Below are positions 1-64,000 of a DNA stretch of 64,000 bases, in pieces (position 1 is the stretch's first letter; each line of letters begins with the position of its first letter). A program made the position numbers and the translations under genes. The stretch is from Gemmatimonadota bacterium (lineage in GTDB: Bacteria; Gemmatimonadota; Gemmatimonadetes; Gemmatimonadales; GWC2-71-9), in NCBI GenBank assembly GCA_036679605.1, contig JAZDCZ010000289.1, forward strand, positions 1 through 64,000, in the 5' to 3' direction. The notes under the pieces are model-generated. The model had not been told where the DNA came from. It was given only the letters and a program-made list of their open reading frames with translations, and did no database searches.

Positions 1-1220
1 TTGAAGGTGACGAACGCGGCCCGGCTGCCGTCTGGTGAGAAGAACGGCACACCGCCACCGGTCGTCCCCGGTACCGTAGCCGCCTCCAGCTGATCCCGGT
101 GCCGAAGGAACAACTGTCGATTGCCGCTTGCGTCGCTCCCCGCGTAGAGAAACCGATTGCCGTCCGGCGATAGCGCGACCCTTGGGAACCCTGATGACCA
201 GAGCGCGTCGGAGAGTCTCACACTGTATCGCGACACGAGCGTTGGTGGCTTGGGACGCGAAAGCGTCCACACGGTTGTGAATAGGAGCACCGCCGCGAGA
301 GCAGCAAGCGGGACCGCGAACCGTTGCTTCCAGTCTGTCGCTGTGCCCGCAGCTAATGACGTGCCCTGGACTGTCGGAAGTGTGAACGCCGGGTTCGTCA
401 ATGCATCCGCGAAAGCCTTGGCACTCTCGAACCGATCCGCCGCCAACCTCTCCAACGACTTGGCTGTGGCCGCGGCGACATGGGACGGCACCGACTTCCG
501 TAGCTCCGTGACCGACCGCGCCTCGTCGGTTACGATCTTCATGATGATCGCCTGAGCTGACCCACCCACATGAGGCGGTTCGCCCGTCAACATTTCGTAC
601 AACACGCTGCCCAACGAGTAGATGTCCGACCGAGCAGTGAGGTCTTTCTCGGCGGTGGCTTGCTCGGGACTCATGTAATGCGGTGTCCCAAGACTCAGCC
701 CCGTCTCGGTCATCCGCCCACCGGCCGCCGCACTCACGGCGAGCGCGATCCCGAAGTCCGCCACCATGGGGCGGCCCTCGTGGAGCAGGATGTTCTCGGG
801 CTTGATATCTCGATGGATGACGTTCTGCCGATGGGCGTAGTCGAGGGCGTCCGCGATGGCGGTCGTGATCGCGACCGCCTCCTCGATGCCAAGCTGTGTC
901 TCGCGATTCAGTTTGTCGCGCAGCGTCTCGCCGTCGATGAACGGCATGACATAATAGAGGAAAGAGTCCGCTTCTCCCGAATCGAACAGCGGCAGGATGT
1001 GCGGGTGCTGCAAATTCGCTGTGGTCGTGATCTCCTGCACGAAACGCTCGGCACCCAAGACGGCAGCGAGCTCGGGGCGCAACACCTTCACCGCGACCTT
1101 GCGTTTGTGCTTCAAGTCCTCGGCGAGGTAGACGGTTGCCATGCCGCCTTCGCCCAAGTGGCGTTCGATCTGGTAGCGGTCGGCGAGGGCAGTCGAGAGC
1201 TTGGACGTGATCTCGGTCAT
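1..1220 (-). CDS. Ser/Thr protein kinase, probably with PD40/beta-propeller C-terminus (3' part runs off the window)
   Basis: Manual translation of the minus strand from ATG at 1220: MTEITSKLSTALADRYQIERHLGEGGMATVY...HRDIKPEN...DFG...GTPHYMSPEQ, then a TM segment and SPDG repeats. Absent from the ORF track because it is truncated. Close paralogue of 31158..33836. Confidence 0.93.
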   Translation of the reverse strand, partial: MTEITSKLSTALADRYQIERHLGEGGMATVYLAEDLKHKRKVAVKVLRPELAAVLGAERFVQEITTTANLQHPHILPLFDSGEADSFLYYVMPFIDGETLRDKLNRETQLGIEEAVAITTAIADALDYAHRQNVIHRDIKPENILLHEGRPMVADFGIALAVSAAAGGRMTETGLSLGTPHYMSPEQATAEKDLTARSDIYSLGSVLYEMLTGEPPHVGGSAQAIIMKIVTDEARSVTELRKSVPSHVAAATAKSLERLAADRFESAKAFADALTNPAFTLPTVQGTSLAAGTATDWKQRFAVPLAALAAVLLFTTVWTLSRPKPPTLVSRYSVRLSDALWSSGFPRVALSPDGNRFLYAGSDASGNRQLFLRHRDQLEAATVPGTTGGGVPFFSPDGSRAAFVTF

Positions 1221-1228
1221 GGGGCAAT

Positions 1229-1257
1229 AAGATGGAGTGCCGAAGCTCAGTTGGCTA
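1229..1257 (-). promoter_or_regulatory. Putative sigma70-type promoter TAGCCA-17-CATCTT, with the ATG 8 nt downstream (leaderless or near-leaderless)
   Basis: The same spacing and motif occur upstream of the kinases at 14632 and 33836 and of the kinase remnant at 11112. Confidence 0.65.
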
Positions 1258-1359
1258 GCGATTCAAGGGGTTTCTTGCAAACAAGATGATCTTTTTGCCA
1301 CACTAGGACGTCTGAGGGGGCGGAGCGAGTGCCTACTCGAACGGTCCATGAAAAGTTTC

Positions 1360-2277
1360 TCAGTGCTGCGATTTCAGTCCTATGGCCCGTCCGTCCAGGT
1401 TCCACGCGGGATCGATGGTCACGCCCAGGTGGGTCAGGGCTGTCACAGCTACGTCCACGATGTTGGGAGGGGTCTGGGGTTCACCCGGAATGACCGAGGG
1501 ACCGTGGGCGAGAAAGAAAATGGTCCGTTCGTTGTCGGAATCGCCGCCGTGTCCTCCCTCGTCGTCGCGTCCGTGGTCGGTGGACATTAGGATCAACCAA
1601 TCTTCGTCGGCGTACGTGGGTCGCCTCTCCACCGCCGCCACCAAACGCCCCACGAGTCTGTCCGCCACTTCGATGGCGGCGTAGTACTCCGGGGCGAAGG
1701 TGCCGGTGGCGTGGGAGACCTCGTCGGGGTCACCGACGTAAACGAAGGCTGCGTCGAGGTCCTGGAAAGCCAGCCGCTCGACCGCCGCGTCCACAGAGAG
1801 GGAATCCGCCGGCCCGTACCCTAACTCACCGCCGTCGAAGAACAGTAGTTCGTCGATGGCGTTGCTGAGGAGGGGCCCGCCCGATGACGTCGTTGCCAGC
1901 GGCGCCCAATCCACGACCGCGAAGGTGTTGAACGACGGATCGACTCGCTCCAGGCGCGTCAAGAAGTCGGGATACGTGGCGTAGTCGTTGCCTGTGAAGT
2001 TGTTGCCATCAACCAGGTGCTTATCCGTGCGGGCGCCGATGAGCATGCTCGACCATCCGGGGCCGCTCACCGTCCGCACCTTGGTCCGGGCCCGGTCGCT
2101 GAAGAGTCCGTTGGCGATGAGACGGTCGATGTTGGGCGTGGCTACCTTGGCGAGAATGTCGATGCGGATGCCGTCGAGGCCGATGAGCAGCACTTTCTTG
2201 GCCGGCGGCGCGCCACGACACCCGAGGAACCCCGCGGCGATGGCAATACCGAGCAAACGTCCACTAACCCTCGGCAT
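1360..2277 (-). CDS. Alkaline phosphatase superfamily (type I phosphodiesterase/nucleotide pyrophosphatase-like) lipoprotein
   Basis: Motifs LLIGLDG, TVSGPGW, D..SH and TDHG; lipobox-like FLGC; start overlaps the upstream kinase stop. Confidence 0.85.
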   Translation of the reverse strand: MPRVSGRLLGIAIAAGFLGCRGAPPAKKVLLIGLDGIRIDILAKVATPNIDRLIANGLFSDRARTKVRTVSGPGWSSMLIGARTDKHLVDGNNFTGNDYATYPDFLTRLERVDPSFNTFAVVDWAPLATTSSGGPLLSNAIDELLFFDGGELGYGPADSLSVDAAVERLAFQDLDAAFVYVGDPDEVSHATGTFAPEYYAAIEVADRLVGRLVAAVERRPTYADEDWLILMSTDHGRDDEGGHGGDSDNERTIFFLAHGPSVIPGEPQTPPNIVDVAVTALTHLGVTIDPAWNLDGRAIGLKSQH

Positions 2278-4231
2278 CGATTTGCTTCAACGCCTGTTCC
2301 ACTTCCTCCTGTCCCTCTAGTAGACGCGCGATGTCGTCGGAGAGTTCGCGGGCCTTGGATAGGTCGGCGGTCACGCTGGTCGGCGATCCGGATCCGGCAT
2401 GCATGCGAAGCAAATCGAGCCGAATGGTTTCCAGCGACGTGACTGCATCTTGCAATCTCGTCTGGGCCACATCACGTGCCCGCTTGAGATGTTCGGCGAG
2501 TTGCTCGCGCTGCGCAGCGAGTCCGGAGTCCGGGGCGCTCAAAGCTGCGCGTTGCGGCAGCGCGGCGTTTCCTTCCGCCCCGACATCGATGAGCATTCCG
2601 TTCAGCTCGTCGATGCGGGTGCGCATTCCCTGTGCGTCCTTCTCGAGCCGACCCACGACTCGAGGGAGATCCTGAAACTCTTTGCGCGCGGCCTTCGGCA
2701 GTTCTTCGAAGAGACGTTCGGCGGCCATTCCGATGGCCATCTCGGTGGGGCGGTAAGCCGTGTTCGCCGCAGCCGGGAGTCCCTTGAGCCTGAACCCTGC
2801 CACCTTGAATAGCCACTTGCCCGCACGGCTCCCCCAAAACTTGATCCACCGTTTTCCGGCCAGACCCCGCCTGCTGCCACCTCTGGCTGCGGCGATGGGC
2901 AGCCCGACCATGCTGGCGACTAAGCCCCCGCCGCCGAGCAGGGCTATGCCTCCCAAGGCTAGATTGGAGATGGCATTGAGGTCGATGATGACGGCGAGAG
3001 CGGTTCCCACTCCCATTGCTGCCAAACCTCCGTGAACGAGCCCGAAGGCTAAGGTATCGATCCATTTCCTTTTTCCGCCCAGCTCGAACGCCAGTTCCTC
3101 CTTCCGCCTCTGGAGATCATCCTTGAGCGCCAGCAGGAGTTCTTGGTGTCCATATCCGGAGGCCAGAAGTTTGCGGGCCATTCGGACGAGCATCCCGATC
3201 GGGGCAAGACCCATCGCGCCAGTGAACAGCGCGGCTATCAGGCTCACCACTGCCTCTCCGCTCACCCCCGTGATGACGGTTATGGTAAGGGAGTACAGGA
3301 CCAGCAGTACCCACCCCGTCAAGCCCCGGAACTGCTCGCGGTTTTGTTTGACGAACACGCGCAGCGGCAACGGGATCTCGCGGCGCACCTCGATCGACCG
3401 GCTCATTGCCGCGGCCAGGTCTTCGCCATTCGCAAAGCGGTCCGCCGGGGCCTTGGCCAAACAACGGTCCATGGCCCGGGCCAAATGCTTGGGCACTTCG
3501 GGCGCGACGCTGGCGAGCCGCGGCGCGGCTTGGGTGATGTGCTTGGCGAGTATTGCGGCGACGGTGTCGCCTTCAAACGGGAGCTGACCGGACAACATAT
3601 AGTACCCGACCACTCCCAGAGAGTAGATGTCGCTTCGTTCGTCTACGGTCTCGCCGCTGGCCTGCTCCGGACTCATGTACTCAGCGGTTCCCAGCACTTC
3701 GCCTATTCCCGTGAGTCCGGGGCCCTCGCGTACTTGGGCGATCCCGAAATCAGTTACGAGCGCGCGGCCGGAACCCTCGAGCAGAATGTTGTCGGGTTTG
3801 ACATCACGGTGCACCACCCCTTGGGCGTGTGCGTAGGCGAGCGCCCACGCGACCTCTCGCAGAATGCGGGCGGCGTCGCCCGCAGGTAGGGGGCCGCGCC
3901 TCCTGATCGCCGCGCCGAGCGTTTCGCCGTCGACGTAGGCCATGGTGAAGAACACGAAGCTCCCGACCTCGTCCACCGCGTAGATCGGAACGATGTTTGG
4001 CTGCGAGAGCTTGGCCGCCGTACGCGCCTCACGCATGAACCGCTCGCGCAACGTGGGTTCTGCGGCCATGGACGGGGGCAGCAGCTTGAGGGCCACGGGC
4101 CGATCGAGGGCGACTTCGTGGGCCAGGTAGACGATCCCCATTCCCCCGCGACCGAGTTCCCGTTGCAGGGAATATCGACCGGCGAGTGCCTCCTGGACCG
4201 CAATGAACTCGGAGCTGGTGTCGTTTGTCAT
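2264..4231 (-). CDS. Membrane Ser/Thr protein kinase with TM helices and a C-terminal coiled coil
   Basis: GRGGMG, HRDVKPDN, DFG, YMSPE. Likely start is MTNDTSS at 4231. Paralogue of 26054..28204 (shared LETIRLDLLR / LENLRLDLLR tail). Confidence 0.92.
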   Translation of the reverse strand: MTNDTSSEFIAVQEALAGRYSLQRELGRGGMGIVYLAHEVALDRPVALKLLPPSMAAEPTLRERFMREARTAAKLSQPNIVPIYAVDEVGSFVFFTMAYVDGETLGAAIRRRGPLPAGDAARILREVAWALAYAHAQGVVHRDVKPDNILLEGSGRALVTDFGIAQVREGPGLTGIGEVLGTAEYMSPEQASGETVDERSDIYSLGVVGYYMLSGQLPFEGDTVAAILAKHITQAAPRLASVAPEVPKHLARAMDRCLAKAPADRFANGEDLAAAMSRSIEVRREIPLPLRVFVKQNREQFRGLTGWVLLVLYSLTITVITGVSGEAVVSLIAALFTGAMGLAPIGMLVRMARKLLASGYGHQELLLALKDDLQRRKEELAFELGGKRKWIDTLAFGLVHGGLAAMGVGTALAVIIDLNAISNLALGGIALLGGGGLVASMVGLPIAAARGGSRRGLAGKRWIKFWGSRAGKWLFKVAGFRLKGLPAAANTAYRPTEMAIGMAAERLFEELPKAARKEFQDLPRVVGRLEKDAQGMRTRIDELNGMLIDVGAEGNAALPQRAALSAPDSGLAAQREQLAEHLKRARDVAQTRLQDAVTSLETIRLDLLRMHAGSGSPTSVTADLSKARELSDDIARLLEGQEEVEQALKQIDAEG

Positions 4232-4268
4232 AAGCTGTGAGCTGTCAAACGAAGGCTGGCGCCCGGGG

Positions 4269-4685
4269 CTACTTCGCCTTGAGCACCCTCGCTGCGCGGA
4301 CATAGCTCTTGGGCTTGACCCACAGGATCATCCCGTAGCGCCCTTTGCCGGCCACCATCGCATCTGCCGCAGTGATGTTAATCTTGGCGTCTGCCAGCTT
4401 CTGGAAATGTCGGTGTACAGCGCCGACCCGGTCGTTGCCAGTAACCAGAAACGCTTTCTTTACTTTGCTCAAACGCCAGCCGTTTGCCCGGGCCACTTTG
4501 CGAAACGCTGTCATGTCCGCCGGCACAAAGTCGAGCTGTGTCTTGCCGCGACCGATGGGAAACCCGGAGTGTGCCAGGAGACTCACCCCCGCCTCGCGTA
4601 GCACACCGAGCACGTCATCACCCCGGCCGGCACGGTTGGGAACCTTGATGTAGCAGTAGTTGATCTTCTTTACGCGATCCGTCAT
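4269..4685 (-). CDS. ACT-domain-like small protein
   Basis: 138 aa with a duplicated ACT-like pattern (PNRAG...L.EAGVSL and DRVG...LADAKINI); SD GGAG upstream. Confidence 0.65.
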   Translation of the reverse strand: MTDRVKKINYCYIKVPNRAGRGDDVLGVLREAGVSLLAHSGFPIGRGKTQLDFVPADMTAFRKVARANGWRLSKVKKAFLVTGNDRVGAVHRHFQKLADAKINITAADAMVAGKGRYGMILWVKPKSYVRAARVLKAK

Positions 4686-4828
4686 GGGTCACTCCCTGCT
4701 TGGGACGTGTGTTCAGAACTCGAGCTAAGATGGCAATGTTAGACGCTGATCCGTTCCTCGGCCAGTGCAAACGGAGCAAATCCATGTGTGAGTAAACGAT
4801 CCGGGGCAGCATCTCCTATTATTTCCCG

Positions 4829-5446
4829 TCATAGACCGGGCGGGATACCGCGCTTGTAGCGCAGGTACATCCAGGACATCGGCACCACGAGCACAGCAGC
4901 GGCCACCACAGTGAGCCCCAGCATGAGCCCGGCGAGAAGTTGAGACTGGTGGTAACGAGTTACGACTGCAAAGAGGGCCGAGTCTTGGCGTGCCGCTAGC
5001 TCGATCATGGCACGGCGTCCGCTCACTCCAACCCCAAAATCACCGACCCCGGCAGCACCAGGCCGCGCCATGTCGCCGAGCACCTCGTTCACCAGCATCC
5101 GATCGACGGAGTCGACGAGAGCGCCTTGGAACTCGCGCAACTGGACCCGTAACGCTACTCCTACACTATCCCTCACGTGAACACGCTCGGCGGCATCGAG
5201 ACTCGTGTCTGCTCCCATCACGAGCGAGAGCCATCTATCGAGGGCCGCGTTGTAGCTGTGGAGCGCCCGTACTGTTCCTTGTCCTTCGGCAATCACGGTG
5301 CCCGACCGACCGAGCGCGAGTAGGTGTATGCTCCCAACGACGACACCGACGATCAGCGCACCCGCGGCGATCGTTAGGGCGAGTCCCGGTCGGATTCCTT
5401 TGTACTCCAGAAGAGCGATCGCAAGCGACGAGCGAGGTTGGTTCAC
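4829..5446 (-). CDS. Hypothetical membrane protein (two TM helices flanking a helical extracytoplasmic region)
   Basis: 205-aa ORF with two hydrophobic segments; SD GGAGA before the GTG. Confidence 0.6.
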   Translation of the reverse strand: MNQPRSSLAIALLEYKGIRPGLALTIAAGALIVGVVVGSIHLLALGRSGTVIAEGQGTVRALHSYNAALDRWLSLVMGADTSLDAAERVHVRDSVGVALRVQLREFQGALVDSVDRMLVNEVLGDMARPGAAGVGDFGVGVSGRRAMIELAARQDSALFAVVTRYHQSQLLAGLMLGLTVVAAAVLVVPMSWMYLRYKRGIPPGL

Positions 5447-5859
5447 GAACTTCTCCCAGTAGTAGACATGGTACCCTGCGCTGCGAGCATTGGAGCAGTC
5501 GGCTGGGCGGCCTCCTCCGACTTCGCCGCGTGGATCTGCCCACAGATGCTGGCTCCTTTATGTGCCAGCAGCCGCGCCGCCGTATCGGGGTGGTCGAACT
5601 GGTCGATCACTGCGATGGCTACGAGGGCCGGACAGGAGTCAAGAATAGAGTTTACGACAAGAGTAGGCTAGGGGTGGGTCAGGTACTCCGCGTTTGACTT
5701 CCCACGCGACAGTGGACAGATCCGGTGCACCTCGGCGAGAGCGGAAGTCGGGAGGTGTTGTCAGACATTAGCGGAAGGGCTGCCGTTGATGATCATTCGA
5801 ACACGAATCCCGCCCGGCGAGTATGCGCGTCCGGGTAACAATCCGTGGCAGCATTTCCG

Positions 5860-5945
5860 TTACACCTTAGCATCGATTTGCTTCAACGGCTGTTCCACTT
5901 CCTCCTGTCCCTCTGCTAGCCGCGCGATATCGACGGAGAGTTCGC
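5860..5945 (-). pseudogene. Orphan 3'-end remnant of a membrane kinase gene
   Basis: 5870-5945 matches 2274-2349 at 70/76 nt (manual count). It encodes ELSVDIARLAEGQEEVEQPLKQIDAKV*, with the stop at the equivalent position. Confidence 0.9.
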
Positions 5946-5992
5946 TCCTGGGTCCTCTCTCTTGAGGTCAAGTGGTGTCATACGTGGGCGGC

Positions 5993-6409
5993 TTACATTC
6001 CGGGAGGCGTGGCCCCGCCAGCTCCTGCTCCCGACATCCCCTGTCGCCCGGTGATGATGAATAGGACCGTCACCAATGCGAGGAGCGCGGCGTCCGCCCA
6101 AACTACCCAGTTTCCCACGGAGGCCATCGCTGTTAGCGCGAACACCACTGCCCAAAGTCCATTGAGGACCGTCAGTCCCAGTATCATGGCATCCCGGGCT
6201 TTCGAGGCCTCCGCGGTGCGGGCGGTCCAGCACATGACCCCGAGACCGATGGCCATGGCGCACCAGCTCCGCAACAGGCTGATCTCCAGGCCGTCCAGCG
6301 GCGGCACGCCGTACAGTCGGGTGAAGAGTGCCGACGGAACGACGAGCGCCACGGCACCCGGGATCGCCATGAGTACGGCGTAGACGGAAAGCAGCGTCTT
6401 CAGGTTCAT
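5993..6409 (-). CDS. Hypothetical 4-TM membrane protein
   Basis: 138 aa, highly hydrophobic; SD GGAGGT. Confidence 0.7.
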   Translation of the reverse strand: MNLKTLLSVYAVLMAIPGAVALVVPSALFTRLYGVPPLDGLEISLLRSWCAMAIGLGVMCWTARTAEASKARDAMILGLTVLNGLWAVVFALTAMASVGNWVVWADAALLALVTVLFIITGRQGMSGAGAGGATPPGM

Positions 6410-6745
6410 TGGGACCTCCCGTTCAGGATAGTCTTGGACGGCGGACTAGCAGGGCCGCCGGCGTCTTAGTGTTCTTGTTTCTTTGGACGGTTATGAGGGC
6501 GAGGTGGCTAACGTGCCTGCGGGTACCATGGTCCGCAAGAGGGACAGCATTGGGACCGGAGAGTCTGTTGGATGGAGTAGTCGGTGGGCTCCAGTCGCTC
6601 CTTGGAAGGGACTCAGTGTTAGTCCGGCTTCCGCGTACGCCTCTTGTACCACGGCGCATCCAGCGTGATGCGGCGCGAACCGGTCCGGACGTCACTGACT
6701 TGCCCGCGTCCCGGAACGCAGGTAGCGTCAAGTTGGGAGATCGCC

Positions 6746-8545
6746 ATGCTTTGCCCTGACTGCGGCACGAAAATACCGAAAGATGCTAGACACTGCCCCA
6801 AGTGTGACACGGTCGTGTCAGAATCGGTGGCTGAGGGGATGACGCCGGACTCGCCTACCGAGACACTCGGGGTCAGCGAGTTGCGGGATCGGTTGCAGGA
6901 CGCTCTCGGGTCACAGTATGCCGTCGAACGGTCGATCGGTCAGGGTGGCTTCGCAGTTGTATTTCTCGTCCGAGACCTGACGCTCAAGCGCCCGCTCGCG
7001 GTGAAGGTCATCTCTCCCGACTTGATCATCTCGCATGCCGTGCTCGAGCGATTTCGTCGAGAGGCCGAGACCATCGCACAACTCTCGCATCCGAATATCG
7101 TCCCCGTTCACTTCGTCGGAAGCAAGGGCGACCTCTTCTACCTCGCGATGACCTTTGTGGACGGCGAGAGCCTCGCCGATCGCGTGAGTCGCGAGGGGAG
7201 CTTGTCTGTTGAGGAATCCGCCCGCATCTTGCGCGAGATTGCCTCCGCGCTCGACCTCGCACACCGTCGCGGAGTGGTACACCGTGACGTCAAGCCGCAC
7301 AACGTTCTGCTCGAGAAGGAAACCCGCCGCGCGCTGCTGACCGATTTCGGGATCGCCCGCACCGCAGAGGGCGAGCATCTGACCGCGACGGGGATGGTTG
7401 TGGGCACACCGGCCTATATGAGTCCTGAACAGGTCACTGGCGACAAGGTGGACCATCGGGCCGACATCTACGCGCTAGGCATCGTTGGCTACGAGATGTT
7501 GGCCGGTCAGCTCCCGTTCACGGGTGAAAACCAGCAAGCAGTATTGATGCAGCGGGTGATGGGCGATCCGACACCCATCGACCAGATCAAGCCGGAGGTG
7601 CCCCAGTGGCTGGCATCGGTCGTGAGCAAGTGCCTGGCCACGGATCCCGCGCTACGCGTCGGCGACGCCGGTGAGATTGCCCGGGCGCTCGAGACGGCGA
7701 CGCCGGTTGAGGGTTCTCAGGTCATGCCCGTGGCCAAGTTCGCGCCGAAGCGAATTCGCAACTGGATCGTAGCGGCGGCCGTCGTTGTGCTAGGCATGGC
7801 CGGAGCAGTCTGGATATCTCGGGGTGGAGGGGCCGTAGCGGAACCGGCGGTTGAGCCAGTGGTTATGATACCGGCTGCTCCTCCCGCCATGGTGATCGTG
7901 CCGGGAGGTACGTTCATCATCGGACGAGCGAACGGTGGATTTACCGCACCAGCCCACGAGGTCACCCTCGACAGCTTCGCCATCGACCGCACGGAAGTCA
8001 GCATCGCGAGCTATCAGGAGTTCATTGCGGAGACCAGCGCGCCAATTCCGTGGTCGGCGCTTCCCGATTCGACGCTGCCCGTCACGCGCGTCAACTGGTT
8101 CGAGGCGCGGGACTACTGCAGGTGGCGCTACCAGGAGGGACGGCTCCCAACCGAAGAGGAGTGGGAGGCGGCGGCCCGAGGGCCCGAGGGCACCACCTAT
8201 CCGTGGTCAGAAACAACGCCTGCAGAACCGGGGAACACCGGTGCTCGTGGGCTCGGCGCTCTCGTACCGGTGGGCTCGAGCCAGAACGCTCTGGGAGCGT
8301 TTGATCTTATCGGCAATGTATGGGAGTGGACGAGCTCGCCCGCGCGAGTGTACCCGGGTGGCCAAGACGCACCGGCAAGGTCGGATGGTGCCTATGTAAT
8401 TAGAGGAGGCGCCTTCGACAGTGCTGAACGGTTCGCAAGCCCGTCCTACCGAGGGTACCTGCCGCCCACAGACAACCGATCGTCATACGAGAAGACGGGG
8501 TTCCGCTGCGCTCTATCGTTGCTGGGAACCGCAAGCAACCGGTAG
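6746..8545 (+). CDS. Ser/Thr kinase with N-terminal zinc ribbon, TM helix and C-terminal FGE-sulfatase (SUMF1/EgtB/PvdO) domain
   Basis: CPDC...CPKC; HRDVKPHN/DFG; RLPTEEEWE, GNVWEW, RGG.F and GFRC motifs; SD GGAGA before ATG 6746. Confidence 0.92.
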   Translation: MLCPDCGTKIPKDARHCPKCDTVVSESVAEGMTPDSPTETLGVSELRDRLQDALGSQYAVERSIGQGGFAVVFLVRDLTLKRPLAVKVISPDLIISHAVLERFRREAETIAQLSHPNIVPVHFVGSKGDLFYLAMTFVDGESLADRVSREGSLSVEESARILREIASALDLAHRRGVVHRDVKPHNVLLEKETRRALLTDFGIARTAEGEHLTATGMVVGTPAYMSPEQVTGDKVDHRADIYALGIVGYEMLAGQLPFTGENQQAVLMQRVMGDPTPIDQIKPEVPQWLASVVSKCLATDPALRVGDAGEIARALETATPVEGSQVMPVAKFAPKRIRNWIVAAAVVVLGMAGAVWISRGGGAVAEPAVEPVVMIPAAPPAMVIVPGGTFIIGRANGGFTAPAHEVTLDSFAIDRTEVSIASYQEFIAETSAPIPWSALPDSTLPVTRVNWFEARDYCRWRYQEGRLPTEEEWEAAARGPEGTTYPWSETTPAEPGNTGARGLGALVPVGSSQNALGAFDLIGNVWEWTSSPARVYPGGQDAPARSDGAYVIRGGAFDSAERFASPSYRGYLPPTDNRSSYEKTGFRCALSLLGTASNR

Positions 8546-8554
8546 CAATGGGTG

Positions 8555-8595
8555 TCACCCCGCACCTTCGCCTTCAACTCCTCGAAGAGGTTTCG
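8555..8595 (-). pseudogene. 3'-end remnant of a PD40-type kinase gene (FEELKAKV)
   Basis: 8563-8588 is identical over 26 nt to 31167-31192, the end of the kinase at 31158..33836. Confidence 0.75.
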
Positions 8596-8680
8596 TTGTC
8601 GCATCGGCTACTGCAACGGCACGTGGTCGTGAAGCGTTAGGTCTAATGCATCAAGTAGATCACACCAGAGAGCGCGCGCA

Positions 8681-11035
8681 TCAAGGCTTGGGTGAGAGTT
8701 TTGCGAGCGCCTCTCTAGCAGGCACATAATCGGGATCCAGCTTCAGCGCCGCCTCGTACGCCGTTCTCGCCTCGTCTATCTTGCCCTGTAGCTCGTAGAC
8801 CATCCCCAGCCGCCAATGGGCAGCAACATACGACGGTGCGCCCGGCTGTTGCTCGTGTTCCAGATATCTGAGGAACGAGCGGATTGCCAAGTCCAGATCC
8901 GTTTCTGCAAACAAAGCCATCCGGCCAACCTGATACAGTGCTGCCATGTTGTCGGGGTCCAGCTCGGTGATTCGTCTAAAGGTCGCGAGCGCTCGGAGCA
9001 GCGTCTCCTCGGTGCTGTCAGCTCCGATAGCGTCGATTGCCAACGTGAAGGCCAAGTTGTGGTGCTCGGTGCTCGTGAGCAGCGAGTCCGCTGCGTCGAC
9101 TGCGTCGGCAGCGAGCTCTGCGCGGAGGGCGGGATCTGCCTCACTCCAGGCAGCCTCGAACAGAGCGCCCAAGCAGTCCTCCATTGACTCCGTCGAGGGA
9201 TATGCACGGATCTCATGCAGGATGCGGCTCAACGCCTCACGCCGAAGCGGTTTCGGGCTCGTCGCGGAGCACAACGTAGCGATGATCATCTCGCCAAGGG
9301 CCGGCGCGATCGCAGTCAAAGGGCCGCTCAGCTCATCCATGAGTCCGCTGGCGTTCGCCCAGTCTCCATTGATGAGATACAGACTGAACGCGGCACCGCC
9401 GTAAACCCATACAAACGGATCAATGAGGCGAGGGTTGGCGAACAGACCTGCGGTCCGTAGAGAATCGGAAAGCTGTAGCGCCTCAGGGTGGCGGCCTGCC
9501 TCGGCAAGCAGGACCATGCGGCGTGCAGTCAGATTCTCCAACTCGGTTTCGACGCCGAGAGAATCGGCAATCTCGAGTTCAGCGAGAGCCCTGTCATAGA
9601 ACTCTTCCAGCTCCAGCACCCACGCCGCCCACATGTGCGCCTCCGCTACCGAGGGAGTAGCAACCAGCCATCGCTCCACCCACGTCCTCGCCACCGTCAG
9701 AGCGTTCGCACGTTCCTCGTTATATCTCCCCGCGAGATAGTCCTCGAAATCAAGTGGTATTAGCTCCAGCGTATCCCTCAACACGGGTGTGTAGGGGGTG
9801 ATGTTCATCACCATGGACAACCAGTGCGCGGGCAGCGAAGCGCTTTCACTACGCGCTGTTGGGACCACACCCAGGATCCATCCGGCCGCGGTGAGATAGC
9901 TGTGCACGAGGATCCCATAGCCCCCCGATCGCAACGGGTCGAGGAGCACTGCCCTTTTTGCGAGGTTGTTGGCTCTGTTCAGCGACCCACGAACCATCAG
10001 CTTACCGTTCACCGGCACGAGAACACCGTCCAGGCTCTCGAGCCAGGCCAGCGCGATGAGCACGTCCACATCCGTGGAGTCGCGTGCGAGCAGGACATCG
10101 AGCTGTTCCCTCGCCGCAGCAAACTGCCCGTGAAAGAACGCGTCCATAGCACGCAGAAACTGTCGTTCGCGCGACGGCAGGCGATCGGACAGCGCGACAG
10201 CACGGGTGAGATGGCCGTACGCAGGATGGGCGGCGTCCGAGAAAGCGTCCATGCTGGAGAACAGCAACCACGACTCGGCCAGCTTCAGGTAGGGGAGCGC
10301 GAAGGTGCTGTCGAGCCCTATCGCTTCCTCGAAGGCCTCTCGCGCCCGCCGCATCTCATAGCGATGGTAGTGCCGCAGACCTCGCATGTACGCTCTCAGT
10401 GCGCCGATGGACGCGGTCGTGACGGACGACAAGTCCACTGCGGACGCATCGACGCCCACCGTCTTGAGCAGCGCTGTGGCAATCCGCTTGTAGACGTCCT
10501 GAATCTCGTCTTCTGATTCGGTCTGCTCTTGCACCCTCACGACAACCCGACCAGTGACGACGTCGAGCGCCCGCGCGCTAATCTGGATGCGATCGCCGAT
10601 TCTCAGTACCTCGCCCGTCACTGCGGTCCATCCACCGGTCTCCTCGGCGACGCGACGAACTTGCGCCTCGTCCATCACGTCGCCAGGCGTGAGACCGTGG
10701 CGTCTCAACGCGGGATAGAGCCGCCCATCGGGTACGGTCGAGATCTCTTGCCACTGACTCAGCGCGTTCCCCAACATCAGCGACGACTCCCCCAGCCAGT
10801 CGTCCTCGGCGATCCCTCTTACGTTGCGGAAAGGCAGCACCAGGAAACTTCGCGCGCGAACGTCTTGGGCCGGGGGCTCGTCACGAGCTACGACGGCCGG
10901 CCGTCTTACGGCCACATCGCATGGCGGAGGCGTGCCGTCGGCGCACTGCGCACGCAGATGAAGCGGAAACACGGCTGCCAGCAGCGTCGTGGCAAGCGTG
11001 ACTTGAAGGGGCCGATGATAGTAGCGTATGGTCAT
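8681..11035 (-). CDS. Secreted TolB-N/CsgG-like plus TPR repeat protein, no kinase domain
   Basis: Signal peptide followed by QCADGTPPPC, LVLPFRN motif, and multiple TPRs (A..LDS.FA, ALKLDP). Confidence 0.85.
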   Translation of the reverse strand: MTIRYYHRPLQVTLATTLLAAVFPLHLRAQCADGTPPPCDVAVRRPAVVARDEPPAQDVRARSFLVLPFRNVRGIAEDDWLGESSLMLGNALSQWQEISTVPDGRLYPALRRHGLTPGDVMDEAQVRRVAEETGGWTAVTGEVLRIGDRIQISARALDVVTGRVVVRVQEQTESEDEIQDVYKRIATALLKTVGVDASAVDLSSVTTASIGALRAYMRGLRHYHRYEMRRAREAFEEAIGLDSTFALPYLKLAESWLLFSSMDAFSDAAHPAYGHLTRAVALSDRLPSRERQFLRAMDAFFHGQFAAAREQLDVLLARDSTDVDVLIALAWLESLDGVLVPVNGKLMVRGSLNRANNLAKRAVLLDPLRSGGYGILVHSYLTAAGWILGVVPTARSESASLPAHWLSMVMNITPYTPVLRDTLELIPLDFEDYLAGRYNEERANALTVARTWVERWLVATPSVAEAHMWAAWVLELEEFYDRALAELEIADSLGVETELENLTARRMVLLAEAGRHPEALQLSDSLRTAGLFANPRLIDPFVWVYGGAAFSLYLINGDWANASGLMDELSGPLTAIAPALGEMIIATLCSATSPKPLRREALSRILHEIRAYPSTESMEDCLGALFEAAWSEADPALRAELAADAVDAADSLLTSTEHHNLAFTLAIDAIGADSTEETLLRALATFRRITELDPDNMAALYQVGRMALFAETDLDLAIRSFLRYLEHEQQPGAPSYVAAHWRLGMVYELQGKIDEARTAYEAALKLDPDYVPAREALAKLSPKP

Positions 11036-11153
11036 CGTATCAGCACCAGGCTCTCGCTCAATAACAAAGCGGTCCGGGAGGGCGGTCGAGAGCCGGCGTT
11101 AATCTCGGTCATGAGGGATAAGATGCAGCGCCGAAGCTCAGCTGGCCAGCGAT
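11036..11153 (-). pseudogene. 5'-end remnant and promoter of a kinase gene, directly upstream of the TPR gene
   Basis: 11102-11153 vs 1210-1262 match at 46/53; 11068-11093 vs 1175-1200 match at 23/26. Reads MTEI/LSTAL.DRFVIERE.GA..M with a 1-nt frameshift. Confidence 0.88.
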
Positions 11154-11351
11154 GGCTCGATGTCCTGGTTCTCGACACCTCAGAGTTCTCGGCCTCATCA
11201 GTTTTCCCAAGGTTCTCAACTGGCAGTGTCCACCCTTGATTCGTATCGTTGAGGTCGAAGCACTAAGGTCCTTGCATGAACTATCCAACAATGTCTCTCG
11301 TGATGCTCCTGGGTGGAGGATGAGTCACTTCGCAAGCGAAACGAGTCCGCA

Positions 11352-12176
11352 ATGAGCAGTTCACTGCCTAGTTCATGGGGCGAACTGGACATCGCGCGAC
11401 ACAAGAGCGAGTTCTACCGCATGTGGCACACGGGGTATCGGGCCGGTTTGTCGCACCCCAAAGTGCTGGCCACGGTAGGAGACTTTCGTCGTTCTCCCCA
11501 GGTGCAGCGGCAGCGAAAAATTTTCTTGGACGGGACGGGACGTGGGGAATCTCTCACGGAGATCATACGAGCCCAACCGGAGTTGTTTTTCCCGTTCGAA
11601 GCCGCGCTCCTCGAACTCGGTGAAGAATCAGGTCAACTCGAGGAAATGCTTGCCATGCTCGGGACGTACTTCGCTGCGGAGCACCGGATGGTGCTGGTGA
11701 TGAAGCAGAAGATGTCCTACCCCATGTTTACGACGTTGGCCGCTATTTTCATCGCGCCGTTCCCGATCCTGTTCTTCGGTAACGCGGCCGCTTACTTGAT
11801 GATCGTGGTGCCGTCTGTTGTTGCATTGCTTCTCTTTGGTGGTGGGCTGCTGTTGGCAGTTGCGCGGTGGTACCGTGGACGCCCGCAGTTTGTGGTCGCG
11901 CGGTTGTGTCGTGCGTTGGCTCTGAGTGTCGAGGCTGGGCTTCCCTTGGGTCGAGTCATAGACCTAGGCGTCAAGTCGGCCGCGAATGTCGAACTCACGA
12001 ATCACGTCGCTCGCGTTCCGGTTCGAGAGCGAGGCAACCAACCTTTGGCTCAGACGTTCGGAGGGTCGGCGATCATTCCTCGGGAGGTCATCGCGGCAAT
12101 GGAAGTGGCGGACACGACGGGCGATTACCGGAATACCCTGAGGAAGTTGGCGGAAATGTATGACCGGGAGCCTTGA
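11352..12176 (+). CDS. Type II secretion system F / PilC family inner-membrane protein
   Basis: GEESGQLEEML, MSYP, AGLPL and second T2SSF-like half ending TG.Y..TLRKLAEMY; no partner pilus genes nearby. Confidence 0.85.
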   Translation: MSSSLPSSWGELDIARHKSEFYRMWHTGYRAGLSHPKVLATVGDFRRSPQVQRQRKIFLDGTGRGESLTEIIRAQPELFFPFEAALLELGEESGQLEEMLAMLGTYFAAEHRMVLVMKQKMSYPMFTTLAAIFIAPFPILFFGNAAAYLMIVVPSVVALLLFGGGLLLAVARWYRGRPQFVVARLCRALALSVEAGLPLGRVIDLGVKSAANVELTNHVARVPVRERGNQPLAQTFGGSAIIPREVIAAMEVADTTGDYRNTLRKLAEMYDREP

Positions 12177-12190
12177 GTACTGATTCCGTC

Positions 12191-12234
12191 GGGCAGCCAG
12201 GAACCAATCGCTGCCCAGACCCACCAACGGTGGG
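12191..12234. terminator. Two hairpins between convergent genes
   Basis: GGGCAGC..GCTGCCC and CCCACC..GGTGGG inverted repeats; no U-tract. Confidence 0.4.
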
Positions 12235-12241
12235 GAGGTGG

Positions 12242-14632
12242 TCACGGCACGCTGCCCCGGCCGCCGGGAATGCTCCCGTCCAGGTTCAGTCCCCAGCTTC
12301 GGTTCACCTCAAGCAGGAGCCGATCGTACCGCGGATCCTCGCGAAGCGGTCCGAGTACCTCTGGAAAGAGGTAGCGGGCAGCGAGGGTGGGCCAGGCTTC
12401 CCAGCGATCGACCTCTTGGAACGCTTCGAAGGCCATCTCCTCCTCTCCGAGCGCCGCATGTACCACGCCCACCTCAAACGGCTCGTCGAACTCCCGGAGC
12501 CGATCCAGCATTTCGCGGGCACGGGCGGTGTCCCCTGTGGCCACATGGGCAAGCGCCAGTGTGGCAAACGGCCCCGAGCCGGCCCACGGAACCGTAAGGT
12601 CTTGCAGAATCGATTTTGCTTCCGCCATCCGTCCCAGATGGTACAGGGCCACCGCCTCGTACAAATGTGTTGTAGCGAAATCGGGTTGAATTTCTCGCGC
12701 CCGCCGTGCTTCCTCGACCGCTCGCTCTCCGTCGCCGTGGATCAGGTAGGCCATCGACAGGCCGCTCAGGTTCTCCGGTGAGAGGGGGTCCAGCTCGACC
12801 CCACGCTTCGCCATCTCGAGAACCTCATTCGGATGACCGACTAGACTGTGTACCCATCTCAGCCAGCTGTACGCGTCGGCGTAGCTCGCCCTGAGATCCA
12901 CGGCCAGCTCCAGTTCACGGATCGCATCCGAGCCCTCGCGGTTCCTGTAATGGAGCATTCCGAGCGCGGCGTGGGCTTCCGCCAAATCCGGGTCCAGGGC
13001 CAGGGCTCGGCCGACGGCGTCACCGGCTCGGGGAAGTAGGCTTCCGGGCTCCGCGTACCCGTAGTCCTCGAGTAACCAGAGGGCGTCCGCCAAACCCGCC
13101 CAGGCAAGGGCGTAACTCGAGTCTCGAGCAATCGCCTGCCGAAAGTACTCCAATGCACGCCGCATCCCGTCTTCGGTCCGCTGATCCAGCAGCCCACGGC
13201 CCTGCACGTAAAGGCGATAGGCATCCAGGTTCTGTGTCGGCATCCGCTCGACCTGCTGCTCCTCCTCCGGGCTGAGCTGCATCTCCAGGGACAGCGCGAT
13301 CTGCTTCGTGACCTCGCTCTGAATCTGGAAGAGATTCTCGGCCGTCAGCTCCCGCCGGTAGCTCTTCGCCCACACCTGCCGGTCCGTCCGGGCGTTCACC
13401 AGCCGGGCACTCACCTGTACCTCATTGCCTGTCTCCTGGACTTCTCCACGGAGCACCCAGGTCACCCCCAATTCCCGGGCGATCGTCGGAAGCGTCTTCA
13501 CGGAAGTGCGGTAACGCATCACGGAGGTCCGGGAGGTGACACTGAGATCGGAGACGCTGGACAGCCGGGTCAGCACGTCTGCGTGGACCCCGTCGGTGAA
13601 AGTGGTGGCCTTCTCTTGCCCCAGGGTCTCGAATGGAAGGACTGCTATGGAGAGGCCGTTGATCTCGGTCCCGCCGCCGGCCCCCGTCAGGTACCAGCCG
13701 CCGGCCACCGCCGCCAGTAAGCCGAGGCCCACTCCGAACCCGATAACCAGCCGCTGCCATGGGACCGGCCGACGTGTGCCGGGCGCCGGCGACACTGCCG
13801 TGTGCGTCGTCAACGCCTTTGCAAACGCGCTCGGCGTGGGGAAGCGATCCTCGGGACTCTTCGCCAACGCCTTCTGCACCGCCCGCTCGACACACACGGG
13901 GATCTTCGGATCGCGGGTCCGGAGTGCCGGCACTGTGCCCGCGGCATGCTTCGCCAATAGCGCGTGCAGAGTATTCCCTTCGAAGGGAGTACGGCCGCCC
14001 ACCATTTCGTAGACCACACAGCCCAGGGCGTACACGTCGCTCCGAGCGTCCACTTCGGCCAGCCCCATGGCCTGCTCCGGACTCATGTATGCCGGAGTGC
14101 CGATTGCCAGTCCCGTACCGGTCAATCGCTCCCCACCGGCAGCTTGAACCGCGCGCGCGATCCCAAAATCCGCCACTATGGCTTGGTCTCCCGCGAGCAG
14201 GATGTTCTCTGGTTTGATGTCGCGATGGACAACACCTTGCTTGTGGGCGTAGCTGAGGGCCGAGGCGACCTGGTCGGTCAGACGGATACCGTCTTCCACC
14301 GACAGCCTCCCCTCGCGATCCAGCCGATCACGGAGCGACTCGCCTTCGATGTAGGGCATGACGTAGTAGAGGAAACCGTCGGCCTCGCCCGAGTCGTGGA
14401 GCGGCAGGATATGAGGGTGGGTGAGGTTCGCGGCAATCTCGATCTCGCGAACAAAACGCTCCGCGCCGAGCGCGGCGGCTAGTTCGGGGCGCAGTACCTT
14501 GATGGCGACTTTGCGGTGGTGCTTCAGATCCTCGGCCAGGTAGACCGTAGCCATCCCGCCGGCCCCGAGTTCGCAGTCAATGGCGTACCGATCGGCGAGG
14601 GCGGCCTTCAAGCTATCGAGTTGGTGCTCCAT
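12242..14632 (-). CDS. Ser/Thr kinase with TM helix, TolB-like domain and TPR repeats
   Basis: GAGGMA, HRDIKPEN, DFG; SIAVLPF, SRTSVM.Y, TPRs. Confidence 0.95.
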   Translation of the reverse strand: MEHQLDSLKAALADRYAIDCELGAGGMATVYLAEDLKHHRKVAIKVLRPELAAALGAERFVREIEIAANLTHPHILPLHDSGEADGFLYYVMPYIEGESLRDRLDREGRLSVEDGIRLTDQVASALSYAHKQGVVHRDIKPENILLAGDQAIVADFGIARAVQAAGGERLTGTGLAIGTPAYMSPEQAMGLAEVDARSDVYALGCVVYEMVGGRTPFEGNTLHALLAKHAAGTVPALRTRDPKIPVCVERAVQKALAKSPEDRFPTPSAFAKALTTHTAVSPAPGTRRPVPWQRLVIGFGVGLGLLAAVAGGWYLTGAGGGTEINGLSIAVLPFETLGQEKATTFTDGVHADVLTRLSSVSDLSVTSRTSVMRYRTSVKTLPTIARELGVTWVLRGEVQETGNEVQVSARLVNARTDRQVWAKSYRRELTAENLFQIQSEVTKQIALSLEMQLSPEEEQQVERMPTQNLDAYRLYVQGRGLLDQRTEDGMRRALEYFRQAIARDSSYALAWAGLADALWLLEDYGYAEPGSLLPRAGDAVGRALALDPDLAEAHAALGMLHYRNREGSDAIRELELAVDLRASYADAYSWLRWVHSLVGHPNEVLEMAKRGVELDPLSPENLSGLSMAYLIHGDGERAVEEARRAREIQPDFATTHLYEAVALYHLGRMAEAKSILQDLTVPWAGSGPFATLALAHVATGDTARAREMLDRLREFDEPFEVGVVHAALGEEEMAFEAFQEVDRWEAWPTLAARYLFPEVLGPLREDPRYDRLLLEVNRSWGLNLDGSIPGGRGSVP

Positions 14633-14774
14633 ACGGAGGGAAAGATGTGCCTAGCAAGACGATTCCGCTAACTACCTCACCGGAGACGGGCTCGTTGGCT
14701 CCGCGGTTTCCCGTCATTGGTCACCATATTTCCAGTACGTCAGCTGCGGGAGAATCGTCTAGGCGACACCCAGC

Positions 14775-14813
14775 TTCAAGCAAAATTCACGAAATCTTCA
14801 CGACAATTTTACT
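14775..14813 (+). promoter_or_regulatory. Four direct repeats at 11-bp pitch, candidate OmpR/PhoB-family regulator site
   Basis: TTCAAG (14775), TTCACG (14786), TTCACG (14797), TTTACT (14808), upstream of the cytochrome c gene. Confidence 0.5.
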
Positions 14814-14951
14814 TGGTTGACGGTTGCCCACAGGAGGAGGTGTGCCGTCCGCGTCCTCGCTTACTCGTTGTGCCCACTACCGTCAGAGCCACCACGGACG
14901 ATCGACCGTTGTCGTCTCCGAGCAAAGACTAGCCAGATCCGCGGAGGAATC

Positions 14952-16121
14952 ATGAGAGAACGAAAAATGTTCTTCGGACTCGCAGCCACCGGAGCCCTTG
15001 GGGCTTTCCTGTTGCTGCGTGCGCCAGATCCCCAACTTCCCGGGCGGGCTACAAGCCAACAGAGCCAGATCGAGAGAGGGGAATACCTGGTTGCATTGGC
15101 AGACTGCAACGGCTGCCACACGCCTTTCCTCTTTACGGAGGAAGGGCCGGTGCCTGACACGGCCAGACGGTTGTCCGGGTACCCTGCCGATACAGAGCTT
15201 CCCGACTTGCCTGAGGGCTTGTTCAGTCCGGATCGGTGGGGTGGCGCGTGGACGAGTCACGGTACAGCGTTCGCTGGGGAATGGGGTGTGGGCTTCCCTC
15301 GCAACCTGACTCCCGACGTCGAGACCGGTCTCGGCAGTTGGACGGAGGACATTTTCATCAAGGCTCTGCGCACGGGGAAAGACAGAGGTGAGGGACGGGA
15401 CATCCTAGCGTGCATGCCGTGGCAGGCCATCTCGGAGATCGCTGACGAGGATCTCAAGGCGATCTTCGCATATCTCGGATCAATCAAGGCGATAGACAAC
15501 TCAGTACCTGACCCAATCTCACCAACAGGGGAAAGACTCAAGACGCTACGCGGGCCTCAGACGGTGCAACAAAGTTCAACAGCCCCACAGCACGAGGAAA
15601 GTGCCCCAGGCAAACGCACCCAAGTTGAGCGAGGCGAGTACCTCGTCACGGTGGGGGATTGCGATGCCTGCCACACACCTCTGATCTACACGGCGGAGGG
15701 GCCGGAGTTTGATATGACGAGACGGCTGTCTGGCTTTCCTGAAGATCAAGAGCTTCTCGAGGTGCCGGACGGCGTTCTCGGTCCGGACAAGTGGATGGCT
15801 ATATGGTCAAGCCCAGGCACCGCGTTTGCTGGGATATGGGGAGTGAGTTTCCCACGTAACCTGACTCCCGACCTAGAAACTGGGCTCGGTAGTTGGACCG
15901 AAGACGTATTCATCAAAGCTTTGCGCACCGGAAAGGACATGGGTGAAGGACGGGACATCTTGCCCCCCATGCCGTGGGCTGGATTCGCCCAGCTCACCGA
16001 CGAGGATCTCAAGGCGATTTTTGCCTATTTGGGAACCCTAGAGCCTGTAGACAATCTGGTACCCGATCCAATCTCACCAACAGGGGAAAGACTCGAGACG
16101 CTGCGGGGAAAGCGAGAATGA
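14952..16121 (+). CDS. Diheme cytochrome c made of two duplicated monoheme domains
   Basis: ERG.YL...CNGCHTP and CDACHTP, NLTPD.ETGLG.W and MPW in each half; SD GGAGG before 14952. Confidence 0.9.
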   Translation: MRERKMFFGLAATGALGAFLLLRAPDPQLPGRATSQQSQIERGEYLVALADCNGCHTPFLFTEEGPVPDTARRLSGYPADTELPDLPEGLFSPDRWGGAWTSHGTAFAGEWGVGFPRNLTPDVETGLGSWTEDIFIKALRTGKDRGEGRDILACMPWQAISEIADEDLKAIFAYLGSIKAIDNSVPDPISPTGERLKTLRGPQTVQQSSTAPQHEESAPGKRTQVERGEYLVTVGDCDACHTPLIYTAEGPEFDMTRRLSGFPEDQELLEVPDGVLGPDKWMAIWSSPGTAFAGIWGVSFPRNLTPDLETGLGSWTEDVFIKALRTGKDMGEGRDILPPMPWAGFAQLTDEDLKAIFAYLGTLEPVDNLVPDPISPTGERLETLRGKRE

Positions 16122-16137
16122 GACAAATCGGCAACTC

Positions 16138-16959
16138 ATGAAACGTTTGGGCTGTTCACACATACTTGCCGGCGTTTGTCTTGCCGTTGCTGTCACTGCC
16201 CGCGGAGACGACGACCTTCTGGCGCAGTCACTGTACCAACAAGTGGAAGTGCAGAATGGCGGAACCATTCGTGGGATCGTTCACTTGAGCGGTGAGGCAC
16301 CACCGGTTCAAGATTTTGAAGTCACCAAGAATGAGGACCATTGCGGAATTACAAAACGCTCTCCTCGACTAAGTATGAGCGGCGGCGGAGTCCGAAACGC
16401 GGTCGTCTTCATTGAAGAGATCACTGCGGGAAAAGCGATCACCACCGCGACCGCGGTTCTCAATCAAGAGGACTGCGAATACGATCCGCATGTGCTGATC
16501 CACCAGCTGGGGGAACCATTGGTGATAGTGAACACTGATCCTATTCTGCATAACGTGCACGCGTATCGGATGCGCGCTACCAGGCCGCGGTCGATAGTCA
16601 ACATCGCGCAGCCGCGGCAGGGGCAGCGGATCACCATCAGTGCAAGACGGTTCAGGACTCCGGGCTTGGTGATGGCAATCTGCGACGCTGGCCATCCGTG
16701 GATGAGTGCGCACATAATGGTCGCCGAGCATCCGTACTACGCGTTGACTGACGAGAGCGGAGGGTTCACGCTGAACAATGTGCCAGCGGGTAATTACCGC
16801 TTACGCATGTGGCATGAAGGAGTCGCTTTGATCGAAACGGCGTTCGAGGATGGAAAACCCAAGAGGTATTACTTCGAGGAACCGTACGAAATGACGCAGG
16901 AGGTGATCGTACCGCCGAACGGAGATGTGAAGGTCGATTTTGAGCTAACGCTTCGTTGA
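16138..16959 (+). CDS. Secreted cupredoxin-like / carboxypeptidase-regulatory-like domain protein
   Basis: Signal peptide; C.Y.PH, HNVH, CDAGHPWM (His/Cys/His/Met), VPAG.Y....WHE. Confidence 0.8.
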   Translation: MKRLGCSHILAGVCLAVAVTARGDDDLLAQSLYQQVEVQNGGTIRGIVHLSGEAPPVQDFEVTKNEDHCGITKRSPRLSMSGGGVRNAVVFIEEITAGKAITTATAVLNQEDCEYDPHVLIHQLGEPLVIVNTDPILHNVHAYRMRATRPRSIVNIAQPRQGQRITISARRFRTPGLVMAICDAGHPWMSAHIMVAEHPYYALTDESGGFTLNNVPAGNYRLRMWHEGVALIETAFEDGKPKRYYFEEPYEMTQEVIVPPNGDVKVDFELTLR

Positions 16960-16976
16960 AGAAAACAAGAGTTTTC

Positions 16977-19418
16977 TCACTCCGCCTTTAGTGCTGCAAC
17001 AAGATTCACCCGGGTTGCGCGGAACGCGGGAACGAGACAGGCAAGCACGCCCGTGAGTGCCAGCGTCACAATAATCGCAGCGTAAACTACCGGATCGTTT
17101 GGGTTGACCCGGAACGATATTGCCTGGATCTGCCGGCTCAACGCAACGCCCAGGGCCAATCCGATCGCCAGGCCGATCGCGATCTGCGTCATGCCCTTCT
17201 TCAAGACCAGTCCGACGATGTCTTTGTCGCTTGCGCCGAGCGCAATACGAATCCCCATTTCCTGGGTGCGGCGACTAACCGAGAACGCCATCACACCGTA
17301 CAGTCCAATCGCCGACATCAACAGTGCCATTGCGCCGAACAGGGAGAACGTCCAACTCAAGATGCCGAAGATCCATGTGGCCGACTCGATGGCACCCTCC
17401 ATGGAGTCCACCTCGTAGATCGGCAGGTTGGGATCGAGCCCGGCGACCACATCACGCACGACCGGCGTGATCGCAAGTGGATCACCGCGGGTTTTGACCG
17501 CCAGTCTCATGGAGCGGGGCGGTCCCTGAGCCAGCGGCGTGTAGAACTGTTCCGGTGCCACGCTGCCGCTTCTGAGTCCGCCGAGTTCTCCCTCACCCAT
17601 GTGGAGATCGGGCACAACACCCACGACCGTCATCCAGGGGTTGAATGATTCCGAGCGCCCGAGGCGGAACCGTTTGCCTACGGCCGATGCTCGAGAGAAG
17701 TACCGTTGTGCGAAGCTCTGGTTGATGATGACTACCGGCAGACCCTCGGCGCGATCTTGGCTGGTGAAGTCCCGTCCCTCGAGAAGCTTCACACCAAAAG
17801 TCCGGAAGAACCCAAGTGATACTGTTGCCCGGTTGGCATTGGGATAGTCCTGGTCGGTGACATACGAAACACCTTCCACCCCGAACCGAGCCTCAGTGGC
17901 CCCGGTTCCGGGTAGACGGTCGACCAAGGCCACAGACTCTACACCCACCAGAGCCCCCAGACGTTGGTGTAGGTCGTCGAAGAACTGGAGCCGGATGTCT
18001 GAATCCGGGTAATCGGCTTCGACGAGTGTCACTCGTCCGGTGAGCATGCTCGCCGTTTGGAAGCCCATGTCGAGAGTCCTGTAATTGATGACGCTCTTGA
18101 TCGCCATGCCGGCACCGACCAGTATCGCACAGGAAACCGCGATCTCACTGATAACCAGGATCGTGCTGAAACGGCCCATGCGGAAACTGGACGATCCCAC
18201 GCTCTCATCCTTGAGCATCTCGTGCACATCGATCCCGGATGCTCTGAGCGCAGGAACTATTCCAGACGCGAGGCTGGCTACCAGGGTCATGACGATGGCG
18301 AAGATCAGCACCGGGGGATCGATGCGGACGTCGAACCAATAGGGCTTTTGGATAAACTCTGTTGCTGCTTCGAGGGAGTCGATGAGCAATGTCGCCAAGA
18401 CCACACCTGCAACTCCTCCGATCAGCGCCATGATGGCGGCTTCCACCAGGAGCTGGCGGATCACGCGGGCGCGGCTCGCCCCTAGAGCTGTTCGAATCGC
18501 CATCTCCTTGACCCGGACGGCGGCGCGACCCAGCAAGATATTCGCCACATTCGCGCATGCGATGATCAACACTCCAAAAGCCGCAGCGAATCCTGTCCAG
18601 AAGATTGTCGAGAATTCGGTGGGCAAGAACTCATCGGCGTAGGACCGAATGACGGCGCCGACACCATCGTTAGTTTCGGGATACTCGGCGGCGAGGCGTT
18701 GGGATATGTCCGTTATTTGGACCTGTGCCTGCTCCAAACTCACGCCTCTCTTGAGTCGCCCGATGACCCACAGGCGAGGGCCTTGTCCCCGCCGTAACTC
18801 GGTGTGATCGATGGCGAGAGGCATCCACAGATCGTTTTCGAAAGGGAATCGAAAACCCTCCGGCATGACGCCGATAATGGTTGCTGCGAGGCCGTTGGCG
18901 CGGATCACCTTGCCGATGATGTCGGGGTCGCCGCCGTACCGAGCCTGCCACACACTGTGGCCGAGGACGATTGTTGGGGGAGTGTGACCGCTATCCTCAT
19001 CATCGCGAAACACGCGGCCCATCAACGGCTGGGTGTTCACCTCGGAGAACATGTTCGCTGTGACGGACGTGCCGAGATAGCGTTGCGGACGTTGGCCGGC
19101 GTCAGCGAAGTTGATGGAGCTGAAATTGAATCCCGCCAGATCTTCGAACACGGTCTGCTGTTCCCGCCAATCCACGAAGTCATGGATTGGGACAGTTCTT
19201 CCGGTCACGCCGTCCGCAACGATGGTTTGTGAAATACGCACGAGGCGGTCGCCGCCGTCGAATGGCAGCGGTCGCATCGTCAATGCATAGAACGCGCTGA
19301 ACTGGTAAGTGACGGCTCCGATGCCGAGTGCTATCGTAACGATCGCCACCAGTGAGACGCCGGGCGTTTTGTACAGCATGCGCACGCCGTAGCGAAGATC
19401 CTTCAACAACTCGTTCAT
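16977..19418 (-). CDS. ADOP-type duplicated MacB/FtsX permease
   Basis: DLRYGVR.L.K.PG, IACANVAN, EMAIR.ALGA, second EMGIRIALGA; no ATPase gene nearby. Confidence 0.93.
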   Translation of the reverse strand: MNELLKDLRYGVRMLYKTPGVSLVAIVTIALGIGAVTYQFSAFYALTMRPLPFDGGDRLVRISQTIVADGVTGRTVPIHDFVDWREQQTVFEDLAGFNFSSINFADAGQRPQRYLGTSVTANMFSEVNTQPLMGRVFRDDEDSGHTPPTIVLGHSVWQARYGGDPDIIGKVIRANGLAATIIGVMPEGFRFPFENDLWMPLAIDHTELRRGQGPRLWVIGRLKRGVSLEQAQVQITDISQRLAAEYPETNDGVGAVIRSYADEFLPTEFSTIFWTGFAAAFGVLIIACANVANILLGRAAVRVKEMAIRTALGASRARVIRQLLVEAAIMALIGGVAGVVLATLLIDSLEAATEFIQKPYWFDVRIDPPVLIFAIVMTLVASLASGIVPALRASGIDVHEMLKDESVGSSSFRMGRFSTILVISEIAVSCAILVGAGMAIKSVINYRTLDMGFQTASMLTGRVTLVEADYPDSDIRLQFFDDLHQRLGALVGVESVALVDRLPGTGATEARFGVEGVSYVTDQDYPNANRATVSLGFFRTFGVKLLEGRDFTSQDRAEGLPVVIINQSFAQRYFSRASAVGKRFRLGRSESFNPWMTVVGVVPDLHMGEGELGGLRSGSVAPEQFYTPLAQGPPRSMRLAVKTRGDPLAITPVVRDVVAGLDPNLPIYEVDSMEGAIESATWIFGILSWTFSLFGAMALLMSAIGLYGVMAFSVSRRTQEMGIRIALGASDKDIVGLVLKKGMTQIAIGLAIGLALGVALSRQIQAISFRVNPNDPVVYAAIIVTLALTGVLACLVPAFRATRVNLVAALKAE

Positions 19419-19451
19419 CAGCTCAGACTGTTCCGGGTTGGCATGGGTGCT

Positions 19452-20393
19452 CTACTCTTGCTCATGCCGGAATAAGATGTCTTCCCGGCCAAGTACGTCT
19501 TGCTCGCCGACCGGGGTCTCCCGCCCGTCTCCGAACCGGTACGGCAGGTAACCCAGAGGGGCAAGGAGTTCGAGCACGGCGGAGAAAGTGTTTGGCGCCC
19601 GCGTCGAACCTTGAGGTCCACGCACTTCGACCCACAGGAGCGGCCAAGTCGCGGCTTCGAGGGTCTTCAGCATGCCGGCGATGCTCCGCGCCTCCTCGCC
19701 CTCTACGTCGACCTTCATCAGCCGGATCGCCCGCCCGCTGTGCGGCGTCTGCGGCAAGTAGTCGTCCAGAGTCCGAACGGGGACTTGGATCGTGTCCCGG
19801 TAGCGCTTGTCGCGCTCGGCTACCTCCGGAACCAGAGAGCTGGCCGGGGCGTCCCGCGCACGGTAAAAGCGGTCCTGACCGTTGTGGTCCGAAAGCGCGA
19901 GGTTGGCGCATTGAAGGTGCTGGAAACCGTTGAGCTGGGCGCTCCGTTGTAACGACTCACTAAAATCCGATTGGGGTTCGAAGGCTAGGACGGCACCATC
20001 CGGTCCCACGAAACGCGCTGCAAGGAGGCTGAAGAATCCCACGTTCGAGCCGACGTCGACGAACATCGAGCCCGGCGTCAGTTCTCTTTTCAGCAGTTGC
20101 GCCAAGGGTTGGCGCAGCCACCAGCGACCCCAAGCCTTCGGGAAGTAGTACATCTTGCGGAGCAGTCGGTTCGAGAGATTGAGAACCATGTCCGGGGCCA
20201 CGTCGAAAGCCGGACCTACCACCCACCGTGGCTCCGGCCGGTCGAAGAGCAGCCACCACAGTGCCGTGTTGAACTCTTGGGCCACCTTGCGGGAGGGATA
20301 GTGCTTCGTCACGGCTCGGATGAGCCGATGAATTCCTGCTCCGTCCATTGCTTCCTGGCCTCTGTTGGGATCGAGTGAGGTGATTGATAGCAT
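19452..20393 (-). CDS. FkbM family SAM-dependent methyltransferase
   Basis: DVGSNVG, AFEP, TLD, MKVDVEG.E; alternative start at 20348. Confidence 0.88.
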   Translation of the reverse strand: MLSITSLDPNRGQEAMDGAGIHRLIRAVTKHYPSRKVAQEFNTALWWLLFDRPEPRWVVGPAFDVAPDMVLNLSNRLLRKMYYFPKAWGRWWLRQPLAQLLKRELTPGSMFVDVGSNVGFFSLLAARFVGPDGAVLAFEPQSDFSESLQRSAQLNGFQHLQCANLALSDHNGQDRFYRARDAPASSLVPEVAERDKRYRDTIQVPVRTLDDYLPQTPHSGRAIRLMKVDVEGEEARSIAGMLKTLEAATWPLLWVEVRGPQGSTRAPNTFSAVLELLAPLGYLPYRFGDGRETPVGEQDVLGREDILFRHEQE

Positions 20394-20491
20394 GGACGTG
20401 CAACATGCGGCCCGGGTTTATACCTAGCAAGGTTTTGGCAACACCGAAGACTGGGCGGCAGAACTGGGCGGTACCGCCTTTCCTACCGTCC

Positions 20492-23400
20492 TTAAAACCC
20501 GATAACCACATTGGCGACGGCTCGGGGTTGGGGTGGCATGGAGTAGACGTTTCGTTCGTAGTCCCGGTTGTACGGACTGATGTTCAACGGTTCATGCCCG
20601 ACCACAAGCGTGCTGCTTCCCCCGGGATCAAAGCCCATGGCGCTTACTAAGCCGCGCGCAGAAAGAAGCTCGGCCATTTCCACATGAGTTGCTCCGACGG
20701 ATTCCCGAATGCGTCCGTTAACCGTCAACACCGAAAGCATTCCGCTCCGGTCGACTCCGACCGCGATCTTCGGTCCTCTCATGTCGAGGTAGTCGAGCCG
20801 CGCCGCTTGCGTGGCAATCGAGTTCTTCGTCGTCCAGCCCTCCGTATCCATATCGATACAAGTGCGGCCATCGGACACGAGCATCGGCCCCGCTTCCACC
20901 GCCTGCGCTACATCGGCCAGATCATGTAGCTCGAAATTGAGCTGGGTGCCGTCGACCCATCCCTGCGGCAGCTTACCACTGGCGAAGGAGAGACACAGGC
21001 CTACCGGCAGCACGGGGACATTCTGACCAGCGTCGGTGTGGATCACCTCCATGACTCGCGCGCCGGTCAACCGCACCAGTGTTCGCCCATCCCCTGGCAG
21101 TTCGTTCCCCGGGAATAACAGATCGTAGAAACAGGGCTGCTGCCCCGGGGTGACCGCGTTGTAGCAGCTGGGTTCGAAGTCCACCGTCACGCCTGCGCTG
21201 CTGACACGCATGCCGGATCGAGCGTTCACCCTCCGAATGGAGATGGAGTCGTCCTTTCCCACCAGGAGTGCCGGCTTGTCGAAGAGTGGGGGACAGATCA
21301 CCACGCCGTCTGAGATGATCAGGCCCAGCGGCGAGCCGATGTAAGTCTCCGGCAAACCAAGTTTGCCCACGAGTTCCGCGTTCAGGATATAGCCTCCGTT
21401 CCACGCGATGCGAGCCTTTGTTCTTGCACGGCGGTTGAAACGTTTGATGAAGTCGAGCACAGTGCGGGGTGGTCCGTTAGACCTGACTATGCGGTAGCGC
21501 ATCCTTGCCCCCGGCGGCACGCTGGCCAGCGCACCGGACCAAGGGAACCCGTCGGCGTAGAGTCCATTGATGTTCTGGGCGGTGACCACCGACTTCTTCT
21601 TGACAGGTGGCGCTATCAGTTGCTCGAGAACTTTCACGACGGGCGACCCTCGCTCCTGGGCATCTTGCCGCAGCTCCTCGAGAACTTTCTTTTCACCCAA
21701 TTTCTTGCAGGCCTTACGGAACAGCTGTCCCTTTAACGTTTCGCCGAGATCGCGCGCGCTCTGTATCGGCGTCGGGTAGGCGAGCGTGGCCCTGAGACCT
21801 GCCGGCACCCACTGGACGTAGCCGTCGTCGGGTGAGAGTCCCATCACATTGGCCGTGAGCACGTCTGGCACCTGTCCGATGTGGAATCGCTCGATGTCCA
21901 CTATGTCGGTAGTAAGGGAAGCGTGTTCGGGTGCTCCGATCAGGAAACCACCCCCAGCACGTACCTCGGCGAGAACGCGAAGGGCTCGCTTGCCGAGTTG
22001 TCTGATGTCGATGCCCACCGAAATCTGGTTTGTTGGGACGACGGTGCAGACACCAGTCTTAAACAGCAACCGCAGCTCCTCGTTGCGGGTCTCGTTGATG
22101 TAAGCCTTTAACGTATCGGCGGTGAGTTTATTGCCCAGTGGCTTGCTGCGCTGAAAGATGTAGATGGGCGTCAACCGCTTACGCTTCAGCAGTCTGCCCG
22201 TCATCATTTCGTGCGTCTCGAGTCCTAGCCGGGCGCGCACAGCTTGGAGGATGAAAAGCTCTATCTCCACCTGGATCGCGCTGCCCGCGAAATACGCGAT
22301 GGGCACGTCGGTCTGCAGGCGCTCCCAAAGCCTCGCACGATCGTCGATCGCGAGCGATCCGCCGCACCTTTGCTCGAGCATCAAATCCCAGTTCGAGAAA
22401 TGGGACGCCGCGTGACGGGTTGCACCAAACGAAGGCGGTGGTGCGGCAATCTGCGCGAACAACAGATTGATGACACCAGTCAGCTCGTGCCAGGTGAGGT
22501 CGCGGTACTTGAGGTTCCAGCGGTTGCGATGCCGATAGGCGAACGCGTGGTCGAACATGATCGGCATATCGGCGTCTCGAACCAGGAACAGATTAGCTAC
22601 ACAATTGCAGAACTCGTGAAAATTTTCACGACTCAGGGTAGACGGGTCCGGGTTCTCGTCGACCAACCGCTGCGCGAAGGCGAAAGCCATTCCGCGCTGC
22701 CGCTGCTCTTCGACGCGGAAATAGCTCGGGTCGATGAGCGATTTCAACATCAGCATGAATCCCATACGTCCGTGGCCTGGGAGGTATTCGCGATTGTCGG
22801 TATTCATCACCGTGCCGAGTTCGTCGCGATGACGTCGCACTCGCGTCTCGAAACTCGACAAAGCCTTCGACGCGGTCTCCAGGTCACGATCGTTTGCCTG
22901 AAGTTGTCGATGAAGCTGACGGAAGCAATTCTCAAAGTCGCGGGCCAGTGATTCCATCGCACAGCGATCCTCGACGACCTGGCGGTTGTGTGCGTTGACC
23001 GCTCTGAAACGCAGGGGTTCGAGCAAGTGCTCTTTGACAGACGTGACCAGGGCTGGTGTGATCCGATTGCGAAAAGAGATTACCTCTAATCGCTCGTCTC
23101 GTGCCAGGTGTTCGCCTATCACTTCGGCGAAAACGTCCTCCGGATCGTAACGCCGTGTCATTATCGGAACACTGCAGGCGGCGGATTCTATGATCGGCAG
23201 GCCGCGACCCTCGGTTTCACTCGGTAGCAACACTAGTGACGCAACTCCGTAGAGGTCGGCGATCGTACACGGCTGGTCGACCTGCTTTCGGAAACCCGGA
23301 TAGTCGATGGCGCTGAACAACAGCAACAGAAACACCCGATCCCGGACGGACTCTGGAAGTTGGGACACGCACTTGTCGAAGTCATGCAGCAGCCTCAAGA

Positions 23401-24646
23401 AGTAACGGTTGTTCTCGTCGGCCACTGGCCCTGTGATGAGCAGTGTAAGCTTGAGGTTCGGAGTGCTTCGGAAGGTGTTGATGAATTCCGCATCGGAGAA
23501 CAGTCGCGAAATGATGAGAAAGTTAGTTTCGATCTTCTTGCGCTTGATGATCCGAGTGGGCTGCAGCAGGATCATGTTGTCGTGGACGAAATCCACACTT
23601 TTCATTTCTCGGGCCGCCAGCAGCAACGGCTGGGGCCGATCGGATCCCGGTGGGTTCCGTTGCAGGATTGTGGCGACTGAGTGGGCGGCGAGGCGCTTCC
23701 GTGACCCGGTCAGCAGACTCGAGAGTTGCCGTAACACCTCGACACGCCTGGGGCGATTGATAGGTGCGTAGAGGGTCGCGTCCACCGCGGTACCCAGCTC
23801 CACGACGTTGGCCGGATTATGGCCAAACTGTCGCGTCAGTTGGGCCGATTGATTCCGGCTGAGGTTGGCTGAAATCCAGGTACGTGCTACCCAGGGATAG
23901 ATCAGCTGGATGATCGAGAATACCTCGCCCAGGTGCGAGTTGGTGAAAAAGTGATCGCGCGATCCTGCGGGGCTCCCCTCCATCTGCCGTGCCGCGCGGC
24001 TGCGCCCACCCTCCCAGTAGAAATCATGGTTGTTGGCGATGACCGGAATGCGCATGTGTTCGGAAATCAGCACCAGCGCCAGGGCTAGGGCGACGTTGCC
24101 CGGATTCGAATTGACGTTGATGACGTACAACAACCGAAGGTCGCAACGCTCGATCAGCTTTCCGAGTCGTTCCGCTAGAAGAAGCACGTCATCCCACAGC
24201 GCGAGAATCAGTTTGTTGTAGAGAGGGCTTCCCCGTTCCATGCGACGATGGAAGAAGTCCTTGTAGAGGTGCCAGGCAGAGAACCCGTCAATTTCGGGCA
24301 ACACGTGGCGCTCGACTTTGGGACCCACGATCGGTTCGGCACGAACATCGAAACGGCCCGTGATTATGTGGAGCCGCGGTTCCGACAGTACGCGCCTCAT
24401 AGCCTCGGCGTACTTCGCAATCTCCACTGTGACTCCATCGACCGAGCAGTGGAAAGTTACGAGCCCCACTCCGCGGCTGACGTCTTGGGTGAAGGCGTCG
24501 AAATCATCGTCGAAGATCAGGCTTGGTGTGTCACGCCCGTCACGGAGACGATCGAGCAACAACCCAAGATCGAACCAGGTGGTTATGCCCTCGCCTCGCA
24601 GGACATCCATCATGTGGGCCATGCTGTAGCGGCGTCCTCGCTGCAC
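20492..24646 (-). CDS. Large fusion: GT4 glycosyltransferase, central region and C-terminal phosphodiester glycosidase (NAGPA-like) domain
   Basis: DGV..E..K, HDFYWE, QPTRII.RK.IE and EGRGLPIIE; C-terminal NGGY, EAGPMLV..G, GFDPGGSSTL and RAVANV. Confidence 0.85.
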   Translation of the reverse strand: MQRGRRYSMAHMMDVLRGEGITTWFDLGLLLDRLRDGRDTPSLIFDDDFDAFTQDVSRGVGLVTFHCSVDGVTVEIAKYAEAMRRVLSEPRLHIITGRFDVRAEPIVGPKVERHVLPEIDGFSAWHLYKDFFHRRMERGSPLYNKLILALWDDVLLLAERLGKLIERCDLRLLYVINVNSNPGNVALALALVLISEHMRIPVIANNHDFYWEGGRSRAARQMEGSPAGSRDHFFTNSHLGEVFSIIQLIYPWVARTWISANLSRNQSAQLTRQFGHNPANVVELGTAVDATLYAPINRPRRVEVLRQLSSLLTGSRKRLAAHSVATILQRNPPGSDRPQPLLLAAREMKSVDFVHDNMILLQPTRIIKRKKIETNFLIISRLFSDAEFINTFRSTPNLKLTLLITGPVADENNRYFLRLLHDFDKCVSQLPESVRDRVFLLLLFSAIDYPGFRKQVDQPCTIADLYGVASLVLLPSETEGRGLPIIESAACSVPIMTRRYDPEDVFAEVIGEHLARDERLEVISFRNRITPALVTSVKEHLLEPLRFRAVNAHNRQVVEDRCAMESLARDFENCFRQLHRQLQANDRDLETASKALSSFETRVRRHRDELGTVMNTDNREYLPGHGRMGFMLMLKSLIDPSYFRVEEQRQRGMAFAFAQRLVDENPDPSTLSRENFHEFCNCVANLFLVRDADMPIMFDHAFAYRHRNRWNLKYRDLTWHELTGVINLLFAQIAAPPPSFGATRHAASHFSNWDLMLEQRCGGSLAIDDRARLWERLQTDVPIAYFAGSAIQVEIELFILQAVRARLGLETHEMMTGRLLKRKRLTPIYIFQRSKPLGNKLTADTLKAYINETRNEELRLLFKTGVCTVVPTNQISVGIDIRQLGKRALRVLAEVRAGGGFLIGAPEHASLTTDIVDIERFHIGQVPDVLTANVMGLSPDDGYVQWVPAGLRATLAYPTPIQSARDLGETLKGQLFRKACKKLGEKKVLEELRQDAQERGSPVVKVLEQLIAPPVKKKSVVTAQNINGLYADGFPWSGALASVPPGARMRYRIVRSNGPPRTVLDFIKRFNRRARTKARIAWNGGYILNAELVGKLGLPETYIGSPLGLIISDGVVICPPLFDKPALLVGKDDSISIRRVNARSGMRVSSAGVTVDFEPSCYNAVTPGQQPCFYDLLFPGNELPGDGRTLVRLTGARVMEVIHTDAGQNVPVLPVGLCLSFASGKLPQGWVDGTQLNFELHDLADVAQAVEAGPMLVSDGRTCIDMDTEGWTTKNSIATQAARLDYLDMRGPKIAVGVDRSGMLSVLTVNGRIRESVGATHVEMAELLSARGLVSAMGFDPGGSSTLVVGHEPLNISPYNRDYERNVYSMPPQPRAVANVVIGF

Positions 24647-24657
24647 GATGACTTACC

Positions 24658-25932
24658 TCACTGCGGGAATATCGCCTGAAGGATTTGCTCCAACACCTCG
24701 AATGAAAAGTGTTTTCGTCCAAGTTCGAAGTTATGCTCGGCGATTTCCGCCTGCAGTGCCGGATCGTGGATAATCCGGTCGATTTCGGCCACGGTTTCGT
24801 CCGTGAGGTTGTTGTCCTCCAGCATTACGGTCTTGAAGCCGAGGCTGCCGATATCCGGCCAGAAAACAGGTTTGTAGTTGTTAACGAAAACGGGCTTGCG
24901 GGCAACGATCGCCTCGACAAACGCGTTTCCGAAACCCTCGTAAGTGCTGAAATAGGTGCAGGCGACCGCGTGGGAGTAGGCATCGGCCAGGGAGAAAATT
25001 CGCTCGCCCGTGCTGGACGTTCCCCGGCTACTGAGAAGCTTGTGGTGAGCAAAGATGACCCTGTCTTTCATCCCGTTCCGCGCGATCTGCCTGAGAAGCT
25101 CCCTGTAGTAACCCTTGCGATGATCGTCGGCCGCGCTCCCGGTAATTACCAACTTGACGCGCGAATCCTCCAGCCGGCTGACGAGATCGATGGCAACTTC
25201 GATCCCCTTGCGTTGGACAATCCTGGTAATCTGGAAAAGCGGGATGTCGCCTTCGTGCAGCCCGATGCTCGCGGGCAGATCGGCGTTGTACGAATCCCTT
25301 TGAGCGTAAGGTTTGTCGAAATCCATCACGTTGGGCACGACCTGTGCGTCGATGTCGAACTTCTCCTTGAGAACACTCTGCTGATTGGTGTTGATCACAG
25401 CGTGGCGTGCATTGGGTGTGCGCAGGGGGAAAGTCTCTTCCACTAACTGCGTGATCTCGGGGAACGGTGAGATGTAACGCGAACCCCGCTCCCAGTAGAA
25501 ATCGTGGTGATGAATCACGATAGGAAGATCGAGGCGTTCCGCACAACGCATAATGCCCATGCCCAGCGACAAATGGGCCGGCAAGGACGATGCGTTCTCA
25601 ACGAGGAGCACGTCGATGCGACAGTCCAGGATCCACTGGAAAATGGCGGTTGCAACGTGGTTGGCGGTCCCATCAAGGTGACTCAACAAGGTTTCCGCAT
25701 CATCCGGTGGAAAGAAAAAAGCCCGGTTCTGCTCCCATTCGCACTCGGGGGAAAAGAACGACAAGAACCGAAGCGCCTTCTGGTTCTCCGGTTCGATCAC
25801 ATCTTCCTTGAAGCTACCGGAAAGAACGAATATCTCGTGTCCCATTTTCTTCAGGACTTGTATCCACTTCTCGGTCTCTAGAGCGACACCGTCGACGTCA
25901 CCGATGCGTCCAATGATAATTCCGATTCTCAC
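24658..25932 (-). CDS. GT4 glycosyltransferase resembling mannosylglucosylglycerate synthase (MggS)
   Basis: GTG start at 25932; RIGDVDGVALETEKW..VL.KMGHE, HHHDFYWER, TRIV.RKGIE, EGFGNAFVEA. Confidence 0.85.
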   Translation of the reverse strand: MRIGIIIGRIGDVDGVALETEKWIQVLKKMGHEIFVLSGSFKEDVIEPENQKALRFLSFFSPECEWEQNRAFFFPPDDAETLLSHLDGTANHVATAIFQWILDCRIDVLLVENASSLPAHLSLGMGIMRCAERLDLPIVIHHHDFYWERGSRYISPFPEITQLVEETFPLRTPNARHAVINTNQQSVLKEKFDIDAQVVPNVMDFDKPYAQRDSYNADLPASIGLHEGDIPLFQITRIVQRKGIEVAIDLVSRLEDSRVKLVITGSAADDHRKGYYRELLRQIARNGMKDRVIFAHHKLLSSRGTSSTGERIFSLADAYSHAVACTYFSTYEGFGNAFVEAIVARKPVFVNNYKPVFWPDIGSLGFKTVMLEDNNLTDETVAEIDRIIHDPALQAEIAEHNFELGRKHFSFEVLEQILQAIFPQ

Positions 25933-26053
25933 GTCATTAACATACCGTGTTTTTGAGATTGGACAGGGCGGTAGAACAAGAGGCGGTAAAACTGGGTCAT
26001 ACCCCGGTATTACCGCTGGTGGGGAGTGGGGAGGCGTAGGGTACCGCCCTTCT

Positions 26054-28204
26054 TTACCGCCCAGTGAGGGGCTGGGAAGCGGTGGTGAGCGCTCCGATTT
26101 CTTGGCGCGCCGCGAGCGCGGCGTCAACTGCCTCACCCACGGACCGGGCCTCCTCGATCGCTGCGGTCAGGTCGTCCGGGTGTCCCACGCCCGCCTTCAG
26201 CCGCAACAGATCCAGCCTCAAGTTTTCGAGAGCCGCGACCGCGGTCGCGAGGCGATCCTCTGCGGCTGTCTTGGCCTCCTGCAATTCGGTAACTAATGCA
26301 CCTCGCCGCGCAGTCCCTTCCGGCTCGCCCACGTCCGCCATGGCACTCGCTAGCTCGTCGCGCCGCGTGCGCAACGCAGTTGCGGCACGTTCGAGGCCGC
26401 CGATCACATCCCGCACGTCGCCCAATCCCGCGCGCTGGTCCTTTGGTAGCTGCTCGAGCAGCTCACCCGCCGCCCGGCCGAGCAGGACTTCGGTGGGTGC
26501 CGCCTCCGGGACCGGCAGCGCCTTCCCTTTCTTGAGACCAATGCCCGCCAGCTTAAAGAACCAGCGGCCGAGTGGTCCTCCCCAAAGCTTGCGCAGGAAG
26601 CCCGCATATTCGGGGGTGCCACGCGTGAGTGTGGCGACGATTCGTTTCGGCGCGATGGCCATTCCCAAAAAGAGTGCTCCGAAGCTACTCGTCATCAGCA
26701 GAAAGAGGAGTGCTCCCAGCCCCTCGAGATTCACGCCCGCGCGAATCAGTGCCGCGACGGTCTCGGGGATCGTGGACGCCGTCCCCGCGGCCACGGCCAG
26801 AAAGATGGGACGAGCCCAGATGCTCGAGAACCGGTTGGCCAAGTATTTAGCGCGGGCGACCTCGTATTCGATGTTCGCGTCGCGCGTAGTGCTGGATAAC
26901 GCTACCGCCTCGGCCACGTGTTGCTGGTCCAGCCCCGCACGCACCACCCCGCGGGCCGCCAAGATCGGGTGGATGAGTACCAGGGGCGTTACTAAACTCA
27001 ATGTGACAAGCATCACCGCGCCGAGAAGCCCCGATTCTGCCACGCCGGCCGCGCCTAGGAACATCCACAGCATCCCGACAATGGTTACCTGGACGGCACC
27101 GAACTTGGCGGCACTCAGCAAGCCGGGCAGGCTCGGCGCGATCTCCCGGCGTGTGACCTGCGCGTCGGCTATGGCTTCGGCAAGCGCCTCGCCGTTGGCA
27201 AACCGAGCGTCCGGGTCCTTGGCGAGGCAGCGATCGACGGCTTCGGCAAGCGGTGCCGGTAAGGTGCTGGTCACCGACTTGAGCGGTGGAGCCGGCTCGG
27301 CCATATGCATGGCCACGAGCGCCGCAGGATTGTCCGACTCGAACGGCAGGTGCCCGGTAAGCGCGAGGAACGCGGTGACGCCGAGCGAATAAAGATCGGC
27401 GCGCCCGTCGATCGGCCCGTCGGCGCTGGCTTGCTCGGGGCTCATGTACCGAAGAGTGCCGAGGACTTCGCCCTGCTGGCTCATGGTGCCGGTGGTGGTG
27501 ACACGCGCGATGCCAAAGTCGGTGACCAGCGCGCGGCCGGAGCCCTTGTCGATCAAGATGTTGTCGGGCTTGATGTCGCGGTGGATGACACCGCGCCCGT
27601 GGGCGTAGCCCAACGCCCACGCCACCTCCTGCACCAACTTGGCGGCGTCTGCCGGTTTCATCGGACCGGCGCGGCGCACTCGGTCGCCCAGAGACTCGCC
27701 GTCGACGAACGCCATCACGAAATAAACGAGATCGTCCTGCTCCTCGACTAGGTGGATCGGTACGATGTTGGGATGGGATAGACCGGCGGCGGTGCGGGCC
27801 TCGCGCATGAAGCGCTCCCGGGACTCGGGCTGGGCCGCCATGGCAGGCGGCAACAACTTGATGGCCACCAGTCGGTCCAGTGCCACGTCGCGCGCCAGGA
27901 ACACGATGCCCATGCCGCCTCGGCCGAGTTCGCGTTCGAGCGAGTATCGGCCCGCCAGGGCTCGCTGAAGTATGGCGAACACTTCGGAAGTGTCCTCGCG
28001 CTCGACTTCGTTCGCGTAATCCATCGTCGGCGACGCGAGGAACCGGCCGGCGTCATCGTGAGCTAAGAGCAGAGCGTCCACCTCGGCGCCGAGTCGTTCG
28101 TCGTCACGACATGCTGCTGCTACGAAATCGCTACGATCGGACTCAGGCTTCTCGATCGCTTCCTGGAATATCTGCTTGACCCGTTTGCCACTGGCTAATT
28201 CCAT
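26054..28204 (-). CDS. Ser/Thr kinase with an ECF-partner-type N-terminal extension, TM helices and coiled coil
   Basis: N-terminus RVKQIF..A......R..F...AC.DD..L.AEV..LL, then a kinase domain paralogous to 2264..4231. Confidence 0.92.
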   Translation of the reverse strand: MELASGKRVKQIFQEAIEKPESDRSDFVAAACRDDERLGAEVDALLLAHDDAGRFLASPTMDYANEVEREDTSEVFAILQRALAGRYSLERELGRGGMGIVFLARDVALDRLVAIKLLPPAMAAQPESRERFMREARTAAGLSHPNIVPIHLVEEQDDLVYFVMAFVDGESLGDRVRRAGPMKPADAAKLVQEVAWALGYAHGRGVIHRDIKPDNILIDKGSGRALVTDFGIARVTTTGTMSQQGEVLGTLRYMSPEQASADGPIDGRADLYSLGVTAFLALTGHLPFESDNPAALVAMHMAEPAPPLKSVTSTLPAPLAEAVDRCLAKDPDARFANGEALAEAIADAQVTRREIAPSLPGLLSAAKFGAVQVTIVGMLWMFLGAAGVAESGLLGAVMLVTLSLVTPLVLIHPILAARGVVRAGLDQQHVAEAVALSSTTRDANIEYEVARAKYLANRFSSIWARPIFLAVAAGTASTIPETVAALIRAGVNLEGLGALLFLLMTSSFGALFLGMAIAPKRIVATLTRGTPEYAGFLRKLWGGPLGRWFFKLAGIGLKKGKALPVPEAAPTEVLLGRAAGELLEQLPKDQRAGLGDVRDVIGGLERAATALRTRRDELASAMADVGEPEGTARRGALVTELQEAKTAAEDRLATAVAALENLRLDLLRLKAGVGHPDDLTAAIEEARSVGEAVDAALAARQEIGALTTASQPLTGR

Positions 28205-28224
28205 GATGCGTTCCTCCCGCTGAT

Positions 28225-28788
28225 TCAGCCGCCGGTGTCCCGGAGGGTCTCATAGAGCCATGCTCTAGCGAACGCCCACTCCCGTTTCACGGTGCGCTCG
28301 GACAGATCCATGGCTTTGGCAGTGTCCGCGACGCTGAGTCCGGCGAAGAAACGCAACCGGACCACGTCGGCCGCCTTGGGGTCCTGTTCTTCTAAGCGCC
28401 GAAACGCGTCGTCGAGGGCCAGGATCTCGTCGAGATTCTGCTCGCTCGCCAAGTCGATTCCACTCAGCTCGACCCGAACCCGCTTGCCGCCCCGCTTCAC
28501 GCGGGTCCGCTTCCGGGCGTGCTCGATGAGGATTCGGCGCATCGCCTCGGCGGCGGCCCGAAAGAAGTGCTGCCGGTCGCTCCAAGGCGGACGGTCGCCG
28601 CCCAACAGGCGCAAGTACGCCTCATGCACCAATGCAGTGGCTTGTAGGGAGTGATCGGGACGTTCGTGGCGTAGCTGAGCCCGGGCCAGTGCGCGGAGTT
28701 CGTCGTAGACCAATGGGACGAGCCGCTCCATCGCGTCCTTGCGATTTGCTCCTCGCGTGCCGGCCAGGATCTGGGTTACGTCGTCCAT
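28225..28788 (-). CDS. ECF sigma factor, TIGR02999/ECF43-like (kinase-associated)
   Basis: L.PLVYDELR.LA, LQATALVHEAYLRL, AMRRILIEHAR...KRGG, LRFFAGL, TVKREW.FARAWL. Confidence 0.93.
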   Translation of the reverse strand: MDDVTQILAGTRGANRKDAMERLVPLVYDELRALARAQLRHERPDHSLQATALVHEAYLRLLGGDRPPWSDRQHFFRAAAEAMRRILIEHARKRTRVKRGGKRVRVELSGIDLASEQNLDEILALDDAFRRLEEQDPKAADVVRLRFFAGLSVADTAKAMDLSERTVKREWAFARAWLYETLRDTGG

Positions 28789-28829
28789 GCGTACAGCAGC
28801 ATGACTGCTCCGGTGGAGTCGTGCAGGGA

Positions 28830-28948
28830 CTCACGCATCAAGCGTATCGGTCAGCGAATGCGGTCCTCCGTCGATCGATGATCTCCCCCTGTGCGATGCT
28901 CCAGGTGGGTTCTTTAGCAAACATGTGGTCGGGCCGGGGGGCTGGCTA
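28830..28948 (-). pseudogene. Decayed kinase 5' end (IDRRRTAFADRYA) with TAGCCA-17-CATGTT promoter, upstream of the ECF gene
   Basis: 28842-28878 vs 14583-14619 match at 26/37 ungapped, with several differences synonymous; promoter spacing identical to 1229-1257. Confidence 0.7.
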
Positions 28949-29048
28949 GAGGACCACAGGGATCTCGCATCATGTCCCACCGTTTGTCTTTGCAACCGTC
29001 GCTCCATCGGCGCAGCCACCCAGCATCGTTAGCCGACCCTCCCTCTTG

Positions 29049-29074
29049 ATCATGTGTACATTCGTACATATGAT
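29049..29074 (+). promoter_or_regulatory. Inverted-repeat operator overlapping the -10 (TATGAT) of brnTA
   Basis: ATCATGTGTAC-attc-GTACATATGAT, arms match at 10/11; ATG 6 nt after the -10. Confidence 0.7.
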
Positions 29075-29080
29075 TGATCG

Positions 29081-29350
29081 ATGGATGCCGAGTGGGACGG
29101 ACAGAAGGCTGAGTCCAACCTCAAAAAACACGGGGTCGACTTTGTCGATGCGGCGTCCGCGCTTCATGACGAGCTAGCGGAAACCGTTCCCGATGACTCG
29201 GCCCGGGAGGAACGCTTCGTAACGATCGGAATGGACGCTTTCGGTAGGCTTCTGGTGGTCGTCTATACCTGGCGTGGAGAGACACCCAGGATCATCTCGG
29301 CAAGGGAAGCCACTGCTCGAGAGCGTCGAGAGTACGAGGGTAAAGCATGA
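29081..29350 (+). CDS. brnT: BrnT family toxin
   Basis: EWD..KA.SN.KKHGVDF, E.RF.TIG, RIISAR.A..RER..Y. Confidence 0.93.
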   Translation: MDAEWDGQKAESNLKKHGVDFVDAASALHDELAETVPDDSAREERFVTIGMDAFGRLLVVVYTWRGETPRIISAREATARERREYEGKA

Positions 29351-29613
29351 GGAAAGAATACGATTTCAGCAAGGGAAGACGCGGCGCCGTCCTGCAGTCT
29401 CCGGGAAAGACCAGAATCACGATTCGACTCGACGATGATGTTTTGGAGTGGTTTCGTGAACAGGCACATGCTGCAGGTGGCGGAAGCTATCAAACCATGA
29501 TCAACGCCGCCCTGCGCGACTACGTGACGTCCAGCCGTGAGCCCCTCAGGAAGACAATACGTGCTGTGATCCGGGAGGAGCTATCCCGATACACGTTGAA
29601 GCCGGCCAAGTAA
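29347..29613 (+). CDS. brnA: BrnA family antitoxin
   Basis: MRKEYDFS.G.RG, ITIRLD.DVLEWFR, YQT.IN.ALR; ATGA overlap with brnT. Confidence 0.92.
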   Translation: MRKEYDFSKGRRGAVLQSPGKTRITIRLDDDVLEWFREQAHAAGGGSYQTMINAALRDYVTSSREPLRKTIRAVIREELSRYTLKPAK

Positions 29614-29631
29614 AACTACGGCCGGCTGAAC

Positions 29632-31161
29632 TCACATGATCGGCTGCTGCAGAATCGCGAGGATGACTTGGATTCCCTCGATGAAATTGCCGAGCCGGAT
29701 GTTTTCGTTGGGGCTGTGCTGGTTGTTGTCTGGGTTCACGGTGGGCACCGTGACCGCCGGAACGTTCAGCGTCGTAACGAACGGCGAGATGGGAATCGAA
29801 CCGCCACTCGTTCGGATCCTGATCGGCTCCTCGCCGAAGCGATGCACCATCGCGGCGGTCAACCAACGGCCAATCTCCGAATCCATCGGCGTGCGATAGG
29901 CGGCGTACGAGATGTTTGAGGTAAACGTCGCGATCCGCGGATATTGCTGGCGTTCCTCTTCGGTTGGTTCGCGGTCGATGACGTAGTACCCGAGCCCCAC
30001 TACATGCTCCCGAATCAAGCGCAATAGGCGAGGGGGATCGCTCTCCCGCACCAACCGGACGTCGATCTCGGCCGTTGCGAATCCGGGTACGATCGTACGG
30101 CTCTGCGCGCCGACCCAACCCGACAGCATGCCCCGGATGTTGAGTGAGGGATATTGCCGGGCTTCCTGCAGCGTTGCTCCCACAGCGTCCGTCTCGACGA
30201 TACCCAATTGGCGCTTGATGGCGTCCTCGTCGTCGGGCACCCGTGCTAGGGCCGACCGCGTGGCGGCGTCGAGCGTTATGCCGTCATAAAACCCAGGAAT
30301 CGTCACGCGACCGGCGTCATCCTTCATCGAGGCGAGGACCTGTGCCAAGCCGAGCGCCGGGTTGGGCACCCAGTTTCCGTAGTGCCCGCTGTGCTGCGGC
30401 ACCCGCGGTCCGTACACGGTGAGCGTAATAGTCGCGATACCGCGCGCGCCGAACGTCAACGTCGGTAGGTTCGTGGGGTGGCGGGGGCCGTCGAAGATGA
30501 CGAGCATGTCTGCGGCAAGTTTGTTGCGATATCGTTCTACCATTCCGGGCAGGTTGGGTGAGCCCATCTCTTCCTCGGTATCGACGATCACCTTGATGTT
30601 GAAGTCGGGTGTCACTCCGGCGGCATCCAGCGCCGAGACGGCCGCGAGGAATTTTATGTTCTGTCCTTTGGAGTCAGAGGTCGAGCGCGCAAAGACGCGC
30701 CACTCGGGGTCTTGTGCGCCGTTTAAACTTTCCCAGGGGATGTCCCGCCACTCTCCGTCCTGACCGCGCTCGCGCAGCACCGGCTCATACGGTGAGTCTT
30801 GATGCCACCGAGTGGGATCTACCGGTTGCCCGTCCGCTTGGAGATAGACCAGGACCGTCCGCTGAGCACCAGGCACAGTCCGTTCGGCAAACAAGGCCGG
30901 GATGCGACCGGTCTCCAATTCTTCCGTGTGAAAGCCCCGCTCGCGGAACTGGGCCGTGAGCCAGTCGATGACCCTGCGGAGGTCCTCCTGGTGGTGTGCG
31001 TCGTTCGGGATTCTCAGGTACTCGCGAAATAGCTCGAGCGCATGGGGGACCTGGTCGAGGGCGTGGGATTCGATCTGTGCCGACGAGAGTTGCTGGGCCG
31101 CTACGGCACGCACGCCGACTATGCCGAACAGCGCGACAACAATTGTGAGAGACTTGATCAT
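29632..31161 (-). CDS. Secreted M20/M25/M40 family metallo-hydrolase
   Basis: Signal peptide; DGQP, ARS.SD.KG, EEE.GSP, DG, HSGHYGNW, NQH.PNEN; ATGA overlap with the kinase stop. Confidence 0.9.
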   Translation of the reverse strand: MIKSLTIVVALFGIVGVRAVAAQQLSSAQIESHALDQVPHALELFREYLRIPNDAHHQEDLRRVIDWLTAQFRERGFHTEELETGRIPALFAERTVPGAQRTVLVYLQADGQPVDPTRWHQDSPYEPVLRERGQDGEWRDIPWESLNGAQDPEWRVFARSTSDSKGQNIKFLAAVSALDAAGVTPDFNIKVIVDTEEEMGSPNLPGMVERYRNKLAADMLVIFDGPRHPTNLPTLTFGARGIATITLTVYGPRVPQHSGHYGNWVPNPALGLAQVLASMKDDAGRVTIPGFYDGITLDAATRSALARVPDDEDAIKRQLGIVETDAVGATLQEARQYPSLNIRGMLSGWVGAQSRTIVPGFATAEIDVRLVRESDPPRLLRLIREHVVGLGYYVIDREPTEEERQQYPRIATFTSNISYAAYRTPMDSEIGRWLTAAMVHRFGEEPIRIRTSGGSIPISPFVTTLNVPAVTVPTVNPDNNQHSPNENIRLGNFIEGIQVILAILQQPIM

Positions 31162-33836
31162 CTTCCCACCTTCGCCTTCAACTCCTCGAAGAAATTCTCG
31201 ACCACGATCAGCTCGATGTCACTGTCGCCCGTCTCCTCGATGCGGATCATCACGAACCGCCGATCGTCCGGGGTGACATCGTACATCTGGTGGAAGACCT
31301 CTCCTCTATACGGTTGTGCCGAAAACAAGACGTGCTGCTCCCCGGTAGCGAACGGAGCACTCTCCAGCACCTCCACCGCGACCATTTCATTGCGACCGTT
31401 GCGGTAAAACAGTTCCCGTCCACTGTGGGCCCACATCGGCTCCGTGCCACCATCGGTCGATACCAACCACCGGCCGTCGTCGACGTTGGGAAACGGACGC
31501 ACGTAGACCTCCGACCCGCCGGTCTCGTTGGAGACATACGCCAGCCACCGGCCATCGGGAGACACCGCTGGGGAAGTCTCTTGGAATTCGGTAGCGACAA
31601 GTGGAATTGCCGCACTGTCCATCCCGACACGCCGTGCGTAGAGATCGCTGGCCGGCCCTCCACCCTGCCGGTACACCAGCCACGAGCCATCTCGGGTGAA
31701 TCGCAGCTCCTGCAGGGCTTGCTCCATGTCCAACAGTACTTCGGCCACCGCGGTACCGTCGGCGCGCCGCTGGAAGAGATCCACGTCTCCTTGTCGGTCT
31801 GTTATGAAGGCGATCGAGCGCCCATCGGGGGTCCACTCGGGGCGTTCGTTCTGCTGTCCTTGAAACGTCAGCTTGGACGCTGTTCCCCGATCGAGCTGTC
31901 TGACCCAAAGCTGGATTTCTTGCGAGCCGCTGATGGCGACGCCGAGCTGGTTCCCGTCCGGCGACAGGGCCAGATTGATGGCCGCGTTCGTCCACCCGGG
32001 GGCGATCACTTCGGCCTTGCCGTCTCTGTCTACCCAGACCGGTTCACCACCTCCCGCAACACCACCGCCGGTGGTGTACATCAGGGTCCCGCTGGCGGAC
32101 ACGGCGAGGTCCGGCGTCCTGAGAATTCTCAGCGCCACCCCGGCGACGATGGCGGTTGGATCTCCCGATGTGGTCAGGGCGTCCTGATCGAACGGCACGG
32201 CCATCAAGGTTCCATCCACCGTCACGTACAGCAGATGCCCCGACTGGGCGTAACGTGCAAAGACGCCACGGACCAGCACCTTGTGATCTCCTGTCGTAAT
32301 GTCAGCTACCGCGATGTTCAGTTGGTCAGGCGAGGAGCCATACCCGACCCTGAACAAGACCCCCTTGCCGTTGGGTAGCACCTCGGGGAATAAGTGGTCC
32401 CTCTCGCCGCTCGCGGAGTCCAGGTGGGTGAACCACTCAGGCGATCCCCCGGTGGCACGTACGCGCACGAGCGGAGAGGCAGCGGCTCCGTCGGCGTAGA
32501 TGAACCCGTCGCGTCCCCACGATCCGCCCGCCCCTCCGACGAGCGAGTCCGTAACCAAGAGCGGTGGTCCGCCTCGGAGTGACACCACCTTGAGGCCACC
32601 GCTGGCGAACCCAACGCTTTCTCCATCCGGCGAGAAGAACGGTGACAGTGCACCCTGGGTCCCTGTGAGCAGTGTGGCCTGTAACTGATCTCGGCGGCGC
32701 ACCCAGAGCTGTGCCTGACCGGCTTCGTTCTCTCCCGTGTATACGAGACGGGATCCATCAGGTGACAGTGCGATTCCCGCAAAAAAGCTGATTATTCCTT
32801 GGCCCGCAGGCAGCGCCATGCTGTATCGCAAGATTGGCTGGGGCGGCTCCGGCCGCAATAAGGACCACGCAACTACGGCCGTCATCAAGACGAAACTCGC
32901 CGCAAAACCGATCGTCAGGCGATTCCACAAGGAGCCGCTCGGTGTTTCCAAAGCGGGCGCGACCTGTGTGTTTGGCAGTGCGAACGCCGGGTTGGTAAGT
33001 GCGTCGGCAAACTCCGCCGCGCTGGTAAAGCGATCGGCCGGAGTCTTGTTCAGGGCCTTGTGCACGGCTGCGTCGACGTTGGGAGGAATCGTGGCCCGCT
33101 GTGCTGTCACAGGCTCCGGCTCGGACGAGAGAATCTTAGCGATGATCGCCTGCACCGAGTTACCGAGATGCGGTGGCTCACCGACCAACATCTCGTAGAC
33201 CATCGCGCCGAGCGAATACACGTCACTCCGTGCGTCCAACTCGCGATCGCCCGTCGCCTGTTCGGGACTCATGTAGTGCGGTGTGCCAAGTGACAATCCT
33301 GTCTCGGTGAGGCGGGTACCACCCGCCTGACTCACCGCTAATGCAATGCCAAAATCCGCGACCAGCGCCTGACCATCTTGGATCAGGATGTTCTCCGGTT
33401 TGATGTCGCGATGAATGACATCGTGTCGGTGGGCATAGTCGAGTGCGGCGGCGACGGACTTGGCAATCTCTACGGTCTCGTCCACGCCGAGCTGCTTCTC
33501 GCGATTGAGCTTGTCCCTAAGAGTGTCGCCTTCCACGAGCGGCATCACGTAGTAGAGGTAAGGCCCGGATTTGTCCGGTCCGTACGCTTCGCCCGAGTCA
33601 TATAGCGGGAGAATGTTGGGATGTTGCAGGTTGCCGGTGACTTTGATCTCGTGCAAGAATCGCTCGCCGCCCAAGATGGCAGAGAGTTCGGGCCGCAAGA
33701 GTTTGACGGCGACCTTGCGGTCGTGTTTGATGTCGTGAGCGAGGTAGACGGTTGCCATACCGCCTTCGCCAAGTTGGCGCTTGATGGCGTAATGATCAGA
33801 GAGGGCAGCTTTTAGACGGTCGAGTTGGTCGGACAT
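31158..33836 (-). CDS. Ser/Thr kinase with TM helix and PD40/TolB-like beta-propeller repeats
   Basis: GEGGMA, HRDIKPEN, DFG; repeated SPDG; ends VENFFEELKAKVGR. Confidence 0.95.
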   Translation of the reverse strand: MSDQLDRLKAALSDHYAIKRQLGEGGMATVYLAHDIKHDRKVAVKLLRPELSAILGGERFLHEIKVTGNLQHPNILPLYDSGEAYGPDKSGPYLYYVMPLVEGDTLRDKLNREKQLGVDETVEIAKSVAAALDYAHRHDVIHRDIKPENILIQDGQALVADFGIALAVSQAGGTRLTETGLSLGTPHYMSPEQATGDRELDARSDVYSLGAMVYEMLVGEPPHLGNSVQAIIAKILSSEPEPVTAQRATIPPNVDAAVHKALNKTPADRFTSAAEFADALTNPAFALPNTQVAPALETPSGSLWNRLTIGFAASFVLMTAVVAWSLLRPEPPQPILRYSMALPAGQGIISFFAGIALSPDGSRLVYTGENEAGQAQLWVRRRDQLQATLLTGTQGALSPFFSPDGESVGFASGGLKVVSLRGGPPLLVTDSLVGGAGGSWGRDGFIYADGAAASPLVRVRATGGSPEWFTHLDSASGERDHLFPEVLPNGKGVLFRVGYGSSPDQLNIAVADITTGDHKVLVRGVFARYAQSGHLLYVTVDGTLMAVPFDQDALTTSGDPTAIVAGVALRILRTPDLAVSASGTLMYTTGGGVAGGGEPVWVDRDGKAEVIAPGWTNAAINLALSPDGNQLGVAISGSQEIQLWVRQLDRGTASKLTFQGQQNERPEWTPDGRSIAFITDRQGDVDLFQRRADGTAVAEVLLDMEQALQELRFTRDGSWLVYRQGGGPASDLYARRVGMDSAAIPLVATEFQETSPAVSPDGRWLAYVSNETGGSEVYVRPFPNVDDGRWLVSTDGGTEPMWAHSGRELFYRNGRNEMVAVEVLESAPFATGEQHVLFSAQPYRGEVFHQMYDVTPDDRRFVMIRIEETGDSDIELIVVENFFEELKAKVGR

Positions 33837-33997
33837 TGCCGATCAAGATGTGTCGTAGATGGCTTGGCCGCCAGGACTAGAATGGGGCCACGTGGCCAAT
33901 GTGAGGCAAGGACCATTGGTACGACGGGTGCGGGAAAGTCACTGGTTTGACGTCCCTTACTGTAGGAGTAGCTTTTACAGTGGAGTGGTACCGCCCT

Positions 33998-36823
33998 TTA
34001 GTTCCGGGATACTGGCTGTCTTGGATCTATTCCGAATGTCTCGCTCAGAAAATCCCACCAAGGTTCGATAGCCGACTCTTCCTCCACAATCGGGTACGTC
34101 TCCAGTGCCAAGAGGTGAGCTTCATCGATTCGCTGTAACAGACAAAGCGCGTAGATCCTGAATAGTCTTGCCGTGGGAAAGAGATCTTCGTGTTCCTCCG
34201 CCTCGAGCAGCGGACCTAGCGCCTCACGAAACTTCCGCTCGGAGAATAGGTGCGCCCCGAGTTGGTATTGCCACACCGGAAGGTTCATCTCTTCAGAACT
34301 CAACGTCACTAGGACTCTTTGAGCATCCGAATTACTACCCATGTGCCACAAGGTCGGTGCGTTCAATTTGGACCGGGTCAGGGCAAAGTGCAGGTCCTCG
34401 ATGTTCTTTGTCAGTGGGTGTCCCGATAAGTCGATCAAGTTGTTGATGATGCGTTGCAAATCAAAGTAGGGAAGAGTTCTGGCTATGAGCGGTTGCGGCC
34501 AGAGTCGGTCGATGAGAGGACTTTCTGCAAAGCGTGCTCGAGCTGAGTCGGTTTCCATCAGAGTTACGAAAAGATTACTCGAGTTCCGTCCGAGCGCAGA
34601 GTCTGAGAGAATGCGCTTGGGAAAGTTGTCCACCAGCGGGAGATCATCGCGCGCAATCTCCTTCAAGTAGGCTGCATCTCCAATGAAGAGGGCACCTAGC
34701 TGCTCCGGCCTCTCTAGTCCTAAGGCCTTCATTTCATCGGCCACCAAGGGTTCTTGCCATTGACGCTCGAATCGATCTGTCGGTACGGGACCTTGCGCGT
34801 TCCGCGTGCCGACTAACATCAGATCCTCACGCCATCCGTGCCACAAGGAAGCGTCCGGGAAGGTTTCTAAGAACGCTTTGATAATCGCTCTTGCACTTTC
34901 GTCACCTAGTGAGTGCAACGGCAGCCAATAGGTGACGATGCCTCCGTCGTTCAACCTGTCGCGCATCAACTGGAAATACTCGCGTGTGTAAAGGTTGACG
35001 ACGCCGACCATTTGCGGGGGCGGTGGCTCGCCGGTAATCAAGTCGAAAGTTCTATCGGTCGTTTGCAGGAAGTATCGTCCGTCTTCGATGTGTACCCTGA
35101 CACGAGGATCGTTTAATGGGTTGTCACTCGGGTTGGGGAAAACGATGGAGTTCATCTCCAGCACATCTCTGGAGATGTCGACTACGTCGATCTCTTCGAA
35201 AGAGTCTGTTTGGGTGAGGGCCTTGGCAGTGGAGCCCACGCCATAGCTAACGAGCAGTGCGCGCCGGGGGTTTGGGTGAATGGCAACGGGCAAGTACACG
35301 TACAATTTCATGTAGCGGCGCGAGTGAAAGGCGGTGGACGACATGGAAAGCGAGTTGGTCACCAGTCGGAGGTGTTGCCGCTTCTTGAATAGGAGTTCTT
35401 CCACGTAGAGAATGGTTTCGGAGATACCCTCCCGATAACCAACGACGTGCCACTGGCGACCACCGGACCAGCGCCCTGCCGCACTCATCAGATGTTGACT
35501 CAACATCGATCCGAACGGAAACAGAGCTAGGCTCAACAGAAAAACTCCGGTGATAGGATACAGAACTCGGCGCGGTGCCCGGCATTGCGTGAACACGAGA
35601 AGTCCGATTGCACCGTAGAGCAACGACAGCAGAAAAAACGAAACTTCCATTCCAAACAGCGGAAGCAGGAAGAATCCGCCGGCAAAGGCTCCAATGGCTG
35701 CTCCGGTGGTATTGGCAAGTGTGAGTATGCCTGTCGTCGTCGTGGCCGACGGACATTCCTTTCTGAGAGCCGAGCCGACAACCGTGAACAAAACACCCGA
35801 CAAGAAAGACACAGGGAACATGAGCGGAATCGAAACTTTCAGAACGGGGAAGAGACCCGTGATCGAACTGCGCCCAAATGGTTCAATGATCTGGGGAAAG
35901 AGAGCGTAGGTGGCTGTGCACAGCAGCCCAGACGCTAAAGCAAGCGCGACTGTGTAACGATGACAGTCAGGGTCTATCCGAAGCCAGAAGGATGCGAAAA
36001 GCCCGCCGAGTGAAATTCCTGCAAGCGCGACCGCCAACATCACGGCGAAGGAAAGCGAAGTGCCGGTGACGAAGAGCAGAAGGAAGCGAAGCCAGACCAC
36101 CTCCAGTGCCAAGAGCGCCAATCCGGAGAAAAATGCGGCACCGAGCCAGACTTTGGCGCCGCTCCAGTTAAAGGAATGAATCTCTCTTCCAATAATCGAT
36201 GTGTCTCTTGGGGGGAGCGATTTTGACACAAGCACTGCGCCGCCTGCGGCGATCATATTCAATGAACCCGCAGCGACAGCCGAGCCATGGATTCCCAGCG
36301 CCCCTACCAAGTAGATCTCCGCCAGGACAGCTCCCACGACTGCACCAAGGGTGTTCCATCCGTAAAGTCTTCCGAGAACTCGACCGAAGTTTCGGTCGGC
36401 CATCACTAGGGCTTTCGTCAACAGAGGCAGGGTCAACCCCATCGCTGTAGACGGAACAAGCAGGAAGACGAACGCAAGAACGAGTCTCATTGAGTTCATG
36501 ACCCACGGTTGCGCGCTGAACGGATTGAGCAACGGTGTCACTAGCAACCCGAGCGATGGCAGAAGAAATACAAGCACTACACCCGAGATCGAAATGACGA
36601 TTTCCAGAACGGCGTAGGCGCGGATCGGCGGACCCAGGCGATCACCCTTCCGAACTGCAGCGGCACTTCCGAGGGCAAGTCCGCCCATGAAACCCGAGAG
36701 AACCAGACTCGAAGCCCACACGCTGTTTCCGAAAGCCAGACCGGCCTGATGGAACCACAGCGTCTCGAAGATCAGGGCCGAGGTCCCGGAGATGAAGAAA
36801 ATGGCACAAAGGAAAAGCGTCAT
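33998..36823 (-). CDS. Fused MFS-like membrane domain / spermidine synthase-like methyltransferase
   Basis: FFISG..ALIFE..W, G.LY..NTLGA, then SYGVG.T, EDGR.FL, DLIT.EPPPP, LYTREYF. Confidence 0.88.
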   Translation of the reverse strand: MTLFLCAIFFISGTSALIFETLWFHQAGLAFGNSVWASSLVLSGFMGGLALGSAAAVRKGDRLGPPIRAYAVLEIVISISGVVLVFLLPSLGLLVTPLLNPFSAQPWVMNSMRLVLAFVFLLVPSTAMGLTLPLLTKALVMADRNFGRVLGRLYGWNTLGAVVGAVLAEIYLVGALGIHGSAVAAGSLNMIAAGGAVLVSKSLPPRDTSIIGREIHSFNWSGAKVWLGAAFFSGLALLALEVVWLRFLLLFVTGTSLSFAVMLAVALAGISLGGLFASFWLRIDPDCHRYTVALALASGLLCTATYALFPQIIEPFGRSSITGLFPVLKVSIPLMFPVSFLSGVLFTVVGSALRKECPSATTTTGILTLANTTGAAIGAFAGGFFLLPLFGMEVSFFLLSLLYGAIGLLVFTQCRAPRRVLYPITGVFLLSLALFPFGSMLSQHLMSAAGRWSGGRQWHVVGYREGISETILYVEELLFKKRQHLRLVTNSLSMSSTAFHSRRYMKLYVYLPVAIHPNPRRALLVSYGVGSTAKALTQTDSFEEIDVVDISRDVLEMNSIVFPNPSDNPLNDPRVRVHIEDGRYFLQTTDRTFDLITGEPPPPQMVGVVNLYTREYFQLMRDRLNDGGIVTYWLPLHSLGDESARAIIKAFLETFPDASLWHGWREDLMLVGTRNAQGPVPTDRFERQWQEPLVADEMKALGLERPEQLGALFIGDAAYLKEIARDDLPLVDNFPKRILSDSALGRNSSNLFVTLMETDSARARFAESPLIDRLWPQPLIARTLPYFDLQRIINNLIDLSGHPLTKNIEDLHFALTRSKLNAPTLWHMGSNSDAQRVLVTLSSEEMNLPVWQYQLGAHLFSERKFREALGPLLEAEEHEDLFPTARLFRIYALCLLQRIDEAHLLALETYPIVEEESAIEPWWDFLSETFGIDPRQPVSRN

Positions 36824-36839
36824 GTGATAGGAAGAGCGG

Positions 36840-37142
36840 TTATTCGACGACCGGAGTCGGCTCCATCTTGCGGGCGCCGGTGTGGACGATGGCGAAGGTG
36901 ACGACTACGTACACGAGCAGGTGGGTAGCCATCCCCGCGATAAACAGCCAACGCCATCCACCACCGAGCAGCAACAGAATCACCAACGTTACACCGGGCC
37001 AGCCGAGCACACGCCGCAGCACCACCGGCCAGGCAGTGCTGATGGTGTACCAGAGGTCGATCACGCTGTAGAGGCCGGCCAAAAGCCTGATACCAAGGAA
37101 GAGTCCGGCTAAAAATATGATCACCGCATACAGAACACTCAT
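36840..37142 (-). CDS. Hypothetical membrane protein
   Basis: 100-aa hydrophobic ORF in operon spacing between neighbours; SD GGAGA. Confidence 0.65.
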   Translation of the reverse strand: MSVLYAVIIFLAGLFLGIRLLAGLYSVIDLWYTISTAWPVVLRRVLGWPGVTLVILLLLGGGWRWLFIAGMATHLLVYVVVTFAIVHTGARKMEPTPVVE

Positions 37143-37156
37143 CTACATCTTCTCCG

Positions 37157-39856
37157 TCACGAAAGAATTCGCACTACGCCGGCATCGCCGTCGACGAAGA
37201 GACGATCACCGGTCGTGATCCTACTACTGCACTCGGTTACATCCACGACACATGGCAGGCCGTACTCCCTAGCTACCGTCCCGGCGTGCGAGAGAAAGCT
37301 GCCCACCTCAACCACGGCCGCTCCAGCGGTCAGAAACAGTGGAGTCCAGGCCGGGTCGGTATATGGCGCAACGAGGATCTCGCCCGGTCTCAATTCGATA
37401 TCAATGGCGGGGTCCAGGATCACGCGAGCAATGCCCTCGCAACATCCCGGGCTGGCAGATTGCCCCCGTAGCACGGTTCCGTCATGTTCCGCTGTCGCTA
37501 CCGGCGTTGTTCGCTCGATGCCGATCATCCGCGGCGGAGTAATCTTCGATAGCCTCACGTGCTCTCGTCGCCGCTCGGCGATCCGGCCCTCCACGTCGGT
37601 CCACTCTAGACCACCGTCGTTGAGCTTCTCGATTTCACCCCAATCGAGGTAGAAGATATCGTCCCGACACTTGAGACGGCCCTCGTCAATCAATTGCGCT
37701 TCGAGTCGCAAGATCTTCTTCCGTACTATGTGAGCGCCCATCACCCAATAGAAGCGCGAGTTCTCCCGCAGAGTGGCGAAGTACTTCACCCGATTCGTCA
37801 CGTAGCGGATCAGGCGCGTGCGCAGTCCCAACGCACGCTCGAGTGGTTTCTCTCTCAGTCGGTTCTCGATTGTCCGGACCAGATCCGCTCTCTTGTCAGC
37901 GACCTTTCTCTCGTGCTCGGCGGGGTCGGTTTCCGCCAGTAGGTAGTTGCGAATCATTCCCAGCACCGGCGCAGGGTCTTCCTCCCATCGTGGCGACTTG
38001 AACTCGAACTCCTTTAACGCCCTATGTCCGAACTTTGCCAGAAACGTGTCGAGTTCCGCGACGAAGTGGGACGCCTCCGACGCACGCCGCAACATTGGAA
38101 GCACTCTATCCGGCTGATGTTTCGTGAGCAGTCGCTGCACTGTTTCGTTTCCTTTCGCCTCCATCGCGAGCGACCAGATTCGACGGCCGGTCTCCGCCGA
38201 CAACACCCCTTTGTTACCCGAAGTCAGCAGGCCCAGAGCGTCGGGCGGGAGATCAGGTAGATAGCGATGCAGGATTTTCTTGAGCAATCCGAACCACGCC
38301 ATATAGCGCGACGCAGAGGTGTTCATTAACAGGACCTGGTTCCCGAGTGGCGCGAACAAGGTCTTTAGCAGCGACGATCCGAAGAACAGTGCGCGCATCG
38401 TCTCGCGCACTCCAAGGTTAGGGTCGCTATCGACTCTCTCTGCGATACGCCGGAATCCGTCCATGGAATCGGTAGGTAGATTCGCACTCCTGGCGAAAGT
38501 GTTGGCATACATCAGGTAGATCGCGAGCAGGAACAGGGCGGTCAGCGGCAGTCGGACCAGGGAGACCTTGAACTTGGCTGGAACACCTTCGAAGCTCAGG
38601 TAGAGAAGCTGCGCCAGTTGTTCGTCGGTGAGTTGGAAAGGAACGAAAGGTCTTACTTTGCTCACGTCGACATACAATCGTCCACCGATCATCAATATGG
38701 CGCCGGCCACAGGTCCCTGAACCCAGAGGTTTGCCGAGAGCGGCGTTAGCGGATCGGTGAAGTTCTCGATCAGAGGTTTGAAGGCGACATATTTCCCTCC
38801 GCCCTCATTTTTGCAGAAGGTCTTGCGCCCCGCAACGGTTATGGGACGGGACTGCAGCAGGTAAACCTCTCCGTCCGCGATCGCCCATTCGACATCTTGC
38901 GGAGCACCGAAGTGCTCTTCGGCCCTGATTGCCAGTCGTGCGATTGTGGTCGCGAGTTCTGCTGACAGGGTTTGGGCGTGCTGCTGCGAAAAGCGAACCT
39001 GTCTTATTCTGCCAGTAGGATCCTCATGCATGCTTGTCGAAACCCGGAAGCGTTTTTGTGCGATCCTCCTTTCCGTGAGTTTGAGTCCGGCGCGTTGCAG
39101 CACGTATCGATCGGGCGTAACACGTCCGTCGACGATAGCGGCGCCCATGCCCCAACTCGACTCGGTGATAATTTCGTCGCGAGCGCCGGTTACAGGATTC
39201 ACGGTGAAGGTCACGCCGGAGATTTCAGAGGGAATCATCTCTTGCACGACGACCGCCATGTAGGTGGAGGCGTGATCGATTCCTTGCGTGACCCGATAGC
39301 TCACTGCCTCCGCACTCCACAGAGATGCCCAGCAGTTCTTGATCATGGGAATCAAGCTGATCTCGTCTACGTAGTAGTAGGTGCCGTGCTGTCCGGCGAA
39401 GCTAGCCTCTTCCGAGTCTTCGGAGGTGGCCGAGCTGCGTACGGCGCAAACCACCGCTGATCCGCACTCGTCCAGCAACCGCCGGTGCGCCGACAGGATC
39501 AAATTTTCCAGATCAACTGGAATGTCTGCAGTGCGGATTCTCCCGGCGATCGCTGCGTAGCATGCTTGACCCGCCGCCGCTGAAGCGTCCTCGCTCGGCT
39601 GCGCATCGACTCCGGCCCGGGACGCATCGCTGAGCACGGAAAGATCCTCGGCGAGATTGATCGAAGCGAAGAATTCCTCGCAGGCAGGGGCCGTGACCAC
39701 GAACCCGGGCGGGACGGGGAAGCCGTTTGCGATCATCTCGCCGAGATTGGCACCCTTACCGCCTGCCAGGGCGATGTCGGCCCGTCTTACATCCTTGAGC
39801 CAGAGCACGCTAGCGTTGTGAATTGTGTGTCTCCGGTGAATGGCACCGTCAAACAT
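37157..39856 (-). CDS. PEP-utilising enzyme with rifampicin-phosphotransferase/PigC-like architecture (ATP-grasp, substrate domain, His swivel)
   Basis: GGKGANLGE, AVRSSA..ED...SFAGQ, QSRPIT; C-terminal TDPAWTPLF and LSHAG.VARE.G.P. Confidence 0.88.
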   Translation of the reverse strand: MFDGAIHRRHTIHNASVLWLKDVRRADIALAGGKGANLGEMIANGFPVPPGFVVTAPACEEFFASINLAEDLSVLSDASRAGVDAQPSEDASAAAGQACYAAIAGRIRTADIPVDLENLILSAHRRLLDECGSAVVCAVRSSATSEDSEEASFAGQHGTYYYVDEISLIPMIKNCWASLWSAEAVSYRVTQGIDHASTYMAVVVQEMIPSEISGVTFTVNPVTGARDEIITESSWGMGAAIVDGRVTPDRYVLQRAGLKLTERRIAQKRFRVSTSMHEDPTGRIRQVRFSQQHAQTLSAELATTIARLAIRAEEHFGAPQDVEWAIADGEVYLLQSRPITVAGRKTFCKNEGGGKYVAFKPLIENFTDPLTPLSANLWVQGPVAGAILMIGGRLYVDVSKVRPFVPFQLTDEQLAQLLYLSFEGVPAKFKVSLVRLPLTALFLLAIYLMYANTFARSANLPTDSMDGFRRIAERVDSDPNLGVRETMRALFFGSSLLKTLFAPLGNQVLLMNTSASRYMAWFGLLKKILHRYLPDLPPDALGLLTSGNKGVLSAETGRRIWSLAMEAKGNETVQRLLTKHQPDRVLPMLRRASEASHFVAELDTFLAKFGHRALKEFEFKSPRWEEDPAPVLGMIRNYLLAETDPAEHERKVADKRADLVRTIENRLREKPLERALGLRTRLIRYVTNRVKYFATLRENSRFYWVMGAHIVRKKILRLEAQLIDEGRLKCRDDIFYLDWGEIEKLNDGGLEWTDVEGRIAERRREHVRLSKITPPRMIGIERTTPVATAEHDGTVLRGQSASPGCCEGIARVILDPAIDIELRPGEILVAPYTDPAWTPLFLTAGAAVVEVGSFLSHAGTVAREYGLPCVVDVTECSSRITTGDRLFVDGDAGVVRILS

Positions 39857-40041
39857 GTCGTTGGGAGCAAGGGAGGGCCAGCACGGAGCCCGAGGTCTCA
39901 GCGTCTAACCGTTATCGTATCGGCGTTGGCTGCATCCCGCGGGAGACGCGACGCAGGTGAATTCGATAGTCGGCGGCCGCTTGTTCGCGTCACCGCGGAG
40001 CGGCTTCTCGAGGACTCCGCCAAAGAGTAGGACTTTGAGTA

Positions 40042-40794
40042 CTAGGGATTCGCCTCAATAGGTAGATCGAGCGTGGCTGTTTGCCCTTCGCTGACAGTGA
40101 CAGTCTTCTCCACCGTCCCCAAACCCTCGTGCCAAATCCGTACGGTATATGTACCCGCCGGAACACCAGAGATTGAATAGTGCCCGCTCTCGTCGCTGGT
40201 GGCATAAAACTGATTGTCATGGACAACTACATAGGACAGCATCCACGGATGGACGTCGCACTCGATCTGGTAGACGCCCGGCCTGCGGAGTCGTCTTTGA
40301 GTCGACATCGGTGATGCCGGATCTTTAGAAGCAGGTTGTGCAATGTTGAACATTGTTCCCCGAGCTTCATCCCGCAACAGATATCCGTGCACATTGTGCA
40401 GCGTGCGGTCTTTGTTTGTTAATGTGAGATTGGCACCGCTCGTGGCCACTTGAACATGGGGGACATATACGCAGTCACTCTGTTCTATCGTGATCGCAGT
40501 TGCCTCAGGTTTTTCTCCAACCCCTTCCAAAAGAATCACCACGTTTTTCAGACCCTTATTCTCAGTAGACACAACAAATTCTTCTGACAGCTTGGAATTG
40601 CCACAAATTTGAGGATCTTTGGAAACTCTTATTTTTTCCGGTTCGGGAGGAGTCCCCTTAAAGAATATTCGGCCTTCGATTTTCCCGCCGGCAATCGTTG
40701 GTGGATGTTCAACGTGCTCTCGAGGAAGAGCAAGAAGAATCGTCAGGCTCATCAACGGGGCTGACACAAGCAACAATGGCTTGGGAAATCTCAT
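40042..40794 (-). CDS. Secreted cupredoxin-like / carboxypeptidase-regulatory-like domain protein
   Basis: C.Y.PH, HNVH, CDVHPWM, VPAG.Y....WHE; paralogue of 16138..16959. Confidence 0.8.
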   Translation of the reverse strand: MRFPKPLLLVSAPLMSLTILLALPREHVEHPPTIAGGKIEGRIFFKGTPPEPEKIRVSKDPQICGNSKLSEEFVVSTENKGLKNVVILLEGVGEKPEATAITIEQSDCVYVPHVQVATSGANLTLTNKDRTLHNVHGYLLRDEARGTMFNIAQPASKDPASPMSTQRRLRRPGVYQIECDVHPWMLSYVVVHDNQFYATSDESGHYSISGVPAGTYTVRIWHEGLGTVEKTVTVSEGQTATLDLPIEANP

Positions 40795-41846
40795 TGGTTT
40801 ACTCCAAAACGGAATTTTCTTTTCTTGGGAGCAATGCTCTCTAGGTACTCATACACGTAGCTTGCCTCTTGTTCCGTCATCGCTCCCCTCCAGGACGGAG
40901 ATGCCAGCGGGTTTGGGCCGGATGGATCTAGTTTTGCCGGCTGCTTTCCAGAGAGTATGACATCAACGATCTCTTCCTTCGTCATGTTCCGCGCCGTCTT
41001 AGTAAGCGGAGGAATCATCTCGTTGGCGGTATTTATGTTCTTATGTCCGCCTTCGCCGTTTTGACCATGACAGCCATCGCAGCCGAACCGGCGGTATATC
41101 ATTTCCCCAATCTCGCGTGGACGGCTGTCCAAGATAAAAATGACATTGCCCTCCCATCGTTTTGCCTCTTCGTTTTTCTCACCCTGAAGCGAGTGGAGAT
41201 AACTGACCAAAGCTCCTGTTTCAGGTCCGGATAGATGGAAATTGGGCATGAAGGTATTGGGCTTGTACGCTGCTGGATCCGTGAGCCATTCCTGTTCCCA
41301 CTCTTCGGTCTTGCGCTTGCCCAGCCAAGTGAGGTTGGGTCCAACAAATCGGCCTTCACTTCCGATTCTGTGGCAGGCGAGGCAGTCCTTTGTCTTGAAT
41401 ATTTCCTCACCCTTCTGAACCTGAGATAAGGAACTATTCGCGAGGATCGACTCGGTTTCAGTATCTCGTTTCATTTCCTTTATTACGGAAACAACCTCGT
41501 CCAATTCGGCAGGAGAGAACTGAAAATTGGGCATCTTTGTTCCGTCTTTTACCGCATTGGGATCCTTCAGCCACTCTCTGAGCCACGGTTCCGTTCGCCT
41601 ATTGCCGACTTGATCCAGTTTGGGACCAACCGTCCCTCCCCTTTCTGCAACGGAATGGCACGTAGTACACTGCTTTTCCACGACAATGGAATTGTTGAGA
41701 AAGGCATTCGCTGCAGCGGCCTGGCTGGGAGAAGATGATGTACTGCGACTACCTCCCCCGGCAGATGAGCAGGAAGTGCCCAACAGCAGGAGTGGCCCAA
41801 AAAGCAGGCCACTCGCGCACAAATTAAGGAAATTTCCCTTGATCAT
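40791..41846 (-). CDS. Triheme c-type cytochrome lipoprotein
   Basis: CTTCH, CLACH, CDGCH; GP.L...G.R, MPNF repeats; lipobox LGTSC. Confidence 0.88.
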   Translation of the reverse strand: MIKGNFLNLCASGLLFGPLLLLGTSCSSAGGGSRSTSSSPSQAAAANAFLNNSIVVEKQCTTCHSVAERGGTVGPKLDQVGNRRTEPWLREWLKDPNAVKDGTKMPNFQFSPAELDEVVSVIKEMKRDTETESILANSSLSQVQKGEEIFKTKDCLACHRIGSEGRFVGPNLTWLGKRKTEEWEQEWLTDPAAYKPNTFMPNFHLSGPETGALVSYLHSLQGEKNEEAKRWEGNVIFILDSRPREIGEMIYRRFGCDGCHGQNGEGGHKNINTANEMIPPLTKTARNMTKEEIVDVILSGKQPAKLDPSGPNPLASPSWRGAMTEQEASYVYEYLESIAPKKRKFRFGVNQ

Positions 41847-42394
41847 TTGTTTCCGACTTCTACTTCATCACCGTTGCTAAGGCTTGTTACGTACTTTGCC
41901 AGATAATACGACTCAGGGCTGTTCAAAGGCAGTCGCTTACCCTTCATAAACATCCGAATACAGTTGTTGTCCATCATTTGTAGCGTGATGACTTCGTCGT
42001 TAGGCACTTTATATTTTGGGAAGCGTGCCGCCGCTCCGACTAGCGAGGGAATAGGGAGCTTGTACGGACCGTGCCCCATCTTCTTGGCAATTTCTGCTTC
42101 TCCGCCGGTCGTCGCACCACCAGGATGACAAGAATTGCAGGTCTGGCCATTCTTACCCAAGCTGGCGTCGTTAAACAAATCCTTACCCAAGTCCATGGCC
42201 CTTTTTTCCGCAGCCATCATATGCTGTTGGCGGGCTTGCATATCCATACCCATTACTGCATTCATATTCCCGAGTGATTCTTCCATGTTGCCCTTTGCCA
42301 CCTGGCCGTGGAGTTCAGGCTTGTGACGTGACACCGACCCACATCCCACAACGAGTGTCAGTAACGGCAAGACCATCATCCTCTTTCCCTTCAT
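41843..42394 (-). CDS. Monoheme SoxA/TsdA-like cytochrome c lipoprotein
   Basis: Lipobox LVVGC, Met-rich N-terminus, CNSCH, FPKY...ITL....NNCI..FM.G; SD GAGGAGG. Confidence 0.75.
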   Translation of the reverse strand: MKGKRMMVLPLLTLVVGCGSVSRHKPELHGQVAKGNMEESLGNMNAVMGMDMQARQQHMMAAEKRAMDLGKDLFNDASLGKNGQTCNSCHPGGATTGGEAEIAKKMGHGPYKLPIPSLVGAAARFPKYKVPNDEVITLQMMDNNCIRMFMKGKRLPLNSPESYYLAKYVTSLSNGDEVEVGNK

Positions 42395-42433
42395 TATGTC
42401 CTCCTCACTTAAGCGCAAACGAGAAATGAATAA

Positions 42434-42961
42434 CTACGGGCTGACCTGAACTTGTTCGCCATTGCTCAACGAGCTGACGTACATTGCCAATGCAATCGAC
42501 TCTTTGGATTTGAGATCTAGTGCTTTGCCTTGCATGAACATCTTGATGCAGTTGTTGTCCATTTGGCTCAGGGTGATCACCTCGTTATTGGGGACCTTGA
42601 ATTTAGGAAATTTTGCGGCCGCACCAACTAGTGAGGGAACAGGGATTTTCATTTCGGTCATCGGTATCTGGGCTTCGCCACCGGTAGTGCCGCCACCCGG
42701 GTGACAGGACGAGCAAGTCTGCCCGTTGCTTCCCAGACTTCTGTCTTTGAAGAGTTGGCCACCGTACGCCAACGCTTCCCCTTGTTTGTTCATCATATGA
42801 GCTTGCCGTTCCTCCATGCTCATATCCATCATTACCTTGTCCATGTTTTCCATGGAACTCATCAAATCACCCATCCCCATCATGCCGGCCATCATGCCGC
42901 AACCAGAAACCAGAGAAGCTGTCAGCACGCAGCCAAAAACTGCTCCAACCCTTCTTGACAT
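42434..42961 (-). CDS. Monoheme SoxA/TsdA-like cytochrome c lipoprotein (tandem paralogue)
   Basis: Lipobox LVSGC, very Met-rich N-terminus, CSSCH, FPKF...ITL.QMDNNCIKMFM.G; SD AGGAGG. Confidence 0.75.
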   Translation of the reverse strand: MSRRVGAVFGCVLTASLVSGCGMMAGMMGMGDLMSSMENMDKVMMDMSMEERQAHMMNKQGEALAYGGQLFKDRSLGSNGQTCSSCHPGGGTTGGEAQIPMTEMKIPVPSLVGAAAKFPKFKVPNNEVITLSQMDNNCIKMFMQGKALDLKSKESIALAMYVSSLSNGEQVQVSP

Positions 42962-43376
42962 TAGAACCCTCCTGTTTCTTCCGAAAAATGAAATGTCTTC
43001 CGAGCGTGATACGGAGATGCCATCAGCGACCGCGAGACGAATCATCCACACCCGCATCGGGTCTGGATGGCGCAAGCCAACGGCACATACTTGGTGAAAC
43101 GGGATCGACGGTCACTCTTTTTATCAGAACTGTGCCAACTTCGTTGAGGTTTTCCTCGTCGGGTTACCCGGCGAGGGCACCACCTTCACACTGTTGGACG
43201 GATCGGAGAGGGCTGAATACGGAGTAAACGCATAGTCGGATGATTTGGTTCCCGAAGTAACCAACGAAGCTGGCATTCGGTTGATACGAATTGAGAGGGC
43301 GGCCACCCGTCAAGACCATAAGCTCTTGTTGATTAAAGATTTAAGGCTATCTTCGATCCCCGGGGCGGTCAGGATC

Positions 43377-43416
43377 ATGCCCAGGATCCAAGCAAGCCGA
43401 TCGTTATGCCGTCGAG
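43377..43416 (+). pseudogene. Short kinase 5'-end remnant (MPRIQA/ADRYAVE)
   Basis: GCCGATCGTTATGCCGTCGAG encodes ADRYAVE, the N-terminal motif of this kinase family; TATCTT lies upstream. Confidence 0.55.
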
Positions 43417-43612
43417 TCTCTGGCCACTTTCCGCTCGGAGCCCTATTCTTCACCCTGTCCTAGCCAGGAAATGTCGATCCTTGACCGATCAGTTGTACCA
43501 GCCATCCGCCGAGTGGCCCGCCTGGAAGCGGGAAAAGCAAAGAGCCGAACGACAAATCGCTCTGCTCTATTGGCACAAGCGGGAGTGGACAGCCAACAAT
43601 GAGAGTTTCTGA

Positions 43613-46600
43613 GTGAGCGAACTCGAGTCCCGGCTACAAACAGCCGTTGGCGATACCTACCGCATCGAGAAGGAGCTGGGCGGCGGAGGGATGAGCCGCG
43701 TGTTCCTGGCCGAGGAGACTCGGCTAGGTCGCAAGGTCGTGATCAAGGTGCTGCCGCCCGAGATGTCTGCCGGTGTGAGCGTGGAACGGTTCGAGCGTGA
43801 GATCCGGCTAGCCGCCAAACTGCAGCACCCCCACATCGTGCCACTCCTTACGGCAGGATCTCGAGACGATCTGCTCTACTATGTGATGCCTTACATCGAG
43901 GGAGAGTCCCTGCGGGCCAAGCTGACCAGGGAGGGCGAGCTACCGATGGGCGAGTCACTCCGGATCTTGAGGGACGTGGCCGACGCCCTGGCGTACGCTC
44001 ATGAGCAGGGGGTGGTGCACCGCGACATCAAACCCGACAACGTGCTTTTATCCCGCAACCACGCGGTGGTTACGGACTTCGGAGTAGCCAAGGCTGTGAG
44101 CGCGTCCACTGGCGGTCAGTCGTTGACGTCAATGGGCATAGCGCTGGGCACGCCTGCGTACATGGCTCCGGAACAGGCAGCAGCAGACCCCCATGTGGAT
44201 CATCGTGCGGATCTGTATGCGCTGGGTGTGCTGGCCTACGAGATGTTGAGTGGCCGGCCGCCGTTTATGGGTCCCAATCCACAGGCGGTGTTGAGCGCCC
44301 ACATGACGTTGGCGCCCGATCCTGTTTCTGTGCACCGCTCGACAGTGTCCGCCGCTCTAAACGAACTCATTATGCGGTGCTTGGAGAAGAAGGCTGCCGA
44401 TCGGTGGCAGCGCGCGGACGACCTACGGGTGCAGTTCGAGGCGATGACGACGCCGAGTGGTGGCATGACGCCAACGGGTACGCAACCGGTGCCGGCGGTT
44501 TCCATTTCGTCAGCCGAGCGTGCGGCGCAGAACTCACATCCGATGCGAGTGTTGGGTTTGTTTGGCCTGGCCTCGGTGGGAGCCTTGGCGATTGTCTATT
44601 TCCTGGTGCAATTGATTGGGCTGCCGGACTGGGTGTTCTACGGGGCGATCGGCGTGCTGGCAGTCGGCTTACCCATCGTTCTCATGACCGGGCGTAGAGA
44701 GCGTCAGGTGGCGATGGCGACGATGACTGGCATGTCGTTGGCGACGCCGGTGGGCATGGAGCGGCACTTCACCTGGCGCAAGTCGCTTGTTGGAGGGGGG
44801 TTGGCGTTTGCCGGGCTAGGTGTGTTCGCCGCCATCTACATGGCAACGCGGACGCTGGGGATCGGGCCGGCCGCGACCCTAATGTCGACCGGGGCGTTCG
44901 GCCGGCGCGACTTGATTATTCTAGCGGCGTTCGAGAACCGGACGGCCGATTCCACCCTCGGCTCAACTGTCACGGAACTGCTTCGCATAAGTCTGTCGGG
45001 ATCGCCCGTGATCCGAATCGCCGATCCGGCGCGCCTCTCGGAGAGCCTCGCGCGCATGCAGCTCCCGCCGGGCGCCCGCATCGACGAGGTTGTCGCCCGC
45101 GAGATCGCCGAGCGGGAGAGTATCAAGGCGGTGATCGCCGGAGAAGTGGTGCCCTTGGGTGACGGCTACCTCGTCTCTGCCCGCATGGTCTCGGCGACCG
45201 GTGACGTGTTGACGGCACAGCAGGCGTCCGCTGCAGACGCGGGTAAACTTGTCGCGGCGGTCGACGATCTCTCCGGCAAGTTGCGCGAGCGCATCGGGGA
45301 GTCGTTGCGTACGATCCGCCGCACCCTTCCGCTCGAACTTGTGACCACGGGTTCGTTGCGTGCGCTCCGATTGTACGCTCAGGCCACGCAAGCCGAAGTC
45401 ACAGGCGATGACTATAGGGCGGTGGCATTGCTCGAGCAAGCCATTGCGGAAGACTCGCTGTTTGCGATGGCACACCGCAAGATCGCGACAGTTCTTGCGA
45501 ACAATTTCGAGCAGTTCGGGAGGGCGAGGGAGGCAGCGACTAGGGCCTACGAGCTACGCGACCGACTGACAGAGCTGGAGCGCGGCTACACGATCGCGCA
45601 ATACCACACCGATGTGACCGGCCGGCGCGAAGAGGCATTGGCTGCGTATCGGACCATCCTGGAACGCTATCCCGACGATCATCGGGCACTCAATAATTCG
45701 GGCGTGTTGTACTTCCAGCTCGGTGACGACGAACGAGCGAGAGATTTCTATCAACGCGCTTTGGACATCGATTCCACCTGGTCGGTGGGTTTCACGAACC
45801 TCGCTTGGGAGCAAAAGAACCTGGGCGACTTCGACGTTGCCCGGCAGACGCTGGATGCCATGCAGGAGCGATTCCCCGGCAATCCTCGGATCGAGAACGC
45901 TCGAGGCGTGCTTGCCATGGCGCAGACCGATTATGCGGGAGCACAGGATCACTGGACGAACGTCCTCGAGTCGCAAAGCGGAAATCTAGCTTGGCGAGCG
46001 GATGCGTCGCAGCAGCAGGCGATGTTGGCGGCAACTCAGGGGCAATACCGCAGGGGCGAGCAATATTTCGGAGATGCGCTGTCTGCCTTGCAACAGCGCG
46101 AGGTTTCGACCCAACGGCTGATCACGCAGTGGGAATTCGACAGACTGCTGGTGATGCCCGATCGCGCGGTACCCGAGCGGCTGCTGGAGGTCATCGCGCC
46201 CGCCGTAATGGATTCGCTGGCGGTTCCCGATCGATTGTACGAGTCGATCGTGCAATACTTTGCCCTGCGGGGCGATGCACAGCGTGCGGAGCAGTTCCTG
46301 CGGGACATGGAGCGATCCGGCTACCCAGAACTTGGACTCGCTATGCGGCGTGGCTTCGACCGGTCACGAGGATGGGCCGCAATCGCAGCGGGTGATACCG
46401 AACAGGGCCTGACGTATCTCCGTGCCGGTGTCGATGGCTTCGTCTGCGGGCCCTGTGCCAACGGGATGATGGCCATGGCGCACGACGCGGCCGGAAACGC
46501 AGACTCATCACTGGTGTATTGGGAAGCTTATCTACAGACCAATTGGGGCATACCAGGCATTGAATCGTGGGCCCGGCCGGCGGCATACCGGCGTCTCGGC

Positions 46601-46747
46601 GAGATCTACGAGGCGCGCGGCGACTCGGACAAGGCGGTCGAGTACTACGACAAGTTCGTGGATCTCTGGAAAGACGCGGACGCCGAACTACAACCGCAGG
46701 TCAAGGACGTGCGGGAGCGGATCGCCAGGTTAGTGGGGGAACGATAG
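43613..46747 (+). CDS. Ser/Thr kinase with TM helices, TolB-like domain and TPR repeats
   Basis: GGGGMS, HRDIKPDN, DFG, YMAPE; FENRT, VTT.SL.ALR.Y, TPRs, W.DADAELQP. Confidence 0.95.
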   Translation: MSELESRLQTAVGDTYRIEKELGGGGMSRVFLAEETRLGRKVVIKVLPPEMSAGVSVERFEREIRLAAKLQHPHIVPLLTAGSRDDLLYYVMPYIEGESLRAKLTREGELPMGESLRILRDVADALAYAHEQGVVHRDIKPDNVLLSRNHAVVTDFGVAKAVSASTGGQSLTSMGIALGTPAYMAPEQAAADPHVDHRADLYALGVLAYEMLSGRPPFMGPNPQAVLSAHMTLAPDPVSVHRSTVSAALNELIMRCLEKKAADRWQRADDLRVQFEAMTTPSGGMTPTGTQPVPAVSISSAERAAQNSHPMRVLGLFGLASVGALAIVYFLVQLIGLPDWVFYGAIGVLAVGLPIVLMTGRRERQVAMATMTGMSLATPVGMERHFTWRKSLVGGGLAFAGLGVFAAIYMATRTLGIGPAATLMSTGAFGRRDLIILAAFENRTADSTLGSTVTELLRISLSGSPVIRIADPARLSESLARMQLPPGARIDEVVAREIAERESIKAVIAGEVVPLGDGYLVSARMVSATGDVLTAQQASAADAGKLVAAVDDLSGKLRERIGESLRTIRRTLPLELVTTGSLRALRLYAQATQAEVTGDDYRAVALLEQAIAEDSLFAMAHRKIATVLANNFEQFGRAREAATRAYELRDRLTELERGYTIAQYHTDVTGRREEALAAYRTILERYPDDHRALNNSGVLYFQLGDDERARDFYQRALDIDSTWSVGFTNLAWEQKNLGDFDVARQTLDAMQERFPGNPRIENARGVLAMAQTDYAGAQDHWTNVLESQSGNLAWRADASQQQAMLAATQGQYRRGEQYFGDALSALQQREVSTQRLITQWEFDRLLVMPDRAVPERLLEVIAPAVMDSLAVPDRLYESIVQYFALRGDAQRAEQFLRDMERSGYPELGLAMRRGFDRSRGWAAIAAGDTEQGLTYLRAGVDGFVCGPCANGMMAMAHDAAGNADSSLVYWEAYLQTNWGIPGIESWARPAAYRRLGEIYEARGDSDKAVEYYDKFVDLWKDADAELQPQVKDVRERIARLVGER

Positions 46748-46769
46748 GGTCCGGTGACAAGGTGAACAA

Positions 46770-46790
46770 GCCCGCAGCGTTCTCGCGGGC
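46770..46790. terminator. Hairpin between convergent genes
   Basis: GCCCGC-9-GCGGGC. Confidence 0.35.
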
Positions 46791-46803
46791 GGTGATACAG
46801 TAG

Positions 46804-47406
46804 CTACTGCCTCACCCGGGAAAGGTACGTCCGCGCCACCTGAATGTGGTTTTCCGCGATCCTGAAGAAGGACTCAACCATCAGCTTCCGTGGCAGCGTT
46901 TCCTTGTTCGGGGTCTCCGGCACGTGTCTCAACTGTTCCAGGGCTTCCGTCAGTCGTTGGTGGGCTAGCCTGAGGTTCTTGTCGCTGGCGGAGTCGAGAC
47001 CATCGACAAACGGACTGCCGGCTCCGTCTAGTTCGGTTAGCCAGTCTTTCGACCATAGGTGCCACTCCCGGACTAGCTCACTCATGTCCGGGGATCCTGG
47101 TGCCGTTTCCGAGCCCCGCTCCTCGATACGGAGAGCGTTCTGTAGGCCAGCCGCCCTCATTGCGTCGAGCTTGTCGGCCCATCGAGCCATGTTTCGTATC
47201 GGTGCCAGCTTGGCGTCGACGTCTGATGGTGCTGAGTGAATGGGATCCGCAGCCGGTGCTGATTCTGAGTGCCGGGACAGGAACAGCGGAATCGATACCG
47301 CCAGAGCGAGCGCGGCGAGCAGCAGGAGCGACAGTTTTCCCGGCGATATCGCACCGGATTCGTCGTTGGGTACGTAATGTCTGAGAGGTACTGTGAGCTT
47401 TGTCAT
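46804..47406 (-). CDS. Hypothetical membrane-anchored helical protein
   Basis: 200 aa with one TM; TATTTT 6 nt before the ATG. Confidence 0.6.
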   Translation of the reverse strand: MTKLTVPLRHYVPNDESGAISPGKLSLLLLAALALAVSIPLFLSRHSESAPAADPIHSAPSDVDAKLAPIRNMARWADKLDAMRAAGLQNALRIEERGSETAPGSPDMSELVREWHLWSKDWLTELDGAGSPFVDGLDSASDKNLRLAHQRLTEALEQLRHVPETPNKETLPRKLMVESFFRIAENHIQVARTYLSRVRQ

Positions 47407-47447
47407 GGAGAGAAAATACTATAGCGCGTTCAGGAAATGCAGGTCAC

Positions 47448-48092
47448 TTACTGATTGAGAAGTTCGGTTACCTCAAAGTAATAGCCGCCCTCGATGCAAC
47501 TGGCTAGGTCACTCAGGTACTGGCAAAACTTTTCCCGGGTAACACCTGAATGGATCTTGGCAACGATCGGCCAGCGTGAAGCCGCGTAGTCTTCATCGAC
47601 CGATCCGGAAATGGCGGTACCTCCCTCGATCTTTCCGTAGAAACTATCTCCCGCCCAGTTCTTCGCTTCGTCGGCGAGATAGATCCCACACCGAGGACCG
47701 TGTCCCGGAAACGAACGATCGCCAGTGCCGGCGGTTTGCTCGATGCTCCGCCGGGGTTCAGTTTCAGCCGGGCTGGAGATGCCCGGAACCACAGTGCCGG
47801 TCCATCTCCAATAGATCGCCGAGCCGATGTTGGGGTCCATGAAGAACCCTTCTCCCGTTGCCTCCAAGAGTCTTCTGAGATACCAGGCGAGCTTTTCGGC
47901 AGTTACGGATGCTTGGGCTTTGATGGTGATTGGCCACTTACAGTCGGCGAAGTCTTCGCCTATGGAAGCTGTTATGATCGGAAAGTCGGAAGCGGGCTCC
48001 GTTTTGCCACGTTCCACGGCATAGGGGTCCTCCATTCCCATCGTATAGATACCGCAAATCCGTCCCATTCCGGTAAGCGACCGTCTTGCCAT
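47448..48092 (-). CDS. Hypothetical protein with an internally duplicated domain
   Basis: Two copies of CGIY...S..ED.A...WPI......VT.EK...YL..L.....G.F/Y; SD AAGGAGGT. Confidence 0.7.
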   Translation of the reverse strand: MARRSLTGMGRICGIYTMGMEDPYAVERGKTEPASDFPIITASIGEDFADCKWPITIKAQASVTAEKLAWYLRRLLEATGEGFFMDPNIGSAIYWRWTGTVVPGISSPAETEPRRSIEQTAGTGDRSFPGHGPRCGIYLADEAKNWAGDSFYGKIEGGTAISGSVDEDYAASRWPIVAKIHSGVTREKFCQYLSDLASCIEGGYYFEVTELLNQ

Positions 48093-48211
48093 GGTCGTCA
48101 ACCTCCTTTGAAGGAGCGCCCCACTGTATATAGGGAGTTTTACCTCAGTTCACCAGATCTTGTAGAATCTACCGCTTTCATGACCGACGTGGTCGGTTAG
48201 GTTGTGTCATA

Positions 48212-48910
48212 ATGTCTACGCCTGCCAAATACCGTCGAGCCGCTTGGTTCGGGCTTTCGAAACAAGTCGCTTCCAGCGAGTGGGACGGTCTCCTTTGGGG
48301 CTGTGCTGCAGTCTCGCTCTTGGGGATCGTGTTGACCAAGTTTGTGCCGGCAGCAAGTAAGCTCGCTGTACTATTCTCAGTCACATTACTTGCGAACGGG
48401 CCTTATGGTGCATTCATACCGGCGGCGCAGGAAGCAATTGTAATGGTATTCGCGAGGCTATATCACCCGGCGGTCGTGGCCTTGGTTGCGACTATCGGCG
48501 CGACCGCGGTCGAGTATGTTAACTATCGGCTTTTCACGGCGGCCGTCCACTCGCAATATCTCGTGAAGATGCGCCGCTCCGCACAGTGGCGCAGAGTGGT
48601 TGGTTGGTTTGAGATCCAACCGTTCACCGCCGTGTTTGTGACCGCACTAGTGCCCATTCCGTTTGTACTTGCTCGTATCGTTGCGACCGCTGCGCGGTAT
48701 CCGGTAGCTCGGTTTCTGACGGCTAATGCGCTGGCTAGATTTCCGCGATTCTGGTTGTATGGGGCCTTGGGTGTCATGATACCTCTCAGCACTCTAGGGC
48801 TCACCATAGCAGGACTCGGTTTTTCTGTGGTGCTCGGATTTGGGATCTGGTGGCGTCGCTATAGACGACCGGCAAATTCTTTGGAGAGAGCGCTCCCGGT
48901 GCTCGACTAA
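48212..48910 (+). CDS. VTT/DedA (SNARE-associated) family membrane protein
   Basis: Hydrophobic; AL.PIPF...RI.A....YP...F..A..LARFPR. Confidence 0.75.
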   Translation: MSTPAKYRRAAWFGLSKQVASSEWDGLLWGCAAVSLLGIVLTKFVPAASKLAVLFSVTLLANGPYGAFIPAAQEAIVMVFARLYHPAVVALVATIGATAVEYVNYRLFTAAVHSQYLVKMRRSAQWRRVVGWFEIQPFTAVFVTALVPIPFVLARIVATAARYPVARFLTANALARFPRFWLYGALGVMIPLSTLGLTIAGLGFSVVLGFGIWWRRYRRPANSLERALPVLD

Positions 48911-48973
48911 CCCAGGGTGCCCTTCCCTGGTTACGTGGGCTCCAAGAGATGATTTGGAGTCGAGGAGAGACTA

Positions 48974-49429
48974 ATGACCATGACTCGTTTTGGATTGCTA
49001 TTTGTGGGTACACTTGCGACGGCCGCCCTTGCCTGCGCTGGTGACGGGACCAGCGGTCCGCCGGACGATAACGGGAACGGGAATAACGGGGATGGGACAG
49101 TAAGTTTTGCTGCTTCGGTGCAGCCGATTTTCACCGCAAGCTGTGCACTGTCCGGATGTCACGCGGGACTGACTCCTCAGGTGGGGCAAAACCTGAGCCA
49201 AGGACAGGCGTTCTCGAACATCGTAAGCGTGCCCGCCGTCGAGGTACCGGGACTGATGCGAGTGCGTCCCAATTCACCGGATTCCAGTTATTTGGTCCAC
49301 AAGATTCAGGGCACTCAGGGTACTGTGGGAGGATCGGGTGCCCGCATGCCCCTTACCGGTTGCTGTCTGGACCAGGCGCAGATCGATATCATTCGCACGT
49401 GGATTAGCCAGGGCGCCGTCAACAATTGA
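48974..49429 (+). CDS. Lipoprotein with atypical CxxxxCH cytochrome c-like domain
   Basis: ALAC lipobox; VSF...VQPIF...CALSGCH, V.P..P.SSYL..KI.G, RMP, IR.WI.QGA. Confidence 0.75.
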   Translation: MTMTRFGLLFVGTLATAALACAGDGTSGPPDDNGNGNNGDGTVSFAASVQPIFTASCALSGCHAGLTPQVGQNLSQGQAFSNIVSVPAVEVPGLMRVRPNSPDSSYLVHKIQGTQGTVGGSGARMPLTGCCLDQAQIDIIRTWISQGAVNN

Positions 49430-49484
49430 CAAATGTAGTGCTGCGGTGCCCTTTCGCTGGTAACACTGTCCAAGGGGATTCCTA

Positions 49485-50570
49485 ATGGAGACAAGGAGTT
49501 CGAGTTTAGCTGCCGTAGTTGTCATCGTCGCCACTTTTTGCATGACTGACCTGCATGCAAGGGAGACGGAGCCGTACCTGGCGCTGCGAACAGGTCTAAA
49601 GTGCTCGCAGTGCCACGTGAATCGAACCGGGGGTGGGGGGCGGTCAGACTTTGGCAGCGCATGGGCGCAGACCGTCCTGCCGCTTCGCACGGTGGGAATT
49701 AGGAGCCGGTCGATCAATGATTGGATCTCAGTCGGTATGGATCTGCGCTACCGTGCGCGAGCCACGGTCACAGACGCCACGCCTCGCAGCGATCTAGGAT
49801 TGAGCGAGGCCCAGCTCCAGCTAGAGGGCAAGCTCATACCCGACCGTCTGTCGTTTTACATCGATGAGAAGTTGGGTCCGAATGGGGCGGACGCACGAGA
49901 ACTTTTTGTGCTGGTCGAGCAGTTGCCACTCAATGGCTATGCGAAGGTCGGAAAGTTCATGCTTCCCTTTGGATGGCGGCTGTGGGACGACGACGCTTTC
50001 ATTCGTGCACAGACGGGCTTCACCTACCAGACCCCGGATCAAGGAGTCGAAGTGGGCTTCGAGCCTGGTCCGCTCTCTTTTTCCGTGGCGCTATCGAACG
50101 GCAACCAGGGAGGTGTAGAGAACGACAGCGAGAAGCAGATCACGTCAAGCGCAGCGTTGATCTATCGGCGATTTCGGTTTGGTGGATCTGTATCGCACAA
50201 CAGTACGTCAACCAGTAGACGTAACGTTTTCGGTGGCTTCGGGGGGTTCAACGTCGGTCGCCTGGTCGTGTTGGGGGAGGCCGACTGGGTCCAGGATTCG
50301 TTTGATGGAGCGGCTGACGTCGACCAGTTCGTTGGATACATAGAAGGAGATTATCTTGCTACAAAGGGTGTCAACGCCAAAGTAACCTACGGCTTTCACG
50401 ATCCGAGCAGGGACATATCCGACAACCAACGAATAAGAATGAGGTTTGGGCTAGAGACGTTTCCGGTGACCTTCGTGCAGTTGTCCGCGTTCTACACCTT
50501 GCTAGATGATATTCCCCAGGTTACAACAGATGTGGACGTCGTGAGTGTAGAGCTGCATGTGCATTTCTAG
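49485..50570 (+). CDS. Fused monoheme cytochrome-porin (Cyc2-like architecture)
   Basis: Signal peptide, EPYLA.RTG.KCSQCH near the N-terminus, amphipathic beta strands, C-terminal Phe. Confidence 0.7.
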   Translation: METRSSSLAAVVVIVATFCMTDLHARETEPYLALRTGLKCSQCHVNRTGGGGRSDFGSAWAQTVLPLRTVGIRSRSINDWISVGMDLRYRARATVTDATPRSDLGLSEAQLQLEGKLIPDRLSFYIDEKLGPNGADARELFVLVEQLPLNGYAKVGKFMLPFGWRLWDDDAFIRAQTGFTYQTPDQGVEVGFEPGPLSFSVALSNGNQGGVENDSEKQITSSAALIYRRFRFGGSVSHNSTSTSRRNVFGGFGGFNVGRLVVLGEADWVQDSFDGAADVDQFVGYIEGDYLATKGVNAKVTYGFHDPSRDISDNQRIRMRFGLETFPVTFVQLSAFYTLLDDIPQVTTDVDVVSVELHVHF

Positions 50571-50628
50571 GGGCGTTGCTCTACCACCGCTGTTACATTG
50601 TTGCCGTCGAATCTAGGAGCCCGAACTT

Positions 50629-52257
50629 ATGAACGGTTGTTTTCAAACTCCGATCCCAGTCAACGAGCCGGTGCGCTCCTACCTGCCAGGCACGCCGGAA
50701 CGAACGGCGATCAAGACAAGACTGAAAGAGATGGAGTCGCAGGAGATCGAGATCCCTTTGTTGATAGGCGGCAAGGAGATCCACACTAGAAAAACATCCA
50801 CGAATGTAATTCCGCATCGTCACTCACACTCTCTTGCCAAGTGGCACTGGGCAGGGTCTGCGGAAGTGAAGAGCGCCATCAAAGCCGCTAAGAAGGCTCA
50901 ACTAGAGTGGGCATTATGGTCGTTCGAAGAGAGAGCGAGCGTGTTCTTGAGGGCGGCGGATTTGTTGGCCAGCACGTGGAGAGACACTTTGAATGCAGCA
51001 ACGATGCTGTGTCAGAGCAAGACCGTGCATCAAGCTGAGATAGATGCCGCCTGTGAGCTGATCGATTTCCTCCGCTTCAACGTCCAGTTCGCCGAACGTC
51101 TCTACGAAGACCAGCCGATATCGTCTCCTGGGATGTGGAATCGAATGGACTACCGTCCCCTCGAAGGATTTGTCTATGCAATCACTCCGTTTAACTTCAC
51201 ATCCATAGCTGGGAATCTTCCTACCGCCCCAGCCCTCATGGGCAACACCGTTATCTGGAAGCCGTCGAGGACTACCGTGCTCAGCGGGTACTACCTAGCA
51301 CGTCTCTTTGAGGCGGCTGGTATGCCGCCGGGCGTAATCAACTTCATTCCCGGCGAATCGCGCGACATAACGGAGGTTGCTCTCACACATCCTGATTTCG
51401 CCGGCATTCATTTCACGGGATCTACCTCGGTGTTTCAACAGTTTTGGCACACCATCGGAGCGAATATCCAGAACTATCGCTCCTACCCGCGCATAGTTGG
51501 TGAGACGGGTGGAAAGGATTTCATCGTTGCGCACGCCAGCGCCGATGCAGACGCGCTTGTTACGGCGATAGTGCGGGGTGCGTTCGAGTACCAGGGCCAG
51601 AAATGCAGTGCTGCGTCGCGGGTCTACATCCCGGACGTGTTGTGGAAGGGAATAAAGGATCGCTTGATCGCCCAGACCGAAGAACTGACGATGGGAGACG
51701 TCACTGACTTCAGAAATTTCTTGGGAGCCGTAATAGATGCGAACGCATTCAAGAAAATCACGGAGTATATAGAAGGTGTGCGGACTTCGAGTGATGCGGA
51801 AATCCTTGTCGGCGGAGATTCCGACGACAGTGAAGGATTTTTCGTTAGCCCGACCGTCGTGCTGGCCGACAAACCAGACTACCGCACCATGTGTGAGGAG
51901 ATATTTGGCCCGGTAGTGAGCGTGTACATCTATCCCGAAAAGAAATGGAAGCAAGTGCTGGAATTGGTGGATACGACTTCGCAGTACGCACTGACAGGAG
52001 CTGTTTTTGCGGGCGACAGAGATGCTGTGAGGGAGGCCGGGGTGGCATTGCGAAACGCTGCAGGCAACTTCTACATAAACGACAAACCTACCGGAGCCGT
52101 TGTAGGACAACAGCCATTCGGCGGCGCGCGCGCTAGCGGAACAAACGACAAGGCCGGATCGATGCTGAATTTGGTTAGGTGGGTGTCGGCGAGGACCATA
52201 AAGGAAACGTTTGTCCCTCCGACAGACTGGAAGTATCCCTTCATGAGTGCGGAGTAA
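50629..52257 (+). CDS. pruA: L-glutamate gamma-semialdehyde (P5C) dehydrogenase
   Basis: NEPV..Y.PG, AEIDAACELIDF, PFNFTSIAGNL, FTGST, GETGGKDF, EYQGQKCSA, QQPFGGARASGTNDKAG. Confidence 0.97.
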   Translation: MNGCFQTPIPVNEPVRSYLPGTPERTAIKTRLKEMESQEIEIPLLIGGKEIHTRKTSTNVIPHRHSHSLAKWHWAGSAEVKSAIKAAKKAQLEWALWSFEERASVFLRAADLLASTWRDTLNAATMLCQSKTVHQAEIDAACELIDFLRFNVQFAERLYEDQPISSPGMWNRMDYRPLEGFVYAITPFNFTSIAGNLPTAPALMGNTVIWKPSRTTVLSGYYLARLFEAAGMPPGVINFIPGESRDITEVALTHPDFAGIHFTGSTSVFQQFWHTIGANIQNYRSYPRIVGETGGKDFIVAHASADADALVTAIVRGAFEYQGQKCSAASRVYIPDVLWKGIKDRLIAQTEELTMGDVTDFRNFLGAVIDANAFKKITEYIEGVRTSSDAEILVGGDSDDSEGFFVSPTVVLADKPDYRTMCEEIFGPVVSVYIYPEKKWKQVLELVDTTSQYALTGAVFAGDRDAVREAGVALRNAAGNFYINDKPTGAVVGQQPFGGARASGTNDKAGSMLNLVRWVSARTIKETFVPPTDWKYPFMSAE

Positions 52258-54076
52258 GCACCCGAACTGCACCCGCCTAGTGACCCAAGCACTTGCGGAT
52301 CGCTCCGCTTTTTCAGACCTTAGCTCTGTGCCGTCTCCAGAACGTGGGATTTTGCCGTTAAACAGAGCTGTGGGCATGTTCTGCCTGTCAGCAATCGTGG
52401 CCAGTTGCGAGCCGTCGACCTTTACCGAGGCACGGGATCAACTCGGACGTGGTGGACAGCGCATTGTAGAGTTTCTGGTTCCGGTCATAGATACCGCGTT
52501 CACGATTGATAATCTGCTCGATTCTACTCTTGTCGACACCACTGCGTCGGGCCTCCTGGCCGTCAGGATTGATCCTGAGTCGCTAACAGTGGACGTAGGC
52601 GAAAAGCTCGACTTCCAGAACATTGTTTTCGATGATTTCGTTCTCAACTTGTCAGCCGTGCAGTTGGGTGTGCCGGCAGGTACTCAAATTCCTGTAAGCG
52701 GTGCCTATTCGGCGCTGGCTTCCGATACGGTTCTCGACGCGATTGACACAGTGCTGGTCAACAGCGGGACTCTGTCTATCACGACACTCAACAAGCTACC
52801 AGTCAGTTTGTCGTACACCATAACCCTGAACGGCTTTGTCGCTCCGGGAGGTGGTTCGCTGTCGGGTGCCAGCGTTGTGCCAGCTGCACCAGGCGATGGC
52901 TCGTTTACCAGCGACGTTCTCAATTTCAATCTCGCCGGTGTGGCGATAGTGCCGGCGGTCGTCCAGGCGTTGGTTTCCGGCACGATTACCGTCGGTGGCA
53001 CGCCTATACCTGGAGGGCTGGGGGATAGCGCTCTGGTTCAAACGGGCACAATTCCGACCCTCAAGGTAGAGGCCCTGTCGGGGCCTTTGGACCCTACGCA
53101 GACTCCAGAACTCATTGTCTCGGTGGAGGAGAGTAGCGAGGTACCAAGAGGCAACGTTGCTGGGTTCAGTGATCTGGAAGATGCGATCAAGGGATCGACC
53201 TTGAACGACGCATCTATTCTCCTAATCGTTGATAACTCGTCGAATGCACCTGCGGTGCTGTCCGGTTTCAATCTTGGCGTTGTGAAACTCGACCTGTTCG
53301 GCAACGTTCCGCGCGACGGATCGGGAAATCCGGTGTTCGAGGTCGACTCACTGGGTAATCCGATTCTCGTGCCCGTGGTAGACGTGGGGCAAACTACACT
53401 GACGCTGGCACGCGCGTCGTCCAACTCCGTGACACTGGCAGCTGCGGCACTGGTAGATCGCCTGATCAAATTGGTGCTGAATGACGATCGGGCATCAGTG
53501 GTCGCGACGGGGTCAATCAGAATCGGGGATGGCGCACAGAGCCGCATCGCTCGAACGGATACAGTGAATGTGCGGTTCGATCTGACGGTGGGGCTCGACA
53601 TAACGATTCCAGATACGGGTGTCGTGTTTACCCGTAACACGATCGAGGACGGGGCCGCTTTCAACCAGACCGATGCGGATCAATTGACCGACCGCATGAT
53701 ATCTGCGATCTCCACGACCGATGCTGTGAACCGAACTCCGTTCGGAGCACAGATCGAGATCGCCTTCGTGTCTGGCGATGTGGGCGACGCGGACGTGTTT
53801 GTTGCTCCCGGAGCAATTATTCTGGCCCCGGTTGTATTGGATCCGCCCACAGTCGATGCGCAGGGCATCGTCGTGCAGCCCAGCATGAGCACACTGGTGA
53901 TCATACTTACGGCCGACGACGTCCGACAGCTGCTGGATCAGCAATTTACGGCCGGCGTGAGAGTGCGTTTGATGCGGGCGCCGGGAGGGTCAGGGCGTGG
54001 AGCGATCCGTGCTTCGGATGAAGTCGGCGTCAAAGCTAGGGTGGCCATCAAACTGCAATCCGGGTCCACTCCGTGA
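52247..54076 (+). CDS. Hypothetical beta-rich lipoprotein (true start probably near 52352-52376)
   Basis: Long ORF, lipobox-like IVASC, beta-strand-rich; GTGA overlap with the next gene. Confidence 0.7.
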   Translation: MRSKHPNCTRLVTQALADRSAFSDLSSVPSPERGILPLNRAVGMFCLSAIVASCEPSTFTEARDQLGRGGQRIVEFLVPVIDTAFTIDNLLDSTLVDTTASGLLAVRIDPESLTVDVGEKLDFQNIVFDDFVLNLSAVQLGVPAGTQIPVSGAYSALASDTVLDAIDTVLVNSGTLSITTLNKLPVSLSYTITLNGFVAPGGGSLSGASVVPAAPGDGSFTSDVLNFNLAGVAIVPAVVQALVSGTITVGGTPIPGGLGDSALVQTGTIPTLKVEALSGPLDPTQTPELIVSVEESSEVPRGNVAGFSDLEDAIKGSTLNDASILLIVDNSSNAPAVLSGFNLGVVKLDLFGNVPRDGSGNPVFEVDSLGNPILVPVVDVGQTTLTLARASSNSVTLAAAALVDRLIKLVLNDDRASVVATGSIRIGDGAQSRIARTDTVNVRFDLTVGLDITIPDTGVVFTRNTIEDGAAFNQTDADQLTDRMISAISTTDAVNRTPFGAQIEIAFVSGDVGDADVFVAPGAIILAPVVLDPPTVDAQGIVVQPSMSTLVIILTADDVRQLLDQQFTAGVRVRLMRAPGGSGRGAIRASDEVGVKARVAIKLQSGSTP

Positions 54077-55347
54077 AGATAACTGTGCTGGTAGTGATGG
54101 TCGGGGCTCTGGTACTCACGGCTGACCTTTCAGCCCAGGCGGTACCGGAGCGCTCGCAGGCATCACGAATCGATCCCGGATACCTGCGATCTCCCCACAC
54201 TCGAGTTGACCCTTTCAGGCACATCATGATTCCGCATTGGGGCCTGGTGTTTTCAGCGGGCGGTTCAGCCGAGAACAACTGGATCAACTTCAATGATGCG
54301 GGTGCCCTCAAGTTCTTGAGTGATAGGGATAGCTTGGCGCTCGGCGACGCTATTGATGTTTTGGGTTTGATACCGAAAGGGGAAGGCCTTGGCGGGAATC
54401 TTGAGGGGGAGGGCGGATTGTATTTCGGGGGGCCGTTCGGCAGACACCTCAGCATCGGTATATCGGTACAGGGCAGGGGATACGGCGGCGGAGAAGTAGA
54501 CGAAAATGCCGTGGCTCTATTTCGCGACGGGAACGCTGCGAGACAGTCTTTTTCCTTGGGCAATTCCCGCAGTGAGGCATTGGCTTCTGTTGAGGCCGGT
54601 GCTCACGCCCTGATTAGGTTTGGGCCAATCGGTTCAGTGGACGGGGTGCATGTAACACTGGGGTTTGGCGGGCGATACATAAAGCCACTGGGCTACATTC
54701 GCGGTCGTTCAGTCATTTCGAACGGCGGCACCATCCAGGTTACCACTGATACCGTTTCGGCGCGGATCGAAATCGAGACGGTTCACACACCGGAATTTGA
54801 ATTCGATCGCGGGTCCGGCGCAGCCGGCGATTTTCTTGTGCGTCTCGAGTGGCCGACATCTGGTCTTGCGCTGGAGGCGATGGTTGCGAACGTAGGTAAG
54901 GTGACAATCAATGGGCTGGAACGACGCACTCTGTCTCTCGATCTCAAGACTACGAAACTGAGTGAGGTGAACGATGTTCTGGATACTCTCGGCCTAGAAG
55001 TTCAAGACACCGTCGGTGTCGATGTCACACTGCCCACTATCGTGAGGTTCTCGGGCAGTGCGTGGGCCAACCGGATATTGCAGCTGGATGTGAGTACGAC
55101 ACTTGCTTACACGGGCAGCTTCGAGATACCACTCACGGTCGATCTCGGATCCACTTGGCGGTTTGTGCGTACAATGCCCATTCGATTGGGACTAGTCTTC
55201 GGAGGACATCAGAAGCTGGGATACACGGCAGGGTTTGGTCTGGAGACCCGGCACTTCCTCTGGCGTGTATCGGGGGGATCGCTCGGTGGACTACTTGATG
55301 ACGCCAAGGGCGTTTCAGGCCTCGTCGAATTCGGGCTTTTCTTCTAG
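54073..55347 (+). CDS. Putative outer-membrane beta-barrel protein
   Basis: Signal peptide, Gly/aromatic alternating strands, ends EFGLFF. Confidence 0.7.
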   Translation: MKITVLVVMVGALVLTADLSAQAVPERSQASRIDPGYLRSPHTRVDPFRHIMIPHWGLVFSAGGSAENNWINFNDAGALKFLSDRDSLALGDAIDVLGLIPKGEGLGGNLEGEGGLYFGGPFGRHLSIGISVQGRGYGGGEVDENAVALFRDGNAARQSFSLGNSRSEALASVEAGAHALIRFGPIGSVDGVHVTLGFGGRYIKPLGYIRGRSVISNGGTIQVTTDTVSARIEIETVHTPEFEFDRGSGAAGDFLVRLEWPTSGLALEAMVANVGKVTINGLERRTLSLDLKTTKLSEVNDVLDTLGLEVQDTVGVDVTLPTIVRFSGSAWANRILQLDVSTTLAYTGSFEIPLTVDLGSTWRFVRTMPIRLGLVFGGHQKLGYTAGFGLETRHFLWRVSGGSLGGLLDDAKGVSGLVEFGLFF

Positions 55348-55378
55348 TCCCATATCAGCATTATGTTGCGCTCCCTTT

Positions 55379-55693
55379 CTAAAAGATTCCGCTGCGAGCC
55401 AATTTCCACAGAGACACAATTCGGTCGAAACCGGTAATAAGCTGATCGGCAAGCATGGGGGACGGAGGTTGAGCCAGAGCCTCTTTCATTGTCCGTGCTA
55501 TGCGCGGGAGTTCCCTATTCTGGCTCTTGGCATTTTGCTCCAGGATCGAGTCAATGATCTGACCGAGCCGCTGTCGCTCAGCTTCGTCGTCTGGGACCTG
55601 AAACAGATATGTCGCGATCTGCTGTCCCTCGAAGCAGAGTCTGCCAAGAAGGTCGACGTTTCTGGGTCCGCTGTTTTGCAAGGTGCTCAACAT
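55379..55693 (-). CDS. Hypothetical small helical protein
   Basis: 104 aa; SD GAGGA. Confidence 0.6.
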   Translation of the reverse strand: MLSTLQNSGPRNVDLLGRLCFEGQQIATYLFQVPDDEAERQRLGQIIDSILEQNAKSQNRELPRIARTMKEALAQPPSPMLADQLITGFDRIVSLWKLARSGIF

Positions 55694-55745
55694 GATATTC
55701 CTCTGGCTGTCTTGCGCCCGTTTCTAGGGTCGTACAGCCATAGGT

Positions 55746-55761
55746 AGCAAGACGGATACCA
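55746..55761 (-). promoter_or_regulatory. Putative sigma54 (-24/-12) promoter
   Basis: Minus strand TGGTATCCGTCTTGCT = GG-N10-GC; IHF-like TAAGTTATTGAC near 55789-55800. Confidence 0.55.
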
Positions 55762-55945
55762 CCGTATCACGAGTCAATGAGAGCAACCTAAGTTATTGAC
55801 AATACAGTCGTTACAGTTCGGCATTCAGGTGCTCAAGTGGGCGGACATGTTTTTTTGCCAGAAGCACCGCATTCCGCCCAGGTTCTAGGAACGGATTGCC
55901 GTGAAGGCTTCAATCGCAGGTCAGGCGAGTGTATTCTCTTTGCCA

Positions 55946-57010
55946 ATGACTAAGAATACGACCAAGACCATGATCGCATGTGGCCTGCTGGCTGCCTGTT
56001 TGCAGGGATGTTCGGGCGAGCAGGGGCCTGGTGTGTCCCATGCACCAGAGGAGGGGGAGAAGTTTTTTGCCAACCTTACCCAACTGACTTTCGGGGGTCA
56101 GAACGCTGAAGCCTACTTCTCGCCAGACGGCACGAGCCTGATTTTTCAGAGGCAGGATGAAGACAATGCTTGTGACCAGCAGTTTGTGATGAATCTGGAC
56201 GGCACCAACGTGAGACGAGTATCGAGCGGGCAAGGTCGGACGACGTGCGGATATTTCTACGATGCCGGCGCACGCATCCTCTATTCGAGCACGTTCCATG
56301 ACAGTGGCGAATGCCCCGCTCCGCCAGATCGTAGTCGCGGGTATGTGTGGGGCCTGTTCAACTTCGATATCTACACATCGCTACCCGATGGAAGTGATCT
56401 CAGGCGGCTAACCACTACCGATGGGTACACGGCGGAGGCAACGCTTTCGCCCGACGGGAATACGATCGTTTTTACGTCGGTGATGGACGGTGACTTGGAG
56501 ATCTATACGATGAAGGTCGACGGGTCCGGTATCCGCAGACTTACGGAAACACCGGGATACGACGGCGGTCCGTTTTTTTCGCCCGACGGCAGTATGATCG
56601 TCTACCGCGGTTGGCATCCCACGGACCCTCAGGCACTCGCTGACTATCGGGAACTGCTTGCCGATGGTTTGGTGAAGCCTGCCCGGATGGAGATTTGGGT
56701 CATGCAGGCCGATGGATCGGGCCAACGCCAGGTCACCGATCTGGGAGGAGCCAACTTTGCGCCATATTTTCACCCGGACGGCCGCCGAATCATCTTTGCC
56801 TCAAACCACAAGGATCCGCGTGGCCGCGACTTTGATCTCTACCTAGTTGGTGTCGATGGAACGGGACTTACGCAGGTGACAACGCATGGGGACTTCGACG
56901 GTTTTCCCATGTTCTCGCCGGACGGTACGAAACTGGTATTTGCCTCGAATCGTAAGGGTAGAGTGGATGGCGAGACGAACATCTTCGTAGCGGATTGGGT
57001 AGAGCCGTGA
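55946..57010 (+). CDS. TolB-like PD40 repeat lipoprotein
   Basis: LQGC lipobox; QLTFGGQNAEAYFS.DG, GRTTC.YF, repeated FSPDG; TATTCT 8 nt before ATG 55946. Confidence 0.88.
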   Translation: MTKNTTKTMIACGLLAACLQGCSGEQGPGVSHAPEEGEKFFANLTQLTFGGQNAEAYFSPDGTSLIFQRQDEDNACDQQFVMNLDGTNVRRVSSGQGRTTCGYFYDAGARILYSSTFHDSGECPAPPDRSRGYVWGLFNFDIYTSLPDGSDLRRLTTTDGYTAEATLSPDGNTIVFTSVMDGDLEIYTMKVDGSGIRRLTETPGYDGGPFFSPDGSMIVYRGWHPTDPQALADYRELLADGLVKPARMEIWVMQADGSGQRQVTDLGGANFAPYFHPDGRRIIFASNHKDPRGRDFDLYLVGVDGTGLTQVTTHGDFDGFPMFSPDGTKLVFASNRKGRVDGETNIFVADWVEP

Positions 57011-57035
57011 GAAACTCCATGGGAAATATGGTGAC

Positions 57036-57743
57036 ATGACCGAACGTACTAAAGGAAAGTCTGCGGGACGGTGGATGTGGGAATGGATGAAGTCGATTGC
57101 CATAGCGTTGGTGATATGGTTTTTCCTGCGAGCGCTGTTAGTCCAGGCCTTCCGGATCCCGTCGCCGAGTATGGAAAACACCCTGCTCATTGGGGACTTC
57201 TTGTTTGTGAACAAGGCGCTTTACGGTGCTGAGATCCCAATCGTTGGGAAGCGTCTGCCGGCCATCCGCGAACCCCGACGGTCCGATGTCATTGTTTTCG
57301 ATTCGCCAGAGACGATCGGGATGAATGTTGTGAAGCGAATCGTTGGTATGCCGGGCGACACGCTCTCGATGGTAGATAATCAGATCTATGTAGATGGAGT
57401 TGCTGCGCTCGAGCCATTTGCCAAGAAGGAAGATCCGACAGCCAACCCGCAGGATCCGAGGATGCGAGATTGGCAGCTCAAGTATCTAGTCGGAAGGGAG
57501 CCAAAGGACTATCGGCCGTCACTCAAGAACTGGGGTCCACTGATCGTTCCGCCCGACTCGTTCTTTGTCATGGGAGACAACCGGGACAACTCTTATGACA
57601 GCAGGTACTGGGGATTTCTAGGGCGAAACCGCATTGATGGTCGGCCGCTATTTATCTACTACAGCTATGACAAGAACGGCGTACTGCCCCTGCCGTTTCT
57701 CACTGCGATTCGCTGGAGGAGGATTTTCTCGGTTCCGGATTGA
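57036..57743 (+). CDS. lepB: Signal peptidase I
   Basis: IPS.SME.TL.IGD, VKR.VG.PGD, MGDNRDNSYDSRYWG. Confidence 0.96.
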   Translation: MTERTKGKSAGRWMWEWMKSIAIALVIWFFLRALLVQAFRIPSPSMENTLLIGDFLFVNKALYGAEIPIVGKRLPAIREPRRSDVIVFDSPETIGMNVVKRIVGMPGDTLSMVDNQIYVDGVAALEPFAKKEDPTANPQDPRMRDWQLKYLVGREPKDYRPSLKNWGPLIVPPDSFFVMGDNRDNSYDSRYWGFLGRNRIDGRPLFIYYSYDKNGVLPLPFLTAIRWRRIFSVPD

Positions 57744-57764
57744 CGAACTGACTGGCGAGTCTAA

Positions 57765-58016
57765 CTACGTGGCCTCGCGCTCCGACGGCTGAGTGACGCT
57801 TCCGGGAATGTACATAGCCTGGCGGCCACACTTGCCGCACCGAAGCAGGATCTGACGGTGGGCGCTCCACCGGCTGGCACCTACTCGTCTTTTCGGTGTT
57901 CGTTCGATAGTTGGGTGCCCGCACGATGGACATGCTAGTGACTCGCGATCTCTGTCTGCCAAGATCAGTTCGAGCGCTTCGGATGGTCGGTATTCTTTGA
58001 TCCCGCGTCGGCCCAA
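57765..58016 (-). CDS. Small zinc-ribbon hypothetical protein
   Basis: CPSCG...CGKCG. Confidence 0.5.
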   Translation of the reverse strand: MGRRGIKEYRPSEALELILADRDRESLACPSCGHPTIERTPKRRVGASRWSAHRQILLRCGKCGRQAMYIPGSVTQPSEREAT

Positions 58017-58150
58017 GCTCCACCCCCATTGCTTTTATAGAGAGGAGGGAATCTACTCGCCGCAGTCTACTGTGGCAAATTCGGACCCTTGACGGCGAGT
58101 AGATTGGACATATCTCTCTCTAGACCACCCCTAGTTGGGAAGGTCGCGAT

Positions 58151-58426
58151 ATGGATGGCTCAATGAAGGATCAGGAGGGTTTCCTCCCTGTGGCGAAGGT
58201 CGAGGTGGACTCAGCGAGGTCGGTAGTTTCGGGTTTTGTTCTGGAGGGCAGGGGCGCAGACGGCTCCATGTACCGGCTGGACATGCATCTCGAAATGCCA
58301 TTAGACCGACGCACCCAGACCGTCTTGGGCGAGATGCTGGTGCAGTCGGTGTGGGACATTTCCAGGAAAACGCCACGACTGAGGACCAAGAGGCCCAAAC
58401 GCAACCGCAGATCGGTAGGAAAGTAA
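58151..58426 (+). CDS. Hypothetical protein
   Basis: 91-aa ORF with globular-looking composition. Confidence 0.55.
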   Translation: MDGSMKDQEGFLPVAKVEVDSARSVVSGFVLEGRGADGSMYRLDMHLEMPLDRRTQTVLGEMLVQSVWDISRKTPRLRTKRPKRNRRSVGK

Positions 58427-58564
58427 CTGGTCCCAACTCGGCTGCTCAGGTCTAACTTGTTGCAAGTAAATTAGTTGGGCGGAGTACCGTTGGATAAGGG
58501 ATGGGTTGACGTGGATATTGCGACCCGCTAGCTTGCCGCGCAATTAACCACCTAGGAGTTCTGC

Positions 58565-59023
58565 ATGGCGGCTGAGCTAGGTAGCTCGCAGCTTTCTTCC
58601 CTGTTGGAAGCCGTCCCCGGTCTGGCAAGCGTTCTACGGAGTTCGGTAGCTGACGCTATCGTGAACCTGATCCGCGCCGGGGCTGGTCTCGACAAGTTCA
58701 GAATAGAAGATGCTCAAGAGCTAGTCCAATACGCTACGCGGCGCAGCCTGATCAATGATTCCGAGGGATCTGACCTGATGGATGAGATAGCTGCCGCAGT
58801 CGGCCGGCGTCCTCGCAGGAAGTCCGAGAAGCCCCGCAAGAAGAAAACTGTCAAGAAGGCAAAAGTTGTGGCGCAGGCGTACAAGAAAAAGGCTGCGTAC
58901 CAGCAGGTAAAGCGAACTAAGTCGACGAAGAGCACGAAAAAGAAATCTGCCAAGAACGTCAGCAAAGCAACGAAGAAAACTGCCAAAAGCACTGCCAAGA
59001 AGACCGCGAAAAAGAAACGTTAG
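58565..59023 (+). CDS. Hypothetical protein with Lys-rich histone-H1-like tail
   Basis: SD AGGAG; C-terminal KKTAK/KKSAK repeats. Confidence 0.7.
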
Positions 59024-60723
59024 GTGCGGAACAATTGGACCAGCGACTGCAGGTGTTCGGCAGCTTGAGATAGTTCAGCACTTCTAGCAGCCATCTCTTC
59101 GGTTGATGCCTTCTGCTGGCCGATCGTCGAAGCCACATTGCCGCTTGACTCGGCACGCTCCGTGGCAGCGTCTGCCGCATCAGATAGGACTCGGCGTACC
59201 TCCTCGACTGACTCCAGGTTGCTCTGAGCGGTGTCCGAAATGTGGCGGGTCTCGTTGTCGATTTTCTGCACAGCTTCGACCATCTGGTCCAGGATCTTAA
59301 CGGAATCGCCGGCAGTTGAACCCACTCCACGCACCTTTGACCGACTCAACTCCATCGTCTTGACGATCTCGGCCACCTGATCGCGCACGCGCTTGATTGC
59401 GCCGGATACTTCCTCCGCCGCTTGGGCGCTTGAGTCGGCCAGCTGCCGAACTTCGTCGGCAACGACGGCGAAGCCTATCCCCTTCTCGCCTGCCCTAGCA
59501 GCCTCAATCGCTGCGTTCAGGGCAAGGAGATTGGTCTGAGATGAGATCTGTTTGATGAGGTCAACGAATCTATAGATTGGCTCGGAGAGTTCTTCGAGTT
59601 CCTCGATCTGGCCGCCTGTTGTCTTCACAAGAGTGCCCACTGCAGCCAATGATGAGTGCGCTGTTTCCATGTCATACCGATAGGTTCGAGCCAATTCCCG
59701 GATGTCGGTACTCAGGTCGACTAGTTGCTTGCCGCCGCGGTCAGCGTCTTCGACGAAGCTCTGGAGTCCCTTGGCCTGTGCAATGCCAGCTTTCAGATCC
59801 GATGTTTGAAGGGCGGCTACCTCCGCCATATGACCCATTGCTGTTGAAACATCGCTAGTCGCGCCGGAAACCTGCTGTCCGATGCTCGATATGTTGTCGG
59901 CCGTTTCCGCTATGCGTTCGCTTTCGTTCACGACTTCGCTAACTACGGTCCTCAGCGTTTCACCCAGCCTACCCATGGCTGTACCCAAATCTGCTAATTC
60001 GTCTGGCATGCTACCCAACACGACGGGCCGAAGGTCACCATCTCCGAATTTTTGAGCCGCGGCCGCCAGTCGTGTCAGAGGGCGCTCAACTGATCGAAGG
60101 GTGGCAAGGCCTATCGAGATTCCTACGAATATGGAAGCGACAAGAACAGTCCAAACCATGAGTTCTCTTTCGCGTGCCGTTTCTTCAAGTTCGCGCGACG
60201 AAGCGGCGGCACGCGTCTCCTGATCGCGGGAAAAATTTCTTACTAGGTCTATGAGATTGCCCGTACGCGAGCGAGCTAGCGCAGCGGTCGCGAGCGCAGC
60301 AGCACTCCGTCCGATATCCACCTGTGCGTGCGCTAGACTGTACAAGGCCTCGGCTTCAGTTTGGAGGGCTGCTATACGCCCTAGCGCGAGTCTGCCAGAG
60401 AGACTCATTTGCGGTAAGGTCATTAGGCGCTGCTGAACCCGATGACTGGCTTCCCCGGCATTCACAAAAGATCGCCCTGTCTCGGATGAACCGTTGGTAA
60501 AGTACTCTTCGGCCGCTTGCATTTCTTCGAGCAGCGTTAGGAGCAGCTCGCTGCTCTCGGTTGAAATTCGCGCTAGTGTAGTCGTTTCGCGTGTTACGGT
60601 GTTACGAACCGTACGCAACGCAGCGATACCCAAGAGGGCGACGACAACCAGACCGGTTATCAGGATGCCTTCTCCTATGGCAATGCGTGCCTGGATCGTG
60701 TTGAGAGCGAGTCGTGGTCTCAT
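59020..60723 (-). CDS. Methyl-accepting chemotaxis protein
   Basis: Two TM helices, [35 protein letters not shown]. Confidence 0.95.
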
Positions 60724-61853
60724 GGCACAGGGACTGTTGTGAGTTGTCCGTCGCGGACGATCCCGATCGTCACATTCTTGCCGAACGCATCTCCTTCCGA
60801 ATTGAATGCAATGCGTCCGGTAACTCCTTCGAATGGCCGAATCCGGGTCCCTACTCGAGACAAGAAATCACGTATGTCGGTTCTATTGGTACCAGCCGCT
60901 TCGATGGCGTGTGCCAGTAGCTTTACGATATCGTACGCTGCGGCAGCGCTTTCGGTGGGCATGCTCTTACCGTAGACCCTGGTGTACGAGCCTACGAATG
61001 CCCGGTTAGGTCTGCGGGGATGGGAAGGCAAGTAAGCAGTCGATATGAAGAAATTCTCGATTGAGTCTGCGAACAGCGGGCCCAACAGCTCGTCCGTACC
61101 GAACAAAACCGGATGGGTACCAACCGTGTCGAGGGCCGCGATCACATTCAGGACACCGCCACCAATTCTCGCCAAGATCAGTGCTCTGACCCCACCACGC
61201 TTCTGCATTCTCGCGAGGTAAGGCTCCAATGTTGGGAGGCTCTCCGAGTAGGGATCTTCCGCAACCACCTTTCCGCCCAGCCGTTCAAATGTGCTTCGGA
61301 ACGACGCCGCAACGCTACGGCCAGTGGGGTCATCACGAAAGATGATTCCAGCAGGTTGATTCCCGATGAGATCGTGCGCTCGCTCAGCGAGCCTGGTTCC
61401 GTGCAGCATGTCATCTGCGGCGATTCGGAATGTGTACGAGCCGAGCTTTCCAATGCCAGGAGCCGACGCGGATGGCGACACCGAGACAATCGGCTTTGAT
61501 CCACCGTTATAGATAGGGGCGGCTGCCGCCGTCGTATTGCTGCTCAGATGACCAATGACGGCTACTACACGGTCGTCATCATACAGCGAACGCGCTACTC
61601 TTGCGGCGGTGTCATCTCGACCCGAGTCGTCATGGACGACTAGCTCAACACGCTGTCCGAGCAGACCGCCAGCTTGGTTGATCTCAGAGACTGCGAGTTC
61701 GGCGCCCAGTTGCATGGACCTACCGCGTTGTTGCGAGACGGGGCCGGCCAATCCGAAGAGAATCGGTTCTTTGGATCTGTCGCATGACAGGGACACCGCC
61801 GCAAGAAAGATCGGCAGTGTTCGAATTGGAATGAAGATTCGACGCTTCGCCAT
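60720..61853 (-). CDS. Branched-chain amino acid (LivJ-type) periplasmic binding lipoprotein
   Basis: GLAGP.S, EIN..GG..G, VIGH.SS, AYD, F.GVTG.I.F...GD; ATGA overlap with the MCP. Confidence 0.88.
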
Positions 61854-61933
61854 TGTCGCGCACATTAGTATCGAGTGAGTCGTGGCGCAACGGACGGCCT
61901 CGCCCAAAGGGGTCCTGGGATTAGATTGGTGGT

Positions 61934-62791
61934 ATGGGCGGACCCGTATATCGTTTCGCCGAGGCTCTTCGAACCCTGCTGGTCTCCGGTTCAGTAGAGG
62001 ACCTCGAAACCAGCTGGACAAACCTGAATATAGAAGCTGTGGGATGGCAGGCCCTGGCGCAGGCGCGCCGCCGAGACGTACGGTCTTGGGAGTGGGCCCT
62101 CCGAGAAGTAGACGGCCTATTGCTTCGGCTGCTCCACCGGGTTTCTCGTATGGCCGACGCCTCGGAGCCGGCGTGGGTACGTCTTGCGACGTTCCGAGTC
62201 CCAGCGTTGGAACGGCTCCAGCATGCCACTGCGGCTTGCTTGGCCGGCCAGCGCTTTGGCCTCGCCGGTCTTCACACGGTTAGTGAGGACCGTTCGGCCC
62301 CTCTGGCGCGGAGGTACTTCGCGTTCTTGGCACTTGCCGAGCGGCATCCGCTTGGGGACTGGCCTGTTTTTGCCAGATACCTAGCGCCAGGAGTCCATCA
62401 CGCATTTCTCGGTACTGCTGCAGAAGCGGCGCGGTTTTATCCGGAATGTGGTACGGTGGACGCCCTGGTGGAGTTGTTCCAGAAGGTCTGGTCGGATCTC
62501 CCGTTACGGGCGTTCTTGGGCCCGCGCATTCTCAAGTCCCTTCACTTCATTGCGGAGCGATCGACTCTCCCGTTTCTGAGACAGCTTCTCGTCGTGGGTC
62601 ACACCGCGAGGGATCCTGAGCATTGCGAGATTACTCGGGCTCTCGTGATCGTGAGACGGTTAACGGGTAAGGTCGAGGCCAGTAGCAAGTTCCCGGATCA
62701 CAAGCTTGACGCGGTCGCGTCAATATTGGAGGCTGCGACGAACGCTTTCGATGAGTATCGAGATGTATTCAGTCCGATCTCGGTTATCTGA
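61934..62791 (+). CDS. Hypothetical helical (HEAT-like) protein
   Basis: 285-aa ORF; TAGATT 6 nt before the ATG. Confidence 0.65.
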   Translation: MGGPVYRFAEALRTLLVSGSVEDLETSWTNLNIEAVGWQALAQARRRDVRSWEWALREVDGLLLRLLHRVSRMADASEPAWVRLATFRVPALERLQHATAACLAGQRFGLAGLHTVSEDRSAPLARRYFAFLALAERHPLGDWPVFARYLAPGVHHAFLGTAAEAARFYPECGTVDALVELFQKVWSDLPLRAFLGPRILKSLHFIAERSTLPFLRQLLVVGHTARDPEHCEITRALVIVRRLTGKVEASSKFPDHKLDAVASILEAATNAFDEYRDVFSPISVI

Positions 62792-62797
62792 TCGCGG

Positions 62798-63433
62798 CTA
62801 GTTGGACGGTGCTCGGAACACCCTTCTCAGGATCAAAGTGCCCTTCTCTTCATCCGTTTCTTCAAAAAGGAGCGAGTTCCCGCCCGGATCGTAGCGGGCA
62901 GTCCACTCCAAGGAGTCGGGTAACCAGGTAAACGTGATGATGCGAGTGAATCGGTCCCACTCACCCTCGACCCAGCTTCCTTCCGGAAACCACCTCCACC
63001 GTGCAATGCCGTTGCGAAACATCGAAAGTTCCACAGGGCGATCACTCTTCCCTAGAGGCGTGCCGAGCCAGCGTCCCCAGAGTGGCCTAGCCAACGGATC
63101 TTGCGCGGTCATCGTAATGATCTTGCCCTCGTCCGTGGTGAGCAGTAGCCGGTTGAATGCAAATCGATAGCTAACCGCAAACGATGTGTCTCCGATCGCC
63201 ACGATTGAGTCATCGGACACGACGAAATCGAGCACGTGTGAATCATTCAAGATGAGCATGGTGTCGCCGTAGAATTCCAGGTGCATCGGGCGACCCATGT
63301 GGGTTCCAACCCATCGTGTCAGGAGAGAATCTGTGTGCTGAGCCTGGATATCCTGAGCCAGGAGAGCGATTCCCAGTGCTAGGCAACAGATTCTTGGCAA
63401 GATGATGTGTTGAGACAGATAGTGGAGTGCCAA
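62798..63433 (-). CDS. Hypothetical secreted beta-rich protein
   Basis: Signal peptide; two LxxRWxGT modules. Confidence 0.6.
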   Translation of the reverse strand: MALHYLSQHIILPRICCLALGIALLAQDIQAQHTDSLLTRWVGTHMGRPMHLEFYGDTMLILNDSHVLDFVVSDDSIVAIGDTSFAVSYRFAFNRLLLTTDEGKIITMTAQDPLARPLWGRWLGTPLGKSDRPVELSMFRNGIARWRWFPEGSWVEGEWDRFTRIITFTWLPDSLEWTARYDPGGNSLLFEETDEEKGTLILRRVFRAPSN

Positions 63434-63547
63434 GGACCTTCACCTCGTGGCGATTAGCGACACTAGGAAATTGGTGGAGCTTGCGGTCCGGCGCAACGCT
63501 TCGCGATCTTTTGGCTGTCCTCCAGTTGCGGTTATCTTCCAATAGTC

Positions 63548-64000
63548 ATGACTGTATCAGCGATAATGCGAACCACGCAAACGTTCTCCGATCGTGCTGA
63601 GGCCTTAGGGCACTTCTTCCAATGTGCTGGAGAAGCTCCGCGCTTCATAGCATACGATGAAGAGCTGGGATGTCCGCTGCACAATGCCTTGGCCGCTCTC
63701 GAGTGGACGTTGGCCGTAGGGATACTGCGTGATACCGACTTGGTTCATGCCGCACGGCTCAGCGGTGAGACAGCGGCCGCAATGGTCGAACGGCGCGTCG
63801 ATGGACGGCGGATATTTGTGTACATGGGACCGCGGATGGACGCCCCGCCAGCGGATCCGTACGAGGGATCGTTGTTATATGACGAGCCCGGTGTCAGGGC
63901 CTACGAGTTTGCTCAGCGAGTCCATGCCCTGGCTCACTTTCTCCGAGCAACCCAAGGAGTGGGTAGTGTTATCTCTTTCCTCTCACGACGGGCCCCCGAG
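63548..64000 (+). CDS. Hypothetical protein (3' truncated by the window edge)
   Basis: Manual translation MTVSAIMRTTQTFSDRAEALGHFF... is open to the end; repeat F..R..AL.HF; TATCTT 9 nt before the ATG. Confidence 0.65.
   Translation, partial: MTVSAIMRTTQTFSDRAEALGHFFQCAGEAPRFIAYDEELGCPLHNALAALEWTLAVGILRDTDLVHAARLSGETAAAMVERRVDGRRIFVYMGPRMDAPPADPYEGSLLYDEPGVRAYEFAQRVHALAHFLRATQGVGSVISFLSRRAPE

Follow-up and report, generated by a model that had tools for sequence, protein, structure and literature searches.

Many bacterial gene-transfer hotspots lack an integrase, which raises the question of how promoterless genes enter such hotspots and become expressed there. Oliveira et al. (2017, PMC5635113) report that 27% of hotspots are without integrases and transposases, and their model is a double crossover in single-copy flanking core genes by which whole islands are swapped. 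Tandem tRNA islands and integrase-free hotspots of this kind are described as having an intact tRNA at the start, repeated tRNA 3' fragments, no integrase and large differences between relatives. Arbiol et al. (2010, PMC2839356) describe the PeSL of the T4-type phages RB49 and phi1 as a repeated promoter-bearing element of hyperplastic regions that is both expression signal and homologous crossover site; insertion, deletion and replacement of units that pair the element with an ORF take place without an integrase. The same account states that at its date there was no evidence for such shuffling in cellular organisms. Two systems are described as combining one homologous anchor with one non-homologous joint, the displaced 3' end being pushed downstream and growth proceeding without an integrase: the Vibrio T6SS effector-immunity arrays of Kirchberger et al. 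(2017, PMC5361080), attributed to illegitimate recombination that homology facilitates, and the displacement of Rhs C-termini reported by Jackson et al. (2009, PMC2935791). For the Staphylococcus aureus lpl tandem paralogue cluster, Tsuru and Kobayashi (2008, PMC2568036) report that the crossover site is a conserved stretch within the paralogues and that the unit passed on extends across gene boundaries. Loot et al. (bioRxiv 2022.09.11.507474) deal with integrons and with SALIN/attG cassette insertion, by which promoterless genes come to lie in arrays behind a promoter already in place.

Here we analyse a locus where the promoter and first codons of a kinase family, termed the anchor below, recur before unrelated genes and where gene blocks have been exchanged at these repeats within tRNA-linked islands, which looks like cassette shuffling without a dedicated enzyme. 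The locus offers one phylum's testable answer to the question above, with a signalling paralogue family supplying dozens of near-identical promoter-bearing crossover repeats.

Kinase genes and kinase termini in the window

The window, the whole stretch of 64,000 nucleotides that was analysed, comes from the metagenome-assembled genome (MAG) of a marine Gemmatimonadota bacterium. Seven kinase genes had been annotated initially and all are confirmed, six by Pfam PF00069 and the edge kinase by its translation. No match to Rfam was found in the window. The main features are as follows.

1..1220, minus strand: kinase 1, kinase plus beta-propeller; starts MTEIT, ends EELKAKVGN
1229..1257, minus strand: predicted leaderless promoter of kinase 1; -35-like box 1257-1252, 17-nt spacer, -10-like CATCTT 1234-1229
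2264..4231, minus strand: kinase 2 (Pfam PF00069)
5993..6409, minus strand: membrane-type ORF of 138 aa with no family match, stopping 48 nt short of the 3' stub at 5860-5945
6746..8545, plus strand: kinase 3, kinase plus FGE-sulfatase
8681..11035, minus strand: secreted TolB-like/TPR gene of 784 aa, flanked by a 5' stub and a 3' stub
12242..14632, minus strand: kinase 4, kinase plus TPR
26054..28204, minus strand: kinase 5, directly behind an ECF sigma factor
28225..28788, minus strand: ECF sigma factor (TIGR02999 above cut-off)
29081..29613, plus strand: BrnT/BrnA toxin-antitoxin pair
31158..33836, minus strand: kinase 6, kinase plus PD40 beta-propeller, EELK-type end
43613-46747, plus strand: kinase 7, kinase plus TPR
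43418..46747, plus strand: right-hand border of the island, made up of kinase 7 and the sequence upstream of it; 84% nucleotide identity to the sister species (G001:C4)

Kinase 1 is an intact gene of 881 aa once joined to contig C419 by a 114-nt end overlap, and its subfamily is the source of most stubs. The segment at 1229..1257 would act as its promoter, judging from the boxes and their spacing. Not all the genes between kinases are unrelated cargo, as had been proposed: a gene of the TPR type adjoins the kinase 3 type (FGE) in three other genomes, which belong to other genera (L102, L103, L114). This TPR gene is also the sole window gene between a 5' stub and a 3' stub. Its body is 83% identical to G124:C7 and its first 550 nt with the leader are 78% identical to C419:154222; P0003 is another in-frame stub attached to this TPR family, and a longer one. 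The ECF sigma factor, whose region (28007-28796) is 77% identical in G004, is probably the partner of kinase 5 rather than unrelated cargo, as ECF-STK pairs are known.

Scores for the candidate kinase remnants come from comparison with every kinase end, the null being 400 intergenic windows drawn at random; one stub of a non-kinase gene is listed with them.

5860..5945, minus strand: 3' stub of roughly 85 nt that matches the end of kinase 2 at 92% identity and lies upstream of that gene (5850-5950, score 122; 0% of the null as high)
6620..6661, minus strand: 3' stub of a non-kinase gene, the last 42 nt (95%) of a TPR paralogue (C419:151955-154222)
8554..8595, minus strand: 3' stub of about 38 nt, EELKAKVG-type kinase end (8545-8645, score 57; 0% of the null as high)
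11036..11153, minus strand: 5' stub, -35-like box 11148-11143, -10 box 11125-11120, ATG at 11112 (score 106; 0.25% of the null as high; nhmmer E=2e-5)
28830..28948, minus strand: possible old 5' stub, core 28843-28885, borderline (score 29; 5.75% of the null as high; nhmmer E=5.6, the level of decoys)
43377..43416, plus strand: claimed 5' remnant, not above chance (43350-43440, score 25; 24.5% of the null as high; absent from the nhmmer matches)

Three of the five kinase remnants first reported are therefore clear, that at 28830-28948 is borderline and that at 43377-43416 is rejected. In the 5' stub at 11036..11153, the promoter and ATG lead into about 46 nt of recent kinase sequence, followed by an older ERExGxDxM piece that runs into the TPR start codon. 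A clear stub ahead of an ECF gene is present at L022. The block common with the sister species begins at 43418, right beside the rejected remnant. Searches of 5 genomes, 400 genomes of the family and 3 genomes for an orthologue of the locus that carries an intact kinase where the remnants lie, a check proposed initially, found none; the sister species is simply without the remnant interval.

The genome is a short-read MAG whose contigs often break in kinases, and chimeric assembly between paralogues could in principle create such junctions. This explanation is hardly credible: unitigs from run X1, which may be the source sample, were compared over positions 1-20000 and bridge 2172-6502, 6475-9221 and 9726-14375 at a depth of 18-19 with no differences, spanning the tested junctions at 5860, 8554 and 11036-11153, for which chimerism is refuted, as well as the stub at 6620-6661. 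The same junctions recur in other genomes, and in a single-chromosome record all three anchors are stubs (L126, L134, L136). Runs X2, X3 and X5, which contain only small shares and pieces of relatives, were left out.

Terminal stubs across the genome

The anchor and stub pattern is real and wider than the window. Alongside 104 kinase ORFs, the genome contains short stubs of both kinds: 33 are 5' stubs, made of the promoter and a further 15-162 nt, and 17 are 3' stubs. A genome-wide HMM scan gave 16 N-terminal and nine C-terminal intergenic matches, with none for the internal motifs HRD and YMSPEQ and none for decoys, which supports the initial view of kinase termini as a repeat family far commoner between genes than internal kinase fragments. 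Stub copies are kin, so these counts are not independent. Of 13 metagenome matches to the anchor, 9 are stubs, as are 11 of 25 matches among 12 other Gemmatimonadota genomes; no viral contig matched the anchor pattern, and the exact 26-31-nt anchor did not match the window's own diverged copies.

The stubs may serve the cargo as promoters, as motif and conservation suggest. A promoter motif at -15..-12 occurs in 30 of 69 kinases versus 11% of genes. The -10 box is unchanged in all 14 same-type stubs (no change in 84 positions versus 16 in 238 spacer positions, a manual recount with the majority base as reference). Moreover, 29 of 33 stubs point into a same-strand gene, a modest excess over intact kinases (66/99, p=0.024) and over all genes (75.8%, p=0.07). 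The cargo's own -10 box (1/25 versus 11% of genes) and RBS (12/25 versus 48%) are not informative. Fourfold-site identity among kinase paralogues is 0.66/0.62 in codons 1-30 and 0.64 in the last 10, versus 0.36-0.53 in the rest of the kinase domain, and seven MacB paralogues display no rise in terminal synonymous identity; the terminal conservation could reflect translation-initiation constraints.

Several regularities suggested by the window do not extend to the genome. Cargo lies between both kinase ends in 3-4 of the 33 5' stubs only. That remnants stop in one zone holds only in part: 15 of 29 distinct junctions end at nt 40-90, the overall spread is 15-162 nt, and a clustered breakpoint is not supported. 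Nor are stubs unique to kinases, since other genes also leave terminal stubs. Local duplication of the neighbouring kinase was rejected as the origin of 5' stubs: of the 23 stubs with a kinase downstream, only 5 had the nearest one among their top three.

These features can be read as plain birth and death, in which island kinases duplicate, die and erode in place by nested deletions so that short ends stay beside whichever gene lay downstream, the stubs are passive scars, and recombination there is incidental. Rapid pseudogene deletion is documented (PMC2916853), stub lengths fit smooth decay (exponential p=0.16; uniform rejected), and frameshifted kinases and stubs of other families are present. 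Empty scars, with the 5' end joined to the 3' end, exist as well (C26, L015, L026, L060), and plain deletion therefore does occur. The scarcity of internal fragments is likewise expected, and terminal-versus-internal counts cannot separate capture from decay, because nested deletion also removes the middle. However, a toy model of in-place decay (250 runs per setting) predicts an adjoining 3' piece in 24-41% of cases while 1-2 of 33 were seen (P<=0.008), a comparison that is weak alone because the model ignores point mutation and selection. Birth and death is further weakened by the mosaics described below and leaves unexplained the anchor-bounded units with changed neighbours, the promoter swap and a cross-species identity of 92%; we consider it unlikely as the whole account.

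Units switching at the anchor and the tRNA-Phe island

Three units of anchor plus cargo recur at 89-98% identity with different neighbours. The neighbours switch inside the anchor, which is therefore a homologous crossover site. In four pairs the cargo and junction are the same and the upstream DNA is different, homology beginning at -39, -12, -37 and -38; in three sets, two of which include an intact kinase, the upstream DNA is shared and the downstream DNA differs. The unit of anchor, FAA hydrolase, spacer and second anchor is 92% identical over 1129 nt between C265 and the sister species G001, versus 69-75% for core blocks, and is followed by RidA in one and by a kinase in the other. The RidA unit carries two different promoters, the second of which also precedes other DNA at C87:1362. 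A DUF2306 unit is found in two copies of 97-98.6% identity with both flanks different. Twin copies could in part be co-binned strains, the MAG having 6.3% contamination; however, C265, C301 and C169 belong to the main assembly according to overlaps at contig ends and to tetranucleotide distances. The proposal that kinase termini are recombination anchors and promoter donors is supported in part, by the switches within the promoter plus 5' repeat and by the retained -10 box; promoter activity is predicted and the initial capture step is putative.

The window forms the distal end of an island of 76 kb that is located at tRNA-Phe and contains att-like fragments of tRNA genes, a context absent from the initial annotation; integrase-driven events therefore probably seeded the region. 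In the sister species the kinase 7 border lies 0.8 kb from tRNA-Phe, versus 76 kb of island here. The intact tRNA-Phe is at C419:127187, and a full copy with a 45-nt T-loop insert is near 140300. The absence of recombinases and transposases from the window was upheld by Pfam (47 ORFs), NCBIfam (20) and tblastn with 10 integrase/transposase-like ORFs; none of the 35 genome matches to PF00589 is on C212, and no cognate integrase was found within the tRNA-Phe island. All 33 tyrosine recombinases above cut-off in the genome lie outside the window. ComEC and DprA are present, as in 10 of 14 control genomes, and so is Ku, found in 1 of 14 controls.

The units might instead be small integrase-less islands accreting at tRNA genes and mobilised in trans by a tyrosine integrase, with the kinase leader as the fixed right end of the element and the stubs as decayed ends. 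Such a reading draws on the tRNA-Phe copies, including partial ones 200-240 nt upstream of three anchors, on the proximity, 10 kb or less, of 20 of 33 stubs (10 of 19 clusters of stubs) to a tRNA or a fragment of one, versus 16% of genes, on tRNA-Phe fragments that precede kinases in G207, and on the tyrosine recombinases, one integrase being beside tRNA-Pro in the C426 island. However, no more than 3 of 33 stubs have a tRNA fragment within 500 nt, the FAA, RidA and DUF2306 units switch inside the anchor without a tRNA fragment, and on C214 a tRNA-Phe fragment and an anchor are inverted inside a tRNA-Lys island, away from any tRNA-Phe. We regard this alternative as quite improbable.

We consider it probable, short of confident, that the turnover of kinase-rich islands at tRNA genes has two stages, the birth of a joint and then anchor shuffling. 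In the first stage, illegitimate joining, in many cases with homology as an anchor on one side, would place foreign or neighbouring DNA inside one of roughly 100 dispensable paralogues of the kinase; deletions would then trim the dead kinase to the parts still of use, a leaderless promoter and first codons before the new gene, or last codons behind it. In the second stage, which the mosaics show, units of anchor, cargo and spacer move between loci and related species, line up before intact kinases or replace a kinase body, and bring a predicted promoter. Ordinary homologous recombination crosses over inside the anchor because dozens of copies of one subfamily's promoter and first 40-150 nt are 85-97% alike. 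Through homology in the kinase domain, C-terminal parts are likewise swapped and the former 3' end is stranded. The islands were probably seeded by integrative elements that target tRNA genes, and no integrase would act on the anchor itself.

A broader and more speculative extension, which we put forward tentatively, is that Gemmatimonadales possess a cellular PeSL-like shuffling in which the leaderless promoter and first codons of an expanded receptor-kinase family are a site of attachment and expression across the genome and between species, gene-sized units excise, move and integrate by host recombination alone into integron-like arrays without integrase or att sites, and the kinase expansion is partly kept as a network of landing pads. 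The locus connects the expansion of the kinases with the turnover of accessory genes, and circles and transcription starts are predicted. For annotation, kinase-like N-termini on unrelated Gemmatimonadota proteins are a warning, being real fusions.

Comparison with integrons and other known systems

The system is not an integron. It had been called an integron-like array, but no IntI was found in the window or in the C419 and C214 islands, and there is neither an attC hairpin behind each cassette nor a fixed crossover point in a folded site. On another reading, a distant IntI would have placed the cargo genes, as integron cassettes, at secondary (attG) sites close to kinase promoters, or a site-specific recombinase would use the anchor itself as its site. 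The genome has attC-like arrays and two ORFs (C73, C407) presumed to be IntI-like from a motif plus blastp, and some cargo consists of toxin-antitoxin pairs. Cassette insertion near promoters has been described (bioRxiv 2022.09.11.507474). However, an attC-like site, itself doubtful, follows 1 of 40 stub-adjacent genes versus 41 of 5548 genes, no attC-like repeats lie within 3 kb of a stub, the R-box word occurs at 1 of 33 breakpoints, and breakpoints spread over 15-162 nt. The anchor folds no better than shuffled sequences (z +0.9 to -0.5), and nor does an attC candidate at 6506-6624. These counts largely refute integron cassettes as the general mechanism, which we consider very improbable, with single cases possible. 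The likeness to integrons and SALIN lies in arrays of promoterless genes behind a resident promoter; as those systems are described, the differences are the lack here of a nearby IntI, attC, a hairpin site and a fixed crossover point.

Close analogues are published. As in tandem tRNA islands, an intact tRNA stands at one end, tRNA 3' fragments are repeated, the island has no integrase and relatives differ strongly in it; unlike the swapping of whole islands in the model of Oliveira et al., dispersed internal repeats here move gene-sized units. With the lpl cluster the locus shares a crossover site in conserved paralogue sequence and a unit that reaches past gene borders; that cluster, as reported, shuffles paralogue halves only and carries no unrelated genes, unlike this locus. 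As in displacement arrays, homology anchors one side and the joint on the other is non-homologous, and the displaced ends of those arrays have counterparts in the 3' stubs 1-67 nt after four intact kinases and in the TPR stub at 6620-6661. Those arrays are described as bringing a cognate toxin tip or effector-immunity pair, whereas the cargo here comprises transporters, enzymes, toxin-antitoxin pairs and regulators, and the anchor here includes the promoter. With the PeSL the locus shares a repeated element concentrated in plastic regions, a promoter by motif and conservation, and gene units exchanged with boundaries in the element. As the PeSL is described, it differs in being a dedicated intergenic cassette, whereas the repeat here comes from the beginning of the genes of a protein-coding paralogue family, varies at its 3' end, lies in a cellular chromosome and has no terminator hairpin, the anchor having no stable fold when folded as DNA. 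In its working the system resembles phage PeSL shuffling combined with anchored displacement.

Kinase gene ends across the genome

The metagenome-assembled genome G000 (6.7 Mb, 434 contigs, completeness 96.5%, contamination 6.3%) encodes 104 full kinase domain ORFs. Comparison of the kinase genes and their flanks with the kinase-masked genome gave 142 clusters: 37 of 5' type, 25 of 3' type, 18 internal and 62 upstream-only. A total of 33 5' stubs, each consisting of the promoter and a short piece of the kinase start, remained from 36 short rows after removal of a longer divergent kinase, a contig end and a weak single match. Seventeen 3' stubs were hand-picked from 33 short rows; apparent ends produced by frameshifts or truncation of kinases were discarded, as were repeats and matches shorter than 30 nt. 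The 5' profile yielded 34 matches at E<=0.1 and none on the reversed decoy. In line with the initial annotation, termini are commoner than internal fragments: protein profiles on intergenic DNA of G000 found 16 N-terminal and 9 C-terminal matches (one of the latter a 789-nt frameshift tail) and none for the internal motifs HRD and YMSPEQ. The majority of stubs derive from a single kinase plus beta-propeller subfamily with about 27 members. At 29 distinct junctions the stub length ranges from 15 to 162 nt, with a median of 62 and 15 values at 40-90; the lengths fit an exponential distribution (p=0.16, its parameter being estimated on the same data) but not a uniform one.

Pure in-place decay of kinases would also leave stubs. 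However, a toy model of such decay places a 3' piece beside 24-41% of 5' stubs, while 1-2 of 33 were observed. Cargo was initially thought to lie between both kinase ends, but complete 5'-cargo-3' scars account for just 3-4 of the 33 stubs.

Terminal stubs also occur in other families, with kinases as the extreme case. A control family of eight members has four stubs; the MacB family (39 members) gave three N-terminal matches and one C-terminal match at decoy level. Non-kinase genes show 123 short terminal versus 79 short internal matches, many of which are IS elements, attC-like and palindromic repeats, or island duplications. Short copies of gene ends from outside the kinases, with an Ig-like family and MacB permeases among their sources, are located at C113:38675 and 44372, C28:62881, C276:88045, 92179 and 94763, and C13:21866-22248 and 46580-46932. 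The 3'-end duplications at C357:220869 and C165:62654 are typical island attachment scars, and belong to what we take from the C-terminal sequences to be a leuS-like and a guaB-like gene. Six copies of an 88-nt palindromic heptamer-repeat spacer (C214:49020, 51835, 67208, 85278 and 86108; C277:3839) each follow the final 15 nt of an EELK-type kinase end and lead up to the start of the kinase that comes next; such a unit crosses gene boundaries.

The 47-kb kinase region within a tRNA-Phe island

The window, positions 1-64000 of contig C212, indeed contains seven kinase genes: six possess PF00069, and the seventh runs past the left edge, where an overlap of 114 identical bases with the end of C419 restores an intact 881-aa kinase. 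The proposed five remnants were scored against 400 intergenic windows. Those at 11036-11153, 5860-5945 and 8554-8595 are clear kinase ends, 28830-28948 is borderline (5.75% of null windows score as high), and 43377-43416 is at chance level (24.5%). Assembly chimeras are contradicted by unitigs of the sequencing run X1, possibly the source sample, which span all three clear junctions with zero differences (within 1-20000). In agreement with the initial annotation, no recombinase or transposase was found in the window by profile searches of its ORFs or by tblastn. A BrnT/BrnA toxin-antitoxin pair is found at 29081-29613 (+), just upstream of the borderline stub. Two further gene clusters were located in the window:

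14952-16959 (+), cytochrome c cluster with a carboxypeptidase-regulatory-like gene
40042-43075 (-), cytochrome c cluster with a carboxypeptidase-regulatory-like gene; 50% GC, the window minimum

Three anchors, i.e. recurring copies of the kinase promoter and first codons, share the DNA in front of them: a tRNA-Phe 3' fragment that carries arm-like repeats and a 45-nt insert in the T-loop. An intact tRNA-Phe is present at C419:127187, with further copies near 139300, 140300 and 149200; the second of these (about 140300-140425) is full length but for the 45-nt insert and was missed by ARAGORN. The hairpin-like insert recurs in partial copies at C419:139283 and 149195 and C214:38945, and in tRNA-Phe copies of another genus (G238, L154:8049 and 11588). 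The sister species G001 is syntenic left of tRNA-Phe and again from window position 43418 (84% over 3365 nt); the interval between measures 75.6 kb in G000 versus 0.8 kb in G001, where it holds one stub. The 47-kb region thus forms the far end of an 11-kinase island at tRNA-Phe, a setting that the initial annotation missed.

A tRNA or a fragment of one is found no more than 10 kb from 20 of the 33 stubs (10 of 19 clusters) and from 16% of genes. For intact kinases at this distance the figures are 23 stubs and 20% of genes. Just three stubs have a tRNA fragment within 500 nt. C343, with a 24-tRNA array on one contig and probably a phage or plasmid-like element, was left out of the tRNA statistics. 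PF00589 has 35 matches in G000, 33 of them over the cut-off, and one adjoins tRNA-Pro on C426, where a stub follows closely.

Insertion of integron cassettes does not hold as the general mechanism, judging from stub-adjacent attC-like sites, breakpoints and anchor folding. Arrays of attC-like repeats are found on the small contigs C432, C350 and C279. Two ORFs, C73:382-1425 and C407:8622-9605, are presumably IntI-like, from a motif and blastp. An IntI 5' fragment adjoins a second tRNA-Phe at C182:11176-11408. These contigs, too, are small.

The anchor is a crossover site

Switch points of exchange lie inside the anchor. Four pairs of loci share stub, junction and cargo while their upstream DNA differs, homology beginning at -39, -12, -37 and -38. 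Three sets share upstream DNA and differ behind the anchor, an intact kinase being one form in two of them. The RidA unit (anchor, cargo and spacer) occurs with two different promoters joined within the shared -10/start stretch, the second of which also precedes other DNA at C87:1362; with its spacer, the unit stands before an intact kinase on C301 (89% identity). C265 carries the tandem [anchor-FAA][anchor-RidA][anchor-DUF2306]. Together with its spacer and the anchor that follows, the FAA unit matches G001 at 92% identity over 1129 nt; a kinase comes next in G001. Core blocks of the two species are 69-75% identical, so exchange of the unit was recent. The FAA gene lacks an adjoining stub in three genomes of another genus. 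The two members of one FAA pair part precisely at the stop codon of the cargo, so that some right-hand joints are non-homologous. The DUF2306 unit has two copies, 97-98.6% identical, whose neighbouring DNA differs on either side. Identity at fourfold sites, measured across 17 full-length paralogues, amounts to 0.66 and 0.62 over codons 1-30 and 0.64 over the last 10 codons, against 0.36-0.53 in the remaining kinase domain, where amino-acid identity is as high as 0.94; seven MacB genes showed no terminal rise. Two kinases, C87:4698-7949 and C296:1531-4533, have the first kilobase in common (87%) and different C-terminal parts.

By its motifs the anchor looks like a promoter. Of 69 kinases, 30 have a TAnnnT-type hexamer at 12-15 nt upstream of the start, a feature of 11% of genes, and 7 have an RBS word, present in 48% of genes, which points to leaderless genes. 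In the promoter type seen most often (14 stubs compared with 4-5 intact kinases), changes affect 0/84 positions of the -10 box, 3/84 of the -35-like box and 16/238 of the spacer, the last by hand recount against the majority base (27 when scored against one reference copy). Of 33 stubs, 29 are followed by a gene of their own strand, versus 66/99 intact kinases (p=0.024) and 75.8% genome-wide (p=0.07); the median distance from stub to gene is 73 nt. In-frame stub fusions were found at C214:39184, C419:154222, C88:28102, L011, L021 and P0003; that of the metagenome contig L011 (4013-6070) joins a 15-codon stub to a 686-aa AAA ATPase. Cargo, classified from 40 proteins picked next to stubs, is mixed: solute-binding proteins, MFS, cyclase, FAA hydrolase, RidA, DUF2306, Sel1, two TA pairs, a two-component pair, MscS, AAA ATPase and ECF sigma.

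The initial description of the cargo as unrelated does not extend to the TPR gene (8681-11035), which neighbours the FGE kinase in three genomes (G059, G066, G256). Over the body of the gene, identity to a G124 gene 0.6 kb from tRNA-Pro and an integrase-like ORF is 83%. The leader is similar to C419:154222, a TPR paralogue whose final 42 nt are present at 6620-6661. This mosaic suggests displacement of one TPR gene by another, which may be a non-kinase example of the same process. Homologues of the gene carry the name Gemmatimonadales.

Stubs are spread across the order. The exact 26-nt anchor has 13 matches on 12 metagenome contigs (nine stubs, three kinases, one cut by the contig end). A degenerate anchor matched 12 GTDB genomes at 25 distinct sites, of which 11 are stubs, 12 are kinases and two are cut; L138 is a duplicate of L113. 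All three matches in a single-chromosome record are stubs. In 40 kinase-rich regions (about 0.6 Mb, 16 relatives, at least 88 full kinase domains), 5' stubs occur, among the matches listed, in G001, G012, G014, G021 and G027; one in G001 is about 520 nt. Anchor-bearing relatives carry the names Gemmatimonadota or Gemmatimonadales. For G000, run labels, with small-share runs left aside, hint weakly at a marine habitat.

Relation to known systems

In the proposed mechanism the anchor would drive transcription, and unit exchange would depend on RecA and may pass through circular intermediates; the first joints may have formed when foreign or neighbouring DNA became inserted illegitimately into a kinase. 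ComEC, DprA and Ku are encoded in G000; the first two, also encoded in 10/14 control genomes, carry little weight.

Reports on paralogue shuffling of S. aureus lpl genes (PMC2568036), fast pseudogene deletion (PMC2916853), attG cassette insertion (bioRxiv 2022.09.11.507474) and kinase expansion in Planctomycetota (PMC11032199, whose passages do not mention Gemmatimonad) bear on the rival explanations. No description of kinase-leader joints in Gemmatimonadota was found in the mostly freely accessible literature searched.

The closest working likeness is PeSL shuffling plus anchored displacement, inside integrase-free tRNA hotspots. The PeSL work in T4-type phages has a follow-up study (PMC4122927). 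PeSL shuffling (PMC2839356) is nearest to the exchange of anchor units, anchored displacement (PMC5361080; in Rhs, PMC2935791) forms the second component, and tRNA hotspots without integrase (PMC5635113) offer a setting like this island. The kinase-anchor system is neither an integron nor a member of the PeSL family; it is real and lineage-wide, a new form of known homology-driven shuffling.
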